64,000 nt of DNA from Sphingomonas sp. (GTDB lineage: Bacteria > Pseudomonadota > Alphaproteobacteria > Sphingomonadales > Sphingomonadaceae): NCBI GenBank assembly GCA_965219075.1, contig CBDCMM010000002.1, positions 643,893-707,892 on the forward strand, in the 5' to 3' direction. The notes beneath the pieces were generated by a model. The model did not search any database and was not told where the DNA came from. It saw nothing but the letters and a program-made list of their open reading frames with translations. Shown here one piece after another: positions 1-64,000 of the stretch. The position numbers and the translations under genes are program-made. Numbering within the stretch: the stretch's first letter is position 1; the number at the start of each line of letters is the position of its first letter.

Positions 1-1
1 G

Positions 2-1000
2 GAACGGACAATCCCGCCCGAGGTTCTCGACGATCTGTCGGTCACGCGCGAAGATTTCCTCGAAGCGTTGAAGCGCGTCCAGCCCTCGGCGATGCGCGAA
101 GTCATGGTTCAGGCGCCGCAGGTCCGCTGGGACGATATCGGCGGCCTGGACGACGCGCAGATGCGGCTGAAGGAGGGCGTCGAACTTCCGCTTCGTAATC
201 CCGACGCCTTTTTACGGCTCGGCATCAGGCCCGCCAAGGGGTTCCTGCTCTACGGCCCACCGGGGACAGGTAAGACGTTGCTGGCAAAGGCCGTCGCGCG
301 CGAGGCGGAGGCGAACTTCATCGCCACCAAATCCTCCGATCTGCTCAGCAAATGGTATGGCGAAAGCGAACAGCAGATTGCCAAGCTCTTTTCGCGCGCA
401 CGTCAGGTTGCGCCCTGCGTCGTCTTCATTGACGAACTGGATTCGCTTGTCCCAGTGCGCGGCGGCGGCATGAGCGAGCCGCAAGTCACTGAACGCGTCG
501 TCAACACCATATTGTCGGAAATGGATGGACTTGAAGAGTTGCAGTCGGTGGTCGTGATCGGCGCGACCAACCGCCCCAATTTGATCGACCCCGCTTTGCT
601 CAGGCCGGGCCGGTTCGACGAACTTGTCTATGTAGGCGTCCCGAACCGCGCAGGCCGTATTCGCATCCTGACCATCCAGACTCAGAAAATGCCGCTGGCA
701 GACGATGTCGACCTGGATGCGATCGCGAGGCGGACCGACCGTTTTACCGGTGCCGATCTCGAAGATGTCGTCCGCCGCGCGGGGCTCGTCGCGCTGCGTC
801 GCGCTATAGACTCCGACTCGGTAACGATGGCCGATTTTGATGCTGCGCTCGATGATTCACGCGCCAGCGTGACGCCGGAAATGGAACGCGATTATGAACT
901 GATGGCGGCGCGGCTGAAGCAGGACGCCGCCGCGATCCAACCGATAGGCTTTATCGCCCCCGGCCAGCTGACGCCCCGCGGGCCGAAGGGAAATGACTGA
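2..1000 (+). CDS. CDC48/p97-family AAA+ ATPase (5' truncated by window edge; D2 module)
   Basis: Frame open from base 2; Walker A GPPGTGKT, Walker [30 protein letters not shown], and the D1-D2 linker 'VQPSAMRE...V.WDDIGGL'. Confidence 0.9.
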
Positions 1001-1030
1001 CGGTACGGGTGTTATACGGGTAAGGCTCGC

Positions 1031-2317
1031 TTATCGCCCCGCGTCTCGCAGCACGACCCAGGCGTAACCGATCATTACAACGCATGCGCCCCCTGCGATC
1101 AGATAGGGGAGCGAATGGTCGATCTGATAAAGGCCTACTCCGATCGATGGCCCTAGCACGAAGCTGGCACCATTGACGGACGTCACCTTGCCCGCAACCG
1201 ACCCTTGGGCATTGGGACCGACCGCGAGTGAACTTCCCGCCGTGAAGCCGGGACGCGTGAAGCCGAACCCGAGGCTCGCCAGCGCGTAGGCGGTTGCGAT
1301 CCCGTAGAGCGAGCCCGCAAGTCCCGTCATCGCAGTGCCGGCCGCCGCCAGCGCCAGCCCGACCAGCACCAGCCGGCGCGGAGCCAGGTCAAGTTGCGGA
1401 ATGATCCCCCACTGCGCCAGCAGCGCAGCGCCTGCCCCCATCATCAGCACGATCCCGGTCGGTTGCAGGGCCATATCAGGCGCCAGGCGGAGGCGGTCGA
1501 TGACCAGAAACCCGATCACCTGCCCCGTCATCGCCTGCGCATGACCCATGACCAGTCCGGCGATCATCCAGCCGCGGATGCGCGGGTCGGTGTAACCGAC
1601 CGGCTCGCCAGCCGGGCGTGTCGCGGCGGTGACGGTTGCCCCCGTCGGCGATGCGCCGATCGATGGATAGCTTGAGCTTGTTCCACGCGCGATTCCGCCG
1701 CGATCGTCCGGCAGCATCCGGCGGACCGTAATCCATACGACGACGCCGAACACCGCGAACAGGAAAGCGGGTCCGGCAAGCCCGATCTCGAACGATCCGA
1801 TCGCGCCGAGCAAAAGATAGGGCGCGATCGCAGGGCCAAGGATCGTCCCGAGACCGAAAGCGGAGGCGAGCAACGTCAGCGCCTTGGTGCGCTCGTCGAT
1901 GGTAGTCTCTCCTGCGACCAGCGCCTGCACCGCGGGCGGCGCTGCCGCACCGAAAGTTCCGTAGATCAGCCGACCGAGGATGAAGAGGATGAACGCAAGC
2001 GTGCCGCTGATCCACCCGTTGATGCCCGCGGCAAGGAACAAACCGCACAAGGTCAGCGATACCGAGAATCCGCCCAGCCCGAGCAGGATCATCGCCCGCC
2101 GTCCCCGCCGGTCGGACCGGGCCGCCCAGATCGGCGCAGCGATCACCCAGAACAGCGCCGATACCGAAAATGCCGCCGCGACCGCCGCATCCGCGACCCC
2201 CAGCGATCTTCCGAGCGCGGGCAGGACCGACTGCAGCGCGGTGTTCCCCGCCGCAATCGTCAGCATGACCAGAAACATGAGCGAGAAATTGCGATCCAGC
2301 CGCTTCACCAGCGTCAT
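1031..2317 (-). CDS. MFS transporter (DHA1/TetA-like)
   Basis: About 12 hydrophobic segments; motif A-like 'ARSDRRGRR'; motif C-like 'GTILGPAI'. Start placed at ATG 2317 (MTLVKR), downstream of the ORF-track start. Confidence 0.85.
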   Translation of the reverse strand: MTLVKRLDRNFSLMFLVMLTIAAGNTALQSVLPALGRSLGVADAAVAAAFSVSALFWVIAAPIWAARSDRRGRRAMILLGLGGFSVSLTLCGLFLAAGINGWISGTLAFILFILGRLIYGTFGAAAPPAVQALVAGETTIDERTKALTLLASAFGLGTILGPAIAPYLLLGAIGSFEIGLAGPAFLFAVFGVVVWITVRRMLPDDRGGIARGTSSSYPSIGASPTGATVTAATRPAGEPVGYTDPRIRGWMIAGLVMGHAQAMTGQVIGFLVIDRLRLAPDMALQPTGIVLMMGAGAALLAQWGIIPQLDLAPRRLVLVGLALAAAGTAMTGLAGSLYGIATAYALASLGFGFTRPGFTAGSSLAVGPNAQGSVAGKVTSVNGASFVLGPSIGVGLYQIDHSLPYLIAGGACVVMIGYAWVVLRDAGR

Positions 2318-2544
2318 GGCCGTGCCCGGAAATGAACGGGCTGCAATGTTGTCACCGCGATCATGTGCGGCGTGATGGAGACAAGGAGGGTCAGTCCGGT
2401 ACGCTCGACATTCATCCCCCCCGGTTGCGCATCCACCTGATTTTGGCAACCGGACTTATCCTGTAATATCGCGCAAACCCTTGAAACCGGCTCGCTGTTC
2501 GTGCGACGGGGAAAGTTGCTTTATTTGCGTCGCTTCCGACGCCT

Positions 2545-3177
2545 GTGAACGACAGGATCATGATGCCCAGTTCAACGACAGCCGCGCGCCGCGCGCGGAG
2601 CCGTGTTGCTTTGATGCCTTCGCCATGGTCGATGTTTTTTTCGGGTTTCCTGAAACATCCCGTAATGGTCGGATCGATCGTCCCGTCGTCCGATCGGCTG
2701 ATCCGCAAGATGCTTGCCCCCGTCGACTGGGCGAATTGCCGGCTTTTCGTCGAATATGGCCCGGGCGTCGGCACATTCTGCCGCCCTATCCTCGACCGGA
2801 TGGCACCCGATGCAAAGCTGATCGCGATCGACACCAACGACGATTTCGTCGGTTATTTGCGTCAGACGATTACCGACCCCCGTTTTGCCGCTGTCCCCGG
2901 TTCAGCCGCTGACGTGCGTCAGATCATCGCCGATCACGGGTACGACTCGGCGGACTATATCCTTTCTGGACTGCCGTTCTCGACCCTTCCCCCCGGCGTC
3001 GGTCCGGCGATCGGAGAGGCGACGCACGACGCGCTGCGAAGCGGCGGCGCGTTCCTCGTCTATCAGTTCAGCCCGAAGGTCAGGGATTTCCTCACCCCCC
3101 ATTGGTCGACGATCGATCACGACATGGAATGGTGGAATGTCCCGCCCGCGCAACTCTATTGGGCGTGGAAGGACTGA
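2545..3177 (+). CDS. pmtA: Phospholipid N-methyltransferase (rhizobial PmtA type, class I SAM-dependent)
   Basis: 'FLKHPVMVGSIVPSS', SAM motif 'VEYGPGVG', 'SGLPFS'; typical length. Confidence 0.75.
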   Translation: MNDRIMMPSSTTAARRARSRVALMPSPWSMFFSGFLKHPVMVGSIVPSSDRLIRKMLAPVDWANCRLFVEYGPGVGTFCRPILDRMAPDAKLIAIDTNDDFVGYLRQTITDPRFAAVPGSAADVRQIIADHGYDSADYILSGLPFSTLPPGVGPAIGEATHDALRSGGAFLVYQFSPKVRDFLTPHWSTIDHDMEWWNVPPAQLYWAWKD

Positions 3178-3183
3178 TCCCGC

Positions 3184-4356
3184 CTATTCGTCGATGCCGA
3201 AATTGAGCCCGCGCGACAAACCCGGATCCACCACCGCCAGCGCGACGTAAGCACCGAACTGCTTGATCCGCTGCACCCAGCCGGTTTCCTCTTCATATTC
3301 CTCCATCGTAATCTCGTCACAGCGTAAGATTTCCGCATCGACATAACCTCGGACATGGTCCGCGAATGCGGCATCCTCGATCCTCAGCATCAGTTCCAGG
3401 TTGATGAACAAGCTGCGCATGTCGAAATTCGCCGAACCGATATAGACCGCGTCGTCGACGACGTAGAGCTTGGTGTGGAGCTTAGTCGGCAGATATTCGT
3501 AGATCCGGATGCCGTATTTCAGCAGGCCTGAATACGTGAAACGTGCCGCGGCGATTGTCGCATTGTTGTCGGACAGCGACGACGTCACGATCCGGATGTC
3601 CGCATCGACCTTTCCCGCGCGGTCGAGGTTGCGCAGGATCGTCGGGCTCGGCGTGAAATACCCTGCGATCAGGTCGATGCGCTTCGCCCGGCTCATATCG
3701 TCACGCACGGCCCGCGCCCAGGGTGACAGTTTGCGCGTCGGGCCGCCGATCAGCCAGCGCGTTGCGCCCTCGCTCTCGCTATAGCTTGCGAGTTCCTTGT
3801 TGAGCGGGCGCAGCTTCACTTTGGGGCGGCTGATCTGTTCATGCAGGGCGTCGAAATAATCGGCCATCCGCCCCGCCGCCGGACCCTCGACCAGCAGGCC
3901 CAGATCGCGCCAGGCTTTCTCCGCAGGGGTGCCGAAATAATCGTCCTCGACGTTGAACCCGCCGATGATGATCCGCTGCCGCGCCTCCCCCGCATCGGCC
4001 AGCGCCAGCTTCTGGTGATTGCGCAGCAGATAGCGTCGACCGAACCGCGCCGAGAACTGACAGACCCGGACGCCCTCGTGCTCCAGCGCATCGAAGAATT
4101 GCCCGGGTGTCTCGTCGCTGCCGAACCCGTCGACGATCAGCGTGACGCCAACCCCGCGCTTCGCCGCCGCGATCAGCGCCTCGTTCACCCGCCGCCCTGT
4201 CGCATCGTCGGCATAGATGTAATAAAGGATGCGGAGCGAACGCTCGGCCTCTTCGATCAACGCGATCAGCGCATCGAGCCGCCTCGGCCCGGTATCGAGC
4301 AAAGTCAGCCGGTTGCCGTCGACGGCAAAGCCGGGTTGCGGTGCGGGCGTCCCCAT
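3184..4356 (-). CDS. Phospholipase D-family protein, cardiolipin synthase-like
   Basis: Two HKD motifs (HQKLALAD, HTKLYVVD) plus 'GGFN' and 'GSANFDMRS'. Confidence 0.85.
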   Translation of the reverse strand: MGTPAPQPGFAVDGNRLTLLDTGPRRLDALIALIEEAERSLRILYYIYADDATGRRVNEALIAAAKRGVGVTLIVDGFGSDETPGQFFDALEHEGVRVCQFSARFGRRYLLRNHQKLALADAGEARQRIIIGGFNVEDDYFGTPAEKAWRDLGLLVEGPAAGRMADYFDALHEQISRPKVKLRPLNKELASYSESEGATRWLIGGPTRKLSPWARAVRDDMSRAKRIDLIAGYFTPSPTILRNLDRAGKVDADIRIVTSSLSDNNATIAAARFTYSGLLKYGIRIYEYLPTKLHTKLYVVDDAVYIGSANFDMRSLFINLELMLRIEDAAFADHVRGYVDAEILRCDEITMEEYEEETGWVQRIKQFGAYVALAVVDPGLSRGLNFGIDE

Positions 4357-4404
4357 GACGCAAGGGTTTGGCGGTTGCGGGCGGCGGCGACAACCCCGTT
4401 TTCC

Positions 4405-4432
4405 TTGACGTGAGGTCCTTCTTCGGTATAGG
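4405..4432 (+). promoter_or_regulatory. Probable sigma70 promoter of rpoZ
   Basis: TTGACG-N16-TATAGG about 40 nt upstream of the rpoZ ATG. Confidence 0.55.
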
Positions 4433-4472
4433 CGCGGGGCTTCACGTATCGATATTTGCGAAGGAAGCGGCC

Positions 4473-4817
4473 ATGGCGCGCGTCACTGTCGAGGATTGCG
4501 TCGACAAGATCCCCAACCGGTTCGATCTGGTTCTGTTCGCCGCGCAGCGCGCGCGCCAGATTTCGGGCGGTGCCGAACTGACGCTCGAACGCGACCGCGA
4601 CAAGAACCCGGTCGTGGCGCTGCGCGAGATTGCGGATCAGAACGTCAAGCCGAAGCATCTCGAGGAGGCGGTGATCGCCGGATTGCAGCGGGTCCAGATC
4701 GACGAGGATGATGAAGTCGACGCGGTCGGCTCGCTCAGCGACTCGGCGGAAGCGCTTCGCCTCACCGCTGCCGCTCCGCCGCGCAACCAGAATCTCGGCG
4801 CCGATTACGAAGGCTGA
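4473..4817 (+). CDS. rpoZ: RNA polymerase omega subunit
   Basis: [21 protein letters not shown]...[13 protein letters not shown]; start at ATG 4473 after AGGAAG. Confidence 0.97.
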
Positions 4818-4818
4818 T

Positions 4819-4836
4819 CAGCGGCGTCGAACGCTG
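4819..4836. terminator. Short hairpin between convergent rpoZ and the unknown gene
   Basis: CAGCG-N8-CGCTG in a 23-nt convergent gap; no clear U-tract. Confidence 0.3.
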
Positions 4837-4840
4837 CGGT

Positions 4841-6163
4841 TTATAATCCTTCGTCCGCCAGCACCTGATCGATCCGCGCGACGGCTCTTGCGAACCGCGG
4901 GTCATCGATCCCGCCATAATGCTTGACGAAACCGGCGTTCGTCATGCCGTCTGCTTGCGTCGTCAGCACGCGCGGCAGGATGCGGTCTTCGGTCGCGCCC
5001 GATAACCGCCGCGCCTCATTCGCGGGATCTGCGCCGCCCGCCGCCGCCTTCGCAATTCTCGACCCCGAACGGTCCGCCGAGAGGTCTACGAACGAAAATC
5101 CTGTCGGATCACCCGGCTGAAAACTGGATTGCTTCGACAGGCTGTCGGCCAGTTCCTTCCATTCGCCCATCGACTCACTCAGATGCATGCCGACACCGAC
5201 CGCAAGCGCGGCGGACAGCGACCAGTGTTTGGGCCAGTCCGCGCGCCCGTGCAGCGTGATCGGCATCACCGGGACCGGGCACGCGGCAACCTGCGCCGCC
5301 GTAACATCGGCAAGATCGCCGACCTGCGGATCGACGACGAACATCGCGAGCGCGATGAACGCCGCGCGGTTGCTTTCCACCGTCGCATTCTCAGCCATGT
5401 TCGCCGGAAACGCTCGCCGCACCTGCACGGCGAGGCTCGGTTCCGGGTCGAGGGTCTGCGCGCGCGCCAATCGGCAATAGGCCCGGATCACGGCCGCCCG
5501 GTCACTTTCTTTCGTCGATCCGGCGATCTGTTCGACGGCGTCGCGTGTTTTCGGCAGATCGACCGTCGCCGCAAAAGTATCGCGACCGACCCGGGTTTCA
5601 CGCACCAGCCGGTCCAGCGGCGGCAGATCGGCCCCGCGCCACCGCAGCACGACGCGCGCCAATTCGAACAGTTTGCGGGTGAGAACCGGCGGCACGCGCA
5701 CCTTGCCGATCGCCAATTCCGTTCGCGGGAAACCCTTGCCGCCGCCCGAAGTCCTGACCGTCAGGTTCAGCCAGCGGTTTAGCGGCAGTTTACGGCTGTA
5801 CGTCATGGTCAGCACGCCGCCGCGCACCGCGACGTCGACGCGGTCGGGCCGGAACCCCCGCGTCGCAAGGACGCTCAACCCGTCAAGCTGTTCGGGACCG
5901 AAGCGGACAGGCGTCGGCACCGCTGCGGACGGAACGGGTGCGAGTTGCGTCACCGCATCGCGCCCTGCGCCCACTTCTTCGGCGGTCGGCGCGACCCGCG
6001 ATCGCGCGGTGGATGATCCGCTCGTCAACAGCACGAACGAAAGCATGACCGCGATCAGCACCGCGACCGCAGCGATCAGGATCCCGTTCCGGCGGGTCAG
6101 GGATATTTTGGGTTGAGCCCGCGTCTGCGCGGAACGGTTCGGCTGCGGGGTTTCCAGCGGCAT
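4841..6163 (-). CDS. Uncharacterised protein with a single N-terminal membrane anchor
   Basis: 440 aa from ATG 6163 (MPLETPQ); one TM helix (ILIAAVAVLIAVMLSFVLL); C-terminal 'DWPKHWSLSAAL...GEWKELADS...GFSFVDLSADRSG' block. Confidence 0.75.
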   Translation of the reverse strand: MPLETPQPNRSAQTRAQPKISLTRRNGILIAAVAVLIAVMLSFVLLTSGSSTARSRVAPTAEEVGAGRDAVTQLAPVPSAAVPTPVRFGPEQLDGLSVLATRGFRPDRVDVAVRGGVLTMTYSRKLPLNRWLNLTVRTSGGGKGFPRTELAIGKVRVPPVLTRKLFELARVVLRWRGADLPPLDRLVRETRVGRDTFAATVDLPKTRDAVEQIAGSTKESDRAAVIRAYCRLARAQTLDPEPSLAVQVRRAFPANMAENATVESNRAAFIALAMFVVDPQVGDLADVTAAQVAACPVPVMPITLHGRADWPKHWSLSAALAVGVGMHLSESMGEWKELADSLSKQSSFQPGDPTGFSFVDLSADRSGSRIAKAAAGGADPANEARRLSGATEDRILPRVLTTQADGMTNAGFVKHYGGIDDPRFARAVARIDQVLADEGL

Positions 6164-6217
6164 CCCCCCGCCATGCCGCACCGCAGTATATTTGGAAAGC
6201 CGGATGTAACGGTCCGG
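5988..6217 (+). repeat. Direct repeat copy 1 (230 bp)
   Basis: Aligns by eye to 34124-34352 with 6 substitutions and a 1-nt indel in a C-run. Confidence 0.97.
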
Positions 6218-6282
6218 GCCCGTGGGAGGGACGCTTGATCTCGCAGTCCCGTGCTCACCTTTCCCACAGCCGATGGTTAATA

Positions 6283-6315
6283 CGAAACAGTTATAATATT
6301 GCCGTGTTCCGAACA
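6283..6315. promoter_or_regulatory. AT-rich site resembling a serine-resolvase res site I, or the TA promoter/operator
   Basis: CGAAACAG-TTATAA-TATTGCCG followed by the palindrome TGTTC-C-GAACA, just upstream of the antitoxin remnant. Confidence 0.35.
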
Positions 6316-6351
6316 TGGGTGATTCATTGTCAGTATCAATGAAGATCTTTC

Positions 6352-6624
6352 ATGACAAAAGCTGCCGTTTCACAATGAAACTGAAACCCGATTTGCGCGC
6401 CGAATTCATGGCGGCGGCCGAGGCCAGCCACGGTCCCGCGTCGCAAATGGTGCGTGAATTGAAGCGGAAGTTCGTCCTGCGCCAACGGGACCGGCGCGAT
6501 CATGATGCTTTTCTGCACGCCAAGGTCGCTGCGGCACGGGCAAGAGGAAGGGGAAGGGCGTCCCAATGCGATAGTGGAAGCCGAATTCGCCGCCCGCCGC
6601 ATTCGGGTCAATGACAAGGCGTGA
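6352..6624 (+). pseudogene. Antitoxin (RHH/CopG-like 'stability system' family), frameshifted
   Basis: MTKAAV / FTMKLKPDLRAEFMAAAEASHGPASQMVREL...FLHAKVAAARA / GEGRPNAIVEAEFAARR...; two frame changes (~6369, ~6545). Confidence 0.75.
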
Positions 6625-6835
6625 AGGTCGTACGGACGCCGGAAGCGGAGCAGGACCGCACGGCGTCGGGATTACCTCGAAGCCCTTAATCCCGAAGCCG
6701 CACTTCGCATCGACCGGCTGTTCCGCGATGCCGCCGCGAGCTTGGCCGACTTCCCCCTCCTCGGACAGGAAGGTGAGGTGCCCGGTACGCGCGAATTTAC
6801 GCCGCCCCGGAGCTATCAGCTCGTCTGTGACGTTC
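6621..6835 (+). pseudogene. RelE/ParE-family toxin, frameshifted and truncated
   Basis: GTGA overlap with the antitoxin stop; MKVVRTPEAEQDR / DYLEALNPEAALRIDRLFRDAAASLADFPLLGQEGEVPGTRE...SYQLV, after which similarity is lost. Confidence 0.75.
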
Positions 6836-7013
6836 CCAGGCCCGCTGATATAACCAGGCCGCCGAGGCAATTGCAGCGGCTAGTATCACTCCCACAAATG
6901 CACCCATGCCAAACCTCCCTACATCCGATAAAAGACATTATCATATGTTTGAAATGATGCTAATCTGTTAGAGAACAGCGTTGTGCAATACGGCAATCAT
7001 GATATGTCTGGCC

Positions 7014-8960
7014 TTACACGGCATTGGCCATCATCGTCGCGTTACGGTGTCCGCCGCCCTCAACATAGACGTAATCGACGATGTCCGAGACCGGGACGTA
7101 TTCTGGCACCAACTCCAACAACAGCTCGCGTGCGCTCGCAACGTCACCATGTGCGATCAGCGCTGCCATCTTTTCTAGCTTTGGCTCCAGCTGGTCGAGC
7201 GGCAGATACGGTTCGCTGGCCGTCATGATGCGTGGATGTGCCGTCGGACCGGGATTGTTGCCTATCAACAGCTCTTCGAACATCTTTTCGCCGGGACGCA
7301 TCCCGACCATGACTACCTCGATGTCACCATCAGGATTCGCCTCGTTCTGAATCGACAAGCCCGACAACTCGACCAAGTTGCAGGCAAGGTCATAGATGCG
7401 CACCGGCTCACCCATGTCGAGGACGAAAACCTCGCCACCGCGCGCCATTAAACCGGCCTGCAAGACAAGATGCGCTGCTTCCGGAATTGTCATGAAATAC
7501 CGTGTGACGTCCTGATGCGTAAGCGTGATCGGACCGCCGCGCGCGATCTGATCGCGGAACAATGGCACCACTGATCCGCTCGAGCCTAGCACATTGCCGA
7601 ACCTGACCATGGAGAAGCGTGTCCGGTGATCTTTGGACGATGCCAATCCTTGCAGCACCATTTCACCCAAACGTTTGGAGGCTCCCATGATGTTCGTCGG
7701 CCGTACCGCTTTGTCCGTGCTGACAAGAACGAACCGCTCCACACCGCCACGCAATGCCTCCTGTGCTACAGTAAGCGTTCCAATAACGTTGTTGCGAAGA
7801 CCTTCGAGTGAATTGTGCTCGACCAAGGGAACATGTTTATAGGCAGCAGCATGAAAAACCATGGCGGGCTGCCATGTTTCCATGATCGACCGCATCCGCC
7901 GCCGATCGAGAATGGACGCGAGCAGCGGGACCGCAATCCCGCCTGCTCCGCTATTCAAAGCGTGGTTGATTGAATAAAGGGCGTATTCGCTCGATTCTAC
8001 CAGCAGCAGCTTGGTGGGTTTCATCCCGTAGAGCTGGCGGCATAGTTCGCTGCCGATCGACCCACCCGCTCCGGTAACCATTACCACCCGGTCGCGAACA
8101 CTCTCCTCCAGCGTATTACGGTCATAAGCCACGGGTTCGCGACCCAGAAGGTCATCGATCGTGAGATCCCTAAGATCGCTGGCCTGGACTGTTCCATGCG
8201 CAAGATCCATGAGACCAGGAAGCGTTCGAACGCTCGCTTCATGGCTCTTGAGTGCTGCAATAATAGTGTTGCGACGTGCGCGTGACGCCGATGGCAAAGC
8301 GAGCAGGACATCGGTGATCTGATGCTTATCGATGTGCGACGCGAGCTCCGCCGGATCGAATACCATGAAACCGCGAACTCTGCTTTTGTGTAGCGATCGG
8401 TCATCGTCGAGGAAGCCTACGACTTTAAGCTCCCGACTATCCGCCATTGCGCTCGCCAGCTGCTGCCCGGATGAGCCAGCGCCATAAATGAAAGCGCGGC
8501 CGGTTGCTTTCTCGCGCCGCAAGCGCCGGTAACGTCCGCTCAGCACGAAAGACGCCCCAACGCGGGTCGCGGTTGCGGTTAAGAAAAGTAGCGCCGGCTG
8601 GATTAGACCGATCGTACGAGGAATGCCGTTGATCCCGTAGGCGCTGATCAGCGTCGCGAAAGCGAGCCCATAGAGGCCGCACGCTGTCGCGCTGCGCCCT
8701 AACGTATCCGCCCCGGCGTGGCGCAAAACGATGCGGTACATGCCGGTTGCAGCGAATGCCGGAACAAATAGGAAGAGCGATATCGCTGCGGCGAGCGTCG
8801 GCCGTCCATACATCGATACCCATATGCCCAACCGCAAATAATAGGCGAACCAGATCGTCAGAACGCACAGCAAGACATCGACGCTGACCACAATGAAGCG
8901 CTTCCATGCACGCGGAAGCATGAGAAGAGGGTGCCCCACCGGACGCATTCGATTCTCCAT
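7014..8960 (-). CDS. Membrane-bound UDP-GlcNAc 4,6-dehydratase (CapD/WbpM/PglF family)
   Basis: N-terminal TM helices; TGAGGSIGSEL, FHAAAYKHVPLVE, STDKAVRPTNIMGASKR, RFGNVLGSSGSV, GEKMFEEL. Confidence 0.93.
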   Translation of the reverse strand: MENRMRPVGHPLLMLPRAWKRFIVVSVDVLLCVLTIWFAYYLRLGIWVSMYGRPTLAAAISLFLFVPAFAATGMYRIVLRHAGADTLGRSATACGLYGLAFATLISAYGINGIPRTIGLIQPALLFLTATATRVGASFVLSGRYRRLRREKATGRAFIYGAGSSGQQLASAMADSRELKVVGFLDDDRSLHKSRVRGFMVFDPAELASHIDKHQITDVLLALPSASRARRNTIIAALKSHEASVRTLPGLMDLAHGTVQASDLRDLTIDDLLGREPVAYDRNTLEESVRDRVVMVTGAGGSIGSELCRQLYGMKPTKLLLVESSEYALYSINHALNSGAGGIAVPLLASILDRRRMRSIMETWQPAMVFHAAAYKHVPLVEHNSLEGLRNNVIGTLTVAQEALRGGVERFVLVSTDKAVRPTNIMGASKRLGEMVLQGLASSKDHRTRFSMVRFGNVLGSSGSVVPLFRDQIARGGPITLTHQDVTRYFMTIPEAAHLVLQAGLMARGGEVFVLDMGEPVRIYDLACNLVELSGLSIQNEANPDGDIEVVMVGMRPGEKMFEELLIGNNPGPTAHPRIMTASEPYLPLDQLEPKLEKMAALIAHGDVASARELLLELVPEYVPVSDIVDYVYVEGGGHRNATMMANAV

Positions 8961-9117
8961 AGACGATCTGCACCCGCAATGTGCAGATTGCTTCCTGCCG
9001 TCAGATCCGCGGCGTGCTGCCTATACGCGATTGATCATCGCGAACAAATGCCTTCACGCCGTTACAGTACCGCGTGGATTGAAAGCTTGATCGCCACAGT
9101 TTACCCAGCCCCCTCCA

Positions 9118-10020
9118 ATGCCCGATCGTACAATTTCGCCCACGCCAGAGCGCCCCGCTCTCGATGCTATGCTGCAGGATGGACGAAGTATGCGGGTGGC
9201 GGTAATTCTCCTCAACTGGCGCGCCGCAGACATGACGCTGACCGCCGTGGCGCGCGTGTTCGAACAAACACGGCAACCCGATCACGTCTTCGTCGTGGAG
9301 AATGGAAGTGGCGACAATTCGGAAACCCTGTTGCGCGTCGGCCTTGCCGCCTATGGTAATCGCGTCACGCTGTTCGTGAACCGCGACAATCTCGGCTTCG
9401 GCGGGGGATGCAACACTGCGTTGCGCACTGTTCTCGATGCCGATTATGCATTTTGCTGGTTGCTGAACAATGACGCGGAGCCTGCACCCTCCTGCCTAGC
9501 TCATCTCGTTGCCGCCGCCGCGCGCTTTCCGTCGACCGGTGCGGTTGGCTCGCTGCTAGACAATCCCATACAACCTGGTCACGCGCATTTCGGAAGCTAC
9601 GTTCACCCCCTGACTTTGGTGTCATACCTGCTGCACCGTCCGGACGATATCGACGCGCATCGCTACGCCTGGCTGACCGCAGCCTCGCTGCTGGTGTCGG
9701 TATCGGCGCTGCGTCGGGTGGGCATCTTCGACGAACGCTATTTCATGTACTGGGAAGACGCAGATCTGAGCATGCGACTGCGCAAAGCTGGATACCGTCT
9801 CGTTGCCGAACCACAGGCCCTCGTGACGCACACTGCGGGCACCAGTTCGCAAAGTATAACGATCCGCCGCTACCAGTGGCATCTCGCGTCGCAGCGGCTG
9901 TGGTTGCGTAAGCATCATCCGCTAGGTCGAGCGATGGGACCCGTGTTGCATGCCAAATATCTTCTGAAGGCTCTGATTGATCGCGACCTAGGGCGCTTTC
10001 GTGCGCTGCTGACTAGCTAG
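9118..10020 (+). CDS. Glycosyltransferase family 2 (rhamnosyltransferase-like)
   Basis: VILLNW, VENGS, NLGFGGGCN, LLNNDA, YFMYWEDADLS. Start may instead be 9169 or 9190. Confidence 0.88.
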   Translation: MPDRTISPTPERPALDAMLQDGRSMRVAVILLNWRAADMTLTAVARVFEQTRQPDHVFVVENGSGDNSETLLRVGLAAYGNRVTLFVNRDNLGFGGGCNTALRTVLDADYAFCWLLNNDAEPAPSCLAHLVAAAARFPSTGAVGSLLDNPIQPGHAHFGSYVHPLTLVSYLLHRPDDIDAHRYAWLTAASLLVSVSALRRVGIFDERYFMYWEDADLSMRLRKAGYRLVAEPQALVTHTAGTSSQSITIRRYQWHLASQRLWLRKHHPLGRAMGPVLHAKYLLKALIDRDLGRFRALLTS

Positions 10021-10026
10021 AGCGGA

Positions 10027-11229
10027 TTAGGCCATGCCCCCGGCTCGCCCCGGGATCGTCGCAGCGCGTAACGGCGTGACGCCGACGTTGTAGCGGCACC
10101 CAAGATGCAGCAAGATATAGATAATTAGCCACGTCTGCATCGCTGACAGTATGGCCCCTAACAGATCTGACTCAAACGTAATGAAGGACGTGCAGAACGC
10201 CATAGCCAATGATATTTTCCATCTATTCTTATAAAACAGATGGGTCTCCACAACCCTATCGAAAACTCTACACGCCCTGCCAATTAATAAGAATGCCACA
10301 AACAAGCCAGGGATGCCCGCGTAATAAAGCGGATCGGTTATTATTGAATTGCTATCGTCTAGCCTATCTGACTTCAATACTACCTGTGTATAATACTGCT
10401 TAGACGAGGTCTGTCCTAATATCTTTGCTTCTTGCGCTGCTTTTAGAAAGGGTACTTTGGAAACCAGCGGCGCCAACACGTTGACGTCCCAAGTGCCCGA
10501 ATAAGGCATAAGATGCGCTTCTCGCAACTGAGTAACAATGTTTAGTCCGTCCAGACGCTGAAATATCTCGACTTGGACATAGTCGTGCAGCGAATAATAA
10601 CTTTCCGCCCGCACGGAACTAAAATATGTAAATGAAGCGAAGACTAGAGCCAGCGCGAAAAAAACGCTAACACTATTTGCGACATATCGAACTACCTTGT
10701 CTAGCGGGAAAAATGCCATGACGGTGAGTGCGATGACGACCACTCGGCCGCGTGAATCTGAAATCCCCATGAACGGCAGCGAGGTAAGGACGCTTACAAT
10801 GATCGCCAGCCTGTCCAATCTGCGAACGGGTTTTGCGATCAGGTAGAGAATAAGAACGGGAATCAGTATCAACTCGTAGACGCGGATGATCGCAAGCACC
10901 AACAGCGGCATGGTCCCGTAGATTTCCGCCATTACTTCGGAGCCCTGCCGACGGTTCAGCAAGCCGAAGTCGAGCGAAAGAACGTCATATACGACGCTTA
11001 ATGCAAGGATCACCATCCAGAGCTGCGGACGCGGAACGAGTGACACGTCTAGCTTTGGGAGCGTACCGGGCGTGTTGCTCAGCTTGACGAACGCCCCGAT
11101 TGCGAACGCGATCACCGCAACTAGACCAACGCCTACCGGTGGATGGTAGCCGAATTCGCCTGACGCGCGAAGAATCGGCATGAGTAGAAGATAAATCGCC
11201 GCTTGAGCGAAGACGATCCAAGTAATCAT
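10027..11229 (-). CDS. Polytopic membrane protein, probable Wzy-type polymerase
   Basis: About 10 TM segments, a large loop in the C-terminal half, 'SRGRV' motif, low GC (22/60 at 10201-10260), inside the polysaccharide locus. Confidence 0.55.
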   Translation of the reverse strand: MITWIVFAQAAIYLLLMPILRASGEFGYHPPVGVGLVAVIAFAIGAFVKLSNTPGTLPKLDVSLVPRPQLWMVILALSVVYDVLSLDFGLLNRRQGSEVMAEIYGTMPLLVLAIIRVYELILIPVLILYLIAKPVRRLDRLAIIVSVLTSLPFMGISDSRGRVVVIALTVMAFFPLDKVVRYVANSVSVFFALALVFASFTYFSSVRAESYYSLHDYVQVEIFQRLDGLNIVTQLREAHLMPYSGTWDVNVLAPLVSKVPFLKAAQEAKILGQTSSKQYYTQVVLKSDRLDDSNSIITDPLYYAGIPGLFVAFLLIGRACRVFDRVVETHLFYKNRWKISLAMAFCTSFITFESDLLGAILSAMQTWLIIYILLHLGCRYNVGVTPLRAATIPGRAGGMA

Positions 11230-11311
11230 CTCGCGTAAACCTCGGGCGTTTTAACGTATCTCGGGAAGTCCACCTTAAATTCCGAGCCAAAACGCAGGGC
11301 GCGCACGCCGT

Positions 11312-12313
11312 TCAAATCTTCACGCAACTCAGATATATTTCCGCGCAATCTCGATCGTGCGTGATCGAGCGAACCGTTTCCAATGCTTCGTAAGGCACCG
11401 TTTTGCGGCTCTGACTCGCCGCAGGCACCTCACCGCGGACCTGCTCGCGGCTTTGCTGCACGATGAAGCCGCCCAATGGGGTGCCGTGCACACCAACCTC
11501 GCCGAAGCCTTCCTGCTTCGCCAGCAGGCGCAGCGAACCGGGCGTGTGGATCGACAGGTGGCGTGGCACCTCCAGCCCACGCCAAGCCGCTCCGGCCTGT
11601 CGCGCATCGCTTGAGGCTGCGTTTGGCGTGCGCAACACAAGGCGGCCGCCCGGACGGAGCACGCGCCTCGCCTCGGCGAAGAAAGCGCGCGGATCGGGCA
11701 CGTGCTCGATCGTATGGCTCGCGACCACCGCGTCGACCGAGCTAGTTGCAAACAGTCCATCGGTGAATTCGCCGCGGATCGCGTCGAATCCCAATCCGCG
11801 AGCGGATTGGACGCAGGTTTCGTCAAGTTCGCTGCCCAAGACTTCCCATCCAGCCTCGCGCATTAGCGCCAGTGATTGCCCGTTACCGAACCCGACCTCG
11901 ATCACGCGGCCATCCGCGACATAAGGCAGCCAAAATACTCGCGAGAGCGCCATTTCACGAAAATACGGTATGGCATCCAACACACGCGCCAGAAGCGCCG
12001 CTCGCCCCCGCTGCGCCGTAGGATATCCTAAATGGCGATGCATGATGTGTTTCAGCGCCGCACGATACAGTCCCTTTACCCCGGTTGTCGTTAAAACGGG
12101 CGGTGCATGGGTGCTGTACGTTTCGTAGAAACCGCCTAGCTGTTGCGCGGTCAGATCATGCGCCAAATATAGTGCCGCACAAGATGCGTTGATGCAGCGG
12201 TCTAGGTTCCATTGCCCGGCGACCCCATAGACGCGATCTTCGACACCGCGAAACGCCGGCGCCAAGTCACTGTTGCACACCATGCAATGATTCGGTTGAC
12301 GGTAGATCAGCAC
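11312..12313 (-). CDS. Class I SAM-dependent methyltransferase with N-terminal Cys cluster
   Basis: CMVC...CINASC; EVGFGNG; HTIEHVPDP; HLSIHT. Confidence 0.85.
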   Translation of the reverse strand: MLIYRQPNHCMVCNSDLAPAFRGVEDRVYGVAGQWNLDRCINASCAALYLAHDLTAQQLGGFYETYSTHAPPVLTTTGVKGLYRAALKHIMHRHLGYPTAQRGRAALLARVLDAIPYFREMALSRVFWLPYVADGRVIEVGFGNGQSLALMREAGWEVLGSELDETCVQSARGLGFDAIRGEFTDGLFATSSVDAVVASHTIEHVPDPRAFFAEARRVLRPGGRLVLRTPNAASSDARQAGAAWRGLEVPRHLSIHTPGSLRLLAKQEGFGEVGVHGTPLGGFIVQQSREQVRGEVPAASQSRKTVPYEALETVRSITHDRDCAEIYLSCVKI

Positions 12314-13650
12314 TTGCGCCCCCTAGCCAGCCACCATCCCGAGAGCAACACATCACCGCGCGCCAGCCCCAGCTCCTGCGCGTTGAGCCGCTCATCATGA
12401 ACCAGTGTCAGGACCAGCCTGATTGTTGCGGAAAAAGCCAAGGCGATCGGGATACCTACGATGCCTAGGAAATGACCCAGTATTATACTCCCCGTAATAG
12501 ACAGGACCGCTTCGACCATCGGGCTTAGCCACAAGGTGTGCTGGCGCCCCGCACTCATGACGAAAATCGTAAAGCACATTGTCAGTAGACGCAGAACGGT
12601 AGCAGGCAGCAGCATCAGAGAGAACAACTTCACCTCGTCGGCCAGTTGTGGCGTCAGCCATAAGGCGTAAAGGGCAACCGGCGCAGCTACGATCACCAGC
12701 GCGGTCATGAAAATATAGCCTTGGAACAACGTGTTGACGAGAAGAAAAAACCGTCGGCGCAACGGTCGGGGCCGCTCCAACGCCGCGGTCGCGTGGACCG
12801 CAATCGGCCCGGACACTGCCACCATCGCCGCGGAAACAATCCCCAGAAGACTGATAGCGATACTAAACGGCACGATTTGGGCGCGATACCCCACCGCGAC
12901 CACCATCACCGTCGCCGTGGTGGCAAGATACGCTGTCACGTTCCACCACAACACTCCGCGCAGACCGAGTAGCAGGTCGCGGATCAATCCTGTCGGTGCC
13001 GGTTCGCTCTTTGCACGGTGGGCATCTCCCCCCCTTATGCTCGATCGTAGAAGAAGCAAGATTGCGATCGACCATGAACTGACTGCATAGACCGCAAAGA
13101 TCCAAGGAAGCGGCCGACCGCTTCCCGCTATCCAGATCGCAGCCACACCAGCGAGTTGCGCTAATCCCGGCCATGATTTGGCGACATTGTCCGGACGAAA
13201 GTCGCGCTGGGCGGCTGCAGGAGCGATCGCCAACCCCACCGCCAGCAATCCCAGTGTGTACATCAGCAGCGCGTAAAGACCAAAACGCACTGTTGTCGGA
13301 TCTGAGACGATATGCCCCAGCCGGACGTACAGCTCGATGCCCACGATCGTTAGCGCGATATGTGCCGCGGTGACGATGATAACGAAGCGGCCGTATCCCG
13401 CTATTGCACGATCGGCACCATATCTAGCTACTGCCAGCGCGAGCTGCGATGCGCCAACCGAGCGCATGGATTGCGGCAGGATCAGCACCAGCGGAAGCGA
13501 GGCGAGAACGACCGAGTATATGTCAAACTGGGGACGAGTCAGTGCGCGCGCCAGAGCAGCCGGGATCAGCACTGTCGAAAAGATCAGCATTCCGCTCGAC
13601 ACGACGCTACCAATTGAGTTGCTGAGCAGGCTGCGAGGACGCGTGGACAT
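12307..13650 (-). CDS. Probable Wzx-type flippase
   Basis: About 12 TM segments; 'ALARALTRPQFDIYSVVLA' resembles the Wzx N-terminus; MATE/MOP-like length; locus context. Confidence 0.65.
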   Translation of the reverse strand: MSTRPRSLLSNSIGSVVSSGMLIFSTVLIPAALARALTRPQFDIYSVVLASLPLVLILPQSMRSVGASQLALAVARYGADRAIAGYGRFVIIVTAAHIALTIVGIELYVRLGHIVSDPTTVRFGLYALLMYTLGLLAVGLAIAPAAAQRDFRPDNVAKSWPGLAQLAGVAAIWIAGSGRPLPWIFAVYAVSSWSIAILLLLRSSIRGGDAHRAKSEPAPTGLIRDLLLGLRGVLWWNVTAYLATTATVMVVAVGYRAQIVPFSIAISLLGIVSAAMVAVSGPIAVHATAALERPRPLRRRFFLLVNTLFQGYIFMTALVIVAAPVALYALWLTPQLADEVKLFSLMLLPATVLRLLTMCFTIFVMSAGRQHTLWLSPMVEAVLSITGSIILGHFLGIVGIPIALAFSATIRLVLTLVHDERLNAQELGLARGDVLLSGWWLARGRKC

Positions 13651-13803
13651 CACGCATCTCTAGCGCGTCTCGCAACCCGCGCCAGTGGCTTGGTCGCCGA
13701 CGCACGATCATGGCGCAGTTGACTTTATGGAGACAATGGCGACTAGAAGAGGCTTGCCAATCGCGAGAATTCCGCCGTTCCCGCCTGTTCGACAAGAGGC
13801 TAC

Positions 13804-14979
13804 GTGACTAAAAACACATCAAGCTGGCCGTCCTTCACCGCGGAGGAAGTCGAGGCGGTCGGGGACGTAATCCGCTCCAATAAGGTCAACTATTGGACCG
13901 GCACCATTGGCCGCCGGTTCGAAACCGAGTTCGCGGCTTGGGCGGGGACACACCATGCCGTCGCGCTGGCAAACGGCACTTTGGCGCTTGACGTTGCGCT
14001 GAAGGCGCTTGGCATTGGTGCCGGTGACGAGGTCATCGTCACGCCGCGCACGTTTATCGCCTCCGTCTCCGCGGTGGTAAACGCGGGGGCGACACCGGTC
14101 TTCGCCGATGTTGACAGCGATAGCGGCAACATCTCTTCCGCAACGATCGCCGCGGTACTGACCGAAAGAACGCGCGCGATCGTGCCGGTTCATCTCGCCG
14201 GGTGGCCGTGTGACATGGACGCGATCATGGCGCTGGCCGCCCAGTACGGGCTGAAGGTTATCGAGGATTGCGCGCAAGCGCACGGCGCACAGATCGGTGG
14301 ACGCATGGTAGGCAGCATCGGTGATGTCGGTGCTTGGTCGTTCTGCCAGGACAAGATCATGACCACTGGCGGCGAAGGCGGCATGGTCACCACCAACGAC
14401 CCGGACCTATGGTCGGCTATGTGGTCGTACAAGGATCACGGCAAGTTATGGGAAGCGGTGTACGAGCGCCCGCATCCCCCCGGTTTTCGCTTCGTCCACG
14501 ACAGCTTTGGCACTAACTGGCGAATGCTGGAGGTCCAGGCGACAATCGGACGCATTCAGATTGGTCGTATGGTGGCATGGACTGCGCGCCGAACCGCAAT
14601 CGCCACCCAGCTCGCGAAGGCCTTGAGCGAGTTCGGCACGGCGGTTCGTGTGCCGCTTCCTGCGGGCGAGATAATTCACGCCTTTTACCGGCTCTACGGC
14701 TATGTCCGCCCTGAGGGGCTGGCGACAGGATGGTCGCGTGATCGGATCGTTGCCGAACTGGCGCAGCGCGGAGTTCAAGTGATGCATGGCACCTGTGCCG
14801 AGGTGTATCTGGAACACGCATTCGACGACACGCCGTGGCGCCCGACCGAACGACTACCGGTCGCACGTGAGCTCGGGGAAACCAGCATTGCCTTTCTCGT
14901 GCATCCGACGATGTGTGATAAGGAGATAGCCACCGCGTGTCTCACGATCAGAGCGGTTTTGGCGCAGGCAACGCGATAA
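13804..14979 (+). CDS. DegT/DnrJ/EryC1/StrS sugar aminotransferase (PglE-like)
   Basis: NGTLAL, TPRTFIAS, IEDCAQAHG, SFCQDKIMTTGGEGG (PLP lysine), GTNWRM. Confidence 0.93.
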   Translation: MTKNTSSWPSFTAEEVEAVGDVIRSNKVNYWTGTIGRRFETEFAAWAGTHHAVALANGTLALDVALKALGIGAGDEVIVTPRTFIASVSAVVNAGATPVFADVDSDSGNISSATIAAVLTERTRAIVPVHLAGWPCDMDAIMALAAQYGLKVIEDCAQAHGAQIGGRMVGSIGDVGAWSFCQDKIMTTGGEGGMVTTNDPDLWSAMWSYKDHGKLWEAVYERPHPPGFRFVHDSFGTNWRMLEVQATIGRIQIGRMVAWTARRTAIATQLAKALSEFGTAVRVPLPAGEIIHAFYRLYGYVRPEGLATGWSRDRIVAELAQRGVQVMHGTCAEVYLEHAFDDTPWRPTERLPVARELGETSIAFLVHPTMCDKEIATACLTIRAVLAQATR

Positions 14980-14999
14980 TATCAGAACAGAGAGCAGGG

Positions 15000-15617
15000 A
15001 TGCGGATCGCTATTATTGGGGCTGGTGGCCTAGGACATGAACTCATTGCGCCACTGCGCCGACAGCTGCAAGCCAGCGGCGCCATGGCAGATGTCGTTTT
15101 CGCGGACGATGTTGATCGATTGGCAAGCTTGCCAGTTCTTCGGATCGAAGATCTCGCATCGGATGATCAATTTATTGTCTCTGTTGGCGATGGAAAGACG
15201 CGTGAGTTACTGCACGAGCGCGCAATTACTGCAGGCCTTACTCCTTTTCCGTTTTGCGCACCCACTTCCATTCAAGGCATCGATGTAACGATTGGAAACG
15301 GTGGAGTGTTGTGCGATTTTGTAAATATAACAGCTCGAGTGTCTATCGGACGACAATTTCAAGCCAATATTTATAGTTACGTTGCTCATGATTGCGTGAT
15401 TGGCGACTATGTCACGTTGGCGCCGCAGGTATGCTGTAATGGTAATGTTCACGTTGCCGATTATGCATATATTGGCACTGGCGCAGTCATCCGCCAAGGC
15501 ACACCAGACAAGCCTTTGCGAATTGGTGCCCACGCAGTCGTTGGAATGGGTGCAGTAGTAACCAAGGATGTGCCCGAAGGTGCAACGGTCGTAGGGAACC
15601 CAGCGCGTCCGTTTTGA
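15000..15617 (+). CDS. Sugar N-acetyltransferase (PglD/NeuD-like, hexapeptide repeats)
   Basis: IIGAGGLG, VAHDC, left-handed beta-helix repeats, VVGMGAVVTKDVP...VGNPA. Confidence 0.9.
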   Translation: MRIAIIGAGGLGHELIAPLRRQLQASGAMADVVFADDVDRLASLPVLRIEDLASDDQFIVSVGDGKTRELLHERAITAGLTPFPFCAPTSIQGIDVTIGNGGVLCDFVNITARVSIGRQFQANIYSYVAHDCVIGDYVTLAPQVCCNGNVHVADYAYIGTGAVIRQGTPDKPLRIGAHAVVGMGAVVTKDVPEGATVVGNPARPF

Positions 15618-15636
15618 TAAACCGATTTTAAACTGG

Positions 15637-16833
15637 CTACGGTCTAGTTCGCAGCACCGTTCCACGACCGGCGTCAAGCAGCGAAGGCCTACCCGGAATA
15701 TTATCAATCCAATTGCCGTCCAAGACGTTGTCGCGAGACATGATTGGTGGATGCTGCGCAAGCGGGATGCCATCGCCCGCCGTAAGCGCCGCAACCTGAA
15801 GGCCGCCATAGCCTTTACCCCAGTCATGAATGGTATTGCCCGCTATCCTGTTTCGCGACGCTCCTTGGAGCACCATCCCCTGAGTGCGCGATCTGGTACA
15901 GATGTTATCGGTGAACTCGCTGTCGTTAAGCAGGATGAGCCGCACCTGCCCGGCAAAGGTATTCGCGTGGATCCGACAATGCGATGCGCCATACACAAGC
16001 CCCCCGCCCCGCTTGCCCTGCCCTGCGTAGCGCTTGCCATGCAGTGTCTGGGCAAGAAGAGACTCGGGCGAAATCGCAAACGCAACGTCTGAACGGCAAT
16101 CGTTTCCCGTCACTTCGACACCGCTGGCATCCCGACCAAGCAGGATATCGACGCGATTATCAGCACAGACGCTGCCGCTCACCTCCGTCGATATCGACGC
16201 TGCAACCGCGATGCCAGCTAGCAGGTTGCCCGTCGCTCGGTTTGAGCCCACGTAACTGTCCTCGGTGCCCGACAAGTAGATTCCGTCTTTAGCGTTACCA
16301 GACACCGTGCAGCCCTCAACCCGGTTGCCCGCGCCGTATTCGATGATAATGCCATCATTCAGACAATCCCGGACGATCACGCCACTGAGACGGCATCCGG
16401 TGCATCGGGTGAGATGAATACCATCGCGAAATGCCACAAACGATCGCGTCCGGCGAGCACCATCGACAACTAGTTGTTCGATGGTGATGGCGCTATTGCC
16501 TTCCGGATCGGCATTGACAATCAGAGCCAGTCCGTCCTCGGACCTCTTCACCAAGATGCTTTCGGTGCCCTGTCCGGCGATACGCCGCCCGGACGGCACC
16601 CGTAGCGGGGCGCTGACGAGGTAGCGGCCACGAGGGATCAGGATTACAGACGATGCGTCGATCGCGGCCTGGATGGCGCGGGTGTCGTCGCTTCGCCCGT
16701 CGCCGCGCGCGCCACCTGCAAAGCGCAAGTCACGCACCGACACTGAGGCCCCGGCTTCCTGCGCATCGGTACACCACCCCGTTCGGCCCACTGCGATCAC
16801 GAGAATGCCCAAGGCCACACGCCGGGTGATCAC
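15637..16833 (-). CDS. Exported right-handed beta-helix protein (pectate-lyase-3/depolymerase-like)
   Basis: GTG start overlapping the upstream stop; TRRVAL plus hydrophobic stretch; 'GARGDGRSDDTRAIQAAID' cap; repeated N-x-x-DGI turns. Confidence 0.75.
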   Translation of the reverse strand: MITRRVALGILVIAVGRTGWCTDAQEAGASVSVRDLRFAGGARGDGRSDDTRAIQAAIDASSVILIPRGRYLVSAPLRVPSGRRIAGQGTESILVKRSEDGLALIVNADPEGNSAITIEQLVVDGARRTRSFVAFRDGIHLTRCTGCRLSGVIVRDCLNDGIIIEYGAGNRVEGCTVSGNAKDGIYLSGTEDSYVGSNRATGNLLAGIAVAASISTEVSGSVCADNRVDILLGRDASGVEVTGNDCRSDVAFAISPESLLAQTLHGKRYAGQGKRGGGLVYGASHCRIHANTFAGQVRLILLNDSEFTDNICTRSRTQGMVLQGASRNRIAGNTIHDWGKGYGGLQVAALTAGDGIPLAQHPPIMSRDNVLDGNWIDNIPGRPSLLDAGRGTVLRTRP

Positions 16834-18056
16834 CGCCGCGGCTCTTCGACAACGAAATCGACCCACTGGTCGGCTAACGTCCGACGATCGAAGCGTTCAC
16901 GGGCCAAGGCGGCACCGTACGTGCTCATGGCCGGTAGCAGCCCCGACCGATCAGCCAGCAACTGGAGCGCATCGGCGAATGCCTCAGCGTCATCAGGTGG
17001 AACCGCTATTCCGCACCGGTGCTCGCTAACCAGATCCGCGATCCATCCCGGATAATTGGTCAGCACTGGCAATCCTGCTGCGATATAGTCGAAAAACTTG
17101 TTGGGTGATGTTCCGTAGTAAAATGCCGGAATGTTCGCGAGTATCTGCAAACCGATGTCAGCCCTCGCCATAATCCTTGCGAGCTCTGCCTTGTTCACCG
17201 GCGATCGAAATTCGACGGCACCAATTTTCTCCGCGACAACACGAGCCTGGAGCGCTGCCTTCTGCTTGCCGTCGCCGATCAGTACGATCCGGATTCGCTG
17301 CTCACCACGCTGTTGGAGCACGTGCGCGGCGTCCAGTACCGCGTCGAGTCCATTTGCGGTGCCGTGCGTGCCGGTAAAAACTGCTAACAGCGGATTATGA
17401 GCATCTACAGGAGGGCGGGCGCCCTCGCCCCGGTTACATCCGGCGTCGAACAAGTCGGTATCGCAGCCGTTGGGTATCATCGCGATCGGCTTGTTCCCGC
17501 CTCCGCCATGCCGGATCCCCTCTACGATACCAGGTGAAAGCCCGACCAACCTGTCCGCACTGCGATAGCCCAGCCACTCAAGCGCGCGCAGCAGCGCGAT
17601 GACAACCGGGTTGCGGATCACGCCCATTGCCTTGGGAAGCTCCGGCCAGAGATCGCGCACTTCGAAGACGAACGGCCGCCCGCGTATTTGTGCCACGATC
17701 CCTGGTATTGCGGCCGTCAACGGCGTACTCGTGGCGAAGACAATATCGGCCGGTTCCGACCAGGCGAGACGGGCGCTGCGCATGGCATAGCGCAGGAACT
17801 GATTGGCTCGCGCCGCGAAGCCGAGCTTATTCGAATAGGAAAGCTCGAGCTCGATAACCTTAATTCCGTCCACAGTCCCGCGCCGCTCGCCGTGCTCGAA
17901 GGGCATGGTCAGCCCGGTAGATCCCTGATCGTAAGATCCGCACACCATGGTAACGCTGTGCCCACGCGCGATCAGCCGCCGCGCCATCTGGTACGAACGA
18001 ATACCTGCCGAACCCTGTGGCGTCGAAAAATGCTGATGGAAGTAGAGGATCCTCAC
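16830..18056 (-). CDS. Glycosyltransferase family 4 (WbuB-like)
   Basis: ILYFHQHFSTP, FEVRDLWPE, SPNKFFDYIAAGLP; GTG start overlapping the heparinase stop. Confidence 0.92.
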   Translation of the reverse strand: MRILYFHQHFSTPQGSAGIRSYQMARRLIARGHSVTMVCGSYDQGSTGLTMPFEHGERRGTVDGIKVIELELSYSNKLGFAARANQFLRYAMRSARLAWSEPADIVFATSTPLTAAIPGIVAQIRGRPFVFEVRDLWPELPKAMGVIRNPVVIALLRALEWLGYRSADRLVGLSPGIVEGIRHGGGGNKPIAMIPNGCDTDLFDAGCNRGEGARPPVDAHNPLLAVFTGTHGTANGLDAVLDAAHVLQQRGEQRIRIVLIGDGKQKAALQARVVAEKIGAVEFRSPVNKAELARIMARADIGLQILANIPAFYYGTSPNKFFDYIAAGLPVLTNYPGWIADLVSEHRCGIAVPPDDAEAFADALQLLADRSGLLPAMSTYGAALARERFDRRTLADQWVDFVVEEPRR

Positions 18057-19882
18057 GCCGACCATTCTATAGTTGTCAGAACGCGCCCTGCGCGCGCGAT
18101 CGAGACTTCAAATACAGGAATGTTGTGCTGCTCGGCATAGTAGAGCGACTCCCGGCCAATCTCTATCGTTCCCGGCGCATCCACCGCATCCGACACGACG
18201 CGAAGCGTGACGTTGCCGTCGGTCACGCCGTTGCCGTCATTGAGCGTTCGCCACTGTTTTGGATCAAGCCGCCACCTGAGACACGCATCCCGTTCGAACC
18301 CGCTTACTTCGTCTTCAATCACTATCTGCCCAGGCAAAAGCGTCACGCGGCGGAAATGACGCGCGCCCAGATGATCGCGATAGCCAGCACCAAACGTCCA
18401 GCCGTCGCCTTTGCGGCGGAGTGGCTCAAGCCGGTCAGTCTGAAGCCAGTCGCCGAACAGAAAGCGGGAAAGTCTCGGCATTTGGTCACGTTCGTCGAAT
18501 GCAATCGTGCTGTGCCCTGCAGTTCCGCCGAAATAGGCCACGGGGTCGGGCCGTGCATGATAGCTGTACGTGCCTGCGTCGCGCACGACGTTGCGCGCGC
18601 CGATCCATATGTCGAGATGCAGTGCGTCAGCCTGCGAAGGCCGAAAGCGGAAGCGGGGATAGCGCAGTAGCGCGCGTGCGATGCCGGCGCGCAACATCGC
18701 ATAACCGCCCACGTCATATTGTGCCGACCCGGGGGGAGCCGCAACACCATCGGCCGACAGGCCCAGCCACACCAGTTCGTCCCCTGCTGTAGCCGCATTT
18801 AGGTAGGCCCGCTTGCCGTGGAAAAGAACCATCGCGCGTTCCACCGACGGGCGAAAATCACGATAATCGGCATCGGAGAGCATGATTAGGCGTGCACCGT
18901 CATTAGCACCCAGATTGGGCGCGTCACCGGTGGCCGGATCGGTCATCTGGTACAGCCAGTCCGCCGCTGCACGCAGCCGACTCACGACAGGTGAGGACCA
19001 AGGGCGAAGTTCGAGCTTGCGTCGCCACCACTCGGCAGCGGCATAGGTATCGATCATCAATCGATGATAAACTACGGAGTGTTGGCTGAAGCTGCCATCT
19101 TGCGCAATCAGCGCTAGTGCGCGCTCCTCCAGCCAGCGGCGTCCGAGAGCAGCCCATCGCTTCCCCTGCGGCACCCCGCACCGCGCCAACCAGCTTCCGC
19201 CGACGAACAACGCGGCCGCTTCGGACGTGCCGTGATTATTGTCTTGGCCAAGCGCATAACCGATCGTCGGCGCGATCCGCGCGAGATGCAGTCGGACGAG
19301 AGCCATCAGCGCGTCTGACGGGGCATCGTCTTGGCACAGGATCGCGCTTGCAAGCGCGAGCACTAACACGCGCAACGAGGCTTCCTGCCCGCATTTCCAG
19401 TTAGGGCCGCGATAAGGCGAATTGTCCGCGATCCACGCCGCAAGCCATTCGTTCAGCCGGTCATGCGCGTTCGCATCACCCGCGCGCGCCTGCTGAGCCA
19501 TCGGCACCAGCCAAGGAAAGCGCGAAAGCTCCCACACCAGTTTGATATCATGCTCACCGAAATCGCCAAGCTGCCACCACGGCATGTCCGCGCCGGGCCA
19601 TGATTCGCCGTGCAGCGGGTGGGCGGCAAAATCGGGCGGCTGATCGCCGACCGCAATACGATGGTGGCCGAACAGCAGACCGTGATGTCGCCACAGCGCG
19701 GGCACGCGCGCGGGCGCAGGCGGCATTTGCCGCGGCGGGAAGATCGGCCCATCCGGCGCATCCCCACTCAGCCGCAGCACCGACGCGGTCCGCAGCCGCA
19801 GGCCGAGCCGGTAGCGTGCGACCCGCCCCACACTGCGCCACCCCAGCGCGCGCAGCACCCGCACCTTAGCAAGCGCGGTCAT
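18053..19882 (-). CDS. Heparinase II/III-family protein
   Basis: DIKLVWELSRF, QDNNHGTSEA, RPSQADALHLD, DAGTYSY, GHSTIAFD. Confidence 0.88.
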   Translation of the reverse strand: MTALAKVRVLRALGWRSVGRVARYRLGLRLRTASVLRLSGDAPDGPIFPPRQMPPAPARVPALWRHHGLLFGHHRIAVGDQPPDFAAHPLHGESWPGADMPWWQLGDFGEHDIKLVWELSRFPWLVPMAQQARAGDANAHDRLNEWLAAWIADNSPYRGPNWKCGQEASLRVLVLALASAILCQDDAPSDALMALVRLHLARIAPTIGYALGQDNNHGTSEAAALFVGGSWLARCGVPQGKRWAALGRRWLEERALALIAQDGSFSQHSVVYHRLMIDTYAAAEWWRRKLELRPWSSPVVSRLRAAADWLYQMTDPATGDAPNLGANDGARLIMLSDADYRDFRPSVERAMVLFHGKRAYLNAATAGDELVWLGLSADGVAAPPGSAQYDVGGYAMLRAGIARALLRYPRFRFRPSQADALHLDIWIGARNVVRDAGTYSYHARPDPVAYFGGTAGHSTIAFDERDQMPRLSRFLFGDWLQTDRLEPLRRKGDGWTFGAGYRDHLGARHFRRVTLLPGQIVIEDEVSGFERDACLRWRLDPKQWRTLNDGNGVTDGNVTLRVVSDAVDAPGTIEIGRESLYYAEQHNIPVFEVSIARAGRVLTTIEWSA

Positions 19883-22005
19883 TGCTGTCGCAACTGATCC
19901 GCCGCTTCGATCGTCGCACGTGCTACCTCGAAAATCTCCGCAGGCGGGATCGCGGGCGTACCGCTGCGCACCGCATCTAGGAAGGCGGCGGCGCAGGCTT
20001 GCTGTCCTTTGTCCTGACGCAGCGCCCGCATGGTTTTCACCCCGCGCCAGCCGAATCCGCGTAACGAGCGGAAATTGTCATTCTGCAGCACCCCACCGTC
20101 AGCGAACACCTCAATGCGCTCCTTTGGAAACACCGCCCCGCCATTGGCAAGATAGTGGATCGTTCCAAACGACCCATCGGCGAAACCGAGAACGATGACG
20201 GCCTTATCCTCTGTCACCTCGACACCCGGTGCGTCTCCCATCCTGCGTGCGCTAATCGACGTGATCGGATGCCCGCATAGGAACCGCATCAGATCAATGT
20301 GGTGACACGCCTCACCAATGATGCGCCCGCCGCCAATCGCCGGATCTTGGGTCCAGTGCGTCACCGGGATGGCACCGGCATTCATAGTGAAGACAAAAGC
20401 CTTGGGGGCAGCAATGCGCTGCAGTGCCGCATACATGCGCTGCGTGGTGGGGGCAAAGCGTCGGTTGAAGCCCACCATCAACTGCCGCCCGCCGCGCGCG
20501 TGGGCACCCTCGAAAGCTGCTTCCGCCGCATCCACTTGGTTAAGGTCCAGCCCGAGCGGCTTCTCGACGAACACGTGCTTGTCCGCGGCCAGTGCGCGTT
20601 CCACCAACGGCGCGTGATTGTCATGACGGGTAGCGATCACGATCGTATTGACGTCGGGCGAGGCGAAAATCGTCTCGAGATCGCTCGAAGCGGCGGCGAA
20701 GCCCAGCTTGCGGCCTTCTACCACACCTGAAACGCTGCCTGCAGTAGCGATATGGCTGAACTGAGCTCCCGCAGCTTTGAACGCGGGCAGCAGCACACGA
20801 GAGGCATAGTTGCCCGCGCCGATCACACCGAGCGTTGGCTCCCCCGCGGCGAAGTACCGCTCACTGAGAACGATCGTGCTCGACGACCGCGCCGTGGCGT
20901 CACGATCGTAGCGCAGCACGATGCCGAGCGCATCCTTGCTGTCGGTAAGGGTTCGGTAGGCAGTCCCCGCATCGTCGATCGCATAGCGATGAGTAATGAG
21001 GGGCATAACATCTAGGCGCCCGTCCGCCATCATGTCGAGGATCGCTTCGAAATTGCGCTGTTCAGTCCAGCGAACGAACCCGAAAGGGTAATCATGCCCG
21101 CCATCCTCGTAGGAGGCGTCGTAGCGCCCAGGCCCATAAGAGCAGGACACCTGAAACGACAGCTCCTTCTCGTAGAAGTCGGCACGGCTGAGCTCAAGCC
21201 CGGTCACGCCAACGAGAACGATGCGCCCGCGTTTGCGCGACATGCGTGCCGCTTGTGCTACAGGCTCGCTCGATGCCGTCGATGCGGTGATCAGCACGGC
21301 GTCGACGCCGTTACCCCGGCTGAAAGCCATTCCGGCGGCGACGGGATCGGTGCTGCCCGGATTGCACGTCTCAGCGCCGAATTGCCGCGCAAGCGCGAGC
21401 CGCTCCTCGGCAAAATCGATTGCCAGCACGCGTGCTCCATGCGCGCGCAGCAGCTGAATGGTAAGCAACCCGATCAACCCGGCACCCGTCACCACCACGG
21501 CCTCGCCCAGCGTGGGTTCGGCAAGACGAATGCCCTGCAGTCCGATCGCCGCGACGACTGTGAAGCTGGCGGCTTCGTCACTCACGCCATCCGGGATCTT
21601 CGCGGCGAGGTTCGTGGATACGCGGACGACCTCCGCGTGCGGTCCGTTCGACACGATGCGATCGCCAGGGGCAAAGCCGGCAGCGCCGACGCCCACCGCG
21701 GCTACACTGCCGACGTTGCAATAGCCGAGGGGTATCGGCTGGCCCAGTTTCGAGCGCACTGCGTCGAGCGTCGTCAGCACCCCGTCCGTGCGCATCTTGT
21801 CGAACACTTGCCGCACCTTATCCGGTTGCTGGCGCGCCTTGGAAATAAGGCTCGACTGACCGAAATCGACGAGCATGCGCTCGGTGCCTGCCGATACCAG
21901 ACTGACTGCCGTGTTGACCAACAGGCCGTTGCGCGGAACCTGCGGTACCGGAACCTCGATGAGTTCGGTATCGCCGGTACCCATATGCTGGATGATCTGC
22001 TTCAC
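19879..22005 (-). CDS. Bi-domain oxidoreductase (Zn-type alcohol dehydrogenase fused to Gfo/Idh/MocA)
   Basis: SLVSAGTERML, SCSYGPGRYD, GAGNYA, VFVEKPL, VGFNRRF, GEACHHID; probable start GTG 22005. Confidence 0.9.
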   Translation of the reverse strand: MKQIIQHMGTGDTELIEVPVPQVPRNGLLVNTAVSLVSAGTERMLVDFGQSSLISKARQQPDKVRQVFDKMRTDGVLTTLDAVRSKLGQPIPLGYCNVGSVAAVGVGAAGFAPGDRIVSNGPHAEVVRVSTNLAAKIPDGVSDEAASFTVVAAIGLQGIRLAEPTLGEAVVVTGAGLIGLLTIQLLRAHGARVLAIDFAEERLALARQFGAETCNPGSTDPVAAGMAFSRGNGVDAVLITASTASSEPVAQAARMSRKRGRIVLVGVTGLELSRADFYEKELSFQVSCSYGPGRYDASYEDGGHDYPFGFVRWTEQRNFEAILDMMADGRLDVMPLITHRYAIDDAGTAYRTLTDSKDALGIVLRYDRDATARSSSTIVLSERYFAAGEPTLGVIGAGNYASRVLLPAFKAAGAQFSHIATAGSVSGVVEGRKLGFAAASSDLETIFASPDVNTIVIATRHDNHAPLVERALAADKHVFVEKPLGLDLNQVDAAEAAFEGAHARGGRQLMVGFNRRFAPTTQRMYAALQRIAAPKAFVFTMNAGAIPVTHWTQDPAIGGGRIIGEACHHIDLMRFLCGHPITSISARRMGDAPGVEVTEDKAVIVLGFADGSFGTIHYLANGGAVFPKERIEVFADGGVLQNDNFRSLRGFGWRGVKTMRALRQDKGQQACAAAFLDAVRSGTPAIPPAEIFEVARATIEAADQLRQQ

Positions 22006-22024
22006 GTCGCTGAAGGTCCGTTCG

Positions 22025-23959
22025 CTAATGAATAGTAGATTGGTCTGGCGGAAAGTCGCCATCGATGAATTGCTGACACCACAGCTCGATACACATTAGC
22101 GCAAACACAGTGTATCCGGCGTCGTTGGTGCCGGCAAAAAGCCCGCGCAGCAACGCGTCGACCGCGTCCGGATCAAACAGTCCGCGCGCTTTGAGCGCTT
22201 CGCGCGCGAGCGTGCGTTCCACCAGCAGGCGCAACGGGCCGTTGAGCCACTGTCGCAGCGGCACGCCGAATCCGGTTTTGGGGCGATAGATCACCTCATT
22301 GGGTAAAATACCCTCCATCGCCTTCTTGAAGATCCATTTGCCCGTGCGACCGCGTTGTTTGAGATCGAGCGGGATCGTGCCGGCGAAACGCACCAGATCC
22401 TCGTCGAGCAGCGGTACGCGCGTCTCGACCCCGCAGGCCATCGCCATCTTGTCGGCGTAGTTGAGATTGTGATCTGCGAGGAAGTGGTTGCACTCCAGAT
22501 ACAGCATACGATCGAGCGGTGCCGTGCCGTCCGGCAGACGCCCCAACGTCTCGCGCATCGGCGTGAACAGGTCGTTGTCCTCGATCTGAGCTCGCAGATC
22601 GCGCGACAGCAGGTTCGTTATACTGTCCGCGTCGAGCCATAGAAAATAGGCAAGGAGGCGCTCCGTTTCTGGCTGATCAGCATGACGGAACGCTTTGGCG
22701 ATTCGCCGTAGCATCGGATGGCGTTGTGGCGGGAGCCCGGTCGCGGCGGTAAGGCCCCGGCGCGCGGCTTGCGGCAACCACCCCCATGTGCGTTCCTGCA
22801 TCAGCGCGAAATGCCGTCGGTATCCGGTGAAGATGTCGTCCCCGCCCGTTCCGGAAAGTAGCACCTTGATGCCGTTGGCGCGCGCAAGTTCCGCGATCAG
22901 CAGCGTATTCAGGGCCGATGGATCCGGGGTGGGTTCGTCAAGATGGTAAATCATCTCGGGCAGACGATCCATGATGCGCTCGTCGGCGGTCACCACATCA
23001 AGATCGACATCCAGCGCACCGGCGACCTTGCGAGCATAAGGCAAATCCTCCGCGAACCCCTCGCCGCCTAACTCCTTCGCCTTCACCTCGATGCTGAAAC
23101 AGCGTAGTTTGCCCGGACCGGTACGGTTGCGAGCGGCAAAGGCTACGATCGCCGAACTATCCAACCCACCCGACAGAAAGGCACCGAGCGGCACGTCCGA
23201 GATCAGCTGACGCTGGACTGCTTGTTCCACCATGGCGCGCGTCTGCGCCACCAGATCATCGACCTTGGCGGCCGACTTCGTTTCGGCCGGTCGTGCAGGA
23301 TCGGCATAGCGCACGGCCACCGGCGCCCCCGCGCCCAGGCGCACTTCCATGTACTGCCCGGGAAGAAGCTTGTGCACGCCCGCGACGATCGTCTCCTCGC
23401 CCGGTGACCAGAGCAGCCCGAGAAGACGCAGTACCGCTCGCGGATTCACCCGCGGCACCACATCGCCGGCGCGTACCAGCGACTTCAGTTCGCTGGCGAA
23501 TGCGAAACGGTGCTGCTCTCCGACCCAGTAGAACGGCTTAACGCCCATCGAGTCGCGCACCACCGTGAGCGTGTTGGAGGCTCGATCCCAGAACGCCGCC
23601 GCGAAAATACCGCGCAACCGCGTAAAACAATCGCGTCCCTGCCGCGCGAAGAGCCGGAGCAAAACCTCCGAATCGCAATGGCTGACGAACGTCTCACCCG
23701 CCTCCTCGAGCTCGACACGAAGCTCTAGAAAATTATAGATTTCGCCATTGTAGACCATCACGAAGCGTCCGTTGGGCGACACCATCGGCTGGTCGCCTGC
23801 CGCTGTCGGATCGATGATCGCGAGCCGGGCATGGCCGAGCCATACCCCTGCGGCTTCATCCTGCCACGAGTGAAGTCCGTCGGGGCCGCGATGGGAAAGC
23901 GCGGAAAGACCCGCGGCAGGAGATCGCATTGCGCCGATAACGCCGTAGATCCCGCACAT
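22025..23959 (-). CDS. Asparagine-synthase-like amidotransferase (WbpS type)
   Basis: MCGI N-terminal nucleophile, HRGPD, YNGEIYN, LSGGLDSS, SGTGGDDIFTGY, RVPLLD. Confidence 0.92.
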   Translation of the reverse strand: MCGIYGVIGAMRSPAAGLSALSHRGPDGLHSWQDEAAGVWLGHARLAIIDPTAAGDQPMVSPNGRFVMVYNGEIYNFLELRVELEEAGETFVSHCDSEVLLRLFARQGRDCFTRLRGIFAAAFWDRASNTLTVVRDSMGVKPFYWVGEQHRFAFASELKSLVRAGDVVPRVNPRAVLRLLGLLWSPGEETIVAGVHKLLPGQYMEVRLGAGAPVAVRYADPARPAETKSAAKVDDLVAQTRAMVEQAVQRQLISDVPLGAFLSGGLDSSAIVAFAARNRTGPGKLRCFSIEVKAKELGGEGFAEDLPYARKVAGALDVDLDVVTADERIMDRLPEMIYHLDEPTPDPSALNTLLIAELARANGIKVLLSGTGGDDIFTGYRRHFALMQERTWGWLPQAARRGLTAATGLPPQRHPMLRRIAKAFRHADQPETERLLAYFLWLDADSITNLLSRDLRAQIEDNDLFTPMRETLGRLPDGTAPLDRMLYLECNHFLADHNLNYADKMAMACGVETRVPLLDEDLVRFAGTIPLDLKQRGRTGKWIFKKAMEGILPNEVIYRPKTGFGVPLRQWLNGPLRLLVERTLAREALKARGLFDPDAVDALLRGLFAGTNDAGYTVFALMCIELWCQQFIDGDFPPDQSTIH

Positions 23960-24140
23960 CGTTATCAGGGTTCCTGTCAGCCCGCCGGGGTTCCTGCCTG
24001 CCGCGACCCGGAGCGCAAGCGAGGGCAGCAGAGGGACTTCCCGTAATGGTTGAGTGGTTTAGGTAGAAGATTACGCGCCCGATACCGGCCGACGTCCCCT
24101 CTGTCCAGTTTAGCCCGGCAGATGCGGAGACGCTGCCACC

Positions 24141-25166
24141 TTACCGGCCTGCGACTTGCGCGATGATCTTCGCCAGTTGGCGGCGCCGGCGATCGAGCGA
24201 GAAATGTTCGGCGATCCAGGCATGGCCCGTCGCACGATCGGTGGCGGTCGCAGGCTCATCGACCGTACGATCCATCGCCGCCGCAATCGACGACGGATCA
24301 TGTGGATCGACGTATCGCGCGAACGTGCCTGCTACCTCGGGGACGGCACCGCGCGGTGCGGCGACGACCGTCGCGCCGGACGCGACAGCCTCCCCGATGG
24401 CGTGTCCAAATCCCTCGTACAACGTAGGTTGAACGTAGGCGATGCACTCGTGATAGCTGACAAGCTTCTGCTCCTCCGAGATCATGCCCGGCAACTCCAC
24501 GCGTGCAGCGATGCCCAAGTCCTTGGCGCGCGCCCACAGCGCGTCATGGGCATTGCCATGCTTGCCCGCGATGACGAGTCGCGTGTCAGCGTGACGTGGA
24601 CCGAGTTTCGCCATCGCTTCGATCGTCATCGTCAATCCTTTGCGGACGGCATTTTCGTGCGAGAGCAACGACATCGAGAAAAAGTAATCGCTTCTCTTTG
24701 CGGCGGGATCAGGTTGATAGCGTCCGGTGTCGATAGCGAGCGGCGCGGCGATCGGATTACGTACGGTTAGGTGGCGCGTAACCTCGTCGAATTCATATTG
24801 AGAGACGAAGAGGTTAGCGTCGGCCAGACGCAGCATCGTACTCAGCACCGCTTTTTGCCATTGCGGTCGATCGAGATAGCAAACTCCTGGCAGTTCAGCG
24901 CGGCAAGTCGCGTAATCGAACGCGCCGGTGACCACGATCGGACGCCGCCGCAGCTTGGCAGGAATCATGGGGAAACCGGCGTGGCCCCACCACCAGCAGT
25001 AATAGAGGTCAGCCGACCAATCTATCACGCGCGGATGGCCGACGGTTACGACCTCATGACCAAGCTCGCGTAACAACTGGATATCGATCCGGTAGAATTC
25101 GACGCGATCGAACATCTCATGCCAGTTCGCGTGAGCCGACATGTTGGCGAAGAAACAGATGCGCAT
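24141..25166 (-). CDS. Glycosyltransferase family 4
   Basis: C-terminal 'YEGFGHAIGEAVASG...RGAVPEV'. Confidence 0.85.
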   Translation of the reverse strand: MRICFFANMSAHANWHEMFDRVEFYRIDIQLLRELGHEVVTVGHPRVIDWSADLYYCWWWGHAGFPMIPAKLRRRPIVVTGAFDYATCRAELPGVCYLDRPQWQKAVLSTMLRLADANLFVSQYEFDEVTRHLTVRNPIAAPLAIDTGRYQPDPAAKRSDYFFSMSLLSHENAVRKGLTMTIEAMAKLGPRHADTRLVIAGKHGNAHDALWARAKDLGIAARVELPGMISEEQKLVSYHECIAYVQPTLYEGFGHAIGEAVASGATVVAAPRGAVPEVAGTFARYVDPHDPSSIAAAMDRTVDEPATATDRATGHAWIAEHFSLDRRRRQLAKIIAQVAGR

Positions 25167-25181
25167 CGCGGGCAGCTTCGA

Positions 25182-26453
25182 TTATGCGACCGGAACGGTC
25201 GCGGGGTCCGGTGTGCGCGACCATTGCCCGCGCGTGTCGACTACCCGCTTGCCCGCAACCCGGGAGCCCAGTGCCTCGAATGCACGATGATCCACCAAAA
25301 GCGCGAGCACGCCTGCACGCGCCAGCGCGTCGTCGATCGATACTAGTTCAACACCGAGGTCGGCGAGCTTCGCGGGCAGCGCATTAATATGCGGCTCAAC
25401 GGCCAGCACGCGTCCGGGAAACCGCGTGGCGAGCGCCGTCGCAATCCGTACCGCAGGGCTCTCGCGCAAGTCATCGATGTTCGGCTTGAAGGCGAGCCCG
25501 AAGCATGCCGTTTGGAGCGATGTATCCTCATCCATCGCTTGCGCGATCTTTGCCACAACCCAGTCCGACTTGTCGTCGTTAACCTCCCGTGCAGTGCGGA
25601 TCAGACGAGCGTCATCGGGGCTTGATGCGACGATGAACCACGGATCGACCGCGATGCAATGCCCCCCAACCCCCGCACCGGGCTGGAGGATGTTGACGCG
25701 CGGGTGACGGTTGGCGAGACGGATCAATTCCCACACGTCGATACCGAGCTGGTCGCAGATCACCGACAGCTCGTTCGCGAACGCGATGTTGACGTCGCGG
25801 AAGCTGTTCTCCGACAATTTGCACATCTCCGCCGCGCGTGCATTGGTGACCACGCAATCGCCCTTGACGAAGATGCGGTAAAGGTCGGTCGCGCGAGCCG
25901 CACAAACCGGTGTGAGACCACCGATGATGCGGTCGTTGGTGATCAATTCGCGCATCACCTGCCCAGGTAGCACGCGCTCCGGACAATAAGCGATATGCAC
26001 GTCGGTCTCGCCTTCACCGGTCGTCTCCGGAAAGCGCAGGTCGGGGCGCTCCTGTGCGAACCACTGGGCAAGAAGCTCGGTGGCCCCGACAGGTGACGTG
26101 CTCTCTAAGATAACCAGATTGCCTGTGCGCAACCGCGGAGCAATTCTGCGTGCGGCCTGCTCAACATAGCGCAGGTCGGGTTGCCGCTCTTCCTTGAACG
26201 GCGTCGGCACGGCGATCACGAAGGCGTCCGCCTCTGGCGCGTCACTGGTCGCGACCAGTTTTCCCGCCGCCACAACATCATGCACGACCGCATCGAGATC
26301 GGGCTCGACGATGTGTGTACGACCGCCGTTGACCGCGTTAATCAGATGTTCGCTGACTTCGAGCCCGATGACGCGGCATCCCTGCGATGCCAGCATCGCT
26401 GCCGTTGGCAGGCCAATGTAGCCCAACCCCACCACGCAGATCGTATCGAACAT
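25182..26453 (-). CDS. wecC: UDP-N-acetyl-D-mannosamine dehydrogenase
   Basis: VVGLGYIGLPTA, ESTSPVG, AYCPERVLPG, GVGGHCIAVDPWF, FKPNIDDLRESPA; start ATG 26453. Confidence 0.93.
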   Translation of the reverse strand: MFDTICVVGLGYIGLPTAAMLASQGCRVIGLEVSEHLINAVNGGRTHIVEPDLDAVVHDVVAAGKLVATSDAPEADAFVIAVPTPFKEERQPDLRYVEQAARRIAPRLRTGNLVILESTSPVGATELLAQWFAQERPDLRFPETTGEGETDVHIAYCPERVLPGQVMRELITNDRIIGGLTPVCAARATDLYRIFVKGDCVVTNARAAEMCKLSENSFRDVNIAFANELSVICDQLGIDVWELIRLANRHPRVNILQPGAGVGGHCIAVDPWFIVASSPDDARLIRTAREVNDDKSDWVVAKIAQAMDEDTSLQTACFGLAFKPNIDDLRESPAVRIATALATRFPGRVLAVEPHINALPAKLADLGVELVSIDDALARAGVLALLVDHRAFEALGSRVAGKRVVDTRGQWSRTPDPATVPVA

Positions 26454-26466
26454 CTCGGCTTGTTCC

Positions 26467-27597
26467 TTATCGTTCGTCAGATCGCAGCATGGCCAGCGCC
26501 TCGGCGATCCTCCCGCAGGCCTGACCGTCACCATAGGGATTGTGGCTGCGGCTCCTCGCCGTATAGGCCTCATCATCGTCAAGCAACACGCCGACTTCGC
26601 GCTCGATCAGGTCGGGATCAGTCCCGACGAGCTTGACCGTTCCCGCCGCCACCGCCTCCATTCGCTCGCTAACATCGCGCATAACGAGCACCGGCTTACC
26701 CAATGATGGCGCTTCCTCCTGCACGCCGCCCGAATCCGTCAGGATCAGGTGCGATCGATTCATGAGGTAGACAAACGGCAGATAGTCGAGCGGCTCAATG
26801 AGGTGAATGTTGCCGATTCCGCCGAGAAACCGATCCACGGTTCCTCGGACATTTGGATTGAGATGCACTGGATAGACGATGTCGAGATTGGGGTAGCGCC
26901 GCGCGATAGCACTCATGGCTTGGCAAATCCGCTCAAACCCTGCGCCAAAGCTCTCACGCCGATGCCCCGTAACGAGCAGCATGCGCGCGTCGCCGCGAAG
27001 GAAGGAGAATTGCGCGTCGAGGGTGGAGCGATGCGGTGGCAACATGTCAAGCGCGAGGTATAGTGCATCGATGACGGTATTGCCCGTCACCACGATCTGT
27101 GTAGCGGGAACACCCTCATCCAGCAGATTTTCCTGTGCCGATCGCGTGGGCGCGAAATGCAGCGTAGTCGGAATAGCCGCGATCCTGCGGTTACCCTCTT
27201 CCGGCCAAGGCGCATCCATGTTGCCGCTGCGCAGGCCCGCCTCGACATGACCAACGGGAACCCGGGCAAAGAAACTTGCGATACTGGTCATCATCGTCGT
27301 GGCGGTATCGCCGTGAACCAACACGATGTCGGGCTGCCATTCGGTGAACACACGCTTCATCCCCGTGAGAACGGCGCAGGAAACATCTGTTAGATCCTGG
27401 CTAGGCTGCATTATATCGAGATCGAACGCGGGATGGATTTCGAAGAGATCAAGCACCTGATCAAGCATCTCGCGATGCTGTGCCGTTACGCAAACCCGCG
27501 CATCGAAGCGATCGTCCTTTGCCAATCGCCTGACAAGCGGCGCCATCTTGATCGCCTCCGGACGGGTGCCGAACACGCTCAACACTCGTATGGGCAT
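26467..27597 (-). CDS. wecB: UDP-N-acetylglucosamine 2-epimerase (non-hydrolysing)
   Basis: [44 protein letters not shown]. Confidence 0.95.
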
Positions 27598-27708
27598 CGT
27601 TTCTCTCGCGAATAGGCGCGGCGGACACTACGATAGCGACCGACTGGTGGAAGCCCGCGGCCTTTGCCATGGCGGACACGGCTTGTCCACGTGGCTCGAA
27701 CGGGATGA

Positions 27709-28320
27709 TCAGCTTGGGTCAGAGCCCTGCGAGCCGTTACCACGGAACACCGTCATGGTGGCCTCACCCTCAGCCGAAATGCCGTCGCGCCGCAGGACCT
27801 GACGGACGGTCAGCAGCAGGATGTGGATGTCTAGGGCGAAACTGCGCCGCTCGACATAATCGACATCAAGCGCGAACTTTTCGTCCCAGCCGATCGCGTT
27901 GCGTCCGCATACCTGCGCCCACCCCGTAAGGCCGGGACGCACGTCGTGTCGCCGCGCTTGCTGCGGAGAATAAAGCGGAACATAAGACATGAGTAACGGT
28001 CGTGGCCCGACCAGGCTCATGTCACCCATCAAGATGTTTATCAGCTCTGGCAGTTCATCAAGACTGGTTGCGCGCAGCCAGCGACCGAATGGGATGAGAC
28101 GCTGGTCATCCGGCAACAGCGTGCCGTGCGGGTCACGCGCATCCGTCATGGTGCGAAACTTAATCATCGTAAACGGCACGGCCCCACGACCGGGACGGGC
28201 CTGTTTGAAGAGAGCGGGTGCACCGATCTTCCAACGGACCAGCACAAACAAAATGAAGAGAACCGGCCATAGCAGCAACAGCGCGGCTGCAACGACCGCA
28301 AGATCGAACAAGCGCTTCAC
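27709..28320 (-). CDS. Monotopic phosphoglycosyl transferase (PglC-like)
   Basis: KRLFD, FKQARPG, KFRTM, SLDELPEL, VGPRP, RPGLTGWAQV, 203 aa. Confidence 0.92.
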   Translation of the reverse strand: MKRLFDLAVVAAALLLLWPVLFILFVLVRWKIGAPALFKQARPGRGAVPFTMIKFRTMTDARDPHGTLLPDDQRLIPFGRWLRATSLDELPELINILMGDMSLVGPRPLLMSYVPLYSPQQARRHDVRPGLTGWAQVCGRNAIGWDEKFALDVDYVERRSFALDIHILLLTVRQVLRRDGISAEGEATMTVFRGNGSQGSDPS

Positions 28321-28325
28321 CCTAG

Positions 28326-29447
<1,122 letters not shown>

Positions 29448-29455
29448 CCGCCGTC

Positions 29456-30430
29456 GTGCCGCCCGGTCCGAAAGTGCTGATTACTGGTGCCGATGGCTTC
29501 GTCGGAAGATGGCTCGTGCCGACGCTGCTCGACGCACTACCCGATGCTGATCTCGTTGGAACCAGCACGGTGCCCGGCAAGCCCATATCGGGTGCGCGCG
29601 CAATAACGCTCGATCTACTCGATCCCGCGAATATTGACGCCGTCGTCAAGTCGGAGCGACCCGAGGCCGTTATCCATCTGGCGGCGATATCCACCGTAGC
29701 AACTGCGCGTACGGACACTTTAGGTACCATGAACGTCAACCTGCTGGGGACGATGCGATTGGCGGAGGCAGTACTGCTTCATGTACCAGAAGCACGGTTC
29801 GTACATGTTAGCAGTTCCGACATCTATGGTCGCACCTTCTCCGAACGCGAGGCACCGCTCGATGAAGAGGCACCGTTCGCACCGCTCAACACCTATGCCA
29901 CCTCCAAGGCCGCGACCGATTTACTCATCGGCCAGATGAGCGCGTCGGACGGACTACGCGCGCTTCGACTGCGCCCCTTCAATCACACCGGCCCCGGGCA
30001 GGATGATCGCTTCGTCATCCCCTCCTTCGCCCAACAGATCGCGCGCATTGAGTTGGGATTGCAGCCGCCCGTAATCAGAGTCGGTAACCTGGAAAGTTAT
30101 CGCGAATTCCTCGATGTACGCGATATAGTGCGCGCCTATGCCCGTGCGATGACCGCCCCGATCGGTATTTTTAATGGCCAAGCGGTCAATCTGGCATGTG
30201 CCAAGCCGATAAAGATCCGCGAAATCCTCAAGCGCCTGATTGGATTGGCGACTACGCAGATCGACGTTGTCGTTGATCCCGATCGCTATCGGCCAGAAAC
30301 GAATCATTTTTCCGGCGGTGATGCACGGCGCGCTCATCATCTGCTGAACTGGCAGCCTGAAATCCCCCTCGATGCCACGCTCGGCGATGTTCTCGACGCG
30401 GAACGTGCGGTCTTGCATCACGCGGGCTGA
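29456..30430 (+). CDS. rmd: GDP-4-keto-6-deoxy-D-mannose reductase (GDP-D-rhamnose synthesis)
   Basis: Extended SDR (TGADGFVG, YATSK) with RPFNHTGPGQ and FVIPSFAQQIA, directly after gmd. Confidence 0.78.
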   Translation: MPPGPKVLITGADGFVGRWLVPTLLDALPDADLVGTSTVPGKPISGARAITLDLLDPANIDAVVKSERPEAVIHLAAISTVATARTDTLGTMNVNLLGTMRLAEAVLLHVPEARFVHVSSSDIYGRTFSEREAPLDEEAPFAPLNTYATSKAATDLLIGQMSASDGLRALRLRPFNHTGPGQDDRFVIPSFAQQIARIELGLQPPVIRVGNLESYREFLDVRDIVRAYARAMTAPIGIFNGQAVNLACAKPIKIREILKRLIGLATTQIDVVVDPDRYRPETNHFSGGDARRAHHLLNWQPEIPLDATLGDVLDAERAVLHHAG

Positions 30431-30477
30431 CCATATCAGACCGGCTTCTCAGGTCTGCCAGCTGTCTTTACCGAAAG

Positions 30478-31041
30478 ATGACCAACCCCATCCATCTTAT
30501 CCATCCCCGCCGCCACGGCGACGCACGCGGCTGGTTCACCGAAACCTACAATCGCGAGACGTTCGTCGCGCATGGGATTGACGTCGCGTTCGTTCAGGAC
30601 AACCACTCGCTTTCCGCGCCCGCTTTCATATTGCGCGGGCTGCCTTTTCAAACTCCACCCCGCGTGCAGGATAAGCTCGTCCGCTGCATCCGCGGACGGA
30701 TTTTCGACGTCGCGGTAGATGTGCGGAACGGATCGCCGACCTATGGCCAGTGGGTCGGTGCAGAGCTGTCGGCCGAAAACGGTGACCAGCTCTTCATCCC
30801 CGTCGGCTTTGCGCACGGGTTTTTGACGCTCGAGCCAAATTGCGAAGTCGTGTACAAATGCTCGGATACCTACGCGCCCGAGGCGGACGGCGGGATCGCG
30901 TGGGACAGCGTCGGGATCGACTGGCCGCTGCCGACGGGGAACATGCCTGAGCTGTCCGACAAGGACCGGTACCAACCCTCCCTCGCTGACTTCGGTAGCC
31001 CGTTCGCCTATGATGGGCACCCGCTCCAACCGCTCGCCTGA
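30478..31041 (+). CDS. rmlC: dTDP-4-dehydrorhamnose 3,5-epimerase; catalytic His replaced by Pro
   Basis: [31 protein letters not shown]; RGLH reads RGLP (CCT at 30643-30645). Confidence 0.9.
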
Positions 31042-31052
31042 AGGACAATCCC

Positions 31053-32104
31053 ATGCGCATCTTCGTCACCGGCGGGGCCGGGTTCATCGGCTCGGCGCTC
31101 GTGCGTCACCTCATTCGCGACACCGGGCATGAAGTCCTGAACTTCGACAAACTGACCTATGCGGGCAACTCGTCGACAGTAGCCGAGGTGGCGGGGTCGA
31201 ACCGTTACCGCTTCGTCCAGGGCGACATCTGCGATGCCGACGCGGTGCGCGCCGCGATCGTGGGGTTCCGGCCCCACATCATCACCCACCTGGCCGCGGA
31301 AAGTCACGTCGATCGCTCGATCGACGGGCCTGGCGCGTTCATCGAGACCAACGTGGTCGGCACCTACGTCATGCTCTCGGAGGCACGCGCCTATTGGCAG
31401 GGGCTGGACGAAACCGCGCGCGCTGCGTTCCGCTTCCACCATATCTCGACCGACGAGGTATACGGCTCGCTCGGCGATACCGGGCTGTTCACCGAGGAGA
31501 CGCCCTACGACCCGCGCTCGCCTTATTCGGCGTCGAAGGCGGGCAGCGACCATCTCGTCAGCGCCTGGGGGCACACCTACGGTCTGCCGATCCTCATCAC
31601 CAACTGCTCGAACAATTACGGGCCGTATCACTTTCCCGAGAAGCTGATCCCATTGGTGATCGCCAAGGCGCTCGATGGCGAACCCCTTCCCGTCTACGGC
31701 GCGGGCGATCAGGTGCGCGACTGGCTCTACGTCGAGGATCACGTGAAGGCCCTGCGTACCGTCTTCGAAAAGGTAGGCCCGGGCGCACCTACAATGTCGG
31801 CGGGCATAACGAGAAGCAGAACGTAGAAGTCGTGCGCACGCTCTGCGCAATCCTCGACCGGCTTTCTCCAAACGAGGACGGCGAGAGCGATGCCGGGCAG
31901 ATTACCTCGGTCGCCGATCGCCCGGGACACGACAAGCGCTATGCGATCGACGCGACGCGGATCGGCGAGGAACTCGGCTGGCAGCCGGAGGAGACGTTCG
32001 AGACCGGGATCGAAAAGACGGTGCGCTGGTATCTCGGCCATCAGGACTGGTGGCGCCCGCTGGCGGCGGGCAAGGCGGCCGAACGGCGCGGCGTGGCCTC
32101 ATGA
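31053..32104 (+). pseudogene. rmlB: dTDP-glucose 4,6-dehydratase, -1 frameshift near 31773
   Basis: TGGAGFIGS...HISTDEVYG...YSASK in one frame; GRTYNVGG...[12 protein letters not shown] in another. One extra base at GAA AAG G-T AGG restores [10 protein letters not shown]. Confidence 0.88.
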
Positions 32105-32140
32105 TGACGCGTATAACTGTCGACATGTCGGCGCGTTGTT

Positions 32141-33028
32141 ATGCGTGACATCCTCGTCACCGGCGCGGGCGGGCAGCTCGGCACCGAGCTGCAGCGCGTC
32201 CAGTGGCCCGAGAACGTGCGGGTCGTCGCGAGCGACCAAATCGATCTCGACCTGACCGACACCGCGGCGATCGCCGCCAAGGTGGCGGAACGCGAATGGG
32301 CCGCGGTCATCAACGGCGCGGCCTATACCGCGGTCGATAAGGCCGAGAGCGACCTTGTTACCGCTTGGGCGGTGAACGCAATGGCACCCGCGGCGTTCGG
32401 CAAAGCCGGTGCGGAAGCGGGCATCCCGCTGGTCCAGGTTTCGACCGACTATGTCTTCGGCGGTGACAAGCATGGTACGTGGGAGATCGACGATCCGGTC
32501 AACCCGCTCGGCGTCTACGGCGCATCAAAGCTGGGCGGCGAGCTCGCGGTGCGCACCTCGGGCGCGAAGGCTGTGATCGTGCGCACCGCTTGGGTCGTGT
32601 CGGCGCATGGCAACAATATCGTGAAGACGATGCTTCGGGTGGGCGCGACCAGCCCGACCTTGCGCGTCGTCGCGGACCAGCATGGCTCGCCGACCGGTGC
32701 CCCGGATCTGGCAGACGCCCTCCGCGCGATCGTGCTGCGGCTGATCGAGGATACCGACGCGCCCACCGGTACCTTCCATTTCTCGAACGCAGGGGAGACG
32801 AACTGGGCGGACTTCGCGCGTGAGATCTTCCGCCAGTCCTGCCTTCGCGATGGTGCGGTCGCGAAAGTCGAAGGGATCACCACCGCGGACTATCCCACCC
32901 CCGCACGCCGACCCACCAATTCGCTGCTGAGCCATCGCGCGATCGGCGCGGCCTATGGCATCGCCCCCCGCGCTTGGGAACCGGCGCTCGGCGACATTCT
33001 CGACGAACTGATCGGAACACCGAAATGA
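32141..33028 (+). CDS. rmlD: dTDP-4-dehydrorhamnose reductase
   Basis: [42 protein letters not shown]. Confidence 0.93.
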
Positions 33029-33894
33029 AAGGCATCATTCTCGCCGGCGGGTCGGGCACCCGGCTCCATCCGGCGACGCTCGCGGTCAACAAGCAGCTGC
33101 TCCCGGTCTACGACAAGCCAATGGTCTACTATCCGCTCAGCGTGCTGATGCTGGCGGGAATCCGCGAGGTGCTGATCATCTCCTCGTCCGAATATCTCGG
33201 CAATTACCAGCGATTGTTTGGCGATGGTTCGGCGTTCGGTTTATCGATCAGTTACGCCGAGCAGCCGCGCCCCGAGGGACTTGCACAGGCGTTCACGATC
33301 GGTGCCGACTTCATCGGCGACGATGATGTCGCGCTGGTGCTGGGCGACAACATCTTCTTCGGTGCAGGCCTGCCCGAACTGCTGGCAAGCGCGGTCGACC
33401 GGACGAACGGTGCGACGGTCTTCGCCTATCAGGTCGAGGATCCCGAACGGTATGGCGTGGTCGAGCTGGGTGATGCCGGCGTGGCGTTGAGCCTCGAAGA
33501 GAAGCCCGCGAGCCCCAAATCCAACCATGCGGTGACTGGGCTGTATTTCTACGACAATCGCGTCGTAGACATGGCGCGCAATCTGAAGCCTTCGCCACGC
33601 GGCGAGCTCGAGATCACCGACCTCAACCGTCTCTACATGGAGGCGGGCGACCTCTTCGTCGAACAGATGGGCCGCGGCTACGCCTGGCTCGACACCGGCA
33701 CCCACGACAGCCTGCTCGAGGCGAGCGAGTTCGTCAGTACGCTCCAGCACCGCCAGGGCATCCAGATCGCCTGCCTGGAGGAAATCGCCTTCGAGACGGG
33801 CTTAATCGATGCCGACCAGGCACGCGCATGTGGCGAGATGTTCAAGAAGACCGCCTACGGACGCGCCATTCTACGCGCGGTGGACGGGCGCTAG
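33025..33894 (+). CDS. rmlA: Glucose-1-phosphate thymidylyltransferase
   Basis: [42 protein letters not shown]. Confidence 0.96.
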
Positions 33895-34123
33895 ATCCTC
33901 ACCCCCACCGGCGTTTCACCGTGCTTCCTGAGCACGTCGTCGAACGCCTCGGCCATCAACGCCTGAAGGCTCCTGCCCTGCCTCCTCCCCAACATGTGCA
34001 TTGCGAGGCTCATCTCGGGCGTGAAGAAGCCCGCGATCTGCTTGCGGCCCTCGCGGCTCGCGGCTCGCAGGCTTCGTCGGCTCGGGCGCAGGGGTCGGGG
34101 TCGCCTCAGGTTCGTTGGCGGGC
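33891..34123 (-). pseudogene. 3' fragment of a plasmid-type ribbon-helix-helix (ParG/CopG-like) gene
   Basis: Removing one 7-bp unit at 34051-34068 gives PEPTKPASREGRKQIAGFFTPEMSLAMHMLGRRQGRSLQALMAEAFDDVLRKHGE, a beta-strand/helix/helix pattern; its native 5' end is missing. Confidence 0.65.
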
Positions 34124-34299
34124 GGCGCGGCCCGCGATCGCGCGGTGGATGATCCGCTCGTCAACAGCACGAACGAAAGCATGACCGCGATAAGCACCGC
34201 GACCGCAGCGATCAGGATCCCGTTCCGGCGGGTCAGGGATGTTTTGGGTTGAGCCCGCGTCTGCGCGGAAAGGTCCGGCTGCGGGGTTTCCAGCGGCAT
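33916..34299 (-). CDS. Chimeric ORF: duplicated N-terminus and TM of the 4841-6163 gene fused to RHH-derived sequence
   Basis: The first ~58 codons match the 6163 gene; then a Pro-rich linker and an out-of-frame tail. Confidence 0.45.
   Translation of the reverse strand: MPLETPQPDLSAQTRAQPKTSLTRRNGILIAAVAVLIAVMLSFVLLTSGSSTARSRAAPPANEPEATPTPAPEPTKPASREPRGPQADRGLLHARDEPRNAHVGEEAGQEPSGVDGRGVRRRAQEAR
34051..34068 (+). repeat. 7-bp tandem repeat (TCGCGGC x2 plus TCGC)
   Basis: Read directly: tcgcggc tcgcggc tcgc. Confidence 0.9.
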
Positions 34300-34352
34300 C
34301 CCCCGCCATGCCGCACCGCAGTATATTTGGAAAGCCGGATGTAACGATCCGG
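34124..34352 (+). repeat. Direct repeat copy 2 (229 bp)
   Basis: Matches 5988-6217. Confidence 0.97.
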
Positions 34353-34559
34353 CGCATGGCAGAGCCGGTCAACCGCTCCGGGCGCCGGATGGTCCCTGTG
34401 GACATTCACTCACGCGCATGCGATCCCGCTTGATATCGCCGCTACGTGTCGGCGCTTACAGTCGCTGGTCTCTGCTCGCGTTCAGCAGCAAAGGCGTCGT
34501 TGAGTGGATCGAGACAGTCCGCTTTCGGACAGACCGCCCTGATACGTGGCAGTTTCCAA

Positions 34560-35108
34560 TCAGCGAACAACGGCGTTGCGTTGGCTAAGCCGCGAGCAAT
34601 CGATCATTCGATCCGTCACCTCGTCCACTGTGCAACTCACTTCTCCAACCAACCAGCTTCGGAGCATTGCAAGTTGTGCCGCTGCGATCCCGGCTGCCCT
34701 GATGGCCAATGCGACGTTGGCCTCGTCGGCCCGCCCGATCTGGATAAGGACCATCTCCGCCAAGCGGCGTTCAATGATCCGAGCGGTGGGTGAACTGAGA
34801 ATTATCCGTCCTGTCGATCGTCTTCTCCAAAGATGACTAATCATGCTCTTGACGTAACATCTGGCCGCTCGACCCGAAGCAGCGGTGGAAAGCGCAAGAA
34901 GAACGGGCTCCATCGCAGAAATCAGGACATCGCTCTTGCCCCGAAAATGCTCGTAAAACGTTGCTCTGCCAACGTCGGCCTCATGTACGAGGTCGGCGAT
35001 GCGGATTGTGTCGTAGCGGCGTTCGAGCGCGAGCTTTACGAACGCTGCCAAAATTGCCGCACGTGTGCCTAATTTACTCTGGCTATCTGATACCGGTTGG
35101 TCCTGCAT
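34560..35108 (-). CDS. TetR/AcrR-family transcriptional regulator
   Basis: N-terminal HTH 'IRIADLVHEADVGRATFYEHFRGK'. Confidence 0.88.
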   Translation of the reverse strand: MQDQPVSDSQSKLGTRAAILAAFVKLALERRYDTIRIADLVHEADVGRATFYEHFRGKSDVLISAMEPVLLALSTAASGRAARCYVKSMISHLWRRRSTGRIILSSPTARIIERRLAEMVLIQIGRADEANVALAIRAAGIAAAQLAMLRSWLVGEVSCTVDEVTDRMIDCSRLSQRNAVVR

Positions 35109-35278
35109 ATCCTATCCCTAGGGTATGACCCCCCTATATGCGACGCCGACAGCGGCATTCCGTCCGGACATTTTGCGGGTAGTGTCCGCCGAGGCCGTTC
35201 TGGGCAGCGTTTGCGCTCGCCAACAAGTTTGGTGTGGGCCAGATTGGATTCACCAACATCAATGCGGAGGACTGGACC

Positions 35279-35635
35279 TTGGATCATCGATCGGTCGCAA
35301 TCATACCCTGCGGAAACCTTGACGCCAGCGAAGCCTTTTACAGCAAGCTCGGCTTCGACGTGATCAGCGATTATGGACTTTACCGGATTTTGGCGGATGG
35401 TCGAGGTTGGCATCTGCACCTGACCCATGCGCCCGGTTGGCCAAAAAATATCGAGGCCAATCCGTTTGGTTTGTATCTGTATGTCGATGACGTCGACGCA
35501 GTTGCCGCGCGAGTACACGATATGATTATTGAAAAAGGGGCACCGCACGAGAAGCCTTGGGGAACGTACGAATTCTCTGTAAGCGATCCAAGCGGGCTGC
35601 TCGTGCGCGTCGGCCGCAGTATCGACGACGGATAA
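35279..35635 (+). CDS. VOC/glyoxalase-family protein
   Basis: SEAFYSKLGF, LYLYVDDVD, KPWGTYEFSVSDPSG; GGAGG 8 nt before TTG 35279. Confidence 0.85.
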   Translation: MDHRSVAIIPCGNLDASEAFYSKLGFDVISDYGLYRILADGRGWHLHLTHAPGWPKNIEANPFGLYLYVDDVDAVAARVHDMIIEKGAPHEKPWGTYEFSVSDPSGLLVRVGRSIDDG

Positions 35636-35768
35636 CGAACGGCAATCGTGCTCATCGGGAGCGGCGGATGGTTGTGATGCGACCGCCAACCCCAGCGCCA
35701 GCACTGTTCAACCGGTCCCGCGCGCTGCCCCGCAAAACCCACCGCTCCGCACCGCGGCACCCAGTCCG

Positions 35769-37526
35769 CTACGCCCGAACATAGTCCCCCGGCGCGTCAG
35801 TCAGCGCGGGCAGAGTCCCTTCGCCCGGCACCCGCGCGCCGTCCGCTGCGACGTGCGCGTCGTCGCGGTCGCGGAGCCAGGCGAGCCAGTCCGGCCACCA
35901 GCTTCCCTTGGTCTCGGTTGCGCCATCGACGAATGCCTCCAGCGTCTGCGCCGCCCCGTCATTCGTCCAATATTGATATTTCCCCATCGACGGCGGATTG
36001 ACGACGCCTGCGATATGCCCCGACCCCGCCAGGACGAAGCGCATCGGTCCGCTGAACAGATCGGTGATCTTCCACACGCTTTCAGCCGGAGCGATATGAT
36101 CCTCGCGCCCCGCCTGGACATAAGCGGGCGTCGCAACGCGCGTCAGGTCGATCGGCGTGCCGTCGACCGTCATCGCCCCGGGATCGACCAGCCGGTTGTC
36201 GCGGTACAGGTCGGTCAGATAGCTTTTGTGCCATTTCGCGGGCAGGTTGGTTGTGTCCCCGTTCCAGTGGAGCAGGTCGAACGGCGCATAATCCTTGCCC
36301 AGCAGGTAATTGTCCGTGACGTAATTCCAGATCAGGTCGCGACCGCGCAGCGCGTTGAACGTTGCCGCCATATACCGCCCGTCGAGAAACCCGTCCCCCG
36401 ACAACGCCTCGACCAATGCCAGTTGTTCGTCGCCGGTGAAATGCGACAGATCGCCCGCGCTTGCGAAATCGACCTGCGCGGTAAAGAACGTCGCGCTCGC
36501 CACCCGCGCCGCCTCACCCCGCGCCGCGATCAATGCCAGCGTTGCGGCAAGCGTAGTGCCCGCGACGCAATAACCGATCGTATGCACCGCCGGTACGTCC
36601 AGCAATGCGCGGATCGTATCGACGGCATCGATCTGCGCCGCGACATAATCGTCCCAGATGACGTCCTTCATCGACGCATCCGCTGACTTCCAGGAGACCA
36701 TGAACACCGTGATCCCCTGCTCCACCGCCCAGCGGATGAAACTTTTCTCTGGCGTCAGGTCCAGGATGTAAAAACGGTTGATCCACGGCGGAAAAATGAC
36801 CAGCGGCGTCGCCAGCACGCGTCCGGTCGCCGGCGCATATTGGATCAGTTCGTACAGCGGCGTGCGGTGGATGACCTTGCCCGGTGTCACCGCCAGGTTG
36901 CGCCCGACCTCGAACGCGCCCGCATCGGTATGCGTCATCTGCCCGCGCCCCAAATCGTTCAGCATGTGCTGAAGCCCTTTGAGCAGATTTTCGCCGCGCG
37001 TCTCCAGCGTCTTTTCGATCACCTCCGGATTGGTCAGCGCAAAGTTCGCCGGGCTCATCGCGTCGACGAAACCGCGCGTCGCAAAGCGCAGCTGTTCGCG
37101 CTGGCGTTCGTCCAGCCCCTCCGCACCTTCGACGCCGCGCATCAGATGGTCGGAGATCAGCTGGTAACTCTGCCGGATCATATCGAACACGGGATTGTCC
37201 CGCCACGCCTCCGCCCTGAACCGCCTGTCCTTGGCGTGTTCGGGGCGATCGACGATCGGCGGCGCGGTATCGGGATCGAGGAATCGCTGCCACAGGTTGA
37301 CGCTGTCGGTCCAGAAATTGCGGACCCGGATCAGCGTCGCCGGATCGTTGAACCCGGCTATGACCGGCACTCCGGCTGGTGCCTCCATCATCCCGAACCC
37401 GCGCTCCATCATCATTTGCTGCGCGCGTCCGGCGATCTGGGTCCAGTGCTGCATGTCGGCCAACCCCGGCATCCCGCCATCCGCCGCCGCCCCGGTTTCG
37501 CCGTCCCGGCGTCGAGACTCGCTCAC
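35769..37526 (-). CDS. phaC: Class I polyhydroxyalkanoate synthase
   Basis: PPWINRFYILDL, lipase box GYCVAG, WNGD, EDHIAP, GSGHIAG, GSWWPDW. Confidence 0.95.
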   Translation of the reverse strand: MSESRRRDGETGAAADGGMPGLADMQHWTQIAGRAQQMMMERGFGMMEAPAGVPVIAGFNDPATLIRVRNFWTDSVNLWQRFLDPDTAPPIVDRPEHAKDRRFRAEAWRDNPVFDMIRQSYQLISDHLMRGVEGAEGLDERQREQLRFATRGFVDAMSPANFALTNPEVIEKTLETRGENLLKGLQHMLNDLGRGQMTHTDAGAFEVGRNLAVTPGKVIHRTPLYELIQYAPATGRVLATPLVIFPPWINRFYILDLTPEKSFIRWAVEQGITVFMVSWKSADASMKDVIWDDYVAAQIDAVDTIRALLDVPAVHTIGYCVAGTTLAATLALIAARGEAARVASATFFTAQVDFASAGDLSHFTGDEQLALVEALSGDGFLDGRYMAATFNALRGRDLIWNYVTDNYLLGKDYAPFDLLHWNGDTTNLPAKWHKSYLTDLYRDNRLVDPGAMTVDGTPIDLTRVATPAYVQAGREDHIAPAESVWKITDLFSGPMRFVLAGSGHIAGVVNPPSMGKYQYWTNDGAAQTLEAFVDGATETKGSWWPDWLAWLRDRDDAHVAADGARVPGEGTLPALTDAPGDYVRA

Positions 37527-37636
37527 ATCGCTCTCCTCTTTTTCCCGACCCTAGCCGCTTTACCGCCTTAAGCGAAACGCCGTAGTCCTTCCGCGTCCTG
37601 CAGAAGTCGGATACCATAAAGGTGAAAGGCCAACGC

Positions 37637-38845
37637 ATGTCCGATCAGTTCTACCGCATCCGCCGCCTCCCGCCTTATGTCATCGCCGAGGTGAACGACA
37701 TGCGCGCGGCGGCGCGGGCGCGCGGAGAGGACATTATTGACCTCGGCATGGGCAATCCCGATCTGCCGCCGCCGCCGCACGTCATCGACAAATTGTGCGA
37801 AGTCGCCCGTAACCCCGACGCACACGGCTATTCGGCATCGCGAGGCATCCCCGGTCTGCGCCGCGCGCAGGCGGGCTATTATGCGCGCCGCTTCGGCGTC
37901 GATCTCGATCCCGATCGAGAGATCGTCGTGACGCTCGGATCGAAGGAAGGGCTCGCCAACCTTGCCCAGGCGATCACCGCGCCGGGCGACGTCGTGCTCG
38001 CGCCCAACCCCTCCTACCCGATCCACACGTTCGGTTTCATCATCGCGGGCGCGACGATTCGCAGCGTACCCGTCACCCCCGACGAAGCGTATTTCGGAAG
38101 TCTTGAACGCGCGATGGCGTTCACCGTCCCGCGCCCGTCGGTCCTCGTCATGGGATACCCCTCCAATCCCACCGCGGAAGTTGCCGACCTCGCCTTTTAC
38201 GAACGCGTCGTCGCCTTCGCGAAGGAACACGGTCTGTTGGTACTCTCGGACCTCGCGTATTCCGAACTTTATTATGACGACCGCCCGACGCCCTCGATTC
38301 TGCAGGTACCCGGTGCCAAGGATGTCGCGGTGGAATTTACCTCGCTCTCCAAGACCTACAGCATGGCGGGCTGGAGAATGGGATTCGCGGTCGGCAATCC
38401 GACGCTCATTGCGGCGCTGACCCGGGTCAAAAGCTATCTCGATTACGGCGCCTTCACCCCGATCCAGGCCGCCGCCGTCGCTGCGATCAACGGACCGCAG
38501 GACATTGTTGCAGCGAACCGCGCGCTCTACAAGCATCGCCGCGACGTGCTCGTTGAAAGCTTCGGTCGTGCAGGGTGGGACATCCCGCCACCCGCCGCCT
38601 CGATGTTCGCCTGGGCACCGCTCCCTCCCGCGCTCGCGCATCTCGGCAGCCTTGAGTTCTCAAAACAATTGCTCACCTGCGCACAGGTCGCAGTCGCGCC
38701 GGGCGTCGGCTACGGCGAGAACGGCGAGGGGTTCGTACGCATCGCGATGGTCGAAAACGAACAACGCCTCCGTCAGGCGGCGCGTAACGTCAAACGCTAC
38801 CTCGCCTCGATGGACGCAGGCATCAAACAAAGGGGGACGGGCTGA
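37637..38845 (+). CDS. Class I/II PLP aminotransferase (AlaC-like; commonly annotated LL-DAP aminotransferase)
   Basis: RLPPYV, DLGMGNPD, YPSNPT, SDLAY, SLSKTYSMAGWRMG. Confidence 0.88.
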   Translation: MSDQFYRIRRLPPYVIAEVNDMRAAARARGEDIIDLGMGNPDLPPPPHVIDKLCEVARNPDAHGYSASRGIPGLRRAQAGYYARRFGVDLDPDREIVVTLGSKEGLANLAQAITAPGDVVLAPNPSYPIHTFGFIIAGATIRSVPVTPDEAYFGSLERAMAFTVPRPSVLVMGYPSNPTAEVADLAFYERVVAFAKEHGLLVLSDLAYSELYYDDRPTPSILQVPGAKDVAVEFTSLSKTYSMAGWRMGFAVGNPTLIAALTRVKSYLDYGAFTPIQAAAVAAINGPQDIVAANRALYKHRRDVLVESFGRAGWDIPPPAASMFAWAPLPPALAHLGSLEFSKQLLTCAQVAVAPGVGYGENGEGFVRIAMVENEQRLRQAARNVKRYLASMDAGIKQRGTG

Positions 38846-39159
38846 TGTTCGTATTCAAGGGCGTCGAATCTCATCCGCGCAGCTTCGTAAAGGCCGTTTC
38901 GTGGCGGATCGTCGGCTCGATCGACACCTTCATCCTCGGCATGATCTTTTCGGGCAGCGCCAAGGTGGCGGGCTCGATCGCACTGACCGAGGTCGTGACC
39001 AAGATCGTGCTGTTCTATTTCCACGAACGCGGCTGGTCGCTGATCCGCTGGGGTCATCGTCCCGACGCCGTCGATCCCAAACTTGCTGCAAAGGAAGAGG
39101 CAAGGGCGAGCCAACCCGCCCGGCCCATGCTCCATCCCGACCGGAATGGGGGCGGTTGA
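38845..39159 (+). CDS. Small membrane protein (DUF2061-like)
   Basis: 'RSFVKAVSWRIVGSIDT...TKIVLFYFHERGW'. Confidence 0.75.
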   Translation: MFVFKGVESHPRSFVKAVSWRIVGSIDTFILGMIFSGSAKVAGSIALTEVVTKIVLFYFHERGWSLIRWGHRPDAVDPKLAAKEEARASQPARPMLHPDRNGGG

Positions 39160-39253
39160 TCAGCGGCCCCCGCCGGCTGCGACCGGATAAGTTGCACGAC
39201 GCGACTTTTCCCGCTTTATTCGACCGCGAACTCGACCGGAGGGGCCCCCGACC

Positions 39254-40666
39254 ATGCATAAGCGCGCGCTTACCGCGACTTTGTCCGCCGCAACACTACT
39301 CGCATCGGCCGCCGGCGCGCAGTCGCGGCCCGATCAGAAACCGTTCTTCGATCTCTACAAACAGCTTGTCGAAACCAACACATCGCTCAGCGCCGGCAGC
39401 TGTACCCAGGCCGCGAGCCAGATCGCCGCGCGCCTGAAAATCGCAGGTTACAGCGACCGCGACATCACCCTTTTTTCGGTTCCTGAACACCCGAAGGACG
39501 GTGGAATCGTCGCGATTCTGCCGGGCAGCGACCCGTCCGCCAAACCCATGCTCCTCCTCGGTCATCTCGACGTCGTCGAGGCAAAGCGAGAGGATTGGGT
39601 CCGCGATCCCTTCAAGCTGATCGAGGAAGGCGGCTATTACTACGCCCGCGGCACCGTCGACGACAAGGCGATGGCGGCGATCTGGGCCGACGCGATGGTC
39701 CGTTTCAAGCAACAAGATTACAAGCCGAAACGCACCATCAAACTCGCGCTAACCTGCGGCGAGGAAACGACTTTTGCGTTCAACGGCGCGGAATGGCTCG
39801 CCAAGAACAAGCCTCAGCTGATCGCCGCCGAATTCGCCCTGAACGAAGGCGGCGGCGGCCGCATCGACGATGACGGCAAACGCCAATTGCTCGCGATCCA
39901 GGTGGGCGAAAAGGCCGCGCAGAATTACACCTTCGTCACCGCCAACCCCGGCGGTCACAGCTCCCAACCCACACCCGCAAACGCGATCTACGAACTCGCC
40001 GATGCGCTGAAAGCAGTGCAAGGCTATGAATTCCCCATCAGATTCACCGATACGACGCGCGCGTTCTTCGCCGCGACCGCAAAGGGCATGGGCGGCGAAA
40101 CCGGCAAGGCGATCGACGCGCTGCTAAAGAACCCGAACGACAAGGCCGCCGATGCGATCGTCAGTCGCGACAAGGCACTCCATTCGACGCTTCGCACCAC
40201 CTGCGTTGCGACGCTGGTCGATGCGGGCCATGCCGAAAACGCCTTGCCGCAAAGTGCCAAGGCGAACGTAAACTGCCGCATTTTCCCCGGGGAGACGGTG
40301 GACGGAACGCTCGCGACGCTCAAGCGGCTAGCGGGCGGCAAGGTTACGGTCACCGCCAATCAGCCGGTTCGCCCCACCGCAATCCCGCCCACGCTTGACC
40401 CCAAGATCGTCGGCCCGGCAATCGCCGTCGCGAAACAGCATTTCCCCGGCATTCCGCTGATCCCGATGATGTCGACCGGCGCCACCGACGGCATCTTTTT
40501 CGAAGCGATCGGCATCCCGGTTTACGGCGCGCCCGGCGTCTTCATCGACAAGGACCTTGGCGGCATCCACGGCCTGAACGAACGCATCCGGGTCAAATCG
40601 CTCTATGACGGTCGCGATTACCTTTACGACCTGGTCAAGGCTTACGCTGACAACCCGTCAACCTGA
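39254..40666 (+). CDS. Exported M20/M25/M40-family metallopeptidase
   Basis: Signal peptide; GHLDVV, RGTVDDKA, CGEE, GGHSS, HGLNER. Confidence 0.88.
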   Translation: MHKRALTATLSAATLLASAAGAQSRPDQKPFFDLYKQLVETNTSLSAGSCTQAASQIAARLKIAGYSDRDITLFSVPEHPKDGGIVAILPGSDPSAKPMLLLGHLDVVEAKREDWVRDPFKLIEEGGYYYARGTVDDKAMAAIWADAMVRFKQQDYKPKRTIKLALTCGEETTFAFNGAEWLAKNKPQLIAAEFALNEGGGGRIDDDGKRQLLAIQVGEKAAQNYTFVTANPGGHSSQPTPANAIYELADALKAVQGYEFPIRFTDTTRAFFAATAKGMGGETGKAIDALLKNPNDKAADAIVSRDKALHSTLRTTCVATLVDAGHAENALPQSAKANVNCRIFPGETVDGTLATLKRLAGGKVTVTANQPVRPTAIPPTLDPKIVGPAIAVAKQHFPGIPLIPMMSTGATDGIFFEAIGIPVYGAPGVFIDKDLGGIHGLNERIRVKSLYDGRDYLYDLVKAYADNPST

Positions 40667-41158
40667 CGGCAGGGCCAGCGCGTCGGGATCGGTCAGCGCC
40701 GTCACCCGCCGCGCCGCGCGCCGCGCGAAGCCGAGCGTCGATCGTTTGCGCGCATGCGCCGAAAGGGGAACGCTATGCGCCTGGCGGACGATTTCCGCGT
40801 CATAGCGATCGGCGACGATGATCCCGGTCCGCTCGGGAAGGAACGCCCCCCCCGCCAGCGGCGATAGGTCGAATCCGGCGGGCAACGCCCAGAAGAAACG
40901 GTCGCAATGCGCGAGATAGTCGGGCCATTTGCCGTCCCCCATCAGGTCGGCGCGCGATACCTTGATCTCGACGATAACGATCCCGCCGCGCGGATCGATC
41001 GCCATCAGGTCGGCGCGACGCCCGCCGTCGAGCGGCACCTCCGCGATCGCCGTCAGGTCGTGACGCATCAACATGCGCATAACGCCGCGCGCCACATCCG
41101 CCGCGCATAAGGCCGAATCAGGAGCGTCGACACAGCTTTCAGGCGGGGTATCAAGCAT
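40658..41158 (-). CDS. mmcB: MmcB-family DNA repair endonuclease
   Basis: PD-(D/E)XK 'RRADLMAID...IVEIKVSRAD...KWPDYLAHCDRFFW'; upstream LexA box. Confidence 0.85.
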   Translation of the reverse strand: MLDTPPESCVDAPDSALCAADVARGVMRMLMRHDLTAIAEVPLDGGRRADLMAIDPRGGIVIVEIKVSRADLMGDGKWPDYLAHCDRFFWALPAGFDLSPLAGGAFLPERTGIIVADRYDAEIVRQAHSVPLSAHARKRSTLGFARRAARRVTALTDPDALALPSG

Positions 41159-41170
41159 TCCGGATTTATA

Positions 41171-41185
41171 GAACATGCCATGAAC
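41171..41185 (-). promoter_or_regulatory. Alphaproteobacterial LexA (SOS) box
   Basis: GAAC-ATGCCAT-GAAC on + (GTTC-N7-GTTC on the coding strand), 12 nt upstream of the mmcB ATG. Confidence 0.8.
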
Positions 41186-41271
41186 ACATCAAGGTCGTTT
41201 GGCCTTGATGTGTTCCCGCCAATGCATGCGCAGCGAAGGTGCTCGATTCACGCGAATCGTTGGCCGCAGCC

Positions 41272-42645
41272 CTATCTGACGATCACCGCTGCAGGCACCC
41301 CCGTCAGCCCGGCGGTGTCGAGGAGCAACCTGATGTTCAGCGCGATGATGATCGCGGCAATCACCCATATGGCGACCTTCAGCCATGCCGGGCTGACCAG
41401 ATTCCCCATCTTGGTTTTGTCCGAGGTAAACTGGATGAGCGGGACGATTGCAAAAGGAAGCTGCATCGACAGCACAACCTGGCTGAGGATCAGCAGTCGC
41501 GCGGTGCCGCTCTCACCGTAAATCGCCGCGACGAACACGGTCGGCACGATCGCCAGACCGCGCGTGATCAGCCGCCGGAGCCAGGGTTGAAGCCTGATAC
41601 GAAGGAAGCCCTCCATGACGATCTGTCCCGCCAGCGTGCCGGTGATCGTCGAGTTCTGGCCCGATGCGAGCAGCGCGACCGCGAACAACGTGCTCGCCGC
41701 AGCCGCACCCAGCGTTGGGGTCAGTAGCTTATAAGCATCCTGAATCTCGGCGACGTCGGTCCGCCCGATGGTATGAAACGCCGATGCCGCCAAGATAAGG
41801 ATAGCGGCGTTTACGAACAACGCGAGGCTGAGCGCAACCGTGCTGTCGATCGTCGCCCACTTCGCCGCATCCTTCTTCCCCGCCGGTGTGCGCGGATAGT
41901 CGCGTGTCTGGACGGCGGCAGAATGGAGGTAGAGATTATGCGGCATCACGGTCGCGCCAAGGATGCCGATCGCGATATAGAGCATCGTCGGGTTGGTCAC
42001 GACCTGAGCTTGCGGGACGAAGCCCGCCATCATCGCGCCGATCGCGGGCTGCGACTGGATGAGTTCGTACACGAAACACAGCGCGATGATCGTAATGAGC
42101 GCGATGATGAACGCTTCGAGCTTCCGGAATCCGCTTTTTTGCAGCGCGAGGATCAGCAGCACGTCCGCGCCGGTCAGGACGACGCCCCACACCAGCGGCA
42201 GGCCGAACAGCAGGTTGAGCCCGATCGCGGTGCCGATCACCTCCGCCAGATCGCACGCGACGATCGCGATCTCGCAGAAGATCCATAATATGAACGAAAC
42301 CGCCGGATGATAGGCATCCCGGCAGGCGGAAGCGAGATCGCGGCCGGTCGCGATGCCCAGTCGCGCCGACAGCGCCTGCAACAGGATCGCCATCACATTC
42401 GATATCAGGATCACCGACAGCAGCGTGTAGCCGAACGCCGAACCGCCCGCGAGATCGGTCGCCCAGTTGCCCGGGTCCATATAGCCGACCGCGACGAGGA
42501 AGCCCGGGCCGGTGAACGCCGCCAGTTTCCGCCACCAGGACGCACCTTCGGGAACCTCGATCGAACGGAACACCTCGGGGAGGGAAATACCACCGCCGCT
42601 CCGCCAGCCCGGATCCCCGGTTTCAGCGCTTCCGGGAATTGTCAT
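41272..42645 (-). CDS. mntH: Nramp-family Mn2+/Fe2+ transporter
   Basis: [10 protein letters not shown] and [13 protein letters not shown] signatures; start ATG 42645. Confidence 0.95.
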
Positions 42646-42697
42646 GATATATGCCGCTCCGGGCTGATCCACGCCGTGCTTCAAACCTCCGTCCGCA

Positions 42698-43767
42698 TCA
42701 TCGCACAACGCCCGGTGCTGCAAGAAGCTCGCCGATCTGACCGGCGGCCGGTGTCCAGTCGATATCGTGTTGCTCCAGCCATCGATCACAATAATAGGTA
42801 TCGGCATAGCGATCGCCGCCGTCGCACAACAAGGTGACAATGCTACCGCTTTCATCGCGGGCATCCATCTCCCGGGCAAGACGCAGGGATGCCCAGAGGT
42901 TTGTCCCGGTTGAGCCGCCCACCCTGCGCCCGAGCTTGACGCTGAGCGCTCGCATTGCCCCAATACTGTCCTGATCCGCGACGGCGATCATGCGGTCGAT
43001 GACATTTGGGATGAAACTCGGTTCGACCTGCGGGCGTCCAATCCCTTCGATCCGGCTGCCGCAGCCTTCTGGCAAACGCGTGATCGACCAGTAGTTATAA
43101 TGTCGGTGAAAGACCGAATGGTGCGGATCGGCAACACACAGGCGGGTGTCGTATCTCTGATAGCGGATAAAACGGCCGATCGTCGCGCTGGTACCGCCGG
43201 TGCCTGCACCACAGACCACCCAGGACGGAATTGAATATTCCTCCTGGCGCATCTGCGCGAAGATGCTCTCTGCAATGTTGTTGTTGCCTCGCCAGTCCGT
43301 TGCACGTTCGGCAAAGGTGATTGATCCAGATAAAACCCGCCTGTTTGCGCCGCGAGCCGACGGGCCGCCTCGTAGATGGTGCGTGGATCATCGACCATAT
43401 GGATCTCGCCCCCTTCAAACCGTATCGCGTCCAGCTTCGGTCTCGCCGTTGCGGCGGGCAGCACTGCGATGAAACGCAAACCCAACATGCGTGCGAAATA
43501 GGCTTCGGACACCGCGGTTGACCCCGATGACGATTCGATGATGCACGTCTCGGGACCGATCCATTCGTCACACAGCGCATAAAGAAAGAGCGATCGCGCG
43601 AGTCTGTGCTTCAAGCTTCCCGTCGGATGGCTGCTTTCATCCTTGAGATACAGCGCAATCCCCGGAAAACACGGGACCTCCAGCCGGATGAGATGCGTAT
43701 CGGCAGATCGGTTGTAATCCGCCTCAATGCGGCGGACGGCGTCATTCAGCCAAACCCGGTCCTTCAC
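42698..43767 (-). pseudogene. cds1: PLP-dependent cysteine synthase family (Cds1 cysteine desulfhydrase-like), frameshift near 43320
   Basis: LKDESSHPTGSLKHRLARSLFLYAL...YLDQ, then in another frame TFAERATDWRGNNNIAESIF...GAGTGGTS; CAA-TC-ACC lacks one T. Confidence 0.82.
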
Positions 43768-43854
43768 GCGAACCGCATCCGCAAACCCGGCAGTCGTCCG
43801 GCTCGCCGGTCATTCAAGGCGGAATATTCGGTCAACGTCGGACGTCGTTTCCTG

Positions 43855-46506
<2,652 letters not shown>

Positions 46507-46811
46507 GGCGTCGTTTCATCCAGCCTTTCAGTTTGTCACGTACCGCATCCGCAGCCCGGATCAGCGCCCGCAAAGATCAGGCCATCTGCACGCGGGATTG
46601 ACGCTGCTTCGGTTACCGATCCGCCTGATGGCACATCGTTCATTTGTCGAGCAATCTTGTCGGCAAGCCCGGCACTTTCAAGGATTTTGGTAGCGGCGCG
46701 ATTTTATCCTGCCTTGCATGACACCGTTTTGAGTGACGGCGCCACCCTTCATAGTGGCGCTGGTAAAGTTTATCGGCAAATTCATTCCGCGCTGCGCTAG
46801 GGTGCGACACG

Positions 46812-47432
46812 ATGAAAAACGCCCGTCGACGACCGAGCCGTTTTGCCGCCGCCCTGTTCGCTGCGGCGCTGGCCGGTATCCCGCTCAGCGCATGTCAGCG
46901 AAGCGGCGCTTCGAACGCGGCCGACATATCGGGCGCCGTCCCTCCGCTGGCGCTATCGATGACCCGGGCGGACGACGGCAGGACGATCAGCGCGGCCGAT
47001 TACAAGGGCAAGGTGACGCTGATGTATTTCGGCTATACTTTTTGTCCGGACATCTGTCCGATGACTTTGTCGAACGTCGCGCGGGTGCTGAAGAGGCTCG
47101 GCCCCTTGGCGCGCGATGTCCGGGTGTTGTTCGTGACGGTCGATCCGGACCGGGATACGCCGGACGTTCTCAAGCAATATGTGTCGGCATTCGGCCCGGA
47201 GTTCGACGGTTTGCGCGGCGACCCCGATCATCTGGCCGCGCTCGCCCGGCGCTACCGCGTCGCTTATTCGGTCGATCCGCACGGACCGGGCGGCAGCTAT
47301 CAGGTGACGCACGGGTCGGGCATTTACGTTTTCGACAGGAAAGGAAAGGCGCGTCTGCTGATGAGTTCCCTGTCCGGCACCGACCCCGATATCGACGGCG
47401 CGACCGCCGACCTCCGGACCCTGTTGCGCTAA
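46812..47432 (+). CDS. SCO1/SenC copper chaperone lipoprotein
   Basis: Lipobox LSAC, FGYTFCPDICP (CxxxC), TVDPDRD, conserved His (VTHGSG). Confidence 0.92.
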   Translation: MKNARRRPSRFAAALFAAALAGIPLSACQRSGASNAADISGAVPPLALSMTRADDGRTISAADYKGKVTLMYFGYTFCPDICPMTLSNVARVLKRLGPLARDVRVLFVTVDPDRDTPDVLKQYVSAFGPEFDGLRGDPDHLAALARRYRVAYSVDPHGPGGSYQVTHGSGIYVFDRKGKARLLMSSLSGTDPDIDGATADLRTLLR

Positions 47433-48403
47433 CGTCCCGTCCAGGGGGCGGGCATCAGGTCCTCCTGCCCGGCCGACCGGCGTTCGTCGTTCAGCCGTAA
47501 CGCATTTAGAATGACCAGCAGCGCAATGACGCTCATCATCGCGGGGGGAATCCATACGATCAGGCCGCCGAGGCTCTGATCGTCGAGCGGCCCGATCGAT
47601 GGATAGAGGCGACCGCACCATGCATAAAAACTGTAGAGGTCATGGCGTGACAGGGCGATGACCGCCCCGATGATGATCTGGGGGAACATCACCCCTACCG
47701 CCAGTGCCGCGCGCATTCCGAACGAAATGCCCGCTTCGCTCTTGTCGCGCGGATCGAGCGCCACGCCCCAGAACAGCAAGCCGTCGCCGACCATCGTCCA
47801 GTTCATCACGAGATAGAGATCGGGATCGATCATCGCGCGGAAATGTACGTTCGGAATAAGCCACAAGGCGATCAGGCCGACGAACAGAACGGCCGCAAGC
47901 AACGGCTGCCGGACGATGTGCAGCGATCCCTCGACCGTCCGCGACGCGGCGAAGCGGCGAACGAACCCGGGAGCGCCCGCCAGTACCACCTCCCACGGCC
48001 ACGCCAGCGCAATCAGGAACGGGCCGAGATGATGCATGACGACATGCTGGAGTCGATTGAGAAAGAACATGTGCTGGGCAAGATATTCAAGCCGCGTCTG
48101 CAACACCGCGTAGATGATCGCGACGCCGAGGACGAAGCACCCGCTGCGCCAGAGCGAAGGCCTTCGATCACTGTCGAGCTTACCCAAACCGCAAAAATAC
48201 CAGAGCAGCGGAAAGGCCGTCGCAAAGAACCAGGAAAAGGAGAAGTCCCAGGGGGCCCAGTCCGGCATGGCTGCGGCATGAAAAGTGCTGAGCCACCACA
48301 GCAAGCCACTGGCGGCAAGAATTATCGCCGTCGCGCGGTGCTCTGCGGACAATAAGGACGCGACGATCTTCGGATTCGAAGCGGGGCGGCGCTGGTCAAA
48401 CAT
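47429..48403 (-). CDS. CtaG (caa3-type) cytochrome c oxidase assembly protein
   Basis: 'QHMFFLNRLQHVVMHHLGP', 'DDQSLGGLIVWIP'; multiple TMs; start uncertain. Confidence 0.8.
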   Translation of the reverse strand: MFDQRRPASNPKIVASLLSAEHRATAIILAASGLLWWLSTFHAAAMPDWAPWDFSFSWFFATAFPLLWYFCGLGKLDSDRRPSLWRSGCFVLGVAIIYAVLQTRLEYLAQHMFFLNRLQHVVMHHLGPFLIALAWPWEVVLAGAPGFVRRFAASRTVEGSLHIVRQPLLAAVLFVGLIALWLIPNVHFRAMIDPDLYLVMNWTMVGDGLLFWGVALDPRDKSEAGISFGMRAALAVGVMFPQIIIGAVIALSRHDLYSFYAWCGRLYPSIGPLDDQSLGGLIVWIPPAMMSVIALLVILNALRLNDERRSAGQEDLMPAPWTGR

Positions 48404-48427
48404 CGGGCGCGGGAGTACCGCACCCGG

Positions 48428-49450
48428 ATGAGCGATCCAAGCGCGGGTTTCTTCGTCGCCGGTGCGATTGCGCCGGTGCTTGCCGCGGCGACCTATGCAA
48501 ACGGTGTCCGGCGCAGGGCCGATACGGGCCGGACGGTATCCCCCATGCGGCAGGCCTTGTTCGCGGCGGGATTCGGTGCGTTCCTGCTGTCGATCGAATG
48601 GCCGTTCGCCGGCCATGCGCATCAGCTTTTCTGGGTGCATCAGGTCGGTATCCTGATCGCGCGTCTTGTCGCTCCGATCCTGACCGTCACGTCGCGTCCG
48701 GCCGGATTGCTGATCGCGGGCTTGCCCGGTGCGGCGCGGCGGCGGATGCTCAGGCCCGCACTGTCACAGCCGTTCGTTCGGGTCGTCTGGCCGATCGTCT
48801 CGCATCCGTTGACGGCCGTCACGCTTTACGTTGCGACTTTGTATGTTTGGGAGATACCGGCGCTACAGGGCGATGCTATACATTCCGGCACCGCGGGATT
48901 GGCAATGCACTTCACGCTGCTGCTGACCGGGCTGCTCTTTTGGAGCCGCATATTCGAACGCAGGCCTGCGCCGCATGCGCCGACGCATGGGTGGCGTCTG
49001 ATGATGATCTGGATCGCCGTGCTCGCGCAAATCCTGCTTGGCGCCTACCTGACCTCGAAAAGCACGATCATCTACCCCGCTTATGCCGCTCTTCGGCCTT
49101 CGGCGGCCGCCGCGCTCACCGACGAACAGACGGGCGGGTTTATCATCTGGGTGCTGAGCAGCTTGCTGTCATTATCCGCGCTAATTGTCGTGATCGACCA
49201 GTTCGCTCGCCATGAAACAAAAATGGACGAAAAGCGAAAGCGCTGGTCGCCGTCCAATTCAGCCATCCTGCTCTATCCGACGACCGCCGGGGCCCTTCGC
49301 GCGATGACCCGCACGAAAAATCGGCGGATGGCGATCGGCATGGTCGGCTTTGCGCTAATAGTGCTTTGCGCAGCGTTAGGCAGCGCGGTCAGCAGCCACC
49401 GGATAAGCCGGCGTGAGAATATGCGGCAATACCTGCTGTCCCGGTCGTGA
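48428..49450 (+). CDS. Second CtaG (caa3-type) paralog with C-terminal extension
   Basis: 'HQLFWVHQ...VAP', 'LYVWEIPAL', 'MHFTLLLTGLLFW', 'DEQTGGFIIW'. Confidence 0.75.
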   Translation: MSDPSAGFFVAGAIAPVLAAATYANGVRRRADTGRTVSPMRQALFAAGFGAFLLSIEWPFAGHAHQLFWVHQVGILIARLVAPILTVTSRPAGLLIAGLPGAARRRMLRPALSQPFVRVVWPIVSHPLTAVTLYVATLYVWEIPALQGDAIHSGTAGLAMHFTLLLTGLLFWSRIFERRPAPHAPTHGWRLMMIWIAVLAQILLGAYLTSKSTIIYPAYAALRPSAAAALTDEQTGGFIIWVLSSLLSLSALIVVIDQFARHETKMDEKRKRWSPSNSAILLYPTTAGALRAMTRTKNRRMAIGMVGFALIVLCAALGSAVSSHRISRRENMRQYLLSRS

Positions 49451-49637
49451 CGACGGGTGAGAGTCCCTTTTTGACCGCGAGCGCATGGCCCCTTCACGAG
49501 GGTTTGATCCACGGTCTGCGTCGACGGTGCATCGGCACCTCCGGTCCAGCCGTCTGCATCATGTGCTTTCGTGCGACCGGTGAGCGCATCGCGCGGCGTA
49601 ATTCGATTCGCAGCCAAGGACCGCCGCTCACTGCCTC

Positions 49638-50297
49638 TCACCGATAGAATATATGGTTTCCGATTGCTGCGAGCTTCGTCAATCGGGCCGATGGCCGGTT
49701 GCCGGGGGTGTTGAAATACAGCGCCTTCTGCGCCGGGCTCTTGCTCCACGCATCGGCAAGCGCGGTCTTCGCCACGGCGACGGCGCGTCGATAGGTTGCA
49801 CGGCTGGCATCGACCGCCGGAATTTCCCCGCCGCGTATGAAACTGAATTGTCCGCGCTGGGTCACGACCGAACAGATGTCCGTCGGGAAACGACCCGACT
49901 TCGCCCTGTTCAGGATCACCTGCGCTACGGCATATTGACCAGCCAGCGGCTCGCCCCGCGCTTCGAAATAAACCGCACCGGCAAGGCACCGGACGGCGTC
50001 GTCGCCCGTGGCGGCATCATGCGCGGCAATCGCATCCGCGAGCGTATCATATTCGGTCTGTGTCGCGGCATCGGGCAACGCGATCGTAACGGAAACCGAC
50101 TTGGCATCGGTCACGGTTTCCTGCGGAACCAACGCCGTATCAGGCGTGTTTATCAACGAATTCGCATAGCCGAGGCTCACCGCCTCGATCCCTTCAGCGA
50201 TAAACGGATGTGCAAGAACCGGAGTCCCGAATCCGCAAAGACCGACAAGCGACAAGCCGATCGCCGCAAATCCTGCGGCTTTTTGTAGAACAGTCAT
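49638..50297 (-). CDS. Cell wall hydrolase (SleB/Hydrolase_2 family)
   Basis: CLAGAVYFEARGE, GQYAVAQVILNR, GQFSF, IGNHIFYR; signal peptide. Confidence 0.9.
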   Translation of the reverse strand: MTVLQKAAGFAAIGLSLVGLCGFGTPVLAHPFIAEGIEAVSLGYANSLINTPDTALVPQETVTDAKSVSVTIALPDAATQTEYDTLADAIAAHDAATGDDAVRCLAGAVYFEARGEPLAGQYAVAQVILNRAKSGRFPTDICSVVTQRGQFSFIRGGEIPAVDASRATYRRAVAVAKTALADAWSKSPAQKALYFNTPGNRPSARLTKLAAIGNHIFYR

Positions 50298-50467
50298 TCG
50301 TTCGAGTAGACATGCGGTTGGCAAGCGAAACGCCGACGACTTGTTTCCAAGTCAAAATGCGCCCGGTCGACCCCCCGACTGCGTAACCGTTCCGCCTCTG
50401 ACCCGGACCGACACAACGCTTCAAAGCAAGATATGGTCGTTCACAGGGCGGACCCGGGCCGTCAACC

Positions 50468-50785
50468 TTACAGGATCGTTTCAGCGATGAATCGTTCCGC
50501 CCCTGCGATGTCCACCTCGATCACCCATAAATCCGGGTCCCACGCACGCCGTTTGCGCCAATAGGGTTCGATATCGTCCGCAGGGGTCGAATCGATCAGA
50601 ATCGTTTTACCGTCCGGACCAGGCCCGCGTTCCAACAGGCGCGAACCCCCTGCCTCCACCGACACCGCAAGGATCGCGCCCGCATCGCGATCTCCGCGCG
50701 CGAGAACCATTCCCATTCCGCCCGCGTCGTTGACCCGCCGCAGCAACGCGCTGACAATCAGCCCGCTTGGCAACCGGTCACTCAT
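50468..50785 (-). CDS. DUF1491-family protein
   Basis: 'VLARGDRDAGAI...RRAWDPDLWVIEVD'. Confidence 0.8.
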   Translation of the reverse strand: MSDRLPSGLIVSALLRRVNDAGGMGMVLARGDRDAGAILAVSVEAGGSRLLERGPGPDGKTILIDSTPADDIEPYWRKRRAWDPDLWVIEVDIAGAERFIAETIL

Positions 50786-51255
50786 CGGTATCCCGGCAGG
50801 TCTGTAAGCGGGATGCGCGACCGCATGAAGGTTCCCGTTCCTCGCGCCGCTTCCTCGCCTTCCGCATCGATCAGCCTGGCATCGGCGACGAACACGCGCC
50901 GTTTGCCGCTGACCCAGCGCCCCTCCGCGGTGACCGGTCCGGCGCGCAGCGGCTTGGTCAAAAGCATGTTAAACGCCGTCGTCAGCAAAAACCGATCGGT
51001 GACGAGACTGTTCGCCGCGTAAAACGCGGCATCGTCAAGCATCTTGAAATACCCCGTGCCGTGCGCCGCCCCCGCCGCATGATAATGCGCCTCTTCGATC
51101 GAAAACCGGATGCGCGCGAGGCCGCCCTCCAATATTTCGAGGCGCGATTCGAACAGCCGGTTAATTGGTGCGCGCGCGTAAAGATTTTCGAGTGCGCGGA
51201 AATGTGCGGCCTCTCCCGCCGGTCCGGTATCCGCCCGATCGGCATCAGGCCGCAT
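50782..51255 (-). CDS. PaaI-family thioesterase (hotdog fold)
   Basis: 'AAHGTGYFKMLDDAAFYAANS', 'EGRWVSGKRRVFVADARL'. Confidence 0.85.
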   Translation of the reverse strand: MRPDADRADTGPAGEAAHFRALENLYARAPINRLFESRLEILEGGLARIRFSIEEAHYHAAGAAHGTGYFKMLDDAAFYAANSLVTDRFLLTTAFNMLLTKPLRAGPVTAEGRWVSGKRRVFVADARLIDAEGEEAARGTGTFMRSRIPLTDLPGYR

Positions 51256-51712
51256 CGCGGGTACCGTCCGCCGTGAACAGAGCGTACAGCGCATCCTTGG
51301 AGCCTGCGCCGCGTAGTTTCGCGACAAAGCCCGCATCGCGCAACCGGCGTGAGACCCTCGCCAGAGCCATCAGATGGTCAGCACCCGATCCGGACGGCGA
51401 CACCAGCACGAACACACAGTCGACAGGCAGTCCGTCGACCGCCTGATAATTGATTGGGCTGGCGAGACGCGCAAACGCCCCGACCGGACGCGTCAGCCCG
51501 CCGACCTTTGCATGCGGGATGGCGGTGCCGTTCCCGAAGCCGGTCGACCCCAGCTGCTCGCGTGCGGCCAGTCGATCGGCGATACCCGCCGGATCGACGT
51601 CATTAGCCGCGGCGATCGTCGCCGCCATGTGCGCGAAAACGGCCTTCTTGCTCGCAACGCCAAGATCGATGAGAACCGAGCCCGGTTGCAGCAGGTCATT
51701 GAAATCATTCAT
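51245..51712 (-). CDS. ptsN: PTS IIA(Ntr)
   Basis: 'REQLGSTGFGNGTAIPHAK', 'HLMALARVSRRLRD'. Confidence 0.9.
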   Translation of the reverse strand: MNDFNDLLQPGSVLIDLGVASKKAVFAHMAATIAAANDVDPAGIADRLAAREQLGSTGFGNGTAIPHAKVGGLTRPVGAFARLASPINYQAVDGLPVDCVFVLVSPSGSGADHLMALARVSRRLRDAGFVAKLRGAGSKDALYALFTADGTRDAA

Positions 51713-51721
51713 CGTCTAACA

Positions 51722-51738
51722 GCGCTCCTGCGGAGCGC
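51722..51738 (-). terminator. GC-rich hairpin between hpf and ptsN
   Basis: GCGCTCC-TGC-GGAGCGC (7-bp stem); weak U-tract. Confidence 0.3.
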
Positions 51739-51768
51739 CTTAGCCCGACTTGGCCGTCGCAGGCTAGG

Positions 51769-52353
51769 TTACGCCGCGCGTTGCGGCTCGACCCAGCCAA
51801 TCGTCCCGTCGCCTCGCCGATACACCATGTTGTAGGCACCCGTGCCCGCGTTTTTGAACAGCAGAGCGGACGTATTGCGCAGGTCGAGCATCATGACCGC
51901 GTCCGACACGCTTGCATCGGGAACATCGACGCGCGTTTCTGCGATAATCAGAGGCGCATCCTCCGTCTCATCCTCGCTCATCGACTCCTGGAACAATGTG
52001 TAGCCTGCATTGTCATAGCCGTTGCTCTCGGCCAACGCGGCCTGCGCACCCGCATTGCGGTCCTTCAGCCGTCGCATGTAGCGCCGCAGCTGCTTTTCGA
52101 TCTTTTCCGCCGCTCCATCGAACGCAGGGTGCGCTTCCTGCGCGTTGTTGCTGCCTTTAAGCACCAGTCCCTGCATGACGTGCGCGACGATATCGCACGT
52201 AAAACCCGCATCGTGCGGCCCCTTGCCGAAAGTGACGTGCGCGGAGATCGTGCGCGCAAAATATTTGTCGGCGATACCCTGAAGCCGGTCCTCGACATGG
52301 GCTTTCAGCGCGTCGCCTGTTTCCACCTGATGACCTGAAATCCGGATATCCAT
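51769..52353 (-). CDS. hpf: Long ribosome hibernation promoting factor
   Basis: MDIRISGHQVETGDAL, 'KIEKQLRRY', C-terminal 'NMVYRRGDGTIGWV'. Confidence 0.92.
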   Translation of the reverse strand: MDIRISGHQVETGDALKAHVEDRLQGIADKYFARTISAHVTFGKGPHDAGFTCDIVAHVMQGLVLKGSNNAQEAHPAFDGAAEKIEKQLRRYMRRLKDRNAGAQAALAESNGYDNAGYTLFQESMSEDETEDAPLIIAETRVDVPDASVSDAVMMLDLRNTSALLFKNAGTGAYNMVYRRGDGTIGWVEPQRAA

Positions 52354-52402
52354 TCTCGTCTCCATCTATCTGCGCGGCATCACCGCGCCTGTCCCTTCGG
52401 CA

Positions 52403-53113
52403 TCATCCGGACGCCGCGGTTTGCTCGGTCGCTCCCCAGATCGGGTTGTCGATCTTGGTCAAAAACGCTGCATGTGCCGCGCATTCTCCCTCACTCGCGC
52501 GAAAAACACGCACCGGCCGGATTTTCCTGGCCGGGACATCGCCGACGGGCGGTGCCGCGACCGCAACCGCAATATTGCTGACCAGCCCAAGGCCGATCTG
52601 ACGACCGCCCGTCAGTTCGACATAGACCTGAGCCAGCAGCTGGGCATCCAGCAAGGCTCCGTGCAGGACGCGGTGACTGCGGTCGATGCCGTAACGGCTG
52701 CACAGCGCATCGAGCGAATGTTTGGCCCCGGGATGCCGCGTCCGCGCGATCTGCAACGTATCGACCAGCCGCGTCCTGGTGCAAACGGCGCCGCGCCCGC
52801 AGCGCGCAAGCTCGCCATTCAGAAAAGAAAAATCGAACCCGGCATTGTGCGCGATCAGCGGCGCATCACCCAGAAACTCGAGCAACCCCTCCACCGCCTC
52901 GGCAAAGCGCGGCTTGTCGCTCAGGAAATTGGCCGACAGTCCGTGAACGGCGAACGCCTCTGCCGGCATGTCGCGTTCGGGATGATAATAAGCATGGAAC
53001 GTCCGTCCCGTTTCGACCCGGTGAACGAGTTCGACGCAGCCGATCTCGACCATCCGGTCGCCGCCGCCGAAACTCAGGCCCGTGGTTTCGGTATCAAAAA
53101 CGATTTCGCGCAT
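52403..53113 (-). CDS. dnaQ: DNA polymerase III epsilon subunit
   Basis: MREIVFDTETTG, AHNAGFD, HGALLDA. Confidence 0.95.
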   Translation of the reverse strand: MREIVFDTETTGLSFGGGDRMVEIGCVELVHRVETGRTFHAYYHPERDMPAEAFAVHGLSANFLSDKPRFAEAVEGLLEFLGDAPLIAHNAGFDFSFLNGELARCGRGAVCTRTRLVDTLQIARTRHPGAKHSLDALCSRYGIDRSHRVLHGALLDAQLLAQVYVELTGGRQIGLGLVSNIAVAVAAPPVGDVPARKIRPVRVFRASEGECAAHAAFLTKIDNPIWGATEQTAASG

Positions 53114-53121
53114 CCGGCCGG

Positions 53122-53715
53122 TTATCCGTCTTCGCCGCCCGCGACGCAAGCGATCACGCGGCGTGCCTGTTCGCGCGTATCCTCGATCGGACCATCGGTC
53201 GTGATGATGAAATCCGCCCGCGCGCGTTTGTCCGCATCCGGCATTTGCCGCGCCATGATCTGATCGAACCGCTTCTCCGACATTCCAGGGCGCGCAAGGA
53301 CGCGAGCGCGCTGAATATCCGCCGGAGCGGATACGATGATCACCCGGTCAACCCCTGCTTCGCCGCCGGTCTCGAAAAGCAAAGGGACATCGAGGATCAC
53401 GACCGGGGCGTTTGCATGGCTTTTCATGAACGCCGCGCGCTCGTCCGCGACCGCGGGGTGGATGATGGCTTCAAGCCGCCGTAATGCTCGGGGATCATGC
53501 ATCACCCGTGCGCCGAGCGCCGCGCGGTCGACGCCGCTCGACCCCGTCGTGCCCGGAAACTGCGCTTCGATCACATCGACAAGCGCCCCCGCGACGCCCT
53601 GCAACCCGTGAACCACTGCATCCGCATCGAATAGCGGGATCCCTTCGGCCTCGAACATCGCCCCGACGGTCGATTTTCCCATCCCGATCGATCCGGTTAA
53701 ACCGAGTATGATCAA
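53122..53715 (-). CDS. coaE: Dephospho-CoA kinase
   Basis: GLTGSIGMGKST, IIHPAV, DVPLLFE. Confidence 0.95.
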   Translation of the reverse strand: MIILGLTGSIGMGKSTVGAMFEAEGIPLFDADAVVHGLQGVAGALVDVIEAQFPGTTGSSGVDRAALGARVMHDPRALRRLEAIIHPAVADERAAFMKSHANAPVVILDVPLLFETGGEAGVDRVIIVSAPADIQRARVLARPGMSEKRFDQIMARQMPDADKRARADFIITTDGPIEDTREQARRVIACVAGGEDG

Positions 53716-54524
53716 GCGGTTAGCCTTTTGCGCAGCACCTCGTCCTGCTCGCGCGGCGGAGCCTGCCCGAACAGGATCTCAAACGCCACCGCCGCCTGCC
53801 CTATCAGCATCTCCAACCCGTCAATTACCTCCATCCCCCTACCTCGCGCTTCGCGCAAAAGCGCGGTTTCCTGCGGGTTATAGACAATGTCATAGACGAT
53901 CGCGTCGTCGTTCATCCGCGACAGATCGAGCTCCAGCGGCGGCTGACCGACCATGCCGAGACTGGTTGCGTTGACCAGCAATGCCGATGCCGGGACAACC
54001 GATCCGAGCGGCAATGCGTGCCCCTTCAAACCGAAAGCCGATAATAAAGCGCTTGCTTTCAAAGGGTTACGGTTCAGTATCGTGACGCTGCCAACTTCCA
54101 TTTGTGCAAGCGCGAACAGGATCGCACGCGCCGCGCCCCCCGCCCCGGCAAGCGTGACGTCCGAACCCTTCAGATCGAAGCCGGCAAGCGGAGCATAAAA
54201 TCCCGCAGCATCCGTGTTCGTCCCGAAAACGACGCCCTCCTCGTCTCTTGCGGCAAGATTGATCGCGCCGATCGACGTCCGGACGCCGCCCGGGTCCGCA
54301 ATATGCGTCAGTGCAGTGACCTTGTGCGGCAGGGTTATGTTGCATCCGCGCCAGTCCGGGTCATGCTTTCGCTGATTGAAGTAATCCTCGAGCGCGGTTG
54401 GGGCGACATGCGTCGCACGGTAGTCGGCCTCGATCGCCAACGCCTGCAGCCAGAAATTATGGATGATCGGGGATTTGGAGTGCGCGATCGGATCGCCGAT
54501 AACCTCGGCAAAAACACCGGTCAT
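53712..54524 (-). CDS. aroE: Shikimate dehydrogenase
   Basis: GDPIAHSKSP, NITLPHK, NTD, GAGGAARA, DGLEMLIGQA. Confidence 0.93.
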   Translation of the reverse strand: MTGVFAEVIGDPIAHSKSPIIHNFWLQALAIEADYRATHVAPTALEDYFNQRKHDPDWRGCNITLPHKVTALTHIADPGGVRTSIGAINLAARDEEGVVFGTNTDAAGFYAPLAGFDLKGSDVTLAGAGGAARAILFALAQMEVGSVTILNRNPLKASALLSAFGLKGHALPLGSVVPASALLVNATSLGMVGQPPLELDLSRMNDDAIVYDIVYNPQETALLREARGRGMEVIDGLEMLIGQAAVAFEILFGQAPPREQDEVLRKRLTA

Positions 54525-55111
54525 ATCGTGATCACCCCACGTTCCCGCAGATAGTCCAGGACGGAGAGTAGCGGTAATCCGAGCACGGTGAAATGGCTTC
54601 CTTCGATACGCTCGAACAGTTGCGGGCCCAGCGCCTCGATCCGGTAGCAGCCGACGCATCCTGCGATCGCGGGCCATTCGGCGTCGAGATAGGATTCTAG
54701 GAACCGATCCGAAAACGCGCGAACATGCATCGCCGCGCGTTCGGCATGGCGCCAGACGGCACGGCCATCCTCCACTATCACTGCCGCGCTCCAGATGTCA
54801 TGAACGGAACCGCGCATCCGGCGGAGATGGTCCGCCGCTTCGGCGCGATCGCGCGGTTTGTCGAGCATTTTACCGTCTGCCAGAGCAACGATGGAATCGC
54901 TGCCGAGAACCAGCTTGCCGGGTTCGGACGTCGAAACCCTGATTGCCTTCATTTCCGCAAGCGCACCCGCAATCCCCCGCGGGGACAGATCGGCAAGCAA
55001 CGACTTGGCAGCATTCTCATCGACATACGACGGCATCACCGAATACGGAACGCCCGCCGCACTCAGCATGGCACGACGCGATACGCTTTGCGACGCAAGG
55101 ATCAGCGTCAC
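54521..55111 (-). CDS. maf: Maf-family nucleotide pyrophosphatase
   Basis: LILASQSVSRR, LGSDS, DKPRD, GLPL; GTG start overlapping the upstream stop. Confidence 0.92.
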   Translation of the reverse strand: MTLILASQSVSRRAMLSAAGVPYSVMPSYVDENAAKSLLADLSPRGIAGALAEMKAIRVSTSEPGKLVLGSDSIVALADGKMLDKPRDRAEAADHLRRMRGSVHDIWSAAVIVEDGRAVWRHAERAAMHVRAFSDRFLESYLDAEWPAIAGCVGCYRIEALGPQLFERIEGSHFTVLGLPLLSVLDYLRERGVITI

Positions 55112-55926
55112 GACCGCCCGGACCTGCGGTCGTTGCACAGGGCGATAATCGCTGCGGCGGTTTCTTCGATCGATCGCCGCGTGACGTCGATCACCGGCCA
55201 GTCGTTGTCTGCGAACATCCGCCGCGCGAACGCGATCTCGCGCAGAACGGCGTCCTGCCTTACATAATCGGTGTCGGGGGTCTGGCTGAGCGATAGCAGG
55301 CGGTTGCGCCGGATCTGGATCAACCGGTCCGCACTGGTGGTCAGCCCGACGATCAAGGGGTGCCGGAGAGCGAACAGCAAGGACGGCGGCGGGCTTTCGA
55401 CCACGATCGGGATGTTGGCGGTCTTGTATCCGCGATTGGCAAGATAGATCGAGGTCGGGGTCTTCGACGTACGGCTGACACCCGCAAGCAGAATGTCGGC
55501 TTCTTCCCATTCCTCCCAAGCCACACCGTCGTCATGCGCGATCGTGAACTGGATTGCGTCGACACGGGCGAAATAGGCGGCGTCGAGAACGTGCTGCCGC
55601 CCGGGCCGGGCCTTGGCCTGCTGGCCGAGCATGCCCGAAAGCGCGTCGTTGACCGGATCGAGCGGCGCAACGACAGGCAAGCCGAGCGCCCGGCAGCGCT
55701 GTTCCAGCACGCGCCGCGTCTGCGGATTGACCACCGTAAAGATAACCAGGCCCGGGCTTTGCGCGATTTCCTGCAAGATGCGTTCCAAATGCATCTCGGT
55801 TCGCACCATCGGCCAGAAATGACGGACGGTCTCAACATCGTCATATTGCGCAAGCGCCGCATTGGCGATGTTTTCGAGCGTCTCACCGGTTGAATCGGAG
55901 AGCAGATGGAGGTGCAAGCGCGTCAA
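55108..55926 (-). CDS. ppsR: Pyruvate,water dikinase regulatory protein (DUF299)
   Basis: HLLSDSTGET, AHDDG, GVSRTSKTPTSIYLA; probable TTG start. Confidence 0.92.
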   Translation of the reverse strand: MTRLHLHLLSDSTGETLENIANAALAQYDDVETVRHFWPMVRTEMHLERILQEIAQSPGLVIFTVVNPQTRRVLEQRCRALGLPVVAPLDPVNDALSGMLGQQAKARPGRQHVLDAAYFARVDAIQFTIAHDDGVAWEEWEEADILLAGVSRTSKTPTSIYLANRGYKTANIPIVVESPPPSLLFALRHPLIVGLTTSADRLIQIRRNRLLSLSQTPDTDYVRQDAVLREIAFARRMFADNDWPVIDVTRRSIEETAAAIIALCNDRRSGRS

Positions 55927-56230
55927 GGCCACGCCCGGGATCGATCTGTGGATAACATCGGTATAACGGCTAGCGTAAGTAAGGCGATGCGCCAAGCGAA
56001 GCCGCGACGGTGGATAACCGGGTAGTTATCAACATTTTTCTACCGTCGCTGCGCATTCGTCCACAGCGTGTGAATCAAGGGCAGGACTTTTGCGACTCCG
56101 AACGATTGATCGCTCCCGGCCGAGTCAAGATGTTGGCATTTCCGGGACGCCCGCATAAGCCACGCCAATCACACGCCAACTACAACAACAGACTCCTTAA
56201 GATTCTCTTTAAATGAAATAGGAGGTTTGA
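55927..56230. other. Probable chromosomal replication origin (oriC)
   Basis: DnaA boxes TGTGGATAA (55947-55955, perfect), GGTGGATAA (56009-56017), TTATCAACA (56026-56034), weaker TCGTCCACA (56057-56065) and TGTGAATCA (56069-56077); five GANTC sites; AT-rich tract 56178-56220; hemE adjacent; gene-strand switch. Confidence 0.88.
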
Positions 56231-57280
56231 CTGACCGACCCGTTCGTTGCCACCTGCGCTGACAAACCGCTGCTCGACATTTTGATGCGCAAAGCATCGG
56301 ACGTCACACCGATCTGGCTGATGCGGCAGGCGGGTCGCTATCTTCCCGAATACCGTGCCCTTCGCGCGCAAAAGGGTGGTTTCCTTGCGCTCGCAAGCGA
56401 CCCGGAGACTGCTGCGGAGGTTACGTTGCAACCGATCCGCCGGTTCGGCTTTGACGGGGCGATCCTGTTTTCGGATATATTGATGGTCCCCTGGGCGCTG
56501 GGGCAGGATCTGACCTTCGGTCCTGGTGAAGGACCGCGGCTCGCCCCGCCTTTGATCGATACCGCCCTCAGCGCCCTGAATAACGCCCCACAGCGCTTGC
56601 AACCGGTCTACCGAACGGTTGCCCGGGTGGCAGCCGCCTTGCCTTCCCAAACCAGTTTTCTGGGCTTCGCGGGATCGCCCTGGACGGTCGCAACCTATAT
56701 GGTCGCCGGGCGGGGCAGCAAGGACCAGGGGGAGACGCGGCGCTTCGCTTACCGCGACCCCGCTGCCTTTGCCGAGATCATCGACGCGATCGCGGAAACA
56801 ACGATCGACTATCTCGCCGGTCAGATCGAGGCCGGGGTGGAGGCGGTGCAATTGTTCGACAGCTGGGCCGGATCGCTCAGTCCCGAACAGTTCGAACGCT
56901 GGGTGATCGAGCCCAATGCGAGAATCGTTGCGGGCCTAAAGGAACGGTGTCCGGCCGTTCCGGTGATCGGATTTCCAAAGGGCGCGGGTGCCAAACTCAG
57001 CGCTTACGCGGAGCGCACCGGTGTCGACGCCATTGGGCTCGATGAAACGGTTGATCCCGTCTGGGCCGACAGATCGTTGCCTGCCGGGATGCCGGTCCAG
57101 GGTAATCTCGATCCGCTTGCGCTGGTAACGGGGGGCGAGACGCTCGGCCGTGCGGCCGATCATATCCTTGATGCCTTTCGGGATCGTCCGCATATCTTCA
57201 ACCTCGGTCACGGCATCCTGCCCGATACACCCGTCGCGCATGTCGAGACACTGGTCGAACGGGTCCGGAGTCGTGGGTAG
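56231..57280 (+). CDS. hemE: Uroporphyrinogen decarboxylase (probable CTG start)
   Basis: WLMRQAGRYLPEY, FSDIL, FDSW, VQGNLDP, FNLGHG; GGAGG at 56221-56225. Confidence 0.95.
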   Translation: MTDPFVATCADKPLLDILMRKASDVTPIWLMRQAGRYLPEYRALRAQKGGFLALASDPETAAEVTLQPIRRFGFDGAILFSDILMVPWALGQDLTFGPGEGPRLAPPLIDTALSALNNAPQRLQPVYRTVARVAAALPSQTSFLGFAGSPWTVATYMVAGRGSKDQGETRRFAYRDPAAFAEIIDAIAETTIDYLAGQIEAGVEAVQLFDSWAGSLSPEQFERWVIEPNARIVAGLKERCPAVPVIGFPKGAGAKLSAYAERTGVDAIGLDETVDPVWADRSLPAGMPVQGNLDPLALVTGGETLGRAADHILDAFRDRPHIFNLGHGILPDTPVAHVETLVERVRSRG

Positions 57281-57727
57281 ATGGAGTATTTTGCCGTGAC
57301 CTATTACTGGCTTCTCGCCGCGCACCTCATCTTTGTGATCTTCTGGATGGCCGGGCTTTTCATGCTGCCGCGCTATCTTGTCTATCATCAAGAGGCGCTG
57401 GTTGCCGGGCGTACGGACGAAGCCGCGTCATGGGTGGAGCGCGAGAAGAAAATCCGCGCCATCATCCTTACCCCGGCGATCATCGTCGTCTGGCTGCTCG
57501 GCATCGCGCTCGCAACGATCGGCCATCACTGGGCGGAAGGGTGGCTGGGGGCAAAACTGGTCGTCGTCCTTGCGCTGTCCGCCTATCACGGCTGGATGGT
57601 CGGCTATGCGCGCAAGTTGGCGAGCGGCGAGCACAGGCTTGCCGGCAAGACGTTGAGGCTGTTGAACGAAGTACCGGCGCTCGCCGTGACCTTCATCGTA
57701 ATCCTGGCGGTCGTCAAACCGTTCTGA
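57281..57727 (+). CDS. hemJ: Protoporphyrinogen IX oxidase HemJ
   Basis: HLIFVIFWMAGLFMLPRYLVYH, RLLNEVP; directly after hemE. Confidence 0.88.
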   Translation: MEYFAVTYYWLLAAHLIFVIFWMAGLFMLPRYLVYHQEALVAGRTDEAASWVEREKKIRAIILTPAIIVVWLLGIALATIGHHWAEGWLGAKLVVVLALSAYHGWMVGYARKLASGEHRLAGKTLRLLNEVPALAVTFIVILAVVKPF

Positions 57728-57732
57728 GCCGC

Positions 57733-57760
57733 TTGACTTCGCATGAGGCGCGGCATAGTC
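57733..57760 (+). promoter_or_regulatory. Possible sigma70 promoter of rho
   Basis: TTGACT...GCATAGTC about 125 nt upstream of the ATG. Confidence 0.35.
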
Positions 57761-57885
57761 CGGCAATAACCGCGGATGAGGCGTATCGCCGACGTGCCGT
57801 GCGTATCTCCTCAAGCATCGTGTCGCCCGCACAAATCGCCGCCGTCCGAGCATAATATCCAACCGATCCTGCATCCGGAAATCCC

Positions 57886-59142
57886 ATGCATCTGAAAGAC
57901 CTGAAGAAAAAGAAGCCCGCCGAACTGGTCAGCATGGCCGAGGAATTGGGTGTCGAAGGCGCATCGACGCTGCGCAAACAGGACCTGATGTTTGCTATCC
58001 TCAAGGTTCAAGCGGAAAACGGCGACCAGATCATGGGCCTCGGCACCATAGAGGTGCTGCCTGACGGGTTCGGTTTTCTCCGCAGTCCGGAGGCGAATTA
58101 CCTTGCCGGGCCGGACGACATCTACATTTCGCCCAATCAAGTGCGCAAATTCGGTCTGCGCACCGGTGACACGGTCGAAGGCGAGATCCGCGGTCCCAAG
58201 GACGGTGAGCGGTATTTCGCACTGATCCGGCTGACGTCGGTCAATTTCGATGATCCCGACGCCGTTCGCCACCGGGTCAATTTCGACAATCTGACCCCGC
58301 TTTACCCCGAGCAAAAACTGACGCTCGACCCGGAGGATCCGACGCAGAAGGACAAGTCGGCGCGGGTCATCGATATCATCTCTCCGCAGGGCAAGGGCCA
58401 GCGCACGCTGATCGTCGCGCCGCCGCGGGTCGGCAAGACGGTGATGCTGCAGAACATTGCCAAGGCGATCACGGATAATCATCCGGAAGTGTTCCTGCTG
58501 GTGCTGCTGATCGATGAGCGGCCCGAGGAAGTGACCGACATGCAGCGCAGCGTAAAGGGCGAGGTGGTCAGCTCGACCTTTGACGAACCCGCGCAACGGC
58601 ATGTGCAAGTCGCTGAAATGGTGATCGAAAAGGCGAAAAGGCTGGTCGAGCACAAGAAAGACGTCGTGATCCTGCTTGACAGTATCACGCGCCTCGGCCG
58701 CGCCTACAACACCGTCGTTCCATCGTCGGGCAAGGTACTGACGGGTGGTGTCGATGCCAACGCGCTGCAACGTCCTAAACGCTTTTTCGGTGCTGCGCGC
58801 AACATCGAGGAGGGTGGATCGCTATCGATCATCGCGACCGCGCTGATCGATACCGGCAGCCGGATGGACGAGGTGATCTTCGAAGAATTCAAGGGCACCG
58901 GCAATTCCGAGATCGTGCTCGACCGCAAGGTTGCCGACAAGCGGATCTTCCCGGCGCTGGACGTCGGAAAGTCCGGGACACGCAAGGAAGAATTGCTTGT
59001 CGACAAGGGCAAGCTGTCGAAAATGTGGGTTCTTCGCCGCATCCTCATGCAGATGGGGACGATCGACGCAATGGAGTTCCTGCTCGATAAGATGAAGGAT
59101 TCCAAGAGCAACGAGAACTTCTTCGACAGTATGAATCAGTAG
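57886..59142 (+). CDS. rho: Transcription termination factor Rho
   Basis: [38 protein letters not shown]. Confidence 0.98.
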
Positions 59143-59196
59143 CGGCTATCGGGCCGGCGGGCATCGATCGACCGTGTATCGCCGTCGACAATCTCG

Positions 59197-59898
59197 TTAC
59201 ACGAGATTGTCGCGGAAGAATTTTGCGGTGCGATCGTCCGCCAGATTTGCTGACGCGTCCGATCGTCGGCTCCCGAATTCGGTTGCAAAGCCGTGATCTT
59301 CGCCGGGATAATCGTACAGCATAACCTTGGGATTATTGTCCAGCCCCTGATGCATCGCCCGCTGGCTTGCCTTGTCGACGAAATGATCATCCTGCGGAAT
59401 GTGAAGAAGTACGGGATGTGCGATCGCGGATTGTTCGCGGAGTAGATTATCGATCCCGACCCCGTAATATCCGACGCTTGCATCGATATCCGTTCGGGTC
59501 GCCGTCATGAAGGCCAGGCGTCCCCCGAGACAATAACCGACCGCACCAACCTTTGCTCCGTCCGGAAGCTTGGTCTTGACGTGTTTTATCGTCGCCTCGA
59601 TATCGCGGATGCCCAGGTCCTGATCGAATTTGCCCATCAGGGTCAGCGCACGCTGCATCTCGGGTTCGATATCGGGGTCGAGTTCTATGCCCGGCTCAAG
59701 CCGCCAAAACAGGTCGGGCGCTATGGCCAGATAGCCGTCCTCGGCCAGCCGGTCGCATTTGCGACGGATGCCTGCGTTGACACCGAAGATTTCCTGAATG
59801 ACGACAATCGCCGCTTTTGCGCTGGTTTTAGGTTCCGCGACATAGGCTATGAACGTTTGCCTGCCGTCCAAAGTTGTGATCTGCGTCGTCGTTGTCAT
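59197..59898 (-). CDS. Dienelactone hydrolase-family protein
   Basis: QEIFGVN, GYCLGG nucleophile motif, EDHGF. Confidence 0.9.
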   Translation of the reverse strand: MTTTTQITTLDGRQTFIAYVAEPKTSAKAAIVVIQEIFGVNAGIRRKCDRLAEDGYLAIAPDLFWRLEPGIELDPDIEPEMQRALTLMGKFDQDLGIRDIEATIKHVKTKLPDGAKVGAVGYCLGGRLAFMTATRTDIDASVGYYGVGIDNLLREQSAIAHPVLLHIPQDDHFVDKASQRAMHQGLDNNPKVMLYDYPGEDHGFATEFGSRRSDASANLADDRTAKFFRDNLV

Positions 59899-60022
59899 GG
59901 TTCGCGTCTCCAGAATGCCTATCGCGATCAACGCCGGACCTGTCGTCGACGTTGCAGCACGTGCCGATTCACCGCATAAACGGGCGGGCGAACGGAGAGG
60001 TCAACGAAGCGGGGCGGATGCG

Positions 60023-60256
60023 ATGAAGGTTCATGTGGAAGTTGATCTGACGCCGGAGGAGGCGCGGCGGGCGGTCGGGTTGCCGGACCTTACGCCGGTG
60101 CACGACCGGTACATCGCGATCCTGACGGACGCAATGGAGCATGGAGTGAAACCCGAAATGCTGGAGGCGATGGTCCGTAACTGGTCACCGGTAGGGGAGG
60201 CGCAATTGGGGTTCTGGCGGCGGATGTTCGACGGGACGACTTCGTCAAGCGATTGA
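60023..60256 (+). CDS. Small conserved protein (DUF6489-like)
   Basis: MKVHVEVDLTPEEARRAVGLPDL. Confidence 0.7.
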   Translation: MKVHVEVDLTPEEARRAVGLPDLTPVHDRYIAILTDAMEHGVKPEMLEAMVRNWSPVGEAQLGFWRRMFDGTTSSSD

Positions 60257-60258
60257 AA

Positions 60259-61539
60259 ATGAAGACGATTTTTGCTGTCTCCAGCGGGCGGCCGCCGGCG
60301 GCAATCGCGATCATCCGGTTAAGCGGCAGCCGCGCTTTTGCGGCCGGGGAGGCGCTCGGCGGACGGTTGCCGGCGGTGGGGCAGGCAGGATTACGCGCGT
60401 TGCGCGACAGCAGTGGAGCGTTGCTGGATCGCGCGCTGGTCCTTCGGTTTGCCGCTCCCGGCACCGCAACGGGGGAGGATCTGGTCGAATTGCATTGTCA
60501 CGGGGGGCGGGCGGTGGTCGATGCGGTTGAACGCGCGCTTGGTTGTGTCGAAGGGGTGCGCAGGGCGCATGCCGGTGAGTTCACCCGGCGGGCCATGATG
60601 AACGGCAGGATCGACCTGGCGGAGGCGCAGGGGTTTGCGGACTTGCTCGAGGCGCAGACGGAGCGTCAGCGCGTCGCTGCGATCGTGGCTGCTGAGGGCG
60701 TCGTCAGTCGATCGATCCGGACATGGCAGGTCGAGATTACCGCGTTGTCAGCGCGGGTCGAGGCGTTGCTCGATTTTTCCGACGAAGACGATGTCAGGAC
60801 GTCGGGAGATGCCGAGGATGCTTTGGTCGACGACATCAAGGCTCTGGGGCGAGCAATTGCCGAGGCGGCCGGTCGTCCATCGGTCGAGCGGTTGCATGAG
60901 GGGGTGCGGGTGGTGATCGCGGGACCGCCCAACAGCGGGAAGTCGACGCTGCTCAATCTGATGGCTGAGCGTGATGCCGCGATCGTGTCGCCGATCGCGG
61001 GCACCACGCGCGACCGCATCGAAGCGCAGGTCGTGCGGGACGGGATCGTTTATGTGATCACCGATACCGCAGGATTGGTCGATGCAAGTAAAGATCCGAT
61101 CGAGAGGATCGGTGTTACCAGAGCGCAAGAGGCGATGGCTGGCGCGGACATTTTGCTATGGCTCGGAGATGACGAAGGTCCGGAAGCCGCGATCAACGTC
61201 CATTCGCGTGCGGACTTGCCGGGGCGCCATGACCTGCCGGGGAGCAAGGAGGTCGCGATATGCCGGAACGATCCGGGTTCGATTGAGCATCTATGGTCGC
61301 GAATTGCTCGCGCGGCAGATGCGGTGCTGCCCCGGACCGACGATCTTCCGTTGCGGCGGGCGCAGCGGGAGGCTTGCCGATCGGTTGCCGACGAATTGTT
61401 GTCTGTATGCGGTCTTGATTTGTTGGTGACAGCGGAGCGTTTGAGGACGGCGCGTAACGTATTGGGCGCAATGCGGGGAGAGAACGCTACCGAAGCTATG
61501 CTGGATGCGCTATTCGCGCGCTTCTGTATCGGGAAATAA
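60259..61539 (+). CDS. mnmE: tRNA modification GTPase MnmE
   Basis: [47 protein letters not shown] terminus. Confidence 0.96.
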
Positions 61540-63392
61540 TGTTCCACGTGAAACAAGTCTGGGATGTGATTGTCGTCGGCGGTGGGCACGCCGGAGTCGA
61601 GGCGGCGACAGCGTCGGCACGGCGCGGCGCACGCACTTTGATGCTGACGTTCGACCGGACGAAAATCGGTGCGATGTCCTGCAACCCGGCCTTTGGTGGA
61701 TTGGGTAAGGGCCAAATCGTCCGGGAAATCGACGCGTTTGACGGGTTAATGGCGAGGTGCGCCGATGCGGCGGCCATCCATTACCGGATGCTCAACCGAA
61801 GCAAGGGGTCCGCGGTCCAGGGTCCGCGTGTGCAGGCTGACCGCAAGCTCTATGCATCGGCCGTCCAGCGCATGGTGGCTGAAACGGATAATCTTACCAT
61901 CATTGAGGGCGAAGCCTCTGCATTGCTGATACGCGGCGACCGGGTGGCAGGTTTGACGCTGAGCGATGGGTCCGAGCTTTCTGCACGGACAGTAATCCTG
62001 GCAACGGGTACGTTTCTCGGCGGGCGGCTTTTCCGCGGGGAGATGCGGATGGAGGGTGGGCGGATCGGCGAGGCCGCGGCAAAGCCGATCGCGGATCAGC
62101 TGCGAGCGCTGAGCCTGCCGATGGGACGGATGAAAACCGGAACCCCGCCGCGCGTCGACGGGCGAACGATCGACTGGGCGCGGCTGGCGGAACAGCCTTC
62201 GGATTCAGATCGATGGACCATGTCGCCAATGTCGCAGGATAGGCGCCAGCCACAGATCGCGTGCGGGATAACGCGGACAACGCCCGCAACACATGAGATC
62301 ATTGCAGAAGCGGCGGACCGGTCGCCGTTATTCAGCGGCGCGATCGAAAGCGGGGGGCCGCGTTACTGTCCCTCGATCGAGGACAAGGTCCGCAGGTTCG
62401 GTGATCGTGACGGACATCAGATTTTTCTGGAGCCGGAGGGACTGGATGATCCGCTAATATATCCGAACGGGATATCGACATCGCTTCCCACAGACGTGCA
62501 GCAGGAGATGATCGCGACGATTCCGGGCCTGGAGCGCGCAAAAATCGTCGTGCCGGGTTATGCGGTGGAATACGATCATATCGATCCGCGTGCGCTCGAC
62601 CGTCGTCTGGCGCTTGAAGCGATGCCTGGATTATATCTGGCGGGCCAGATCAATGGGACCACGGGATATGAGGAAGCCGGGGGACAGGGGCTTGTCGCGG
62701 GGTTGAACGCGGCGGGCGAGGCATTGGGACTACCCGCCGTCGATCTGGATCGTGCGTCGAGCTATATCGGCGTGATGATCGATGATCTGACGCTGCAGGG
62801 CGTCACGGAGCCGTATCGGATGCTGACGGCGCGAGCCGAATTCCGGCTGTCTTTGCGTGCGGATAATGCGTCGACCCGCTTGTGCCATATTGTGGAGCAG
62901 ATGGGATGTACCGGCGCGGAGCGGCGGGCTTTTAACGCCGGGCGTGTACGGCAAACTGCCCTATTTCGGGAACGTCTTGAGGTAGAGCGCTCCGCAAATT
63001 TCCTGGCTCTTCGCGGCGCTACTGTCGCGCAGGACGGTGCGCGGCGCAGCGCTTTCGACTGGTTGCGTTTCGACGGCGTCGCGCTGCCGCACGTCGCGCC
63101 GGGGGCGTCAGAGGATATCGCTCCAGAAATTGTCTCCGAGATTCTGGAAGATGCGCGCTACGCCCCGTACCTTGCTCGACAAAGCGAGGAAGTTCGTCAA
63201 TTGCGCTCGGACGAGGCGGTCGGAATCGATCCGGGCCTTGACTATGGGCAGATCCCGGGTCTTTCGCTTGAAATGGTGGATCGATTGTCGGCGGCGCGCC
63301 CTGGCTCCTTGGCCGCCGCTGCGCGTATTCGCGGGATCACTCCGGCCGCATTATCTGCCGTCCTGGTGCATGTGAAACGTCGCGCTGCGTGA
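61539..63392 (+). CDS. mnmG: tRNA uridine-5-carboxymethylaminomethyl modification enzyme MnmG (GidA)
   Basis: [45 protein letters not shown]. Confidence 0.97.
61540..61555. other. parS centromere site overlapping the mnmG start
   Basis: TGTTCCACGTGAAACA, matching TGTTNCACGTGAAACA. Confidence 0.9.
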
Positions 63393-64000
63393 CCGAGGAT
63401 GACGCGCGGAGTTGGGTGAAGCAGCATTTCGGCGACCCGAAGTACCGGCAGGTCGAGCGGTTCGTCGAAATGCTGATCGAGGCAAGCCGGGACCAGAATC
63501 TGGTTGCTCCGTCATCGCTCGATACCGTCTGGAGCCGTCATGTCGTCGATTCCGCCCAACTCGTCGGACTTGCCGGGCTAGGGGAGGGGGTTTGGCTGGA
63601 CATCGGCACAGGCGGCGGATTCCCCGGAATTGTCGTCGCTATCCTCGCCAACTTCAATATGGTCTTGACCGAGCCACGGAGGAAAAGAGCGTCTTTTCTC
63701 GAATCCTGTGTCTCGGATCTGGGAATGAACACACGCTGCCAAGTGGTTGCTAGCAAGGTCGAGACAGTGCAAATTCCCGCAGCCATTATTTCGGCTCGTG
63801 CGGTCGCTTCGATCGAAAAACTTTTGCAAAACGCTATCCATTGCGCGACGATTACGACACGGTGGTTGCTGCCGCGGGGTCAAATCAGGGGATCAGAAAT
63901 GGCTGCGGTCGGACGGAACTGGAGGGGAGTGTTTCACGTGGAACAAAGCATTACCGCGGGGAACTCATCGATTTTGACCGCCACCGGGGTTTCGCTAAGG
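63389..64000 (+). CDS. rsmG: 16S rRNA m7G527 methyltransferase RsmG (GidB), 3' truncated by window edge
   Basis: GTG start overlapping the mnmG stop; [35 protein letters not shown]. Confidence 0.92.
63930..63945. other. parS centromere site inside rsmG
   Basis: TGTTTCACGTGGAACA, the reverse complement of the 61540 site; encodes V-F-H-V-E-Q. Confidence 0.9.

Follow-up and report, generated by a model that had tools for sequence, protein, structure and literature searches.

In the 64-kb stretch of Sphingomonas sp. DNA analysed here (64,000 nt in full; the window), the segment from 6218 to 34110 is best explained as cargo from a small 'glycan plasmid' of Sphingomonas, which one sub-lineage fixed in its chromosome and which no longer has its replication genes, a reading to which we assign a probability of about 0.6. 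The ~240-bp repeat that bounds it is most probably left over from the insertion as a scar and not a component of an excision system. Feature coordinates are given in Table 1.

Table 1 Features of the island and its surroundings in window coordinates
Feature	Position	Strand	Description
Target gene X	4841..6163	-	440 aa: N-terminal tail, one TM helix, periplasmic or soluble domain
Left repeat copy, 243 bp	5975..6217	-	X leader (53 nt) and ~first 60 codons; runs on into intact X; haplotype B
Non-native DNA now upstream of intact X	6218..6372		Presumably plasmid-derived, TA-module upstream region
Antitoxin pseudogene	6373..6626	+	Frameshift near 6540; three-frame translation; partner of ParE/RelE toxin
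ParE/RelE-family toxin pseudogene	6621..6860	+	Frameshifted, C-terminus degenerate
Wzx/Wzy-type heteropolysaccharide gene cluster	7014..33894		Pfam scans, TM counts, GC content
Cargo segment differing between the two island-bearing strains	11900..16200		Alignment; unitig break at 12006
rmlB pseudogene	31053..32104	+	1-nt deletion near 31770 relative to plasmid homologues
RHH gene, 3' part (PF20605, plasmid partition operon)	33891..34110	-	~14 N-terminal codons missing
Right repeat copy	34111..34352	-	Heads dead stub (ORF 33916-34299); native upstream DNA kept
Native X upstream sequence	34353..34395	-	Kept beside stub; common to all empty-site strains
TetR + glyoxalase module	34396..35686		One of three alternative PhaC-X slot modules; outside island proper

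An insertion polymorphism at gene X

Two diverged copies of a direct repeat had been proposed at 5988-6217 and 34124-34352, and these were recovered with the six substitutions (6212, 6139, 6135, 6105, 6056 and 5994 in left-copy coordinates) and one 1-nt indel (at 6169) that had been described. Homology reaches further, to 5975 and 34111, with three additional mismatches in the junction zone; the full copies (5975-6217 and 34111-34352; ~240 bp) are ~96% identical and spaced 28,136/28,135 bp from start to start. The pair is the sole long repeat of the window, in which other repeat families comprise matches of 42-53 nt or of 70-76% identity, and it is therefore not attributable to chance. The original prediction had also allowed for a misassembled single copy, but a collapsed or duplicated assembly artefact is effectively refuted by two concordant independent assemblies. 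The second, a long-read metagenome contig from another island-bearing strain (strain 2; loci L003 and L005, ctg273940_13x), contains both copies and an island of equal size, and all four junctions are spanned by short-read unitigs identical to the window (4599-5993 with 5964-6024; 6182-12006; 33690-34152; 34317-34389 with 34360-35744).

In four conspecific contigs (L010-L013), window 1-6217 and 35687-44347 are matched at 98-99% identity and 6218-34110 is absent, homology stopping exactly at 6217. Their X gene is joined to 34353-34395, as it is in a sister species (L004) that likewise has no island. These conspecific empty sites identify the island as a within-species insertion polymorphism, and their arrangement is exactly the one that recombination between the repeats had been predicted to leave, with relatives free of the cluster joining X to the sequence beyond 34353. 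The insertion point lies between X and its native leader, and the 243 bp separating the two chromosomal breakpoints occur on both sides of the insert; the intact X belongs to the left repeat copy, and the right copy is a dead stub with the native upstream sequence. Both island-bearing strains have the TetR/glyoxalase module next to the island (unitig joint 34389->35687), whereas every empty site seen has a methyltransferase as its right-hand module, so that none is a direct excisant.

Plasmid remnants and glycan cargo

Judged from sequence, both inner edges of the island are remnants of a plasmid backbone. The toxin-antitoxin (TA) pair predicted at the left edge is present as frameshifted pseudogenes: the read-through translation of the toxin matches Pfam ParE_toxin (E 1.7e-6), and the remnant is 69-75% identical (blastn) to annotated plasmid antitoxin/RelE-ParE pairs. 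The neighbouring 6218..6372 gave no match in the searched collections. At the right edge the predicted RHH fragment was found to be the gene of a ParA partner (PF20605, E 4e-21). It is 92% identical to the RHH beside parA-HTH-repA on S. paucimobilis plasmids, and its closest homologues all belong to a RepA-HTH_36-ParA-RHH module lying immediately beside polysaccharide clusters, which differ from case to case. Plasmids CP099620.1 and NZ_CP010837.1 are colinear with window 30484-34060, which comprises rmlC-B-D-A and RHH; relative to a plasmid circle, the missing part is the ~3 kb (RepA-HTH-ParA) that would link the island ends. A plasmid origin of the island is thus supported by comparison of sequences. 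The parent plasmid was not found in the collections searched, and the cargo other than rml is on no catalogued plasmid.

Sphingomonad polysaccharide plasmids used for comparison were p5 (PMC10734547; ~50% polysaccharide genes, rfbCBDA among them), S. hengshuiensis NZ_CP010837.1 (36.9 kb), Sphingomonadaceae OTU29MARTA1 CP099620.1, S. paucimobilis NZ_CP065671.1 and MOB-suite rep_cluster_1131. Shared with these are the RHH partition gene (up to 92% aa), rfbCBDA convergent to it, a RelE/ParE-type TA on the other side of the backbone and a strain-specific surface-polysaccharide cargo. The island differs from them in its chromosomal location, in the absence of RepA-HTH-ParA together with the first ~14 RHH codons, in the duplicated stretch of chromosome on either side and in its pseudogenes.

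The cargo is predicted to encode a Wzx/Wzy-type, strain-variable surface polysaccharide. Its genes include those for a PglF-like dehydratase, a GT2, a Wzy-like protein (10027-11229), a methyltransferase, a Wzx-like protein (12307-13653), a DegT aminotransferase, a hexapeptide acetyltransferase, a beta-helix protein, a GT4, a heparinase-II/III-like protein, an ADH/GFO oxidoreductase, an AsnB-like amidotransferase, a GT1, WecC, WecB, an initiating sugar transferase (27709-28320), Gmd and a GDP-sugar reductase/epimerase, followed by rmlC-B-D-A. Three pseudogenes (TA, RHH and rmlB) are common to both island-bearing strains, the rmlB frameshift also being present in short-read unitigs, and these shared lesions indicate an insert that has long been resident and is decaying.

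The absence of integrase and transposase genes, as originally predicted, was borne out: with all ORFs assigned, the whole window contains no integrase, transposase or recombinase, and the island, whose largest non-coding gap is 209 nt, has no replicon and no integrase, excisionase, relaxase or oriT-type genes. This bears on entry as a site-specific integrative element (genomic island, ICE or IME) that would have used an att site in the X 5' end, supplied a surrogate 5' end and later lost its integrase. Integrase-dependent islands, ICEs and IMEs are similarly strain-variable, with flanking direct repeats and a preserved, here restored, gene adjoining, and some plasmids of this RepA-HTH-ParA-RHH backbone family possess a tyrosine recombinase or resolvase. 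We nevertheless consider such an entry very improbable: the coding-dense island retains no integrase remnant, its ends lie in truncated plasmid genes, one of them cutting the partition gene at a microhomology patch and not at a defined attP, and the 243-bp repeat is ~5-10 times the length of typical att cores. Nor is X a conserved integration hotspot, the PhaC-X adjacency being lineage-specific and no other genome compared having an element at X. The X protein has no relative in Pfam, NCBIfam or PDB.

Origin of the duplicated segment

The RHH remnant was joined in frame at X codon ~60, and a 7-nt tandem duplication (CCGCGAG/GCGAGCC) later shifted the frame. The switch point falls inside a homeologous patch of ~25 nt that contains a perfect 7-mer (CGCGCCG); such a position speaks for illegitimate crossover between plasmid and chromosome and not for homologous single-crossover entry. 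We infer a one-step duplication, with microhomology seen at the X/RHH joint, the other of the two joints being 6217/6218. A parent plasmid with a RepA-HTH-ParA-RHH backbone and a TA module on its other side would have been broken or resected in the backbone, and illegitimate recombination of the ends-in, gap-repair or template-switch type would have linked both of its ends, through short GC-rich microhomologies, with the X 5' region. Copying of the 243-bp interval on both sides would produce the direct repeat, leaving an intact X behind plasmid-derived upstream DNA and a dead X'-RHH' fusion stub. Such a course resembles HFIR/MMBIR-type illegitimate recombination in its joint at short imperfect homology, in the insertion of foreign DNA and in the duplication of the interval between two joints, although the mechanism here would be read from a single joint.

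The differences between the repeat copies are those of standing allelic haplotypes, which are also found at single-copy loci, and they mark no crossover. Haplotypes A and B diverge by ~6%, mostly within the duplicated 243 bp. Both strains have B as their left copy; the right copy of strain 2 is A (98.8% identical to empty-site L010) and that of the window is partly B-like. At the empty site, L012 and L013 have alleles that are mosaics of A and B. Because a simple duplication starts with identical copies, the A/B pattern requires that an allele was replaced afterwards, that the origin took two steps or that the donor brought a copy of its own. Mosaicism is abundant and shows that recombination between strains is frequent.

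A two-step origin would begin with a crossover between RHH and X codon ~60 at the microhomology, giving a cointegrate with X disrupted. A wild-type allele of X, supplied by a different strain or a sister chromosome, would then have recombined in, homologously on the X-body side and illegitimately at the TA-upstream side, deleting RepA-HTH-ParA, restoring X and leaving a second copy of the other haplotype. This route fits the X/RHH joint, a crossover of plasmid and chromosome at microhomology, and accounts for the differing haplotypes of strain 2 and the retained intact X; what is absent coincides exactly with the block for replication and partition, and inter-strain recombination is evidently common. 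However, it needs two rare events, no cointegrate with the backbone was seen and the haplotype difference could equally come from later allelic replacement, and we regard it as unlikely.

A donor-borne copy belongs to the original prediction, in which a non-replicating circle had its own X 5' segment and came in through one homologous crossover of the Campbell type, and RecA-dependent loop-out via the repeats, possibly with re-entry, would switch or spread the surface glycan among strains. An insertion with a duplicated target piece and plasmid-remnant edges was indeed found, but no PLSDB plasmid has any X sequence. Campbell-type single-crossover integrants, such as suicide-vector merodiploids and Hfr/F' formation, likewise have a target-gene segment duplicated around the insert, one copy truncated and one intact, and they too would revert to the empty site if the copies recombined. 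The geometry fits, in that loop-out would give an intact gene and the observed empty site; the pairing of B on the left in both strains with haplotype A, that of the dominant empty-site strain, on the right in strain 2, and the confinement of A/B divergence to the repeat, would be expected had incoming DNA brought its own copy. The L012 and L013 mosaics could be excision footprints, and the copies do exchange sequence (the core of both collapsed to one unitig in run X2, and the right copy of the window is partly B-like). Yet the same two illegitimate joints would be needed beforehand, so that such a circle would account for spread and not for origin, and without RepA/ParA it could not persist; it would have no transfer genes either. 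Unlike Campbell-type integrants, the island has no known homology-bearing donor circle, and one boundary of its homology coincides with a joint at microhomology within a plasmid gene. An apparent reciprocal crossover at 6062-6085 vanished once conspecific alleles were compared. With the module differences at empty sites, the shared pseudogenes and the read depths below, we rank this origin lower still than the two-step one.

Excision and glycan variation

Island unitig depth in metagenome runs (20.6 / ~105) equalled or exceeded that of the TetR module linked to it (18.7 / 81.6), so the predicted drop over the island was not seen, nor was there an excess of TetR-linked empty sites. The assembled unitigs gave no evidence of excision, low-frequency products being below their reach. 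With no depth deficit, a decaying element and empty sites carrying another module, RecA-dependent switching of the surface glycan is unsupported, and the proposed undescribed switching system gives way to a plasmid origin. There is no sign of a mechanism, dedicated or regulated, for excision or switching; the repeats would be a passive scar, although RecA might on rare occasions mediate deletion between them.

O-antigen and capsule loci are replaced by homologous recombination in conserved flanks, as at E. coli galF-gnd and pneumococcal dexB-aliA. The island resembles them in its Wzx/Wzy-type cargo with a low-GC polymerase gene and in its mosaicism between strains, near-identical stretches alternating with 3-14% diverged or swapped segments. 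It differs in not occupying a conserved glycan site and in being a presence/absence polymorphism, created at a lineage-specific breakpoint of synteny when a plasmid was captured. Across 11900-16200 the two island-bearing strains first diverge by 3-6%, lose homology altogether at 14914-15344, where the acetyltransferase is swapped, and diverge by ~14% thereafter. Glycan variation between these strains thus originates inside the cargo, by recombination, rather than at the flanking repeats, and diversification of the cargo would proceed by homologous recombination, internally and with other strains.

The repeat pair and the gene it duplicates

The direct repeat of about 230 bp that the original prediction placed around the glycan cluster was borne out, with 5988-6217 and 34124-34352 differing by six substitutions and one 1-nt indel, and gap-free extension takes the homology to the limits listed in the table below. 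The two copies have a spacing of 28,136 bp and are the only pair of long repeats in the 64-kb window. An assembly artefact was ruled out by a second island-bearing strain (strain 2), in which the independent 454-kb long-read metagenome contig ctg273940_13x (loci L003 and L005) has the two copies and an island of equal size; each of the four repeat junctions is also spanned by short-read unitigs identical to the window.

Coordinates of the features discussed (positions in the window)
Feature	Position	Strand	Remarks
Gene X, intact	4841-6163	-	continuous with left repeat copy
Left repeat copy	5975-6217		heads intact X
Island (insert)	6218-34110		surface-glycan cluster and plasmid remnants
Foreign DNA next to left copy	6218-6372		precedes left copy
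Antitoxin and ParE/RelE toxin	6373-6860		frameshifted; ParE_toxin E 1.7e-6 on read-through
Hexapeptide acetyltransferase	14914-15344		replaced in strain 2
rmlC-B-D-A into RHH	30484-34060		continuous blastn alignment with plasmids
rmlB	31053-32104		1-nt deletion at about 31770
RHH remnant	33891-34110	-	right inner edge
Dead 127-codon ORF	33916-34299		headed by right repeat copy
X'-RHH' fusion region	34040-34075	-	originally in frame
Right repeat copy	34111-34352		heads dead stub
Native 43 nt	34353-34395		precede X at empty sites
TetR and glyoxalase genes	34396-35686		right of island
GC-skew region	54000-64000		sign change at about 57-60 kb

On the minus strand the repeat consists of a 53-nt leader and approximately the first 60 codons of gene X, which encodes a 440-aa protein; these codons specify its unconserved N-terminal tail and sole transmembrane helix. 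X is a conserved membrane-anchored protein with invariant Cys, His and Trp-Lys-Glu positions, and its family is confined to Sphingomonadales-like bacteria. Sequence searches of Pfam, NCBIfam and the PDB returned no relatives, and a Foldseek comparison of a confident AF2 model (pLDDT 90, pTM 0.84) with the PDB gave no fold match (best TM ~0.1); X may represent an undescribed fold or family. Promoter and terminator scans of both repeat copies were uninformative.

Two familiar routes of insertion were weighed against the gene content of the region. Pfam and NCBIfam scans of all ORFs detected no integrase, transposase, relaxase or replication gene in the island or elsewhere in the window, and neither dif-like sequence nor inverted repeats were seen at the island ends by eye or by repeat scan. 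Insertion by a transposon or IS element is countered by the missing transposase and terminal inverted repeats and by a duplication as long as 243 bp, and an integrase-dependent genomic island, ICE or IME by the lack of any tyrosine or serine recombinase in the same scans.

Plasmid remnants at both edges and the cargo between them

The tail of the right-hand stub encodes, in a shifted frame, the C-terminal two-thirds of a ribbon-helix-helix (RHH) protein of plasmid partition operons (PF20605, E 4e-21), 92% identical at the amino acid level to the product of the small gene after parA in repA-HTH-parA-RHH modules on Sphingomonas paucimobilis plasmids. The rml genes together with this remnant align without interruption to plasmids CP099620.1 and NZ_CP010837.1, in both of which rfbCBDA and RHH-parA-HTH-repA are convergently oriented. 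The closest RHH homologues in a large protein collection (P0125-P0129) are 84-86% identical, hypervariable Pro-rich linker included, and each ends a RepA-HTH_36-ParA-RHH block abutting a different polysaccharide cluster (L094-L099), with an integrase and a toxin-antitoxin (TA) pair ahead of one such block. The order RepA (RPA), HTH_36, ParA and RHH (PF20605) followed by varied polysaccharide clusters was found in isolates and metagenomes (L094-L099, L006, L008 and L009), and the RHH family as a whole has >1,200 members, which are 80-105 aa long and share a hypervariable Pro/Ala linker.

The TA remnant at the left edge shares 69-75% DNA identity with TA modules of Novosphingobium and Sphingomonas plasmids; NZ_CP010837.1 carries, on the far side of repA, a resolvase together with a ParE/Phd pair, and locus L097 also has a TA module beside RepA. 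With RHH at its right end and TA at its left, the island therefore ends in the two sides of a plasmid backbone. Missing from it are the ~3-kb RepA-HTH-ParA block and approximately the first 14 RHH codons (MTRKPSFANLRSHA), and because the RepA, HTH_36 and ParA genes are absent from both island and window we speak of a backbone-less remnant rather than of a plasmid. These sequence comparisons support the view that the island is what remains of an integrated Sphingomonas glycan plasmid with the RepA-HTH-ParA-RHH backbone ('rep_cluster_1131'). An exact pattern search for the RHH linker ('...RSHAPANEPEATPTPAPEPTKPASREGRKQ') in the genome and metagenome contig collections did not find the parent plasmid, and the exact repeat core had no match in the genome contig collection. 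Neither X nor RmlA of the window has an identical protein on record. Polysaccharide plasmids that alter the sphingomonad cell surface, along with homologous chromosomal fragments, have been described (PMC10734547).

The 27.9-kb insert is densely coding, the largest gap being 209 nt. Its sugar genes encode a PglF-like dehydratase, a DegT aminotransferase, a hexapeptide acetyltransferase, WecB/WecC, an AsnB-like amidotransferase, Gmd with a reductase/epimerase, and RmlCBDA, accompanied by three glycosyltransferases (GT2, GT4 and GT1) and a small initiating sugar transferase (Bac_transf, 3.9e-59). Two polytopic membrane proteins with 11 and nine hydrophobic segments, the latter encoded at a GC content of 0.507, have no family match and are, by topology and context only, a putative Wzx flippase and Wzy polymerase. 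The cargo is a putative Wzx/Wzy-type surface polysaccharide (O-antigen/capsule-type) cluster. Its plasmid-colinear part is the rml-RHH end only; megablast of 6218-30000 against PLSDB returned just a ~730-bp, 73% match in Ralstonia megaplasmids. Relative to plasmid rfbB, the 1-nt deletion splits rmlB into ORFs of 257 and ~90 codons and recurs in strain 2 and in short-read unitigs; the dTDP-rhamnose branch of the island is thus probably dead, unless a second rmlB lies elsewhere.

Compared with strain 2 over the cargo outside 16184-24558, the window is near-identical at 7.0-11.9 and 24.6-29.5 kb, with 3-6% divergence over 11.9-14.9 kb. In the mosaic stretch (window 11900-16200, L003 1-1251) the hexapeptide acetyltransferase gene is replaced by non-homologous DNA. 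Divergence reaches ~14% in the beta-helix gene, and similarity along the rml genes is patchy. Glycan differences between the two island strains originate inside the cargo.

Empty sites, haplotypes of X and the route of entry

Further members of the 90% cluster of X led to four conspecific contigs with an empty site: L010 (877 kb, 51x), L011 (from a different sample), L012 and L013. Each matches window 1-6217 and 35687-44347 at 98-99% identity but lacks the island; X is preceded directly by the native 43 nt, and upstream of these lie a 217-aa methyltransferase gene and then PhaC. The join of X to the sequence from 34353 onwards, set beforehand as the comparative test for island-free relatives, is present in L010-L013. 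Homology of the empty sites to the window stops exactly at the repeat's outer edges; the right copy keeps its native upstream DNA and the left copy is preceded by foreign DNA. The island is an insertion polymorphism inside one species.

The host belongs to Sphingomonas but has no close species representative (PhaC ≤76% identical to that of S. faeni/aurantiaca). In a sister species (L004), with flanking proteins 90-96% identical, X also lies near PhaC, with an alpha/beta-hydrolase gene between them; this adjacency is lineage-specific, being found in none of 80 other loci, and the two genes are ~240 kb apart in S. cynarae. Between PhaC and X, one of three alternative modules is found: TetR and glyoxalase (window and strain 2), the 217-aa methyltransferase (L010-L013; at 8663-9903 in L010) and a 409-aa alpha/beta hydrolase (L004 8337-9909). 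In public metagenome runs X2 and X3 a joined form (34389 to 35687) occurs at 11.9x and 66x alongside the TetR form at 18.7x and 81.6x. Further along the window the GC skew changes sign beside rho, mnmE and mnmG, which suggests that the chromosomal replication origin lies within the window, ~25 kb from the island.

In this species the 5' region of X comes in two haplotypes that differ by about 6% (five non-synonymous, three synonymous and three leader changes). Haplotype A is represented by L010, L011 and the right copy of strain 2 (98.8% identical) and haplotype B by both left copies, with L012, L013 and the right copy of the window being A/B mosaics. The differences cluster in the duplicated 243 bp, the next 250 bp differing at 0-3 sites and the rest of X and its flanks by ~1%; no part of X is less conserved than this 5' region. 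A reciprocal crossover at 6062-6085 in strain 2, read with L004 as distant outgroup, was dropped once four conspecific single-copy alleles revealed the 'right-copy' states to be standing haplotype A, that of the dominant empty-site strain. In strain 2 the right copy is A throughout and the left copy B throughout, a pattern that fits a crossover only in the last ~50 nt, or other histories. No contig of the four public runs has the right-copy-specific alleles of the window (34192, 34241, 34271, 34275 and 34299), and run X2 yields a single left-type unitig for the cores of the two copies; close strains hence differ in homogenisation of the two copies. Sequence has clearly passed between the two repeat copies, or between them and other strains, and as far as the sequences go the haplotype pattern would fit a donor-borne copy and later allelic replacement alike.

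The original prediction brought the island in on a circle carrying a piece of the chromosomal gene, by a single crossover, which would be a homologous integration of the Campbell type. Such an event does account for direct repeats of the homology segment bracketing the insert, with one gene copy truncated and the other intact, but it is not supported: no X sequence occurs on any of the 72,556 PLSDB plasmids, although a database absence falls short of proof, and a circle without RepA and ParA could not have been maintained. The joint itself lies where X (...RSRAAPTAEE...) and RHH (...LRSHAPALEPE...) resemble each other, within a homeologous DNA patch of ~25 nt containing a perfect CGCGCCG, and this microhomology is the signature of an illegitimate plasmid-chromosome crossover rather than of homologous entry. 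The resulting X'-RHH' reading frame, a transmembrane anchor and linker joined to the RHH DNA-binding fold, has since been shifted by a 7-nt tandem duplication (GCGAGCC GCGAGCC) common to both strains, perhaps because a partition protein tethered to the membrane was selected against.

We infer that a plasmid whose backbone had been broken or resected was joined by both ends to the X 5' region at points 243 bp apart, and that the interval between them would have been copied on both sides, by ends-in gap repair or template switching, to give the direct repeat. A two-step origin is also plausible, in which an RHH/X crossover makes a cointegrate and an incoming wild-type allele then restores X and removes the backbone; this would account for the haplotype differences between the copies.

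Excision and the reading of the repeat as a scar

Insertion of plasmid-derived DNA with duplication of the target is the part of the original prediction that stands; the homologous-crossover circle and an undescribed excisable system are not supported. Excision or switching finds no support: the element has no recombinase, its genes are decaying, the island shows no depth deficit and no direct excisant occurs among the empty sites. In the metagenome runs unitig depth was 20.6 and ~105 for the island versus 18.7 and 81.6 for the linked TetR-glyoxalase module, as measured on Logan unitigs (k=31, shorter than the repeat). All empty sites have a different PhaC-X module, so none is a direct excisant. 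The TA, RHH and rmlB pseudogenes are common to both strains, which makes the insert older than their 1.35% divergence and a decaying one. Two candidate signs of excision were rejected: loose unitig ends at 5981 and 6217 are accounted for by the second repeat copy, with no informative joint among the unitigs, and a depth step at ~12 kb is explained by near-identity of the strains over 7.0-11.9 kb and divergence beyond.

Rare RecA-mediated deletion between 243-bp repeats of 94-97% identity is possible, as a generic event whose released circle would be lost. It is very improbable that the island and its own haplotype-B X segment form a recombinase-free mobile cassette, looping out through RecA as a 28.1-kb circle, being taken up by a conspecific and re-entering by a single crossover at X. 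If they did, the B block and the A/B mosaic alleles of the empty sites would be footprints of repeated entry and exit, and plasmid-derived glycan loci would spread by host homologous recombination alone.

An integration scar is the best reading of the direct repeat, and the island is a plasmid-derived genomic island with a surface-glycan cluster, of a known kind and with no new molecular system. It resolves cleanly, in one natural population, the move of a surface-polysaccharide locus from plasmid to chromosome, with the breakpoints of plasmid and chromosome (two each), the loss of the replication block and the empty sites of conspecifics visible together. In genome scans, long direct repeats that flank an island should not on their own count as evidence of an excision mechanism. 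Sphingomonas is a genus without classical LPS, and the consistent association of RepA-HTH-ParA-RHH with variable glycan clusters implies that these plasmids may shuttle cell-surface diversity within it.

Follow-up and report, generated by a model that had tools for sequence, protein, structure and literature searches.

The question raised by this locus is whether a minus-strand open reading frame of 127 amino acids, at 34299..33916 (-) of the window (the whole 64-kb stretch of Sphingomonas DNA that was analysed), belongs to a genetic switch or is what a recombination event left behind. In this ORF the duplicated 5' end of a membrane-anchor gene is fused to the linker of a ribbon-helix-helix (RHH) gene, and the frame is broken by a 7-bp tandem repeat. 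A sequence-only reading had proposed that slipped-strand loss of one repeat unit could create a new membrane-tethered DNA-binding protein, with plain decay as its fallback. Based on our analysis, the locus is very probably the broken remnant of a partition gene at the joint of a plasmid-derived island, a scar with plain decay and no switch.

The ORF and its lesions comprise the following features.

33916..34299, minus strand: standing chimeric ORF, with a membrane anchor, a Pro-rich linker and an out-of-frame tail
34050..34068, no strand assigned: tandem duplication of 7 bp (AGCCGCG in gene orientation), derived, which shifts the frame just ahead of the RHH beta-strand
33895..34124, minus strand: pseudogene remnant of a plasmid ParA-partner RHH gene (PF20605), without its first ~13 codons
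33899..33902, minus strand: 2-bp deletion in the last codon, GGGGAATGA to GGGG--TGA, which turns E* into VRI* and leaves the native TGA (33899-33901 on the plus strand) out of frame

The ORF opens at an ATG at 34299. A basic N-terminus of 27 residues is followed by a strongly hydrophobic stretch at residues 28-46 (mean Kyte-Doolittle 3.18), and past this TM segment come a Pro/Ala/Glu-rich part and an Arg/Gly-rich tail of unrecognizable type. On the plus strand, TCGCGGC is found at 34051-34057 and 34058-64 and is followed by TCGC up to 34068; the repeat scan gave period 7 over 34050-34068, which is 19 nt or 2.7 units. Removal of one unit in silico gives a 402-nt ORF of 133 amino acids with the C-terminus ...GETPVGVRI, and the TAG of this restored ORF overlaps the TAG of rmlA within CTAG at 33891-33894. 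The repeat coordinates, the 402-nt frame and the overlapping stops had all been reported from the sequence alone, and they were correct on recomputation. The RHH domain claimed for the C-terminus was also recovered: once the 7 nt are taken out, and only then, residues 80-129 of the product match PF20605 (Antitox_RHH) over its full length (profile 1-50/50) with an E-value of 1.6e-20 and 73.5 bits, against a Pfam gathering score of 27.2.

The 64-kb window contains two period-7 runs of 18 nt or longer, where 0.02 would be expected from dinucleotide shuffles, and the run at the repeat is not a product of chance. The other run (40710-40727, CGCGCCG x2.6) lies inside an intact 172-aa MmcB-like gene, so short GC-rich periodic runs can occur without breaking a frame. 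Both outgroup contigs, L007 and L005, have one 7-bp unit each, and the extra unit in the window is therefore derived. MAFFT placed the indel elsewhere in the linker; we chose the 7-bp tandem duplication as the parsimonious reading because its removal gives the family-wide motif KPASREGRKQ exactly. Programmed frameshifting and transcriptional slippage at the repeat were considered and rejected, as the repeat has neither a slippery X XXY YYZ heptamer nor a homopolymer. The single Rfam match, RT-15, was sub-threshold (17.8 bits versus 82) and was dismissed.

With a 77-aa query covering the linker and RHH domain of the restored protein, a search of 5.8 billion proteins found 1161 homologues. The best 120 of these are 78-105 amino acids long and have a Pro/Ala linker and no TM segment. 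They start with MSRKPSFANLR or a close variant (exact in 86), their junction reads ...(K/G)PASR(E/Q)GRKQIAGFF..., and in all 120 the C-terminus lies one residue past G130. None of the 5.8 billion proteins was more than 94% identical to the query, so the restored chimera is absent from the record. An exact-product look-up likewise found no matching record for the 127-aa ORF or for the RmlA of the window.

The remnant departs from this family along its whole length. The MSRKPSFANLR tail is replaced by the membrane anchor, with homology beginning at RHH nucleotide 41, and parA is missing from directly upstream, unlike in the homologues. Because of the +7 there is no uninterrupted frame, and the RHH frame has no start codon upstream of M94. 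The 2-bp deletion, a lesion that the sequence-only reading missed, is derived relative to L007, L010 and L005, and the VRI tail is its product. In addition, the restored RHH domain has A102G at a position that is Ala in 119 of the 120 homologues. There is a 40-aa internal ORF (33891..34013) that is ATG-initiated and spans both helices, and one could suppose that it still yields a working mini-RHH. However, it is without the beta-strand (GRKQIAGFFTPEM), the element that carries DNA recognition in RHH proteins, as established for ParG (PMC7308502), and we found no RBS or promoter evidence for it, making a working mini-RHH extremely unlikely.

The RHH gene can be traced to plasmids. The joint with a plasmid partition locus had been predicted, together with a comparison of the restored RHH to ParA-adjacent plasmid proteins, and in that comparison the homologues directly follow parA on Sphingomonas plasmids. 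On complete plasmids of S. paucimobilis and S. taxi, the order is repA-HTH-parA-RHH followed by nucleotide-sugar and polysaccharide genes. Metagenome contigs L007-L010 (homologue P0003) have integrase-RPA(repA)-ParA-RHH followed by convergent rmlA-rmlD-rmlB-rmlC. It is this gene position that suggests a partition role for PF20605 proteins; the restored product gave no match to the ParG profile of Pfam at E<=1, and no PDB chain was matched in a sequence search at E<=10.

Positions 6041-9263 of L007 are collinear with window positions 34124-30904, 3.2 kb at 88% DNA identity, and the plasmid homology starts at window position 34124, which is RHH nucleotide 41 with respect to L007. The abutment of the RHH gene and rmlA was also considered as a second joint. 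We rejected this, since L007-L010 abut likewise with 4 nt between the RHH and rmlA stop codons, and the tight spacing is therefore ancestral to the plasmid.

On its other side, the joint meets a duplicated piece of a chromosomal gene, for which the following features are needed.

34111..34130, minus strand: recombination joint, GCGCCG(A/C)CCGCC, in Ala-Pro codons ~58-62 of the membrane gene and ~14-18 of the RHH gene, in the same frame
34111..34352, minus strand: right repeat copy, comprising the initial ~63 codons of the membrane-protein gene, TM residues 28-46 among them, and 53 bp of sequence upstream of its ATG
5975..6217, minus strand: left repeat copy, which supplies the 5' end of an intact gene, 4841..6164 (-), for the 440-aa membrane protein
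34353..34440, minus strand: flank of the right (chimeric) copy, which is the original upstream sequence of the membrane-protein gene and aligns with the empty site in L012
6218..34110, no strand assigned: inserted polysaccharide-biosynthesis island, ~27.9 kb, absent in the sister species L012

The two direct repeats, 5975-6217 and 34111-34352, are 243 bp long, 96-98% identical and ~28.1 kb apart from start to start (28,135-28,136 nt). The intact 440-aa gene adjoins rpoZ; its family is conserved among sphingomonads and gave no Pfam match. The likeness of the repeat copies ends inside GCGCCG(A/C)CCGCC, and the breakpoints are thus observed directly. Translated in the same frame, this stretch gives Ala-Pro-Thr-Ala in the membrane gene, Ala-Pro-Pro-Ala in the S. 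taxi RHH and Ala-Pro-Ala in the L007 RHH. The fusion is in frame because the crossover fell at a short identity (~13 nt) between two GC-rich linker-coding stretches, and with such in-frame microhomology, selection for a fusion protein need not be invoked.

The empty site was located by a protein search and then a contig look-up. Relatives of the membrane protein from a first genome-contig scan were 46% identical, had different neighbours and were of no help for this purpose. L012, a sister species from the same metagenome whose membrane protein is 77% identical, has the order phaC-hydrolase-membrane gene-rpoZ-PLD and no island. Its upstream DNA matches 34353-34440 of the window and gives no alignment with the left-copy flank (6218 onward), so it is the right copy that retains the native upstream DNA, and the gene body stayed with the left one. 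A TetR regulator and a glyoxalase-family gene (34560-35635) lie between phaC and the membrane gene in the window; L012 has a single alpha/beta-hydrolase gene (8475-9704) in their place, a second difference between the two at the same spot. On the sequence evidence, the region is the right joint of a 28.1-kb plasmid-derived polysaccharide island with 243-bp repeats at its flanks; the recombination joint with a plasmid partition locus that the sequence-only reading had envisaged is supported by the parA-adjacent homologues on plasmids, the L007 collinearity and the empty site in L012.

Two parts of the island bear on its origin.

6375..6860, plus strand: decayed parDE toxin-antitoxin module of plasmid type at the island's left end, with a partial antitoxin and a frameshifted ParE
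30478..33894, plus strand: rmlC-rmlB-rmlD-rmlA block, convergent with the RHH remnant, an arrangement also found on the related plasmid contigs

The parDE antitoxin is 80% identical to its counterpart on the Novosphingobium plasmid pP6W2, over residues 1-51 only, and PF05016 is recognized in the ParE remnant (E 1.5e-7) only when it is read across the frameshift. The other island genes are CapD-like, GT2/GT4/GT1 glycosyltransferases, a methyltransferase, DegT, an acetyltransferase, heparinase-like, Asn-synthase-like, WecC-like, WecB-like, Bac_transf and Gmd, in addition to rmlCBDA. Pfam gave no match for two big island ORFs, 10027-11229 (-) and 12307-13653 (-), of 400 and 448 amino acids, which are possible Wzy- or Wzx-type membrane components of the cluster. 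Using tblastn against the 64-kb window, we found no homologue of the ParA, RPA or integrase of L007, and there is no functional integrase or other mobility gene among the island ORFs. A megablast of the island against plasmids gave no close plasmid, the sole match being a 73% identical aminotransferase from Ralstonia.

We compared the locus with a related strain represented by L011/L013 (a 454-kb contig), which is 98.65% identical over 20.5 kb with 272 substitutions, and is thus 1.35% diverged. This strain also has the 2-unit tract, the 2-bp deletion and a -1 frameshift in rmlB, and these lesions are older than the split of strains 1.35% apart. Its only indels relative to the window are in the repeat copy, at 34299 and 34352-3. 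In runs X1 and X2, Logan contigs cover 33690-34152 and 33706-34103 and show 0 differences from the window, and the right repeat copy of X1 carries left-copy SNPs, which makes it a third haplotype. The 2-unit allele is thus present in the window, L011, X1 and X2, three haplotypes as seen in assembled contigs, where rare 1-unit variants are not visible.

The related contigs are long-read metagenome assemblies, which are indel-prone, and the lesions could in principle be sequencing or assembly errors. However, the Logan contigs come from two separate public runs and cover rmlA, the RHH remnant and the joint without a difference, and the independent 454-kb contig of the other strain has the same indels, so the lesions are almost certainly not artefacts.

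The same comparison bears on the slipped-strand gate that had been proposed, a contingency locus that would turn on a membrane-anchored RHH regulator when one 7-bp unit is lost. With one unit fewer, a complete RHH domain does come into frame with the anchor, a tandem duplication could contract in principle, and the native upstream DNA is still present. Yet the tract is only 2.7 units long, and the allele is the same in the window, L011, X1 and X2 despite the 1.35% divergence and the differing repeat-copy haplotypes. No restored chimera is on record (nothing above 94% identity to the 77-aa query among the 5.8 billion proteins), and the restored form would be without the conserved N-tail and would have an altered C-end and A102G. 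We consider such a switch very unlikely.

The predicted topology of the anchor and the gene content of the window point the same way. There are 4 Lys/Arg ahead of the TM segment and 2 behind it, a bias shared by 87/98 family members, and by the positive-inside rule the anchor is predicted to be N-in/C-out, which would place the RHH domain of the restored chimera on the periplasmic side. With no ParA in the window, the basic N-tail gone and the predicted compartment wrong, the restored protein would be a poor DNA-binding protein. The membrane-tethered DNA-binding protein of the sequence-only reading is not supported, given this combination of a lost N-tail, an altered C-end, A102G, no parA in the window and a predicted periplasmic RHH.

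That reading had also described a duplicated promoter region together with the TM-encoding 5' end. The duplication stands, at 243 bp and 96-98% identity; the promoter part is unproven, as the repeat includes 53 bp upstream of the ATG in which none is detectable. A scan for promoter and terminator consensus sequences at the locus found none, and no sigma-70 consensus was found in the ~50 bp upstream of the ATG of the membrane gene. This stretch (34300-34352 / 6165-6217; L012 9948-10000) seems better conserved between species than the whole repeat, ~74%, and may be a 5'-UTR or a non-canonical promoter element.

Since native upstream DNA is retained at the right copy, the 127-aa ORF may be transcribed; a look-up for RNA evidence gave no identifiable RNA run. 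The resulting protein would presumably consist of an anchor and a nonsense tail and play no part in DNA binding. It could be asked whether this product is, as it stands, a new functional small membrane protein or an anchor decoy, given that both strains have kept an intact start codon and TM segment, with the native upstream DNA joined on. But in L011 the out-of-frame tail reaches another stop, the anchor parts of the two strains are 5 amino acids apart, against just 2 nt between the functional left copies, and no such gene product is on record. A functional product is therefore quite unlikely.

Several observations indicate that decay extends beyond the repeat. The position of R122S in the L011 strain is Arg in 120/120 homologues. 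In the RHH part, the window and the L011 strain differ by 2 nonsynonymous and 3 synonymous substitutions, too few to prove neutrality. Independent substitutions at invariant or near-invariant positions in each strain can be taken as evidence for relaxed constraint. Relative to L007 and L010, rmlB (31053-32104) has a 1-bp deletion at ~31769/31770 that splits the gene into two frames; the same rmlB sequence is found in the X1 and X2 Logan contigs and in L011, so this is a real frameshift and no sequencing error. The L011 counterpart of rmlD (window 32141-33028) is cut short by a nonsense codon at 232 and differs from the window copy at 12 more amino acids. These lesions suggest that the rml operon is decaying in this lineage. 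Plain decay, which had been offered as a fallback, agrees with the broken frame, the lost stop, A102G, the missing parA and the decaying neighbours.

We infer the following course of events for the plasmid-derived scar. A Sphingomonas plasmid of the repA-parA-RHH type, carrying a polysaccharide cluster whose rmlADBC genes are convergent with the RHH gene, would have joined the chromosome by recombination at the 5' end of the conserved membrane-protein gene beside rpoZ, at the ~13-nt Ala-Pro microhomology, with a second joint 53 bp upstream of the ATG of the membrane gene. The repA and parA genes and the first 13 RHH codons would have been lost or never captured, and the outcome would be a 243-bp target duplication around the ~28 kb island. 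Left with neither ParA nor a plasmid to partition, the RHH remnant would then have decayed through the 7-bp duplication (+1 frame), the loss of 2 bp in the last codon and A102G, presumably in an order like this one. The parDE module at the opposite island end would have decayed as well, and so would rmlB.

The repeat copies form a mosaic of shared and private variants, with 2 nt of difference between strains in the left copies and 15 in the right ones. Several states of the L011 right copy also occur in the outgroup, and the X1 right copy equals the left copy. This pattern is consistent with gene conversion between the repeats. The unequal depths of the X1/X2 contigs (left ~31, right ~18) were considered as a sign of excision and rejected; two co-occurring strains with common unitigs fit better. 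It is very improbable that the 7-bp duplication contracts at low frequency in living populations and that the 133-aa anchor-RHH fusion, driven by the native upstream DNA, is then produced and takes on a new role, for example as a membrane-tethered regulator if the anchor inserts in the opposite direction. In a weaker variant, beside which the conversion-like mosaic can be cited, RecA-mediated exchange between the 243-bp repeats would delete or convert the island and act as a population-level polysaccharide switch.

Read as a scar, the locus is a cleanly resolved capture of a plasmid-borne, rml-containing polysaccharide cluster by a Sphingomonas chromosome, in which both joints, the 243-bp target duplication, the empty site and the stepwise decay of useless maintenance genes (RHH, parDE) can be seen. 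The case also shows that gene fusions can find in-frame microhomology in GC-rich Ala-Pro linker codons. In annotation, a label of pseudogene or junction remnant suits the 127-aa ORF better than one of membrane protein or regulator. The value of the case is mainly natural history: it is an ordinary pseudogene at an island edge and opens no long-standing question.

Simple-sequence contingency loci include the 7-bp repeats upstream of the Haemophilus influenzae hmw genes and the tetranucleotide tracts in lic genes, and the known examples have many units that vary among isolates and within cultures. The locus described here is like them in that reading frame or expression depends on how many copies of a short tandem unit are present. 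It is unlike them in having 2.7 units that are invariant in three haplotypes (assembled contigs) and an 'on' product that is already damaged.

The closest relatives are the ParA-adjacent RHH genes of Sphingomonas plasmids (S. taxi STP1; S. paucimobilis FDAARGOS_908 unnamed2, MOB-suite rep_cluster_1131), whose RHH domains are 80-94% identical to the restored one. They share its Pro/Ala-rich linker, the ...KPASREGRKQIAGFF junction once one 7-bp unit is out, and the polysaccharide/rml genes directly downstream. In contrast to these genes, the copy here has lost ~13 codons and parA, is fused to an anchor, has the +7 frame and the -2 stop loss, and has a near-invariant Ala replaced. The intact relatives also resemble the ParF/ParG system (type Ib, plasmid TP228) in being small RHH proteins with a flexible basic N-tail, encoded just after a ParA-type ATPase. 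ParG's N-terminal tail has an arginine-finger-like motif and stimulates ParF (PMC7308502). Unlike this general organization, sequence relationship to ParG of TP228 is not detectable for the PF20605 remnant (Pfam E<=1, PDB E<=10).

As a whole, the locus is like other integrated plasmid segments and islands in having flanking direct repeats, an empty site and plasmid-maintenance remnants (RHH, parDE) at both ends. It differs from typical integrated islands in that there is no integrase and no short att-type core, the repeat instead being 243 bp of the target gene, and in that one of its joints is a microhomology inside two coding regions.
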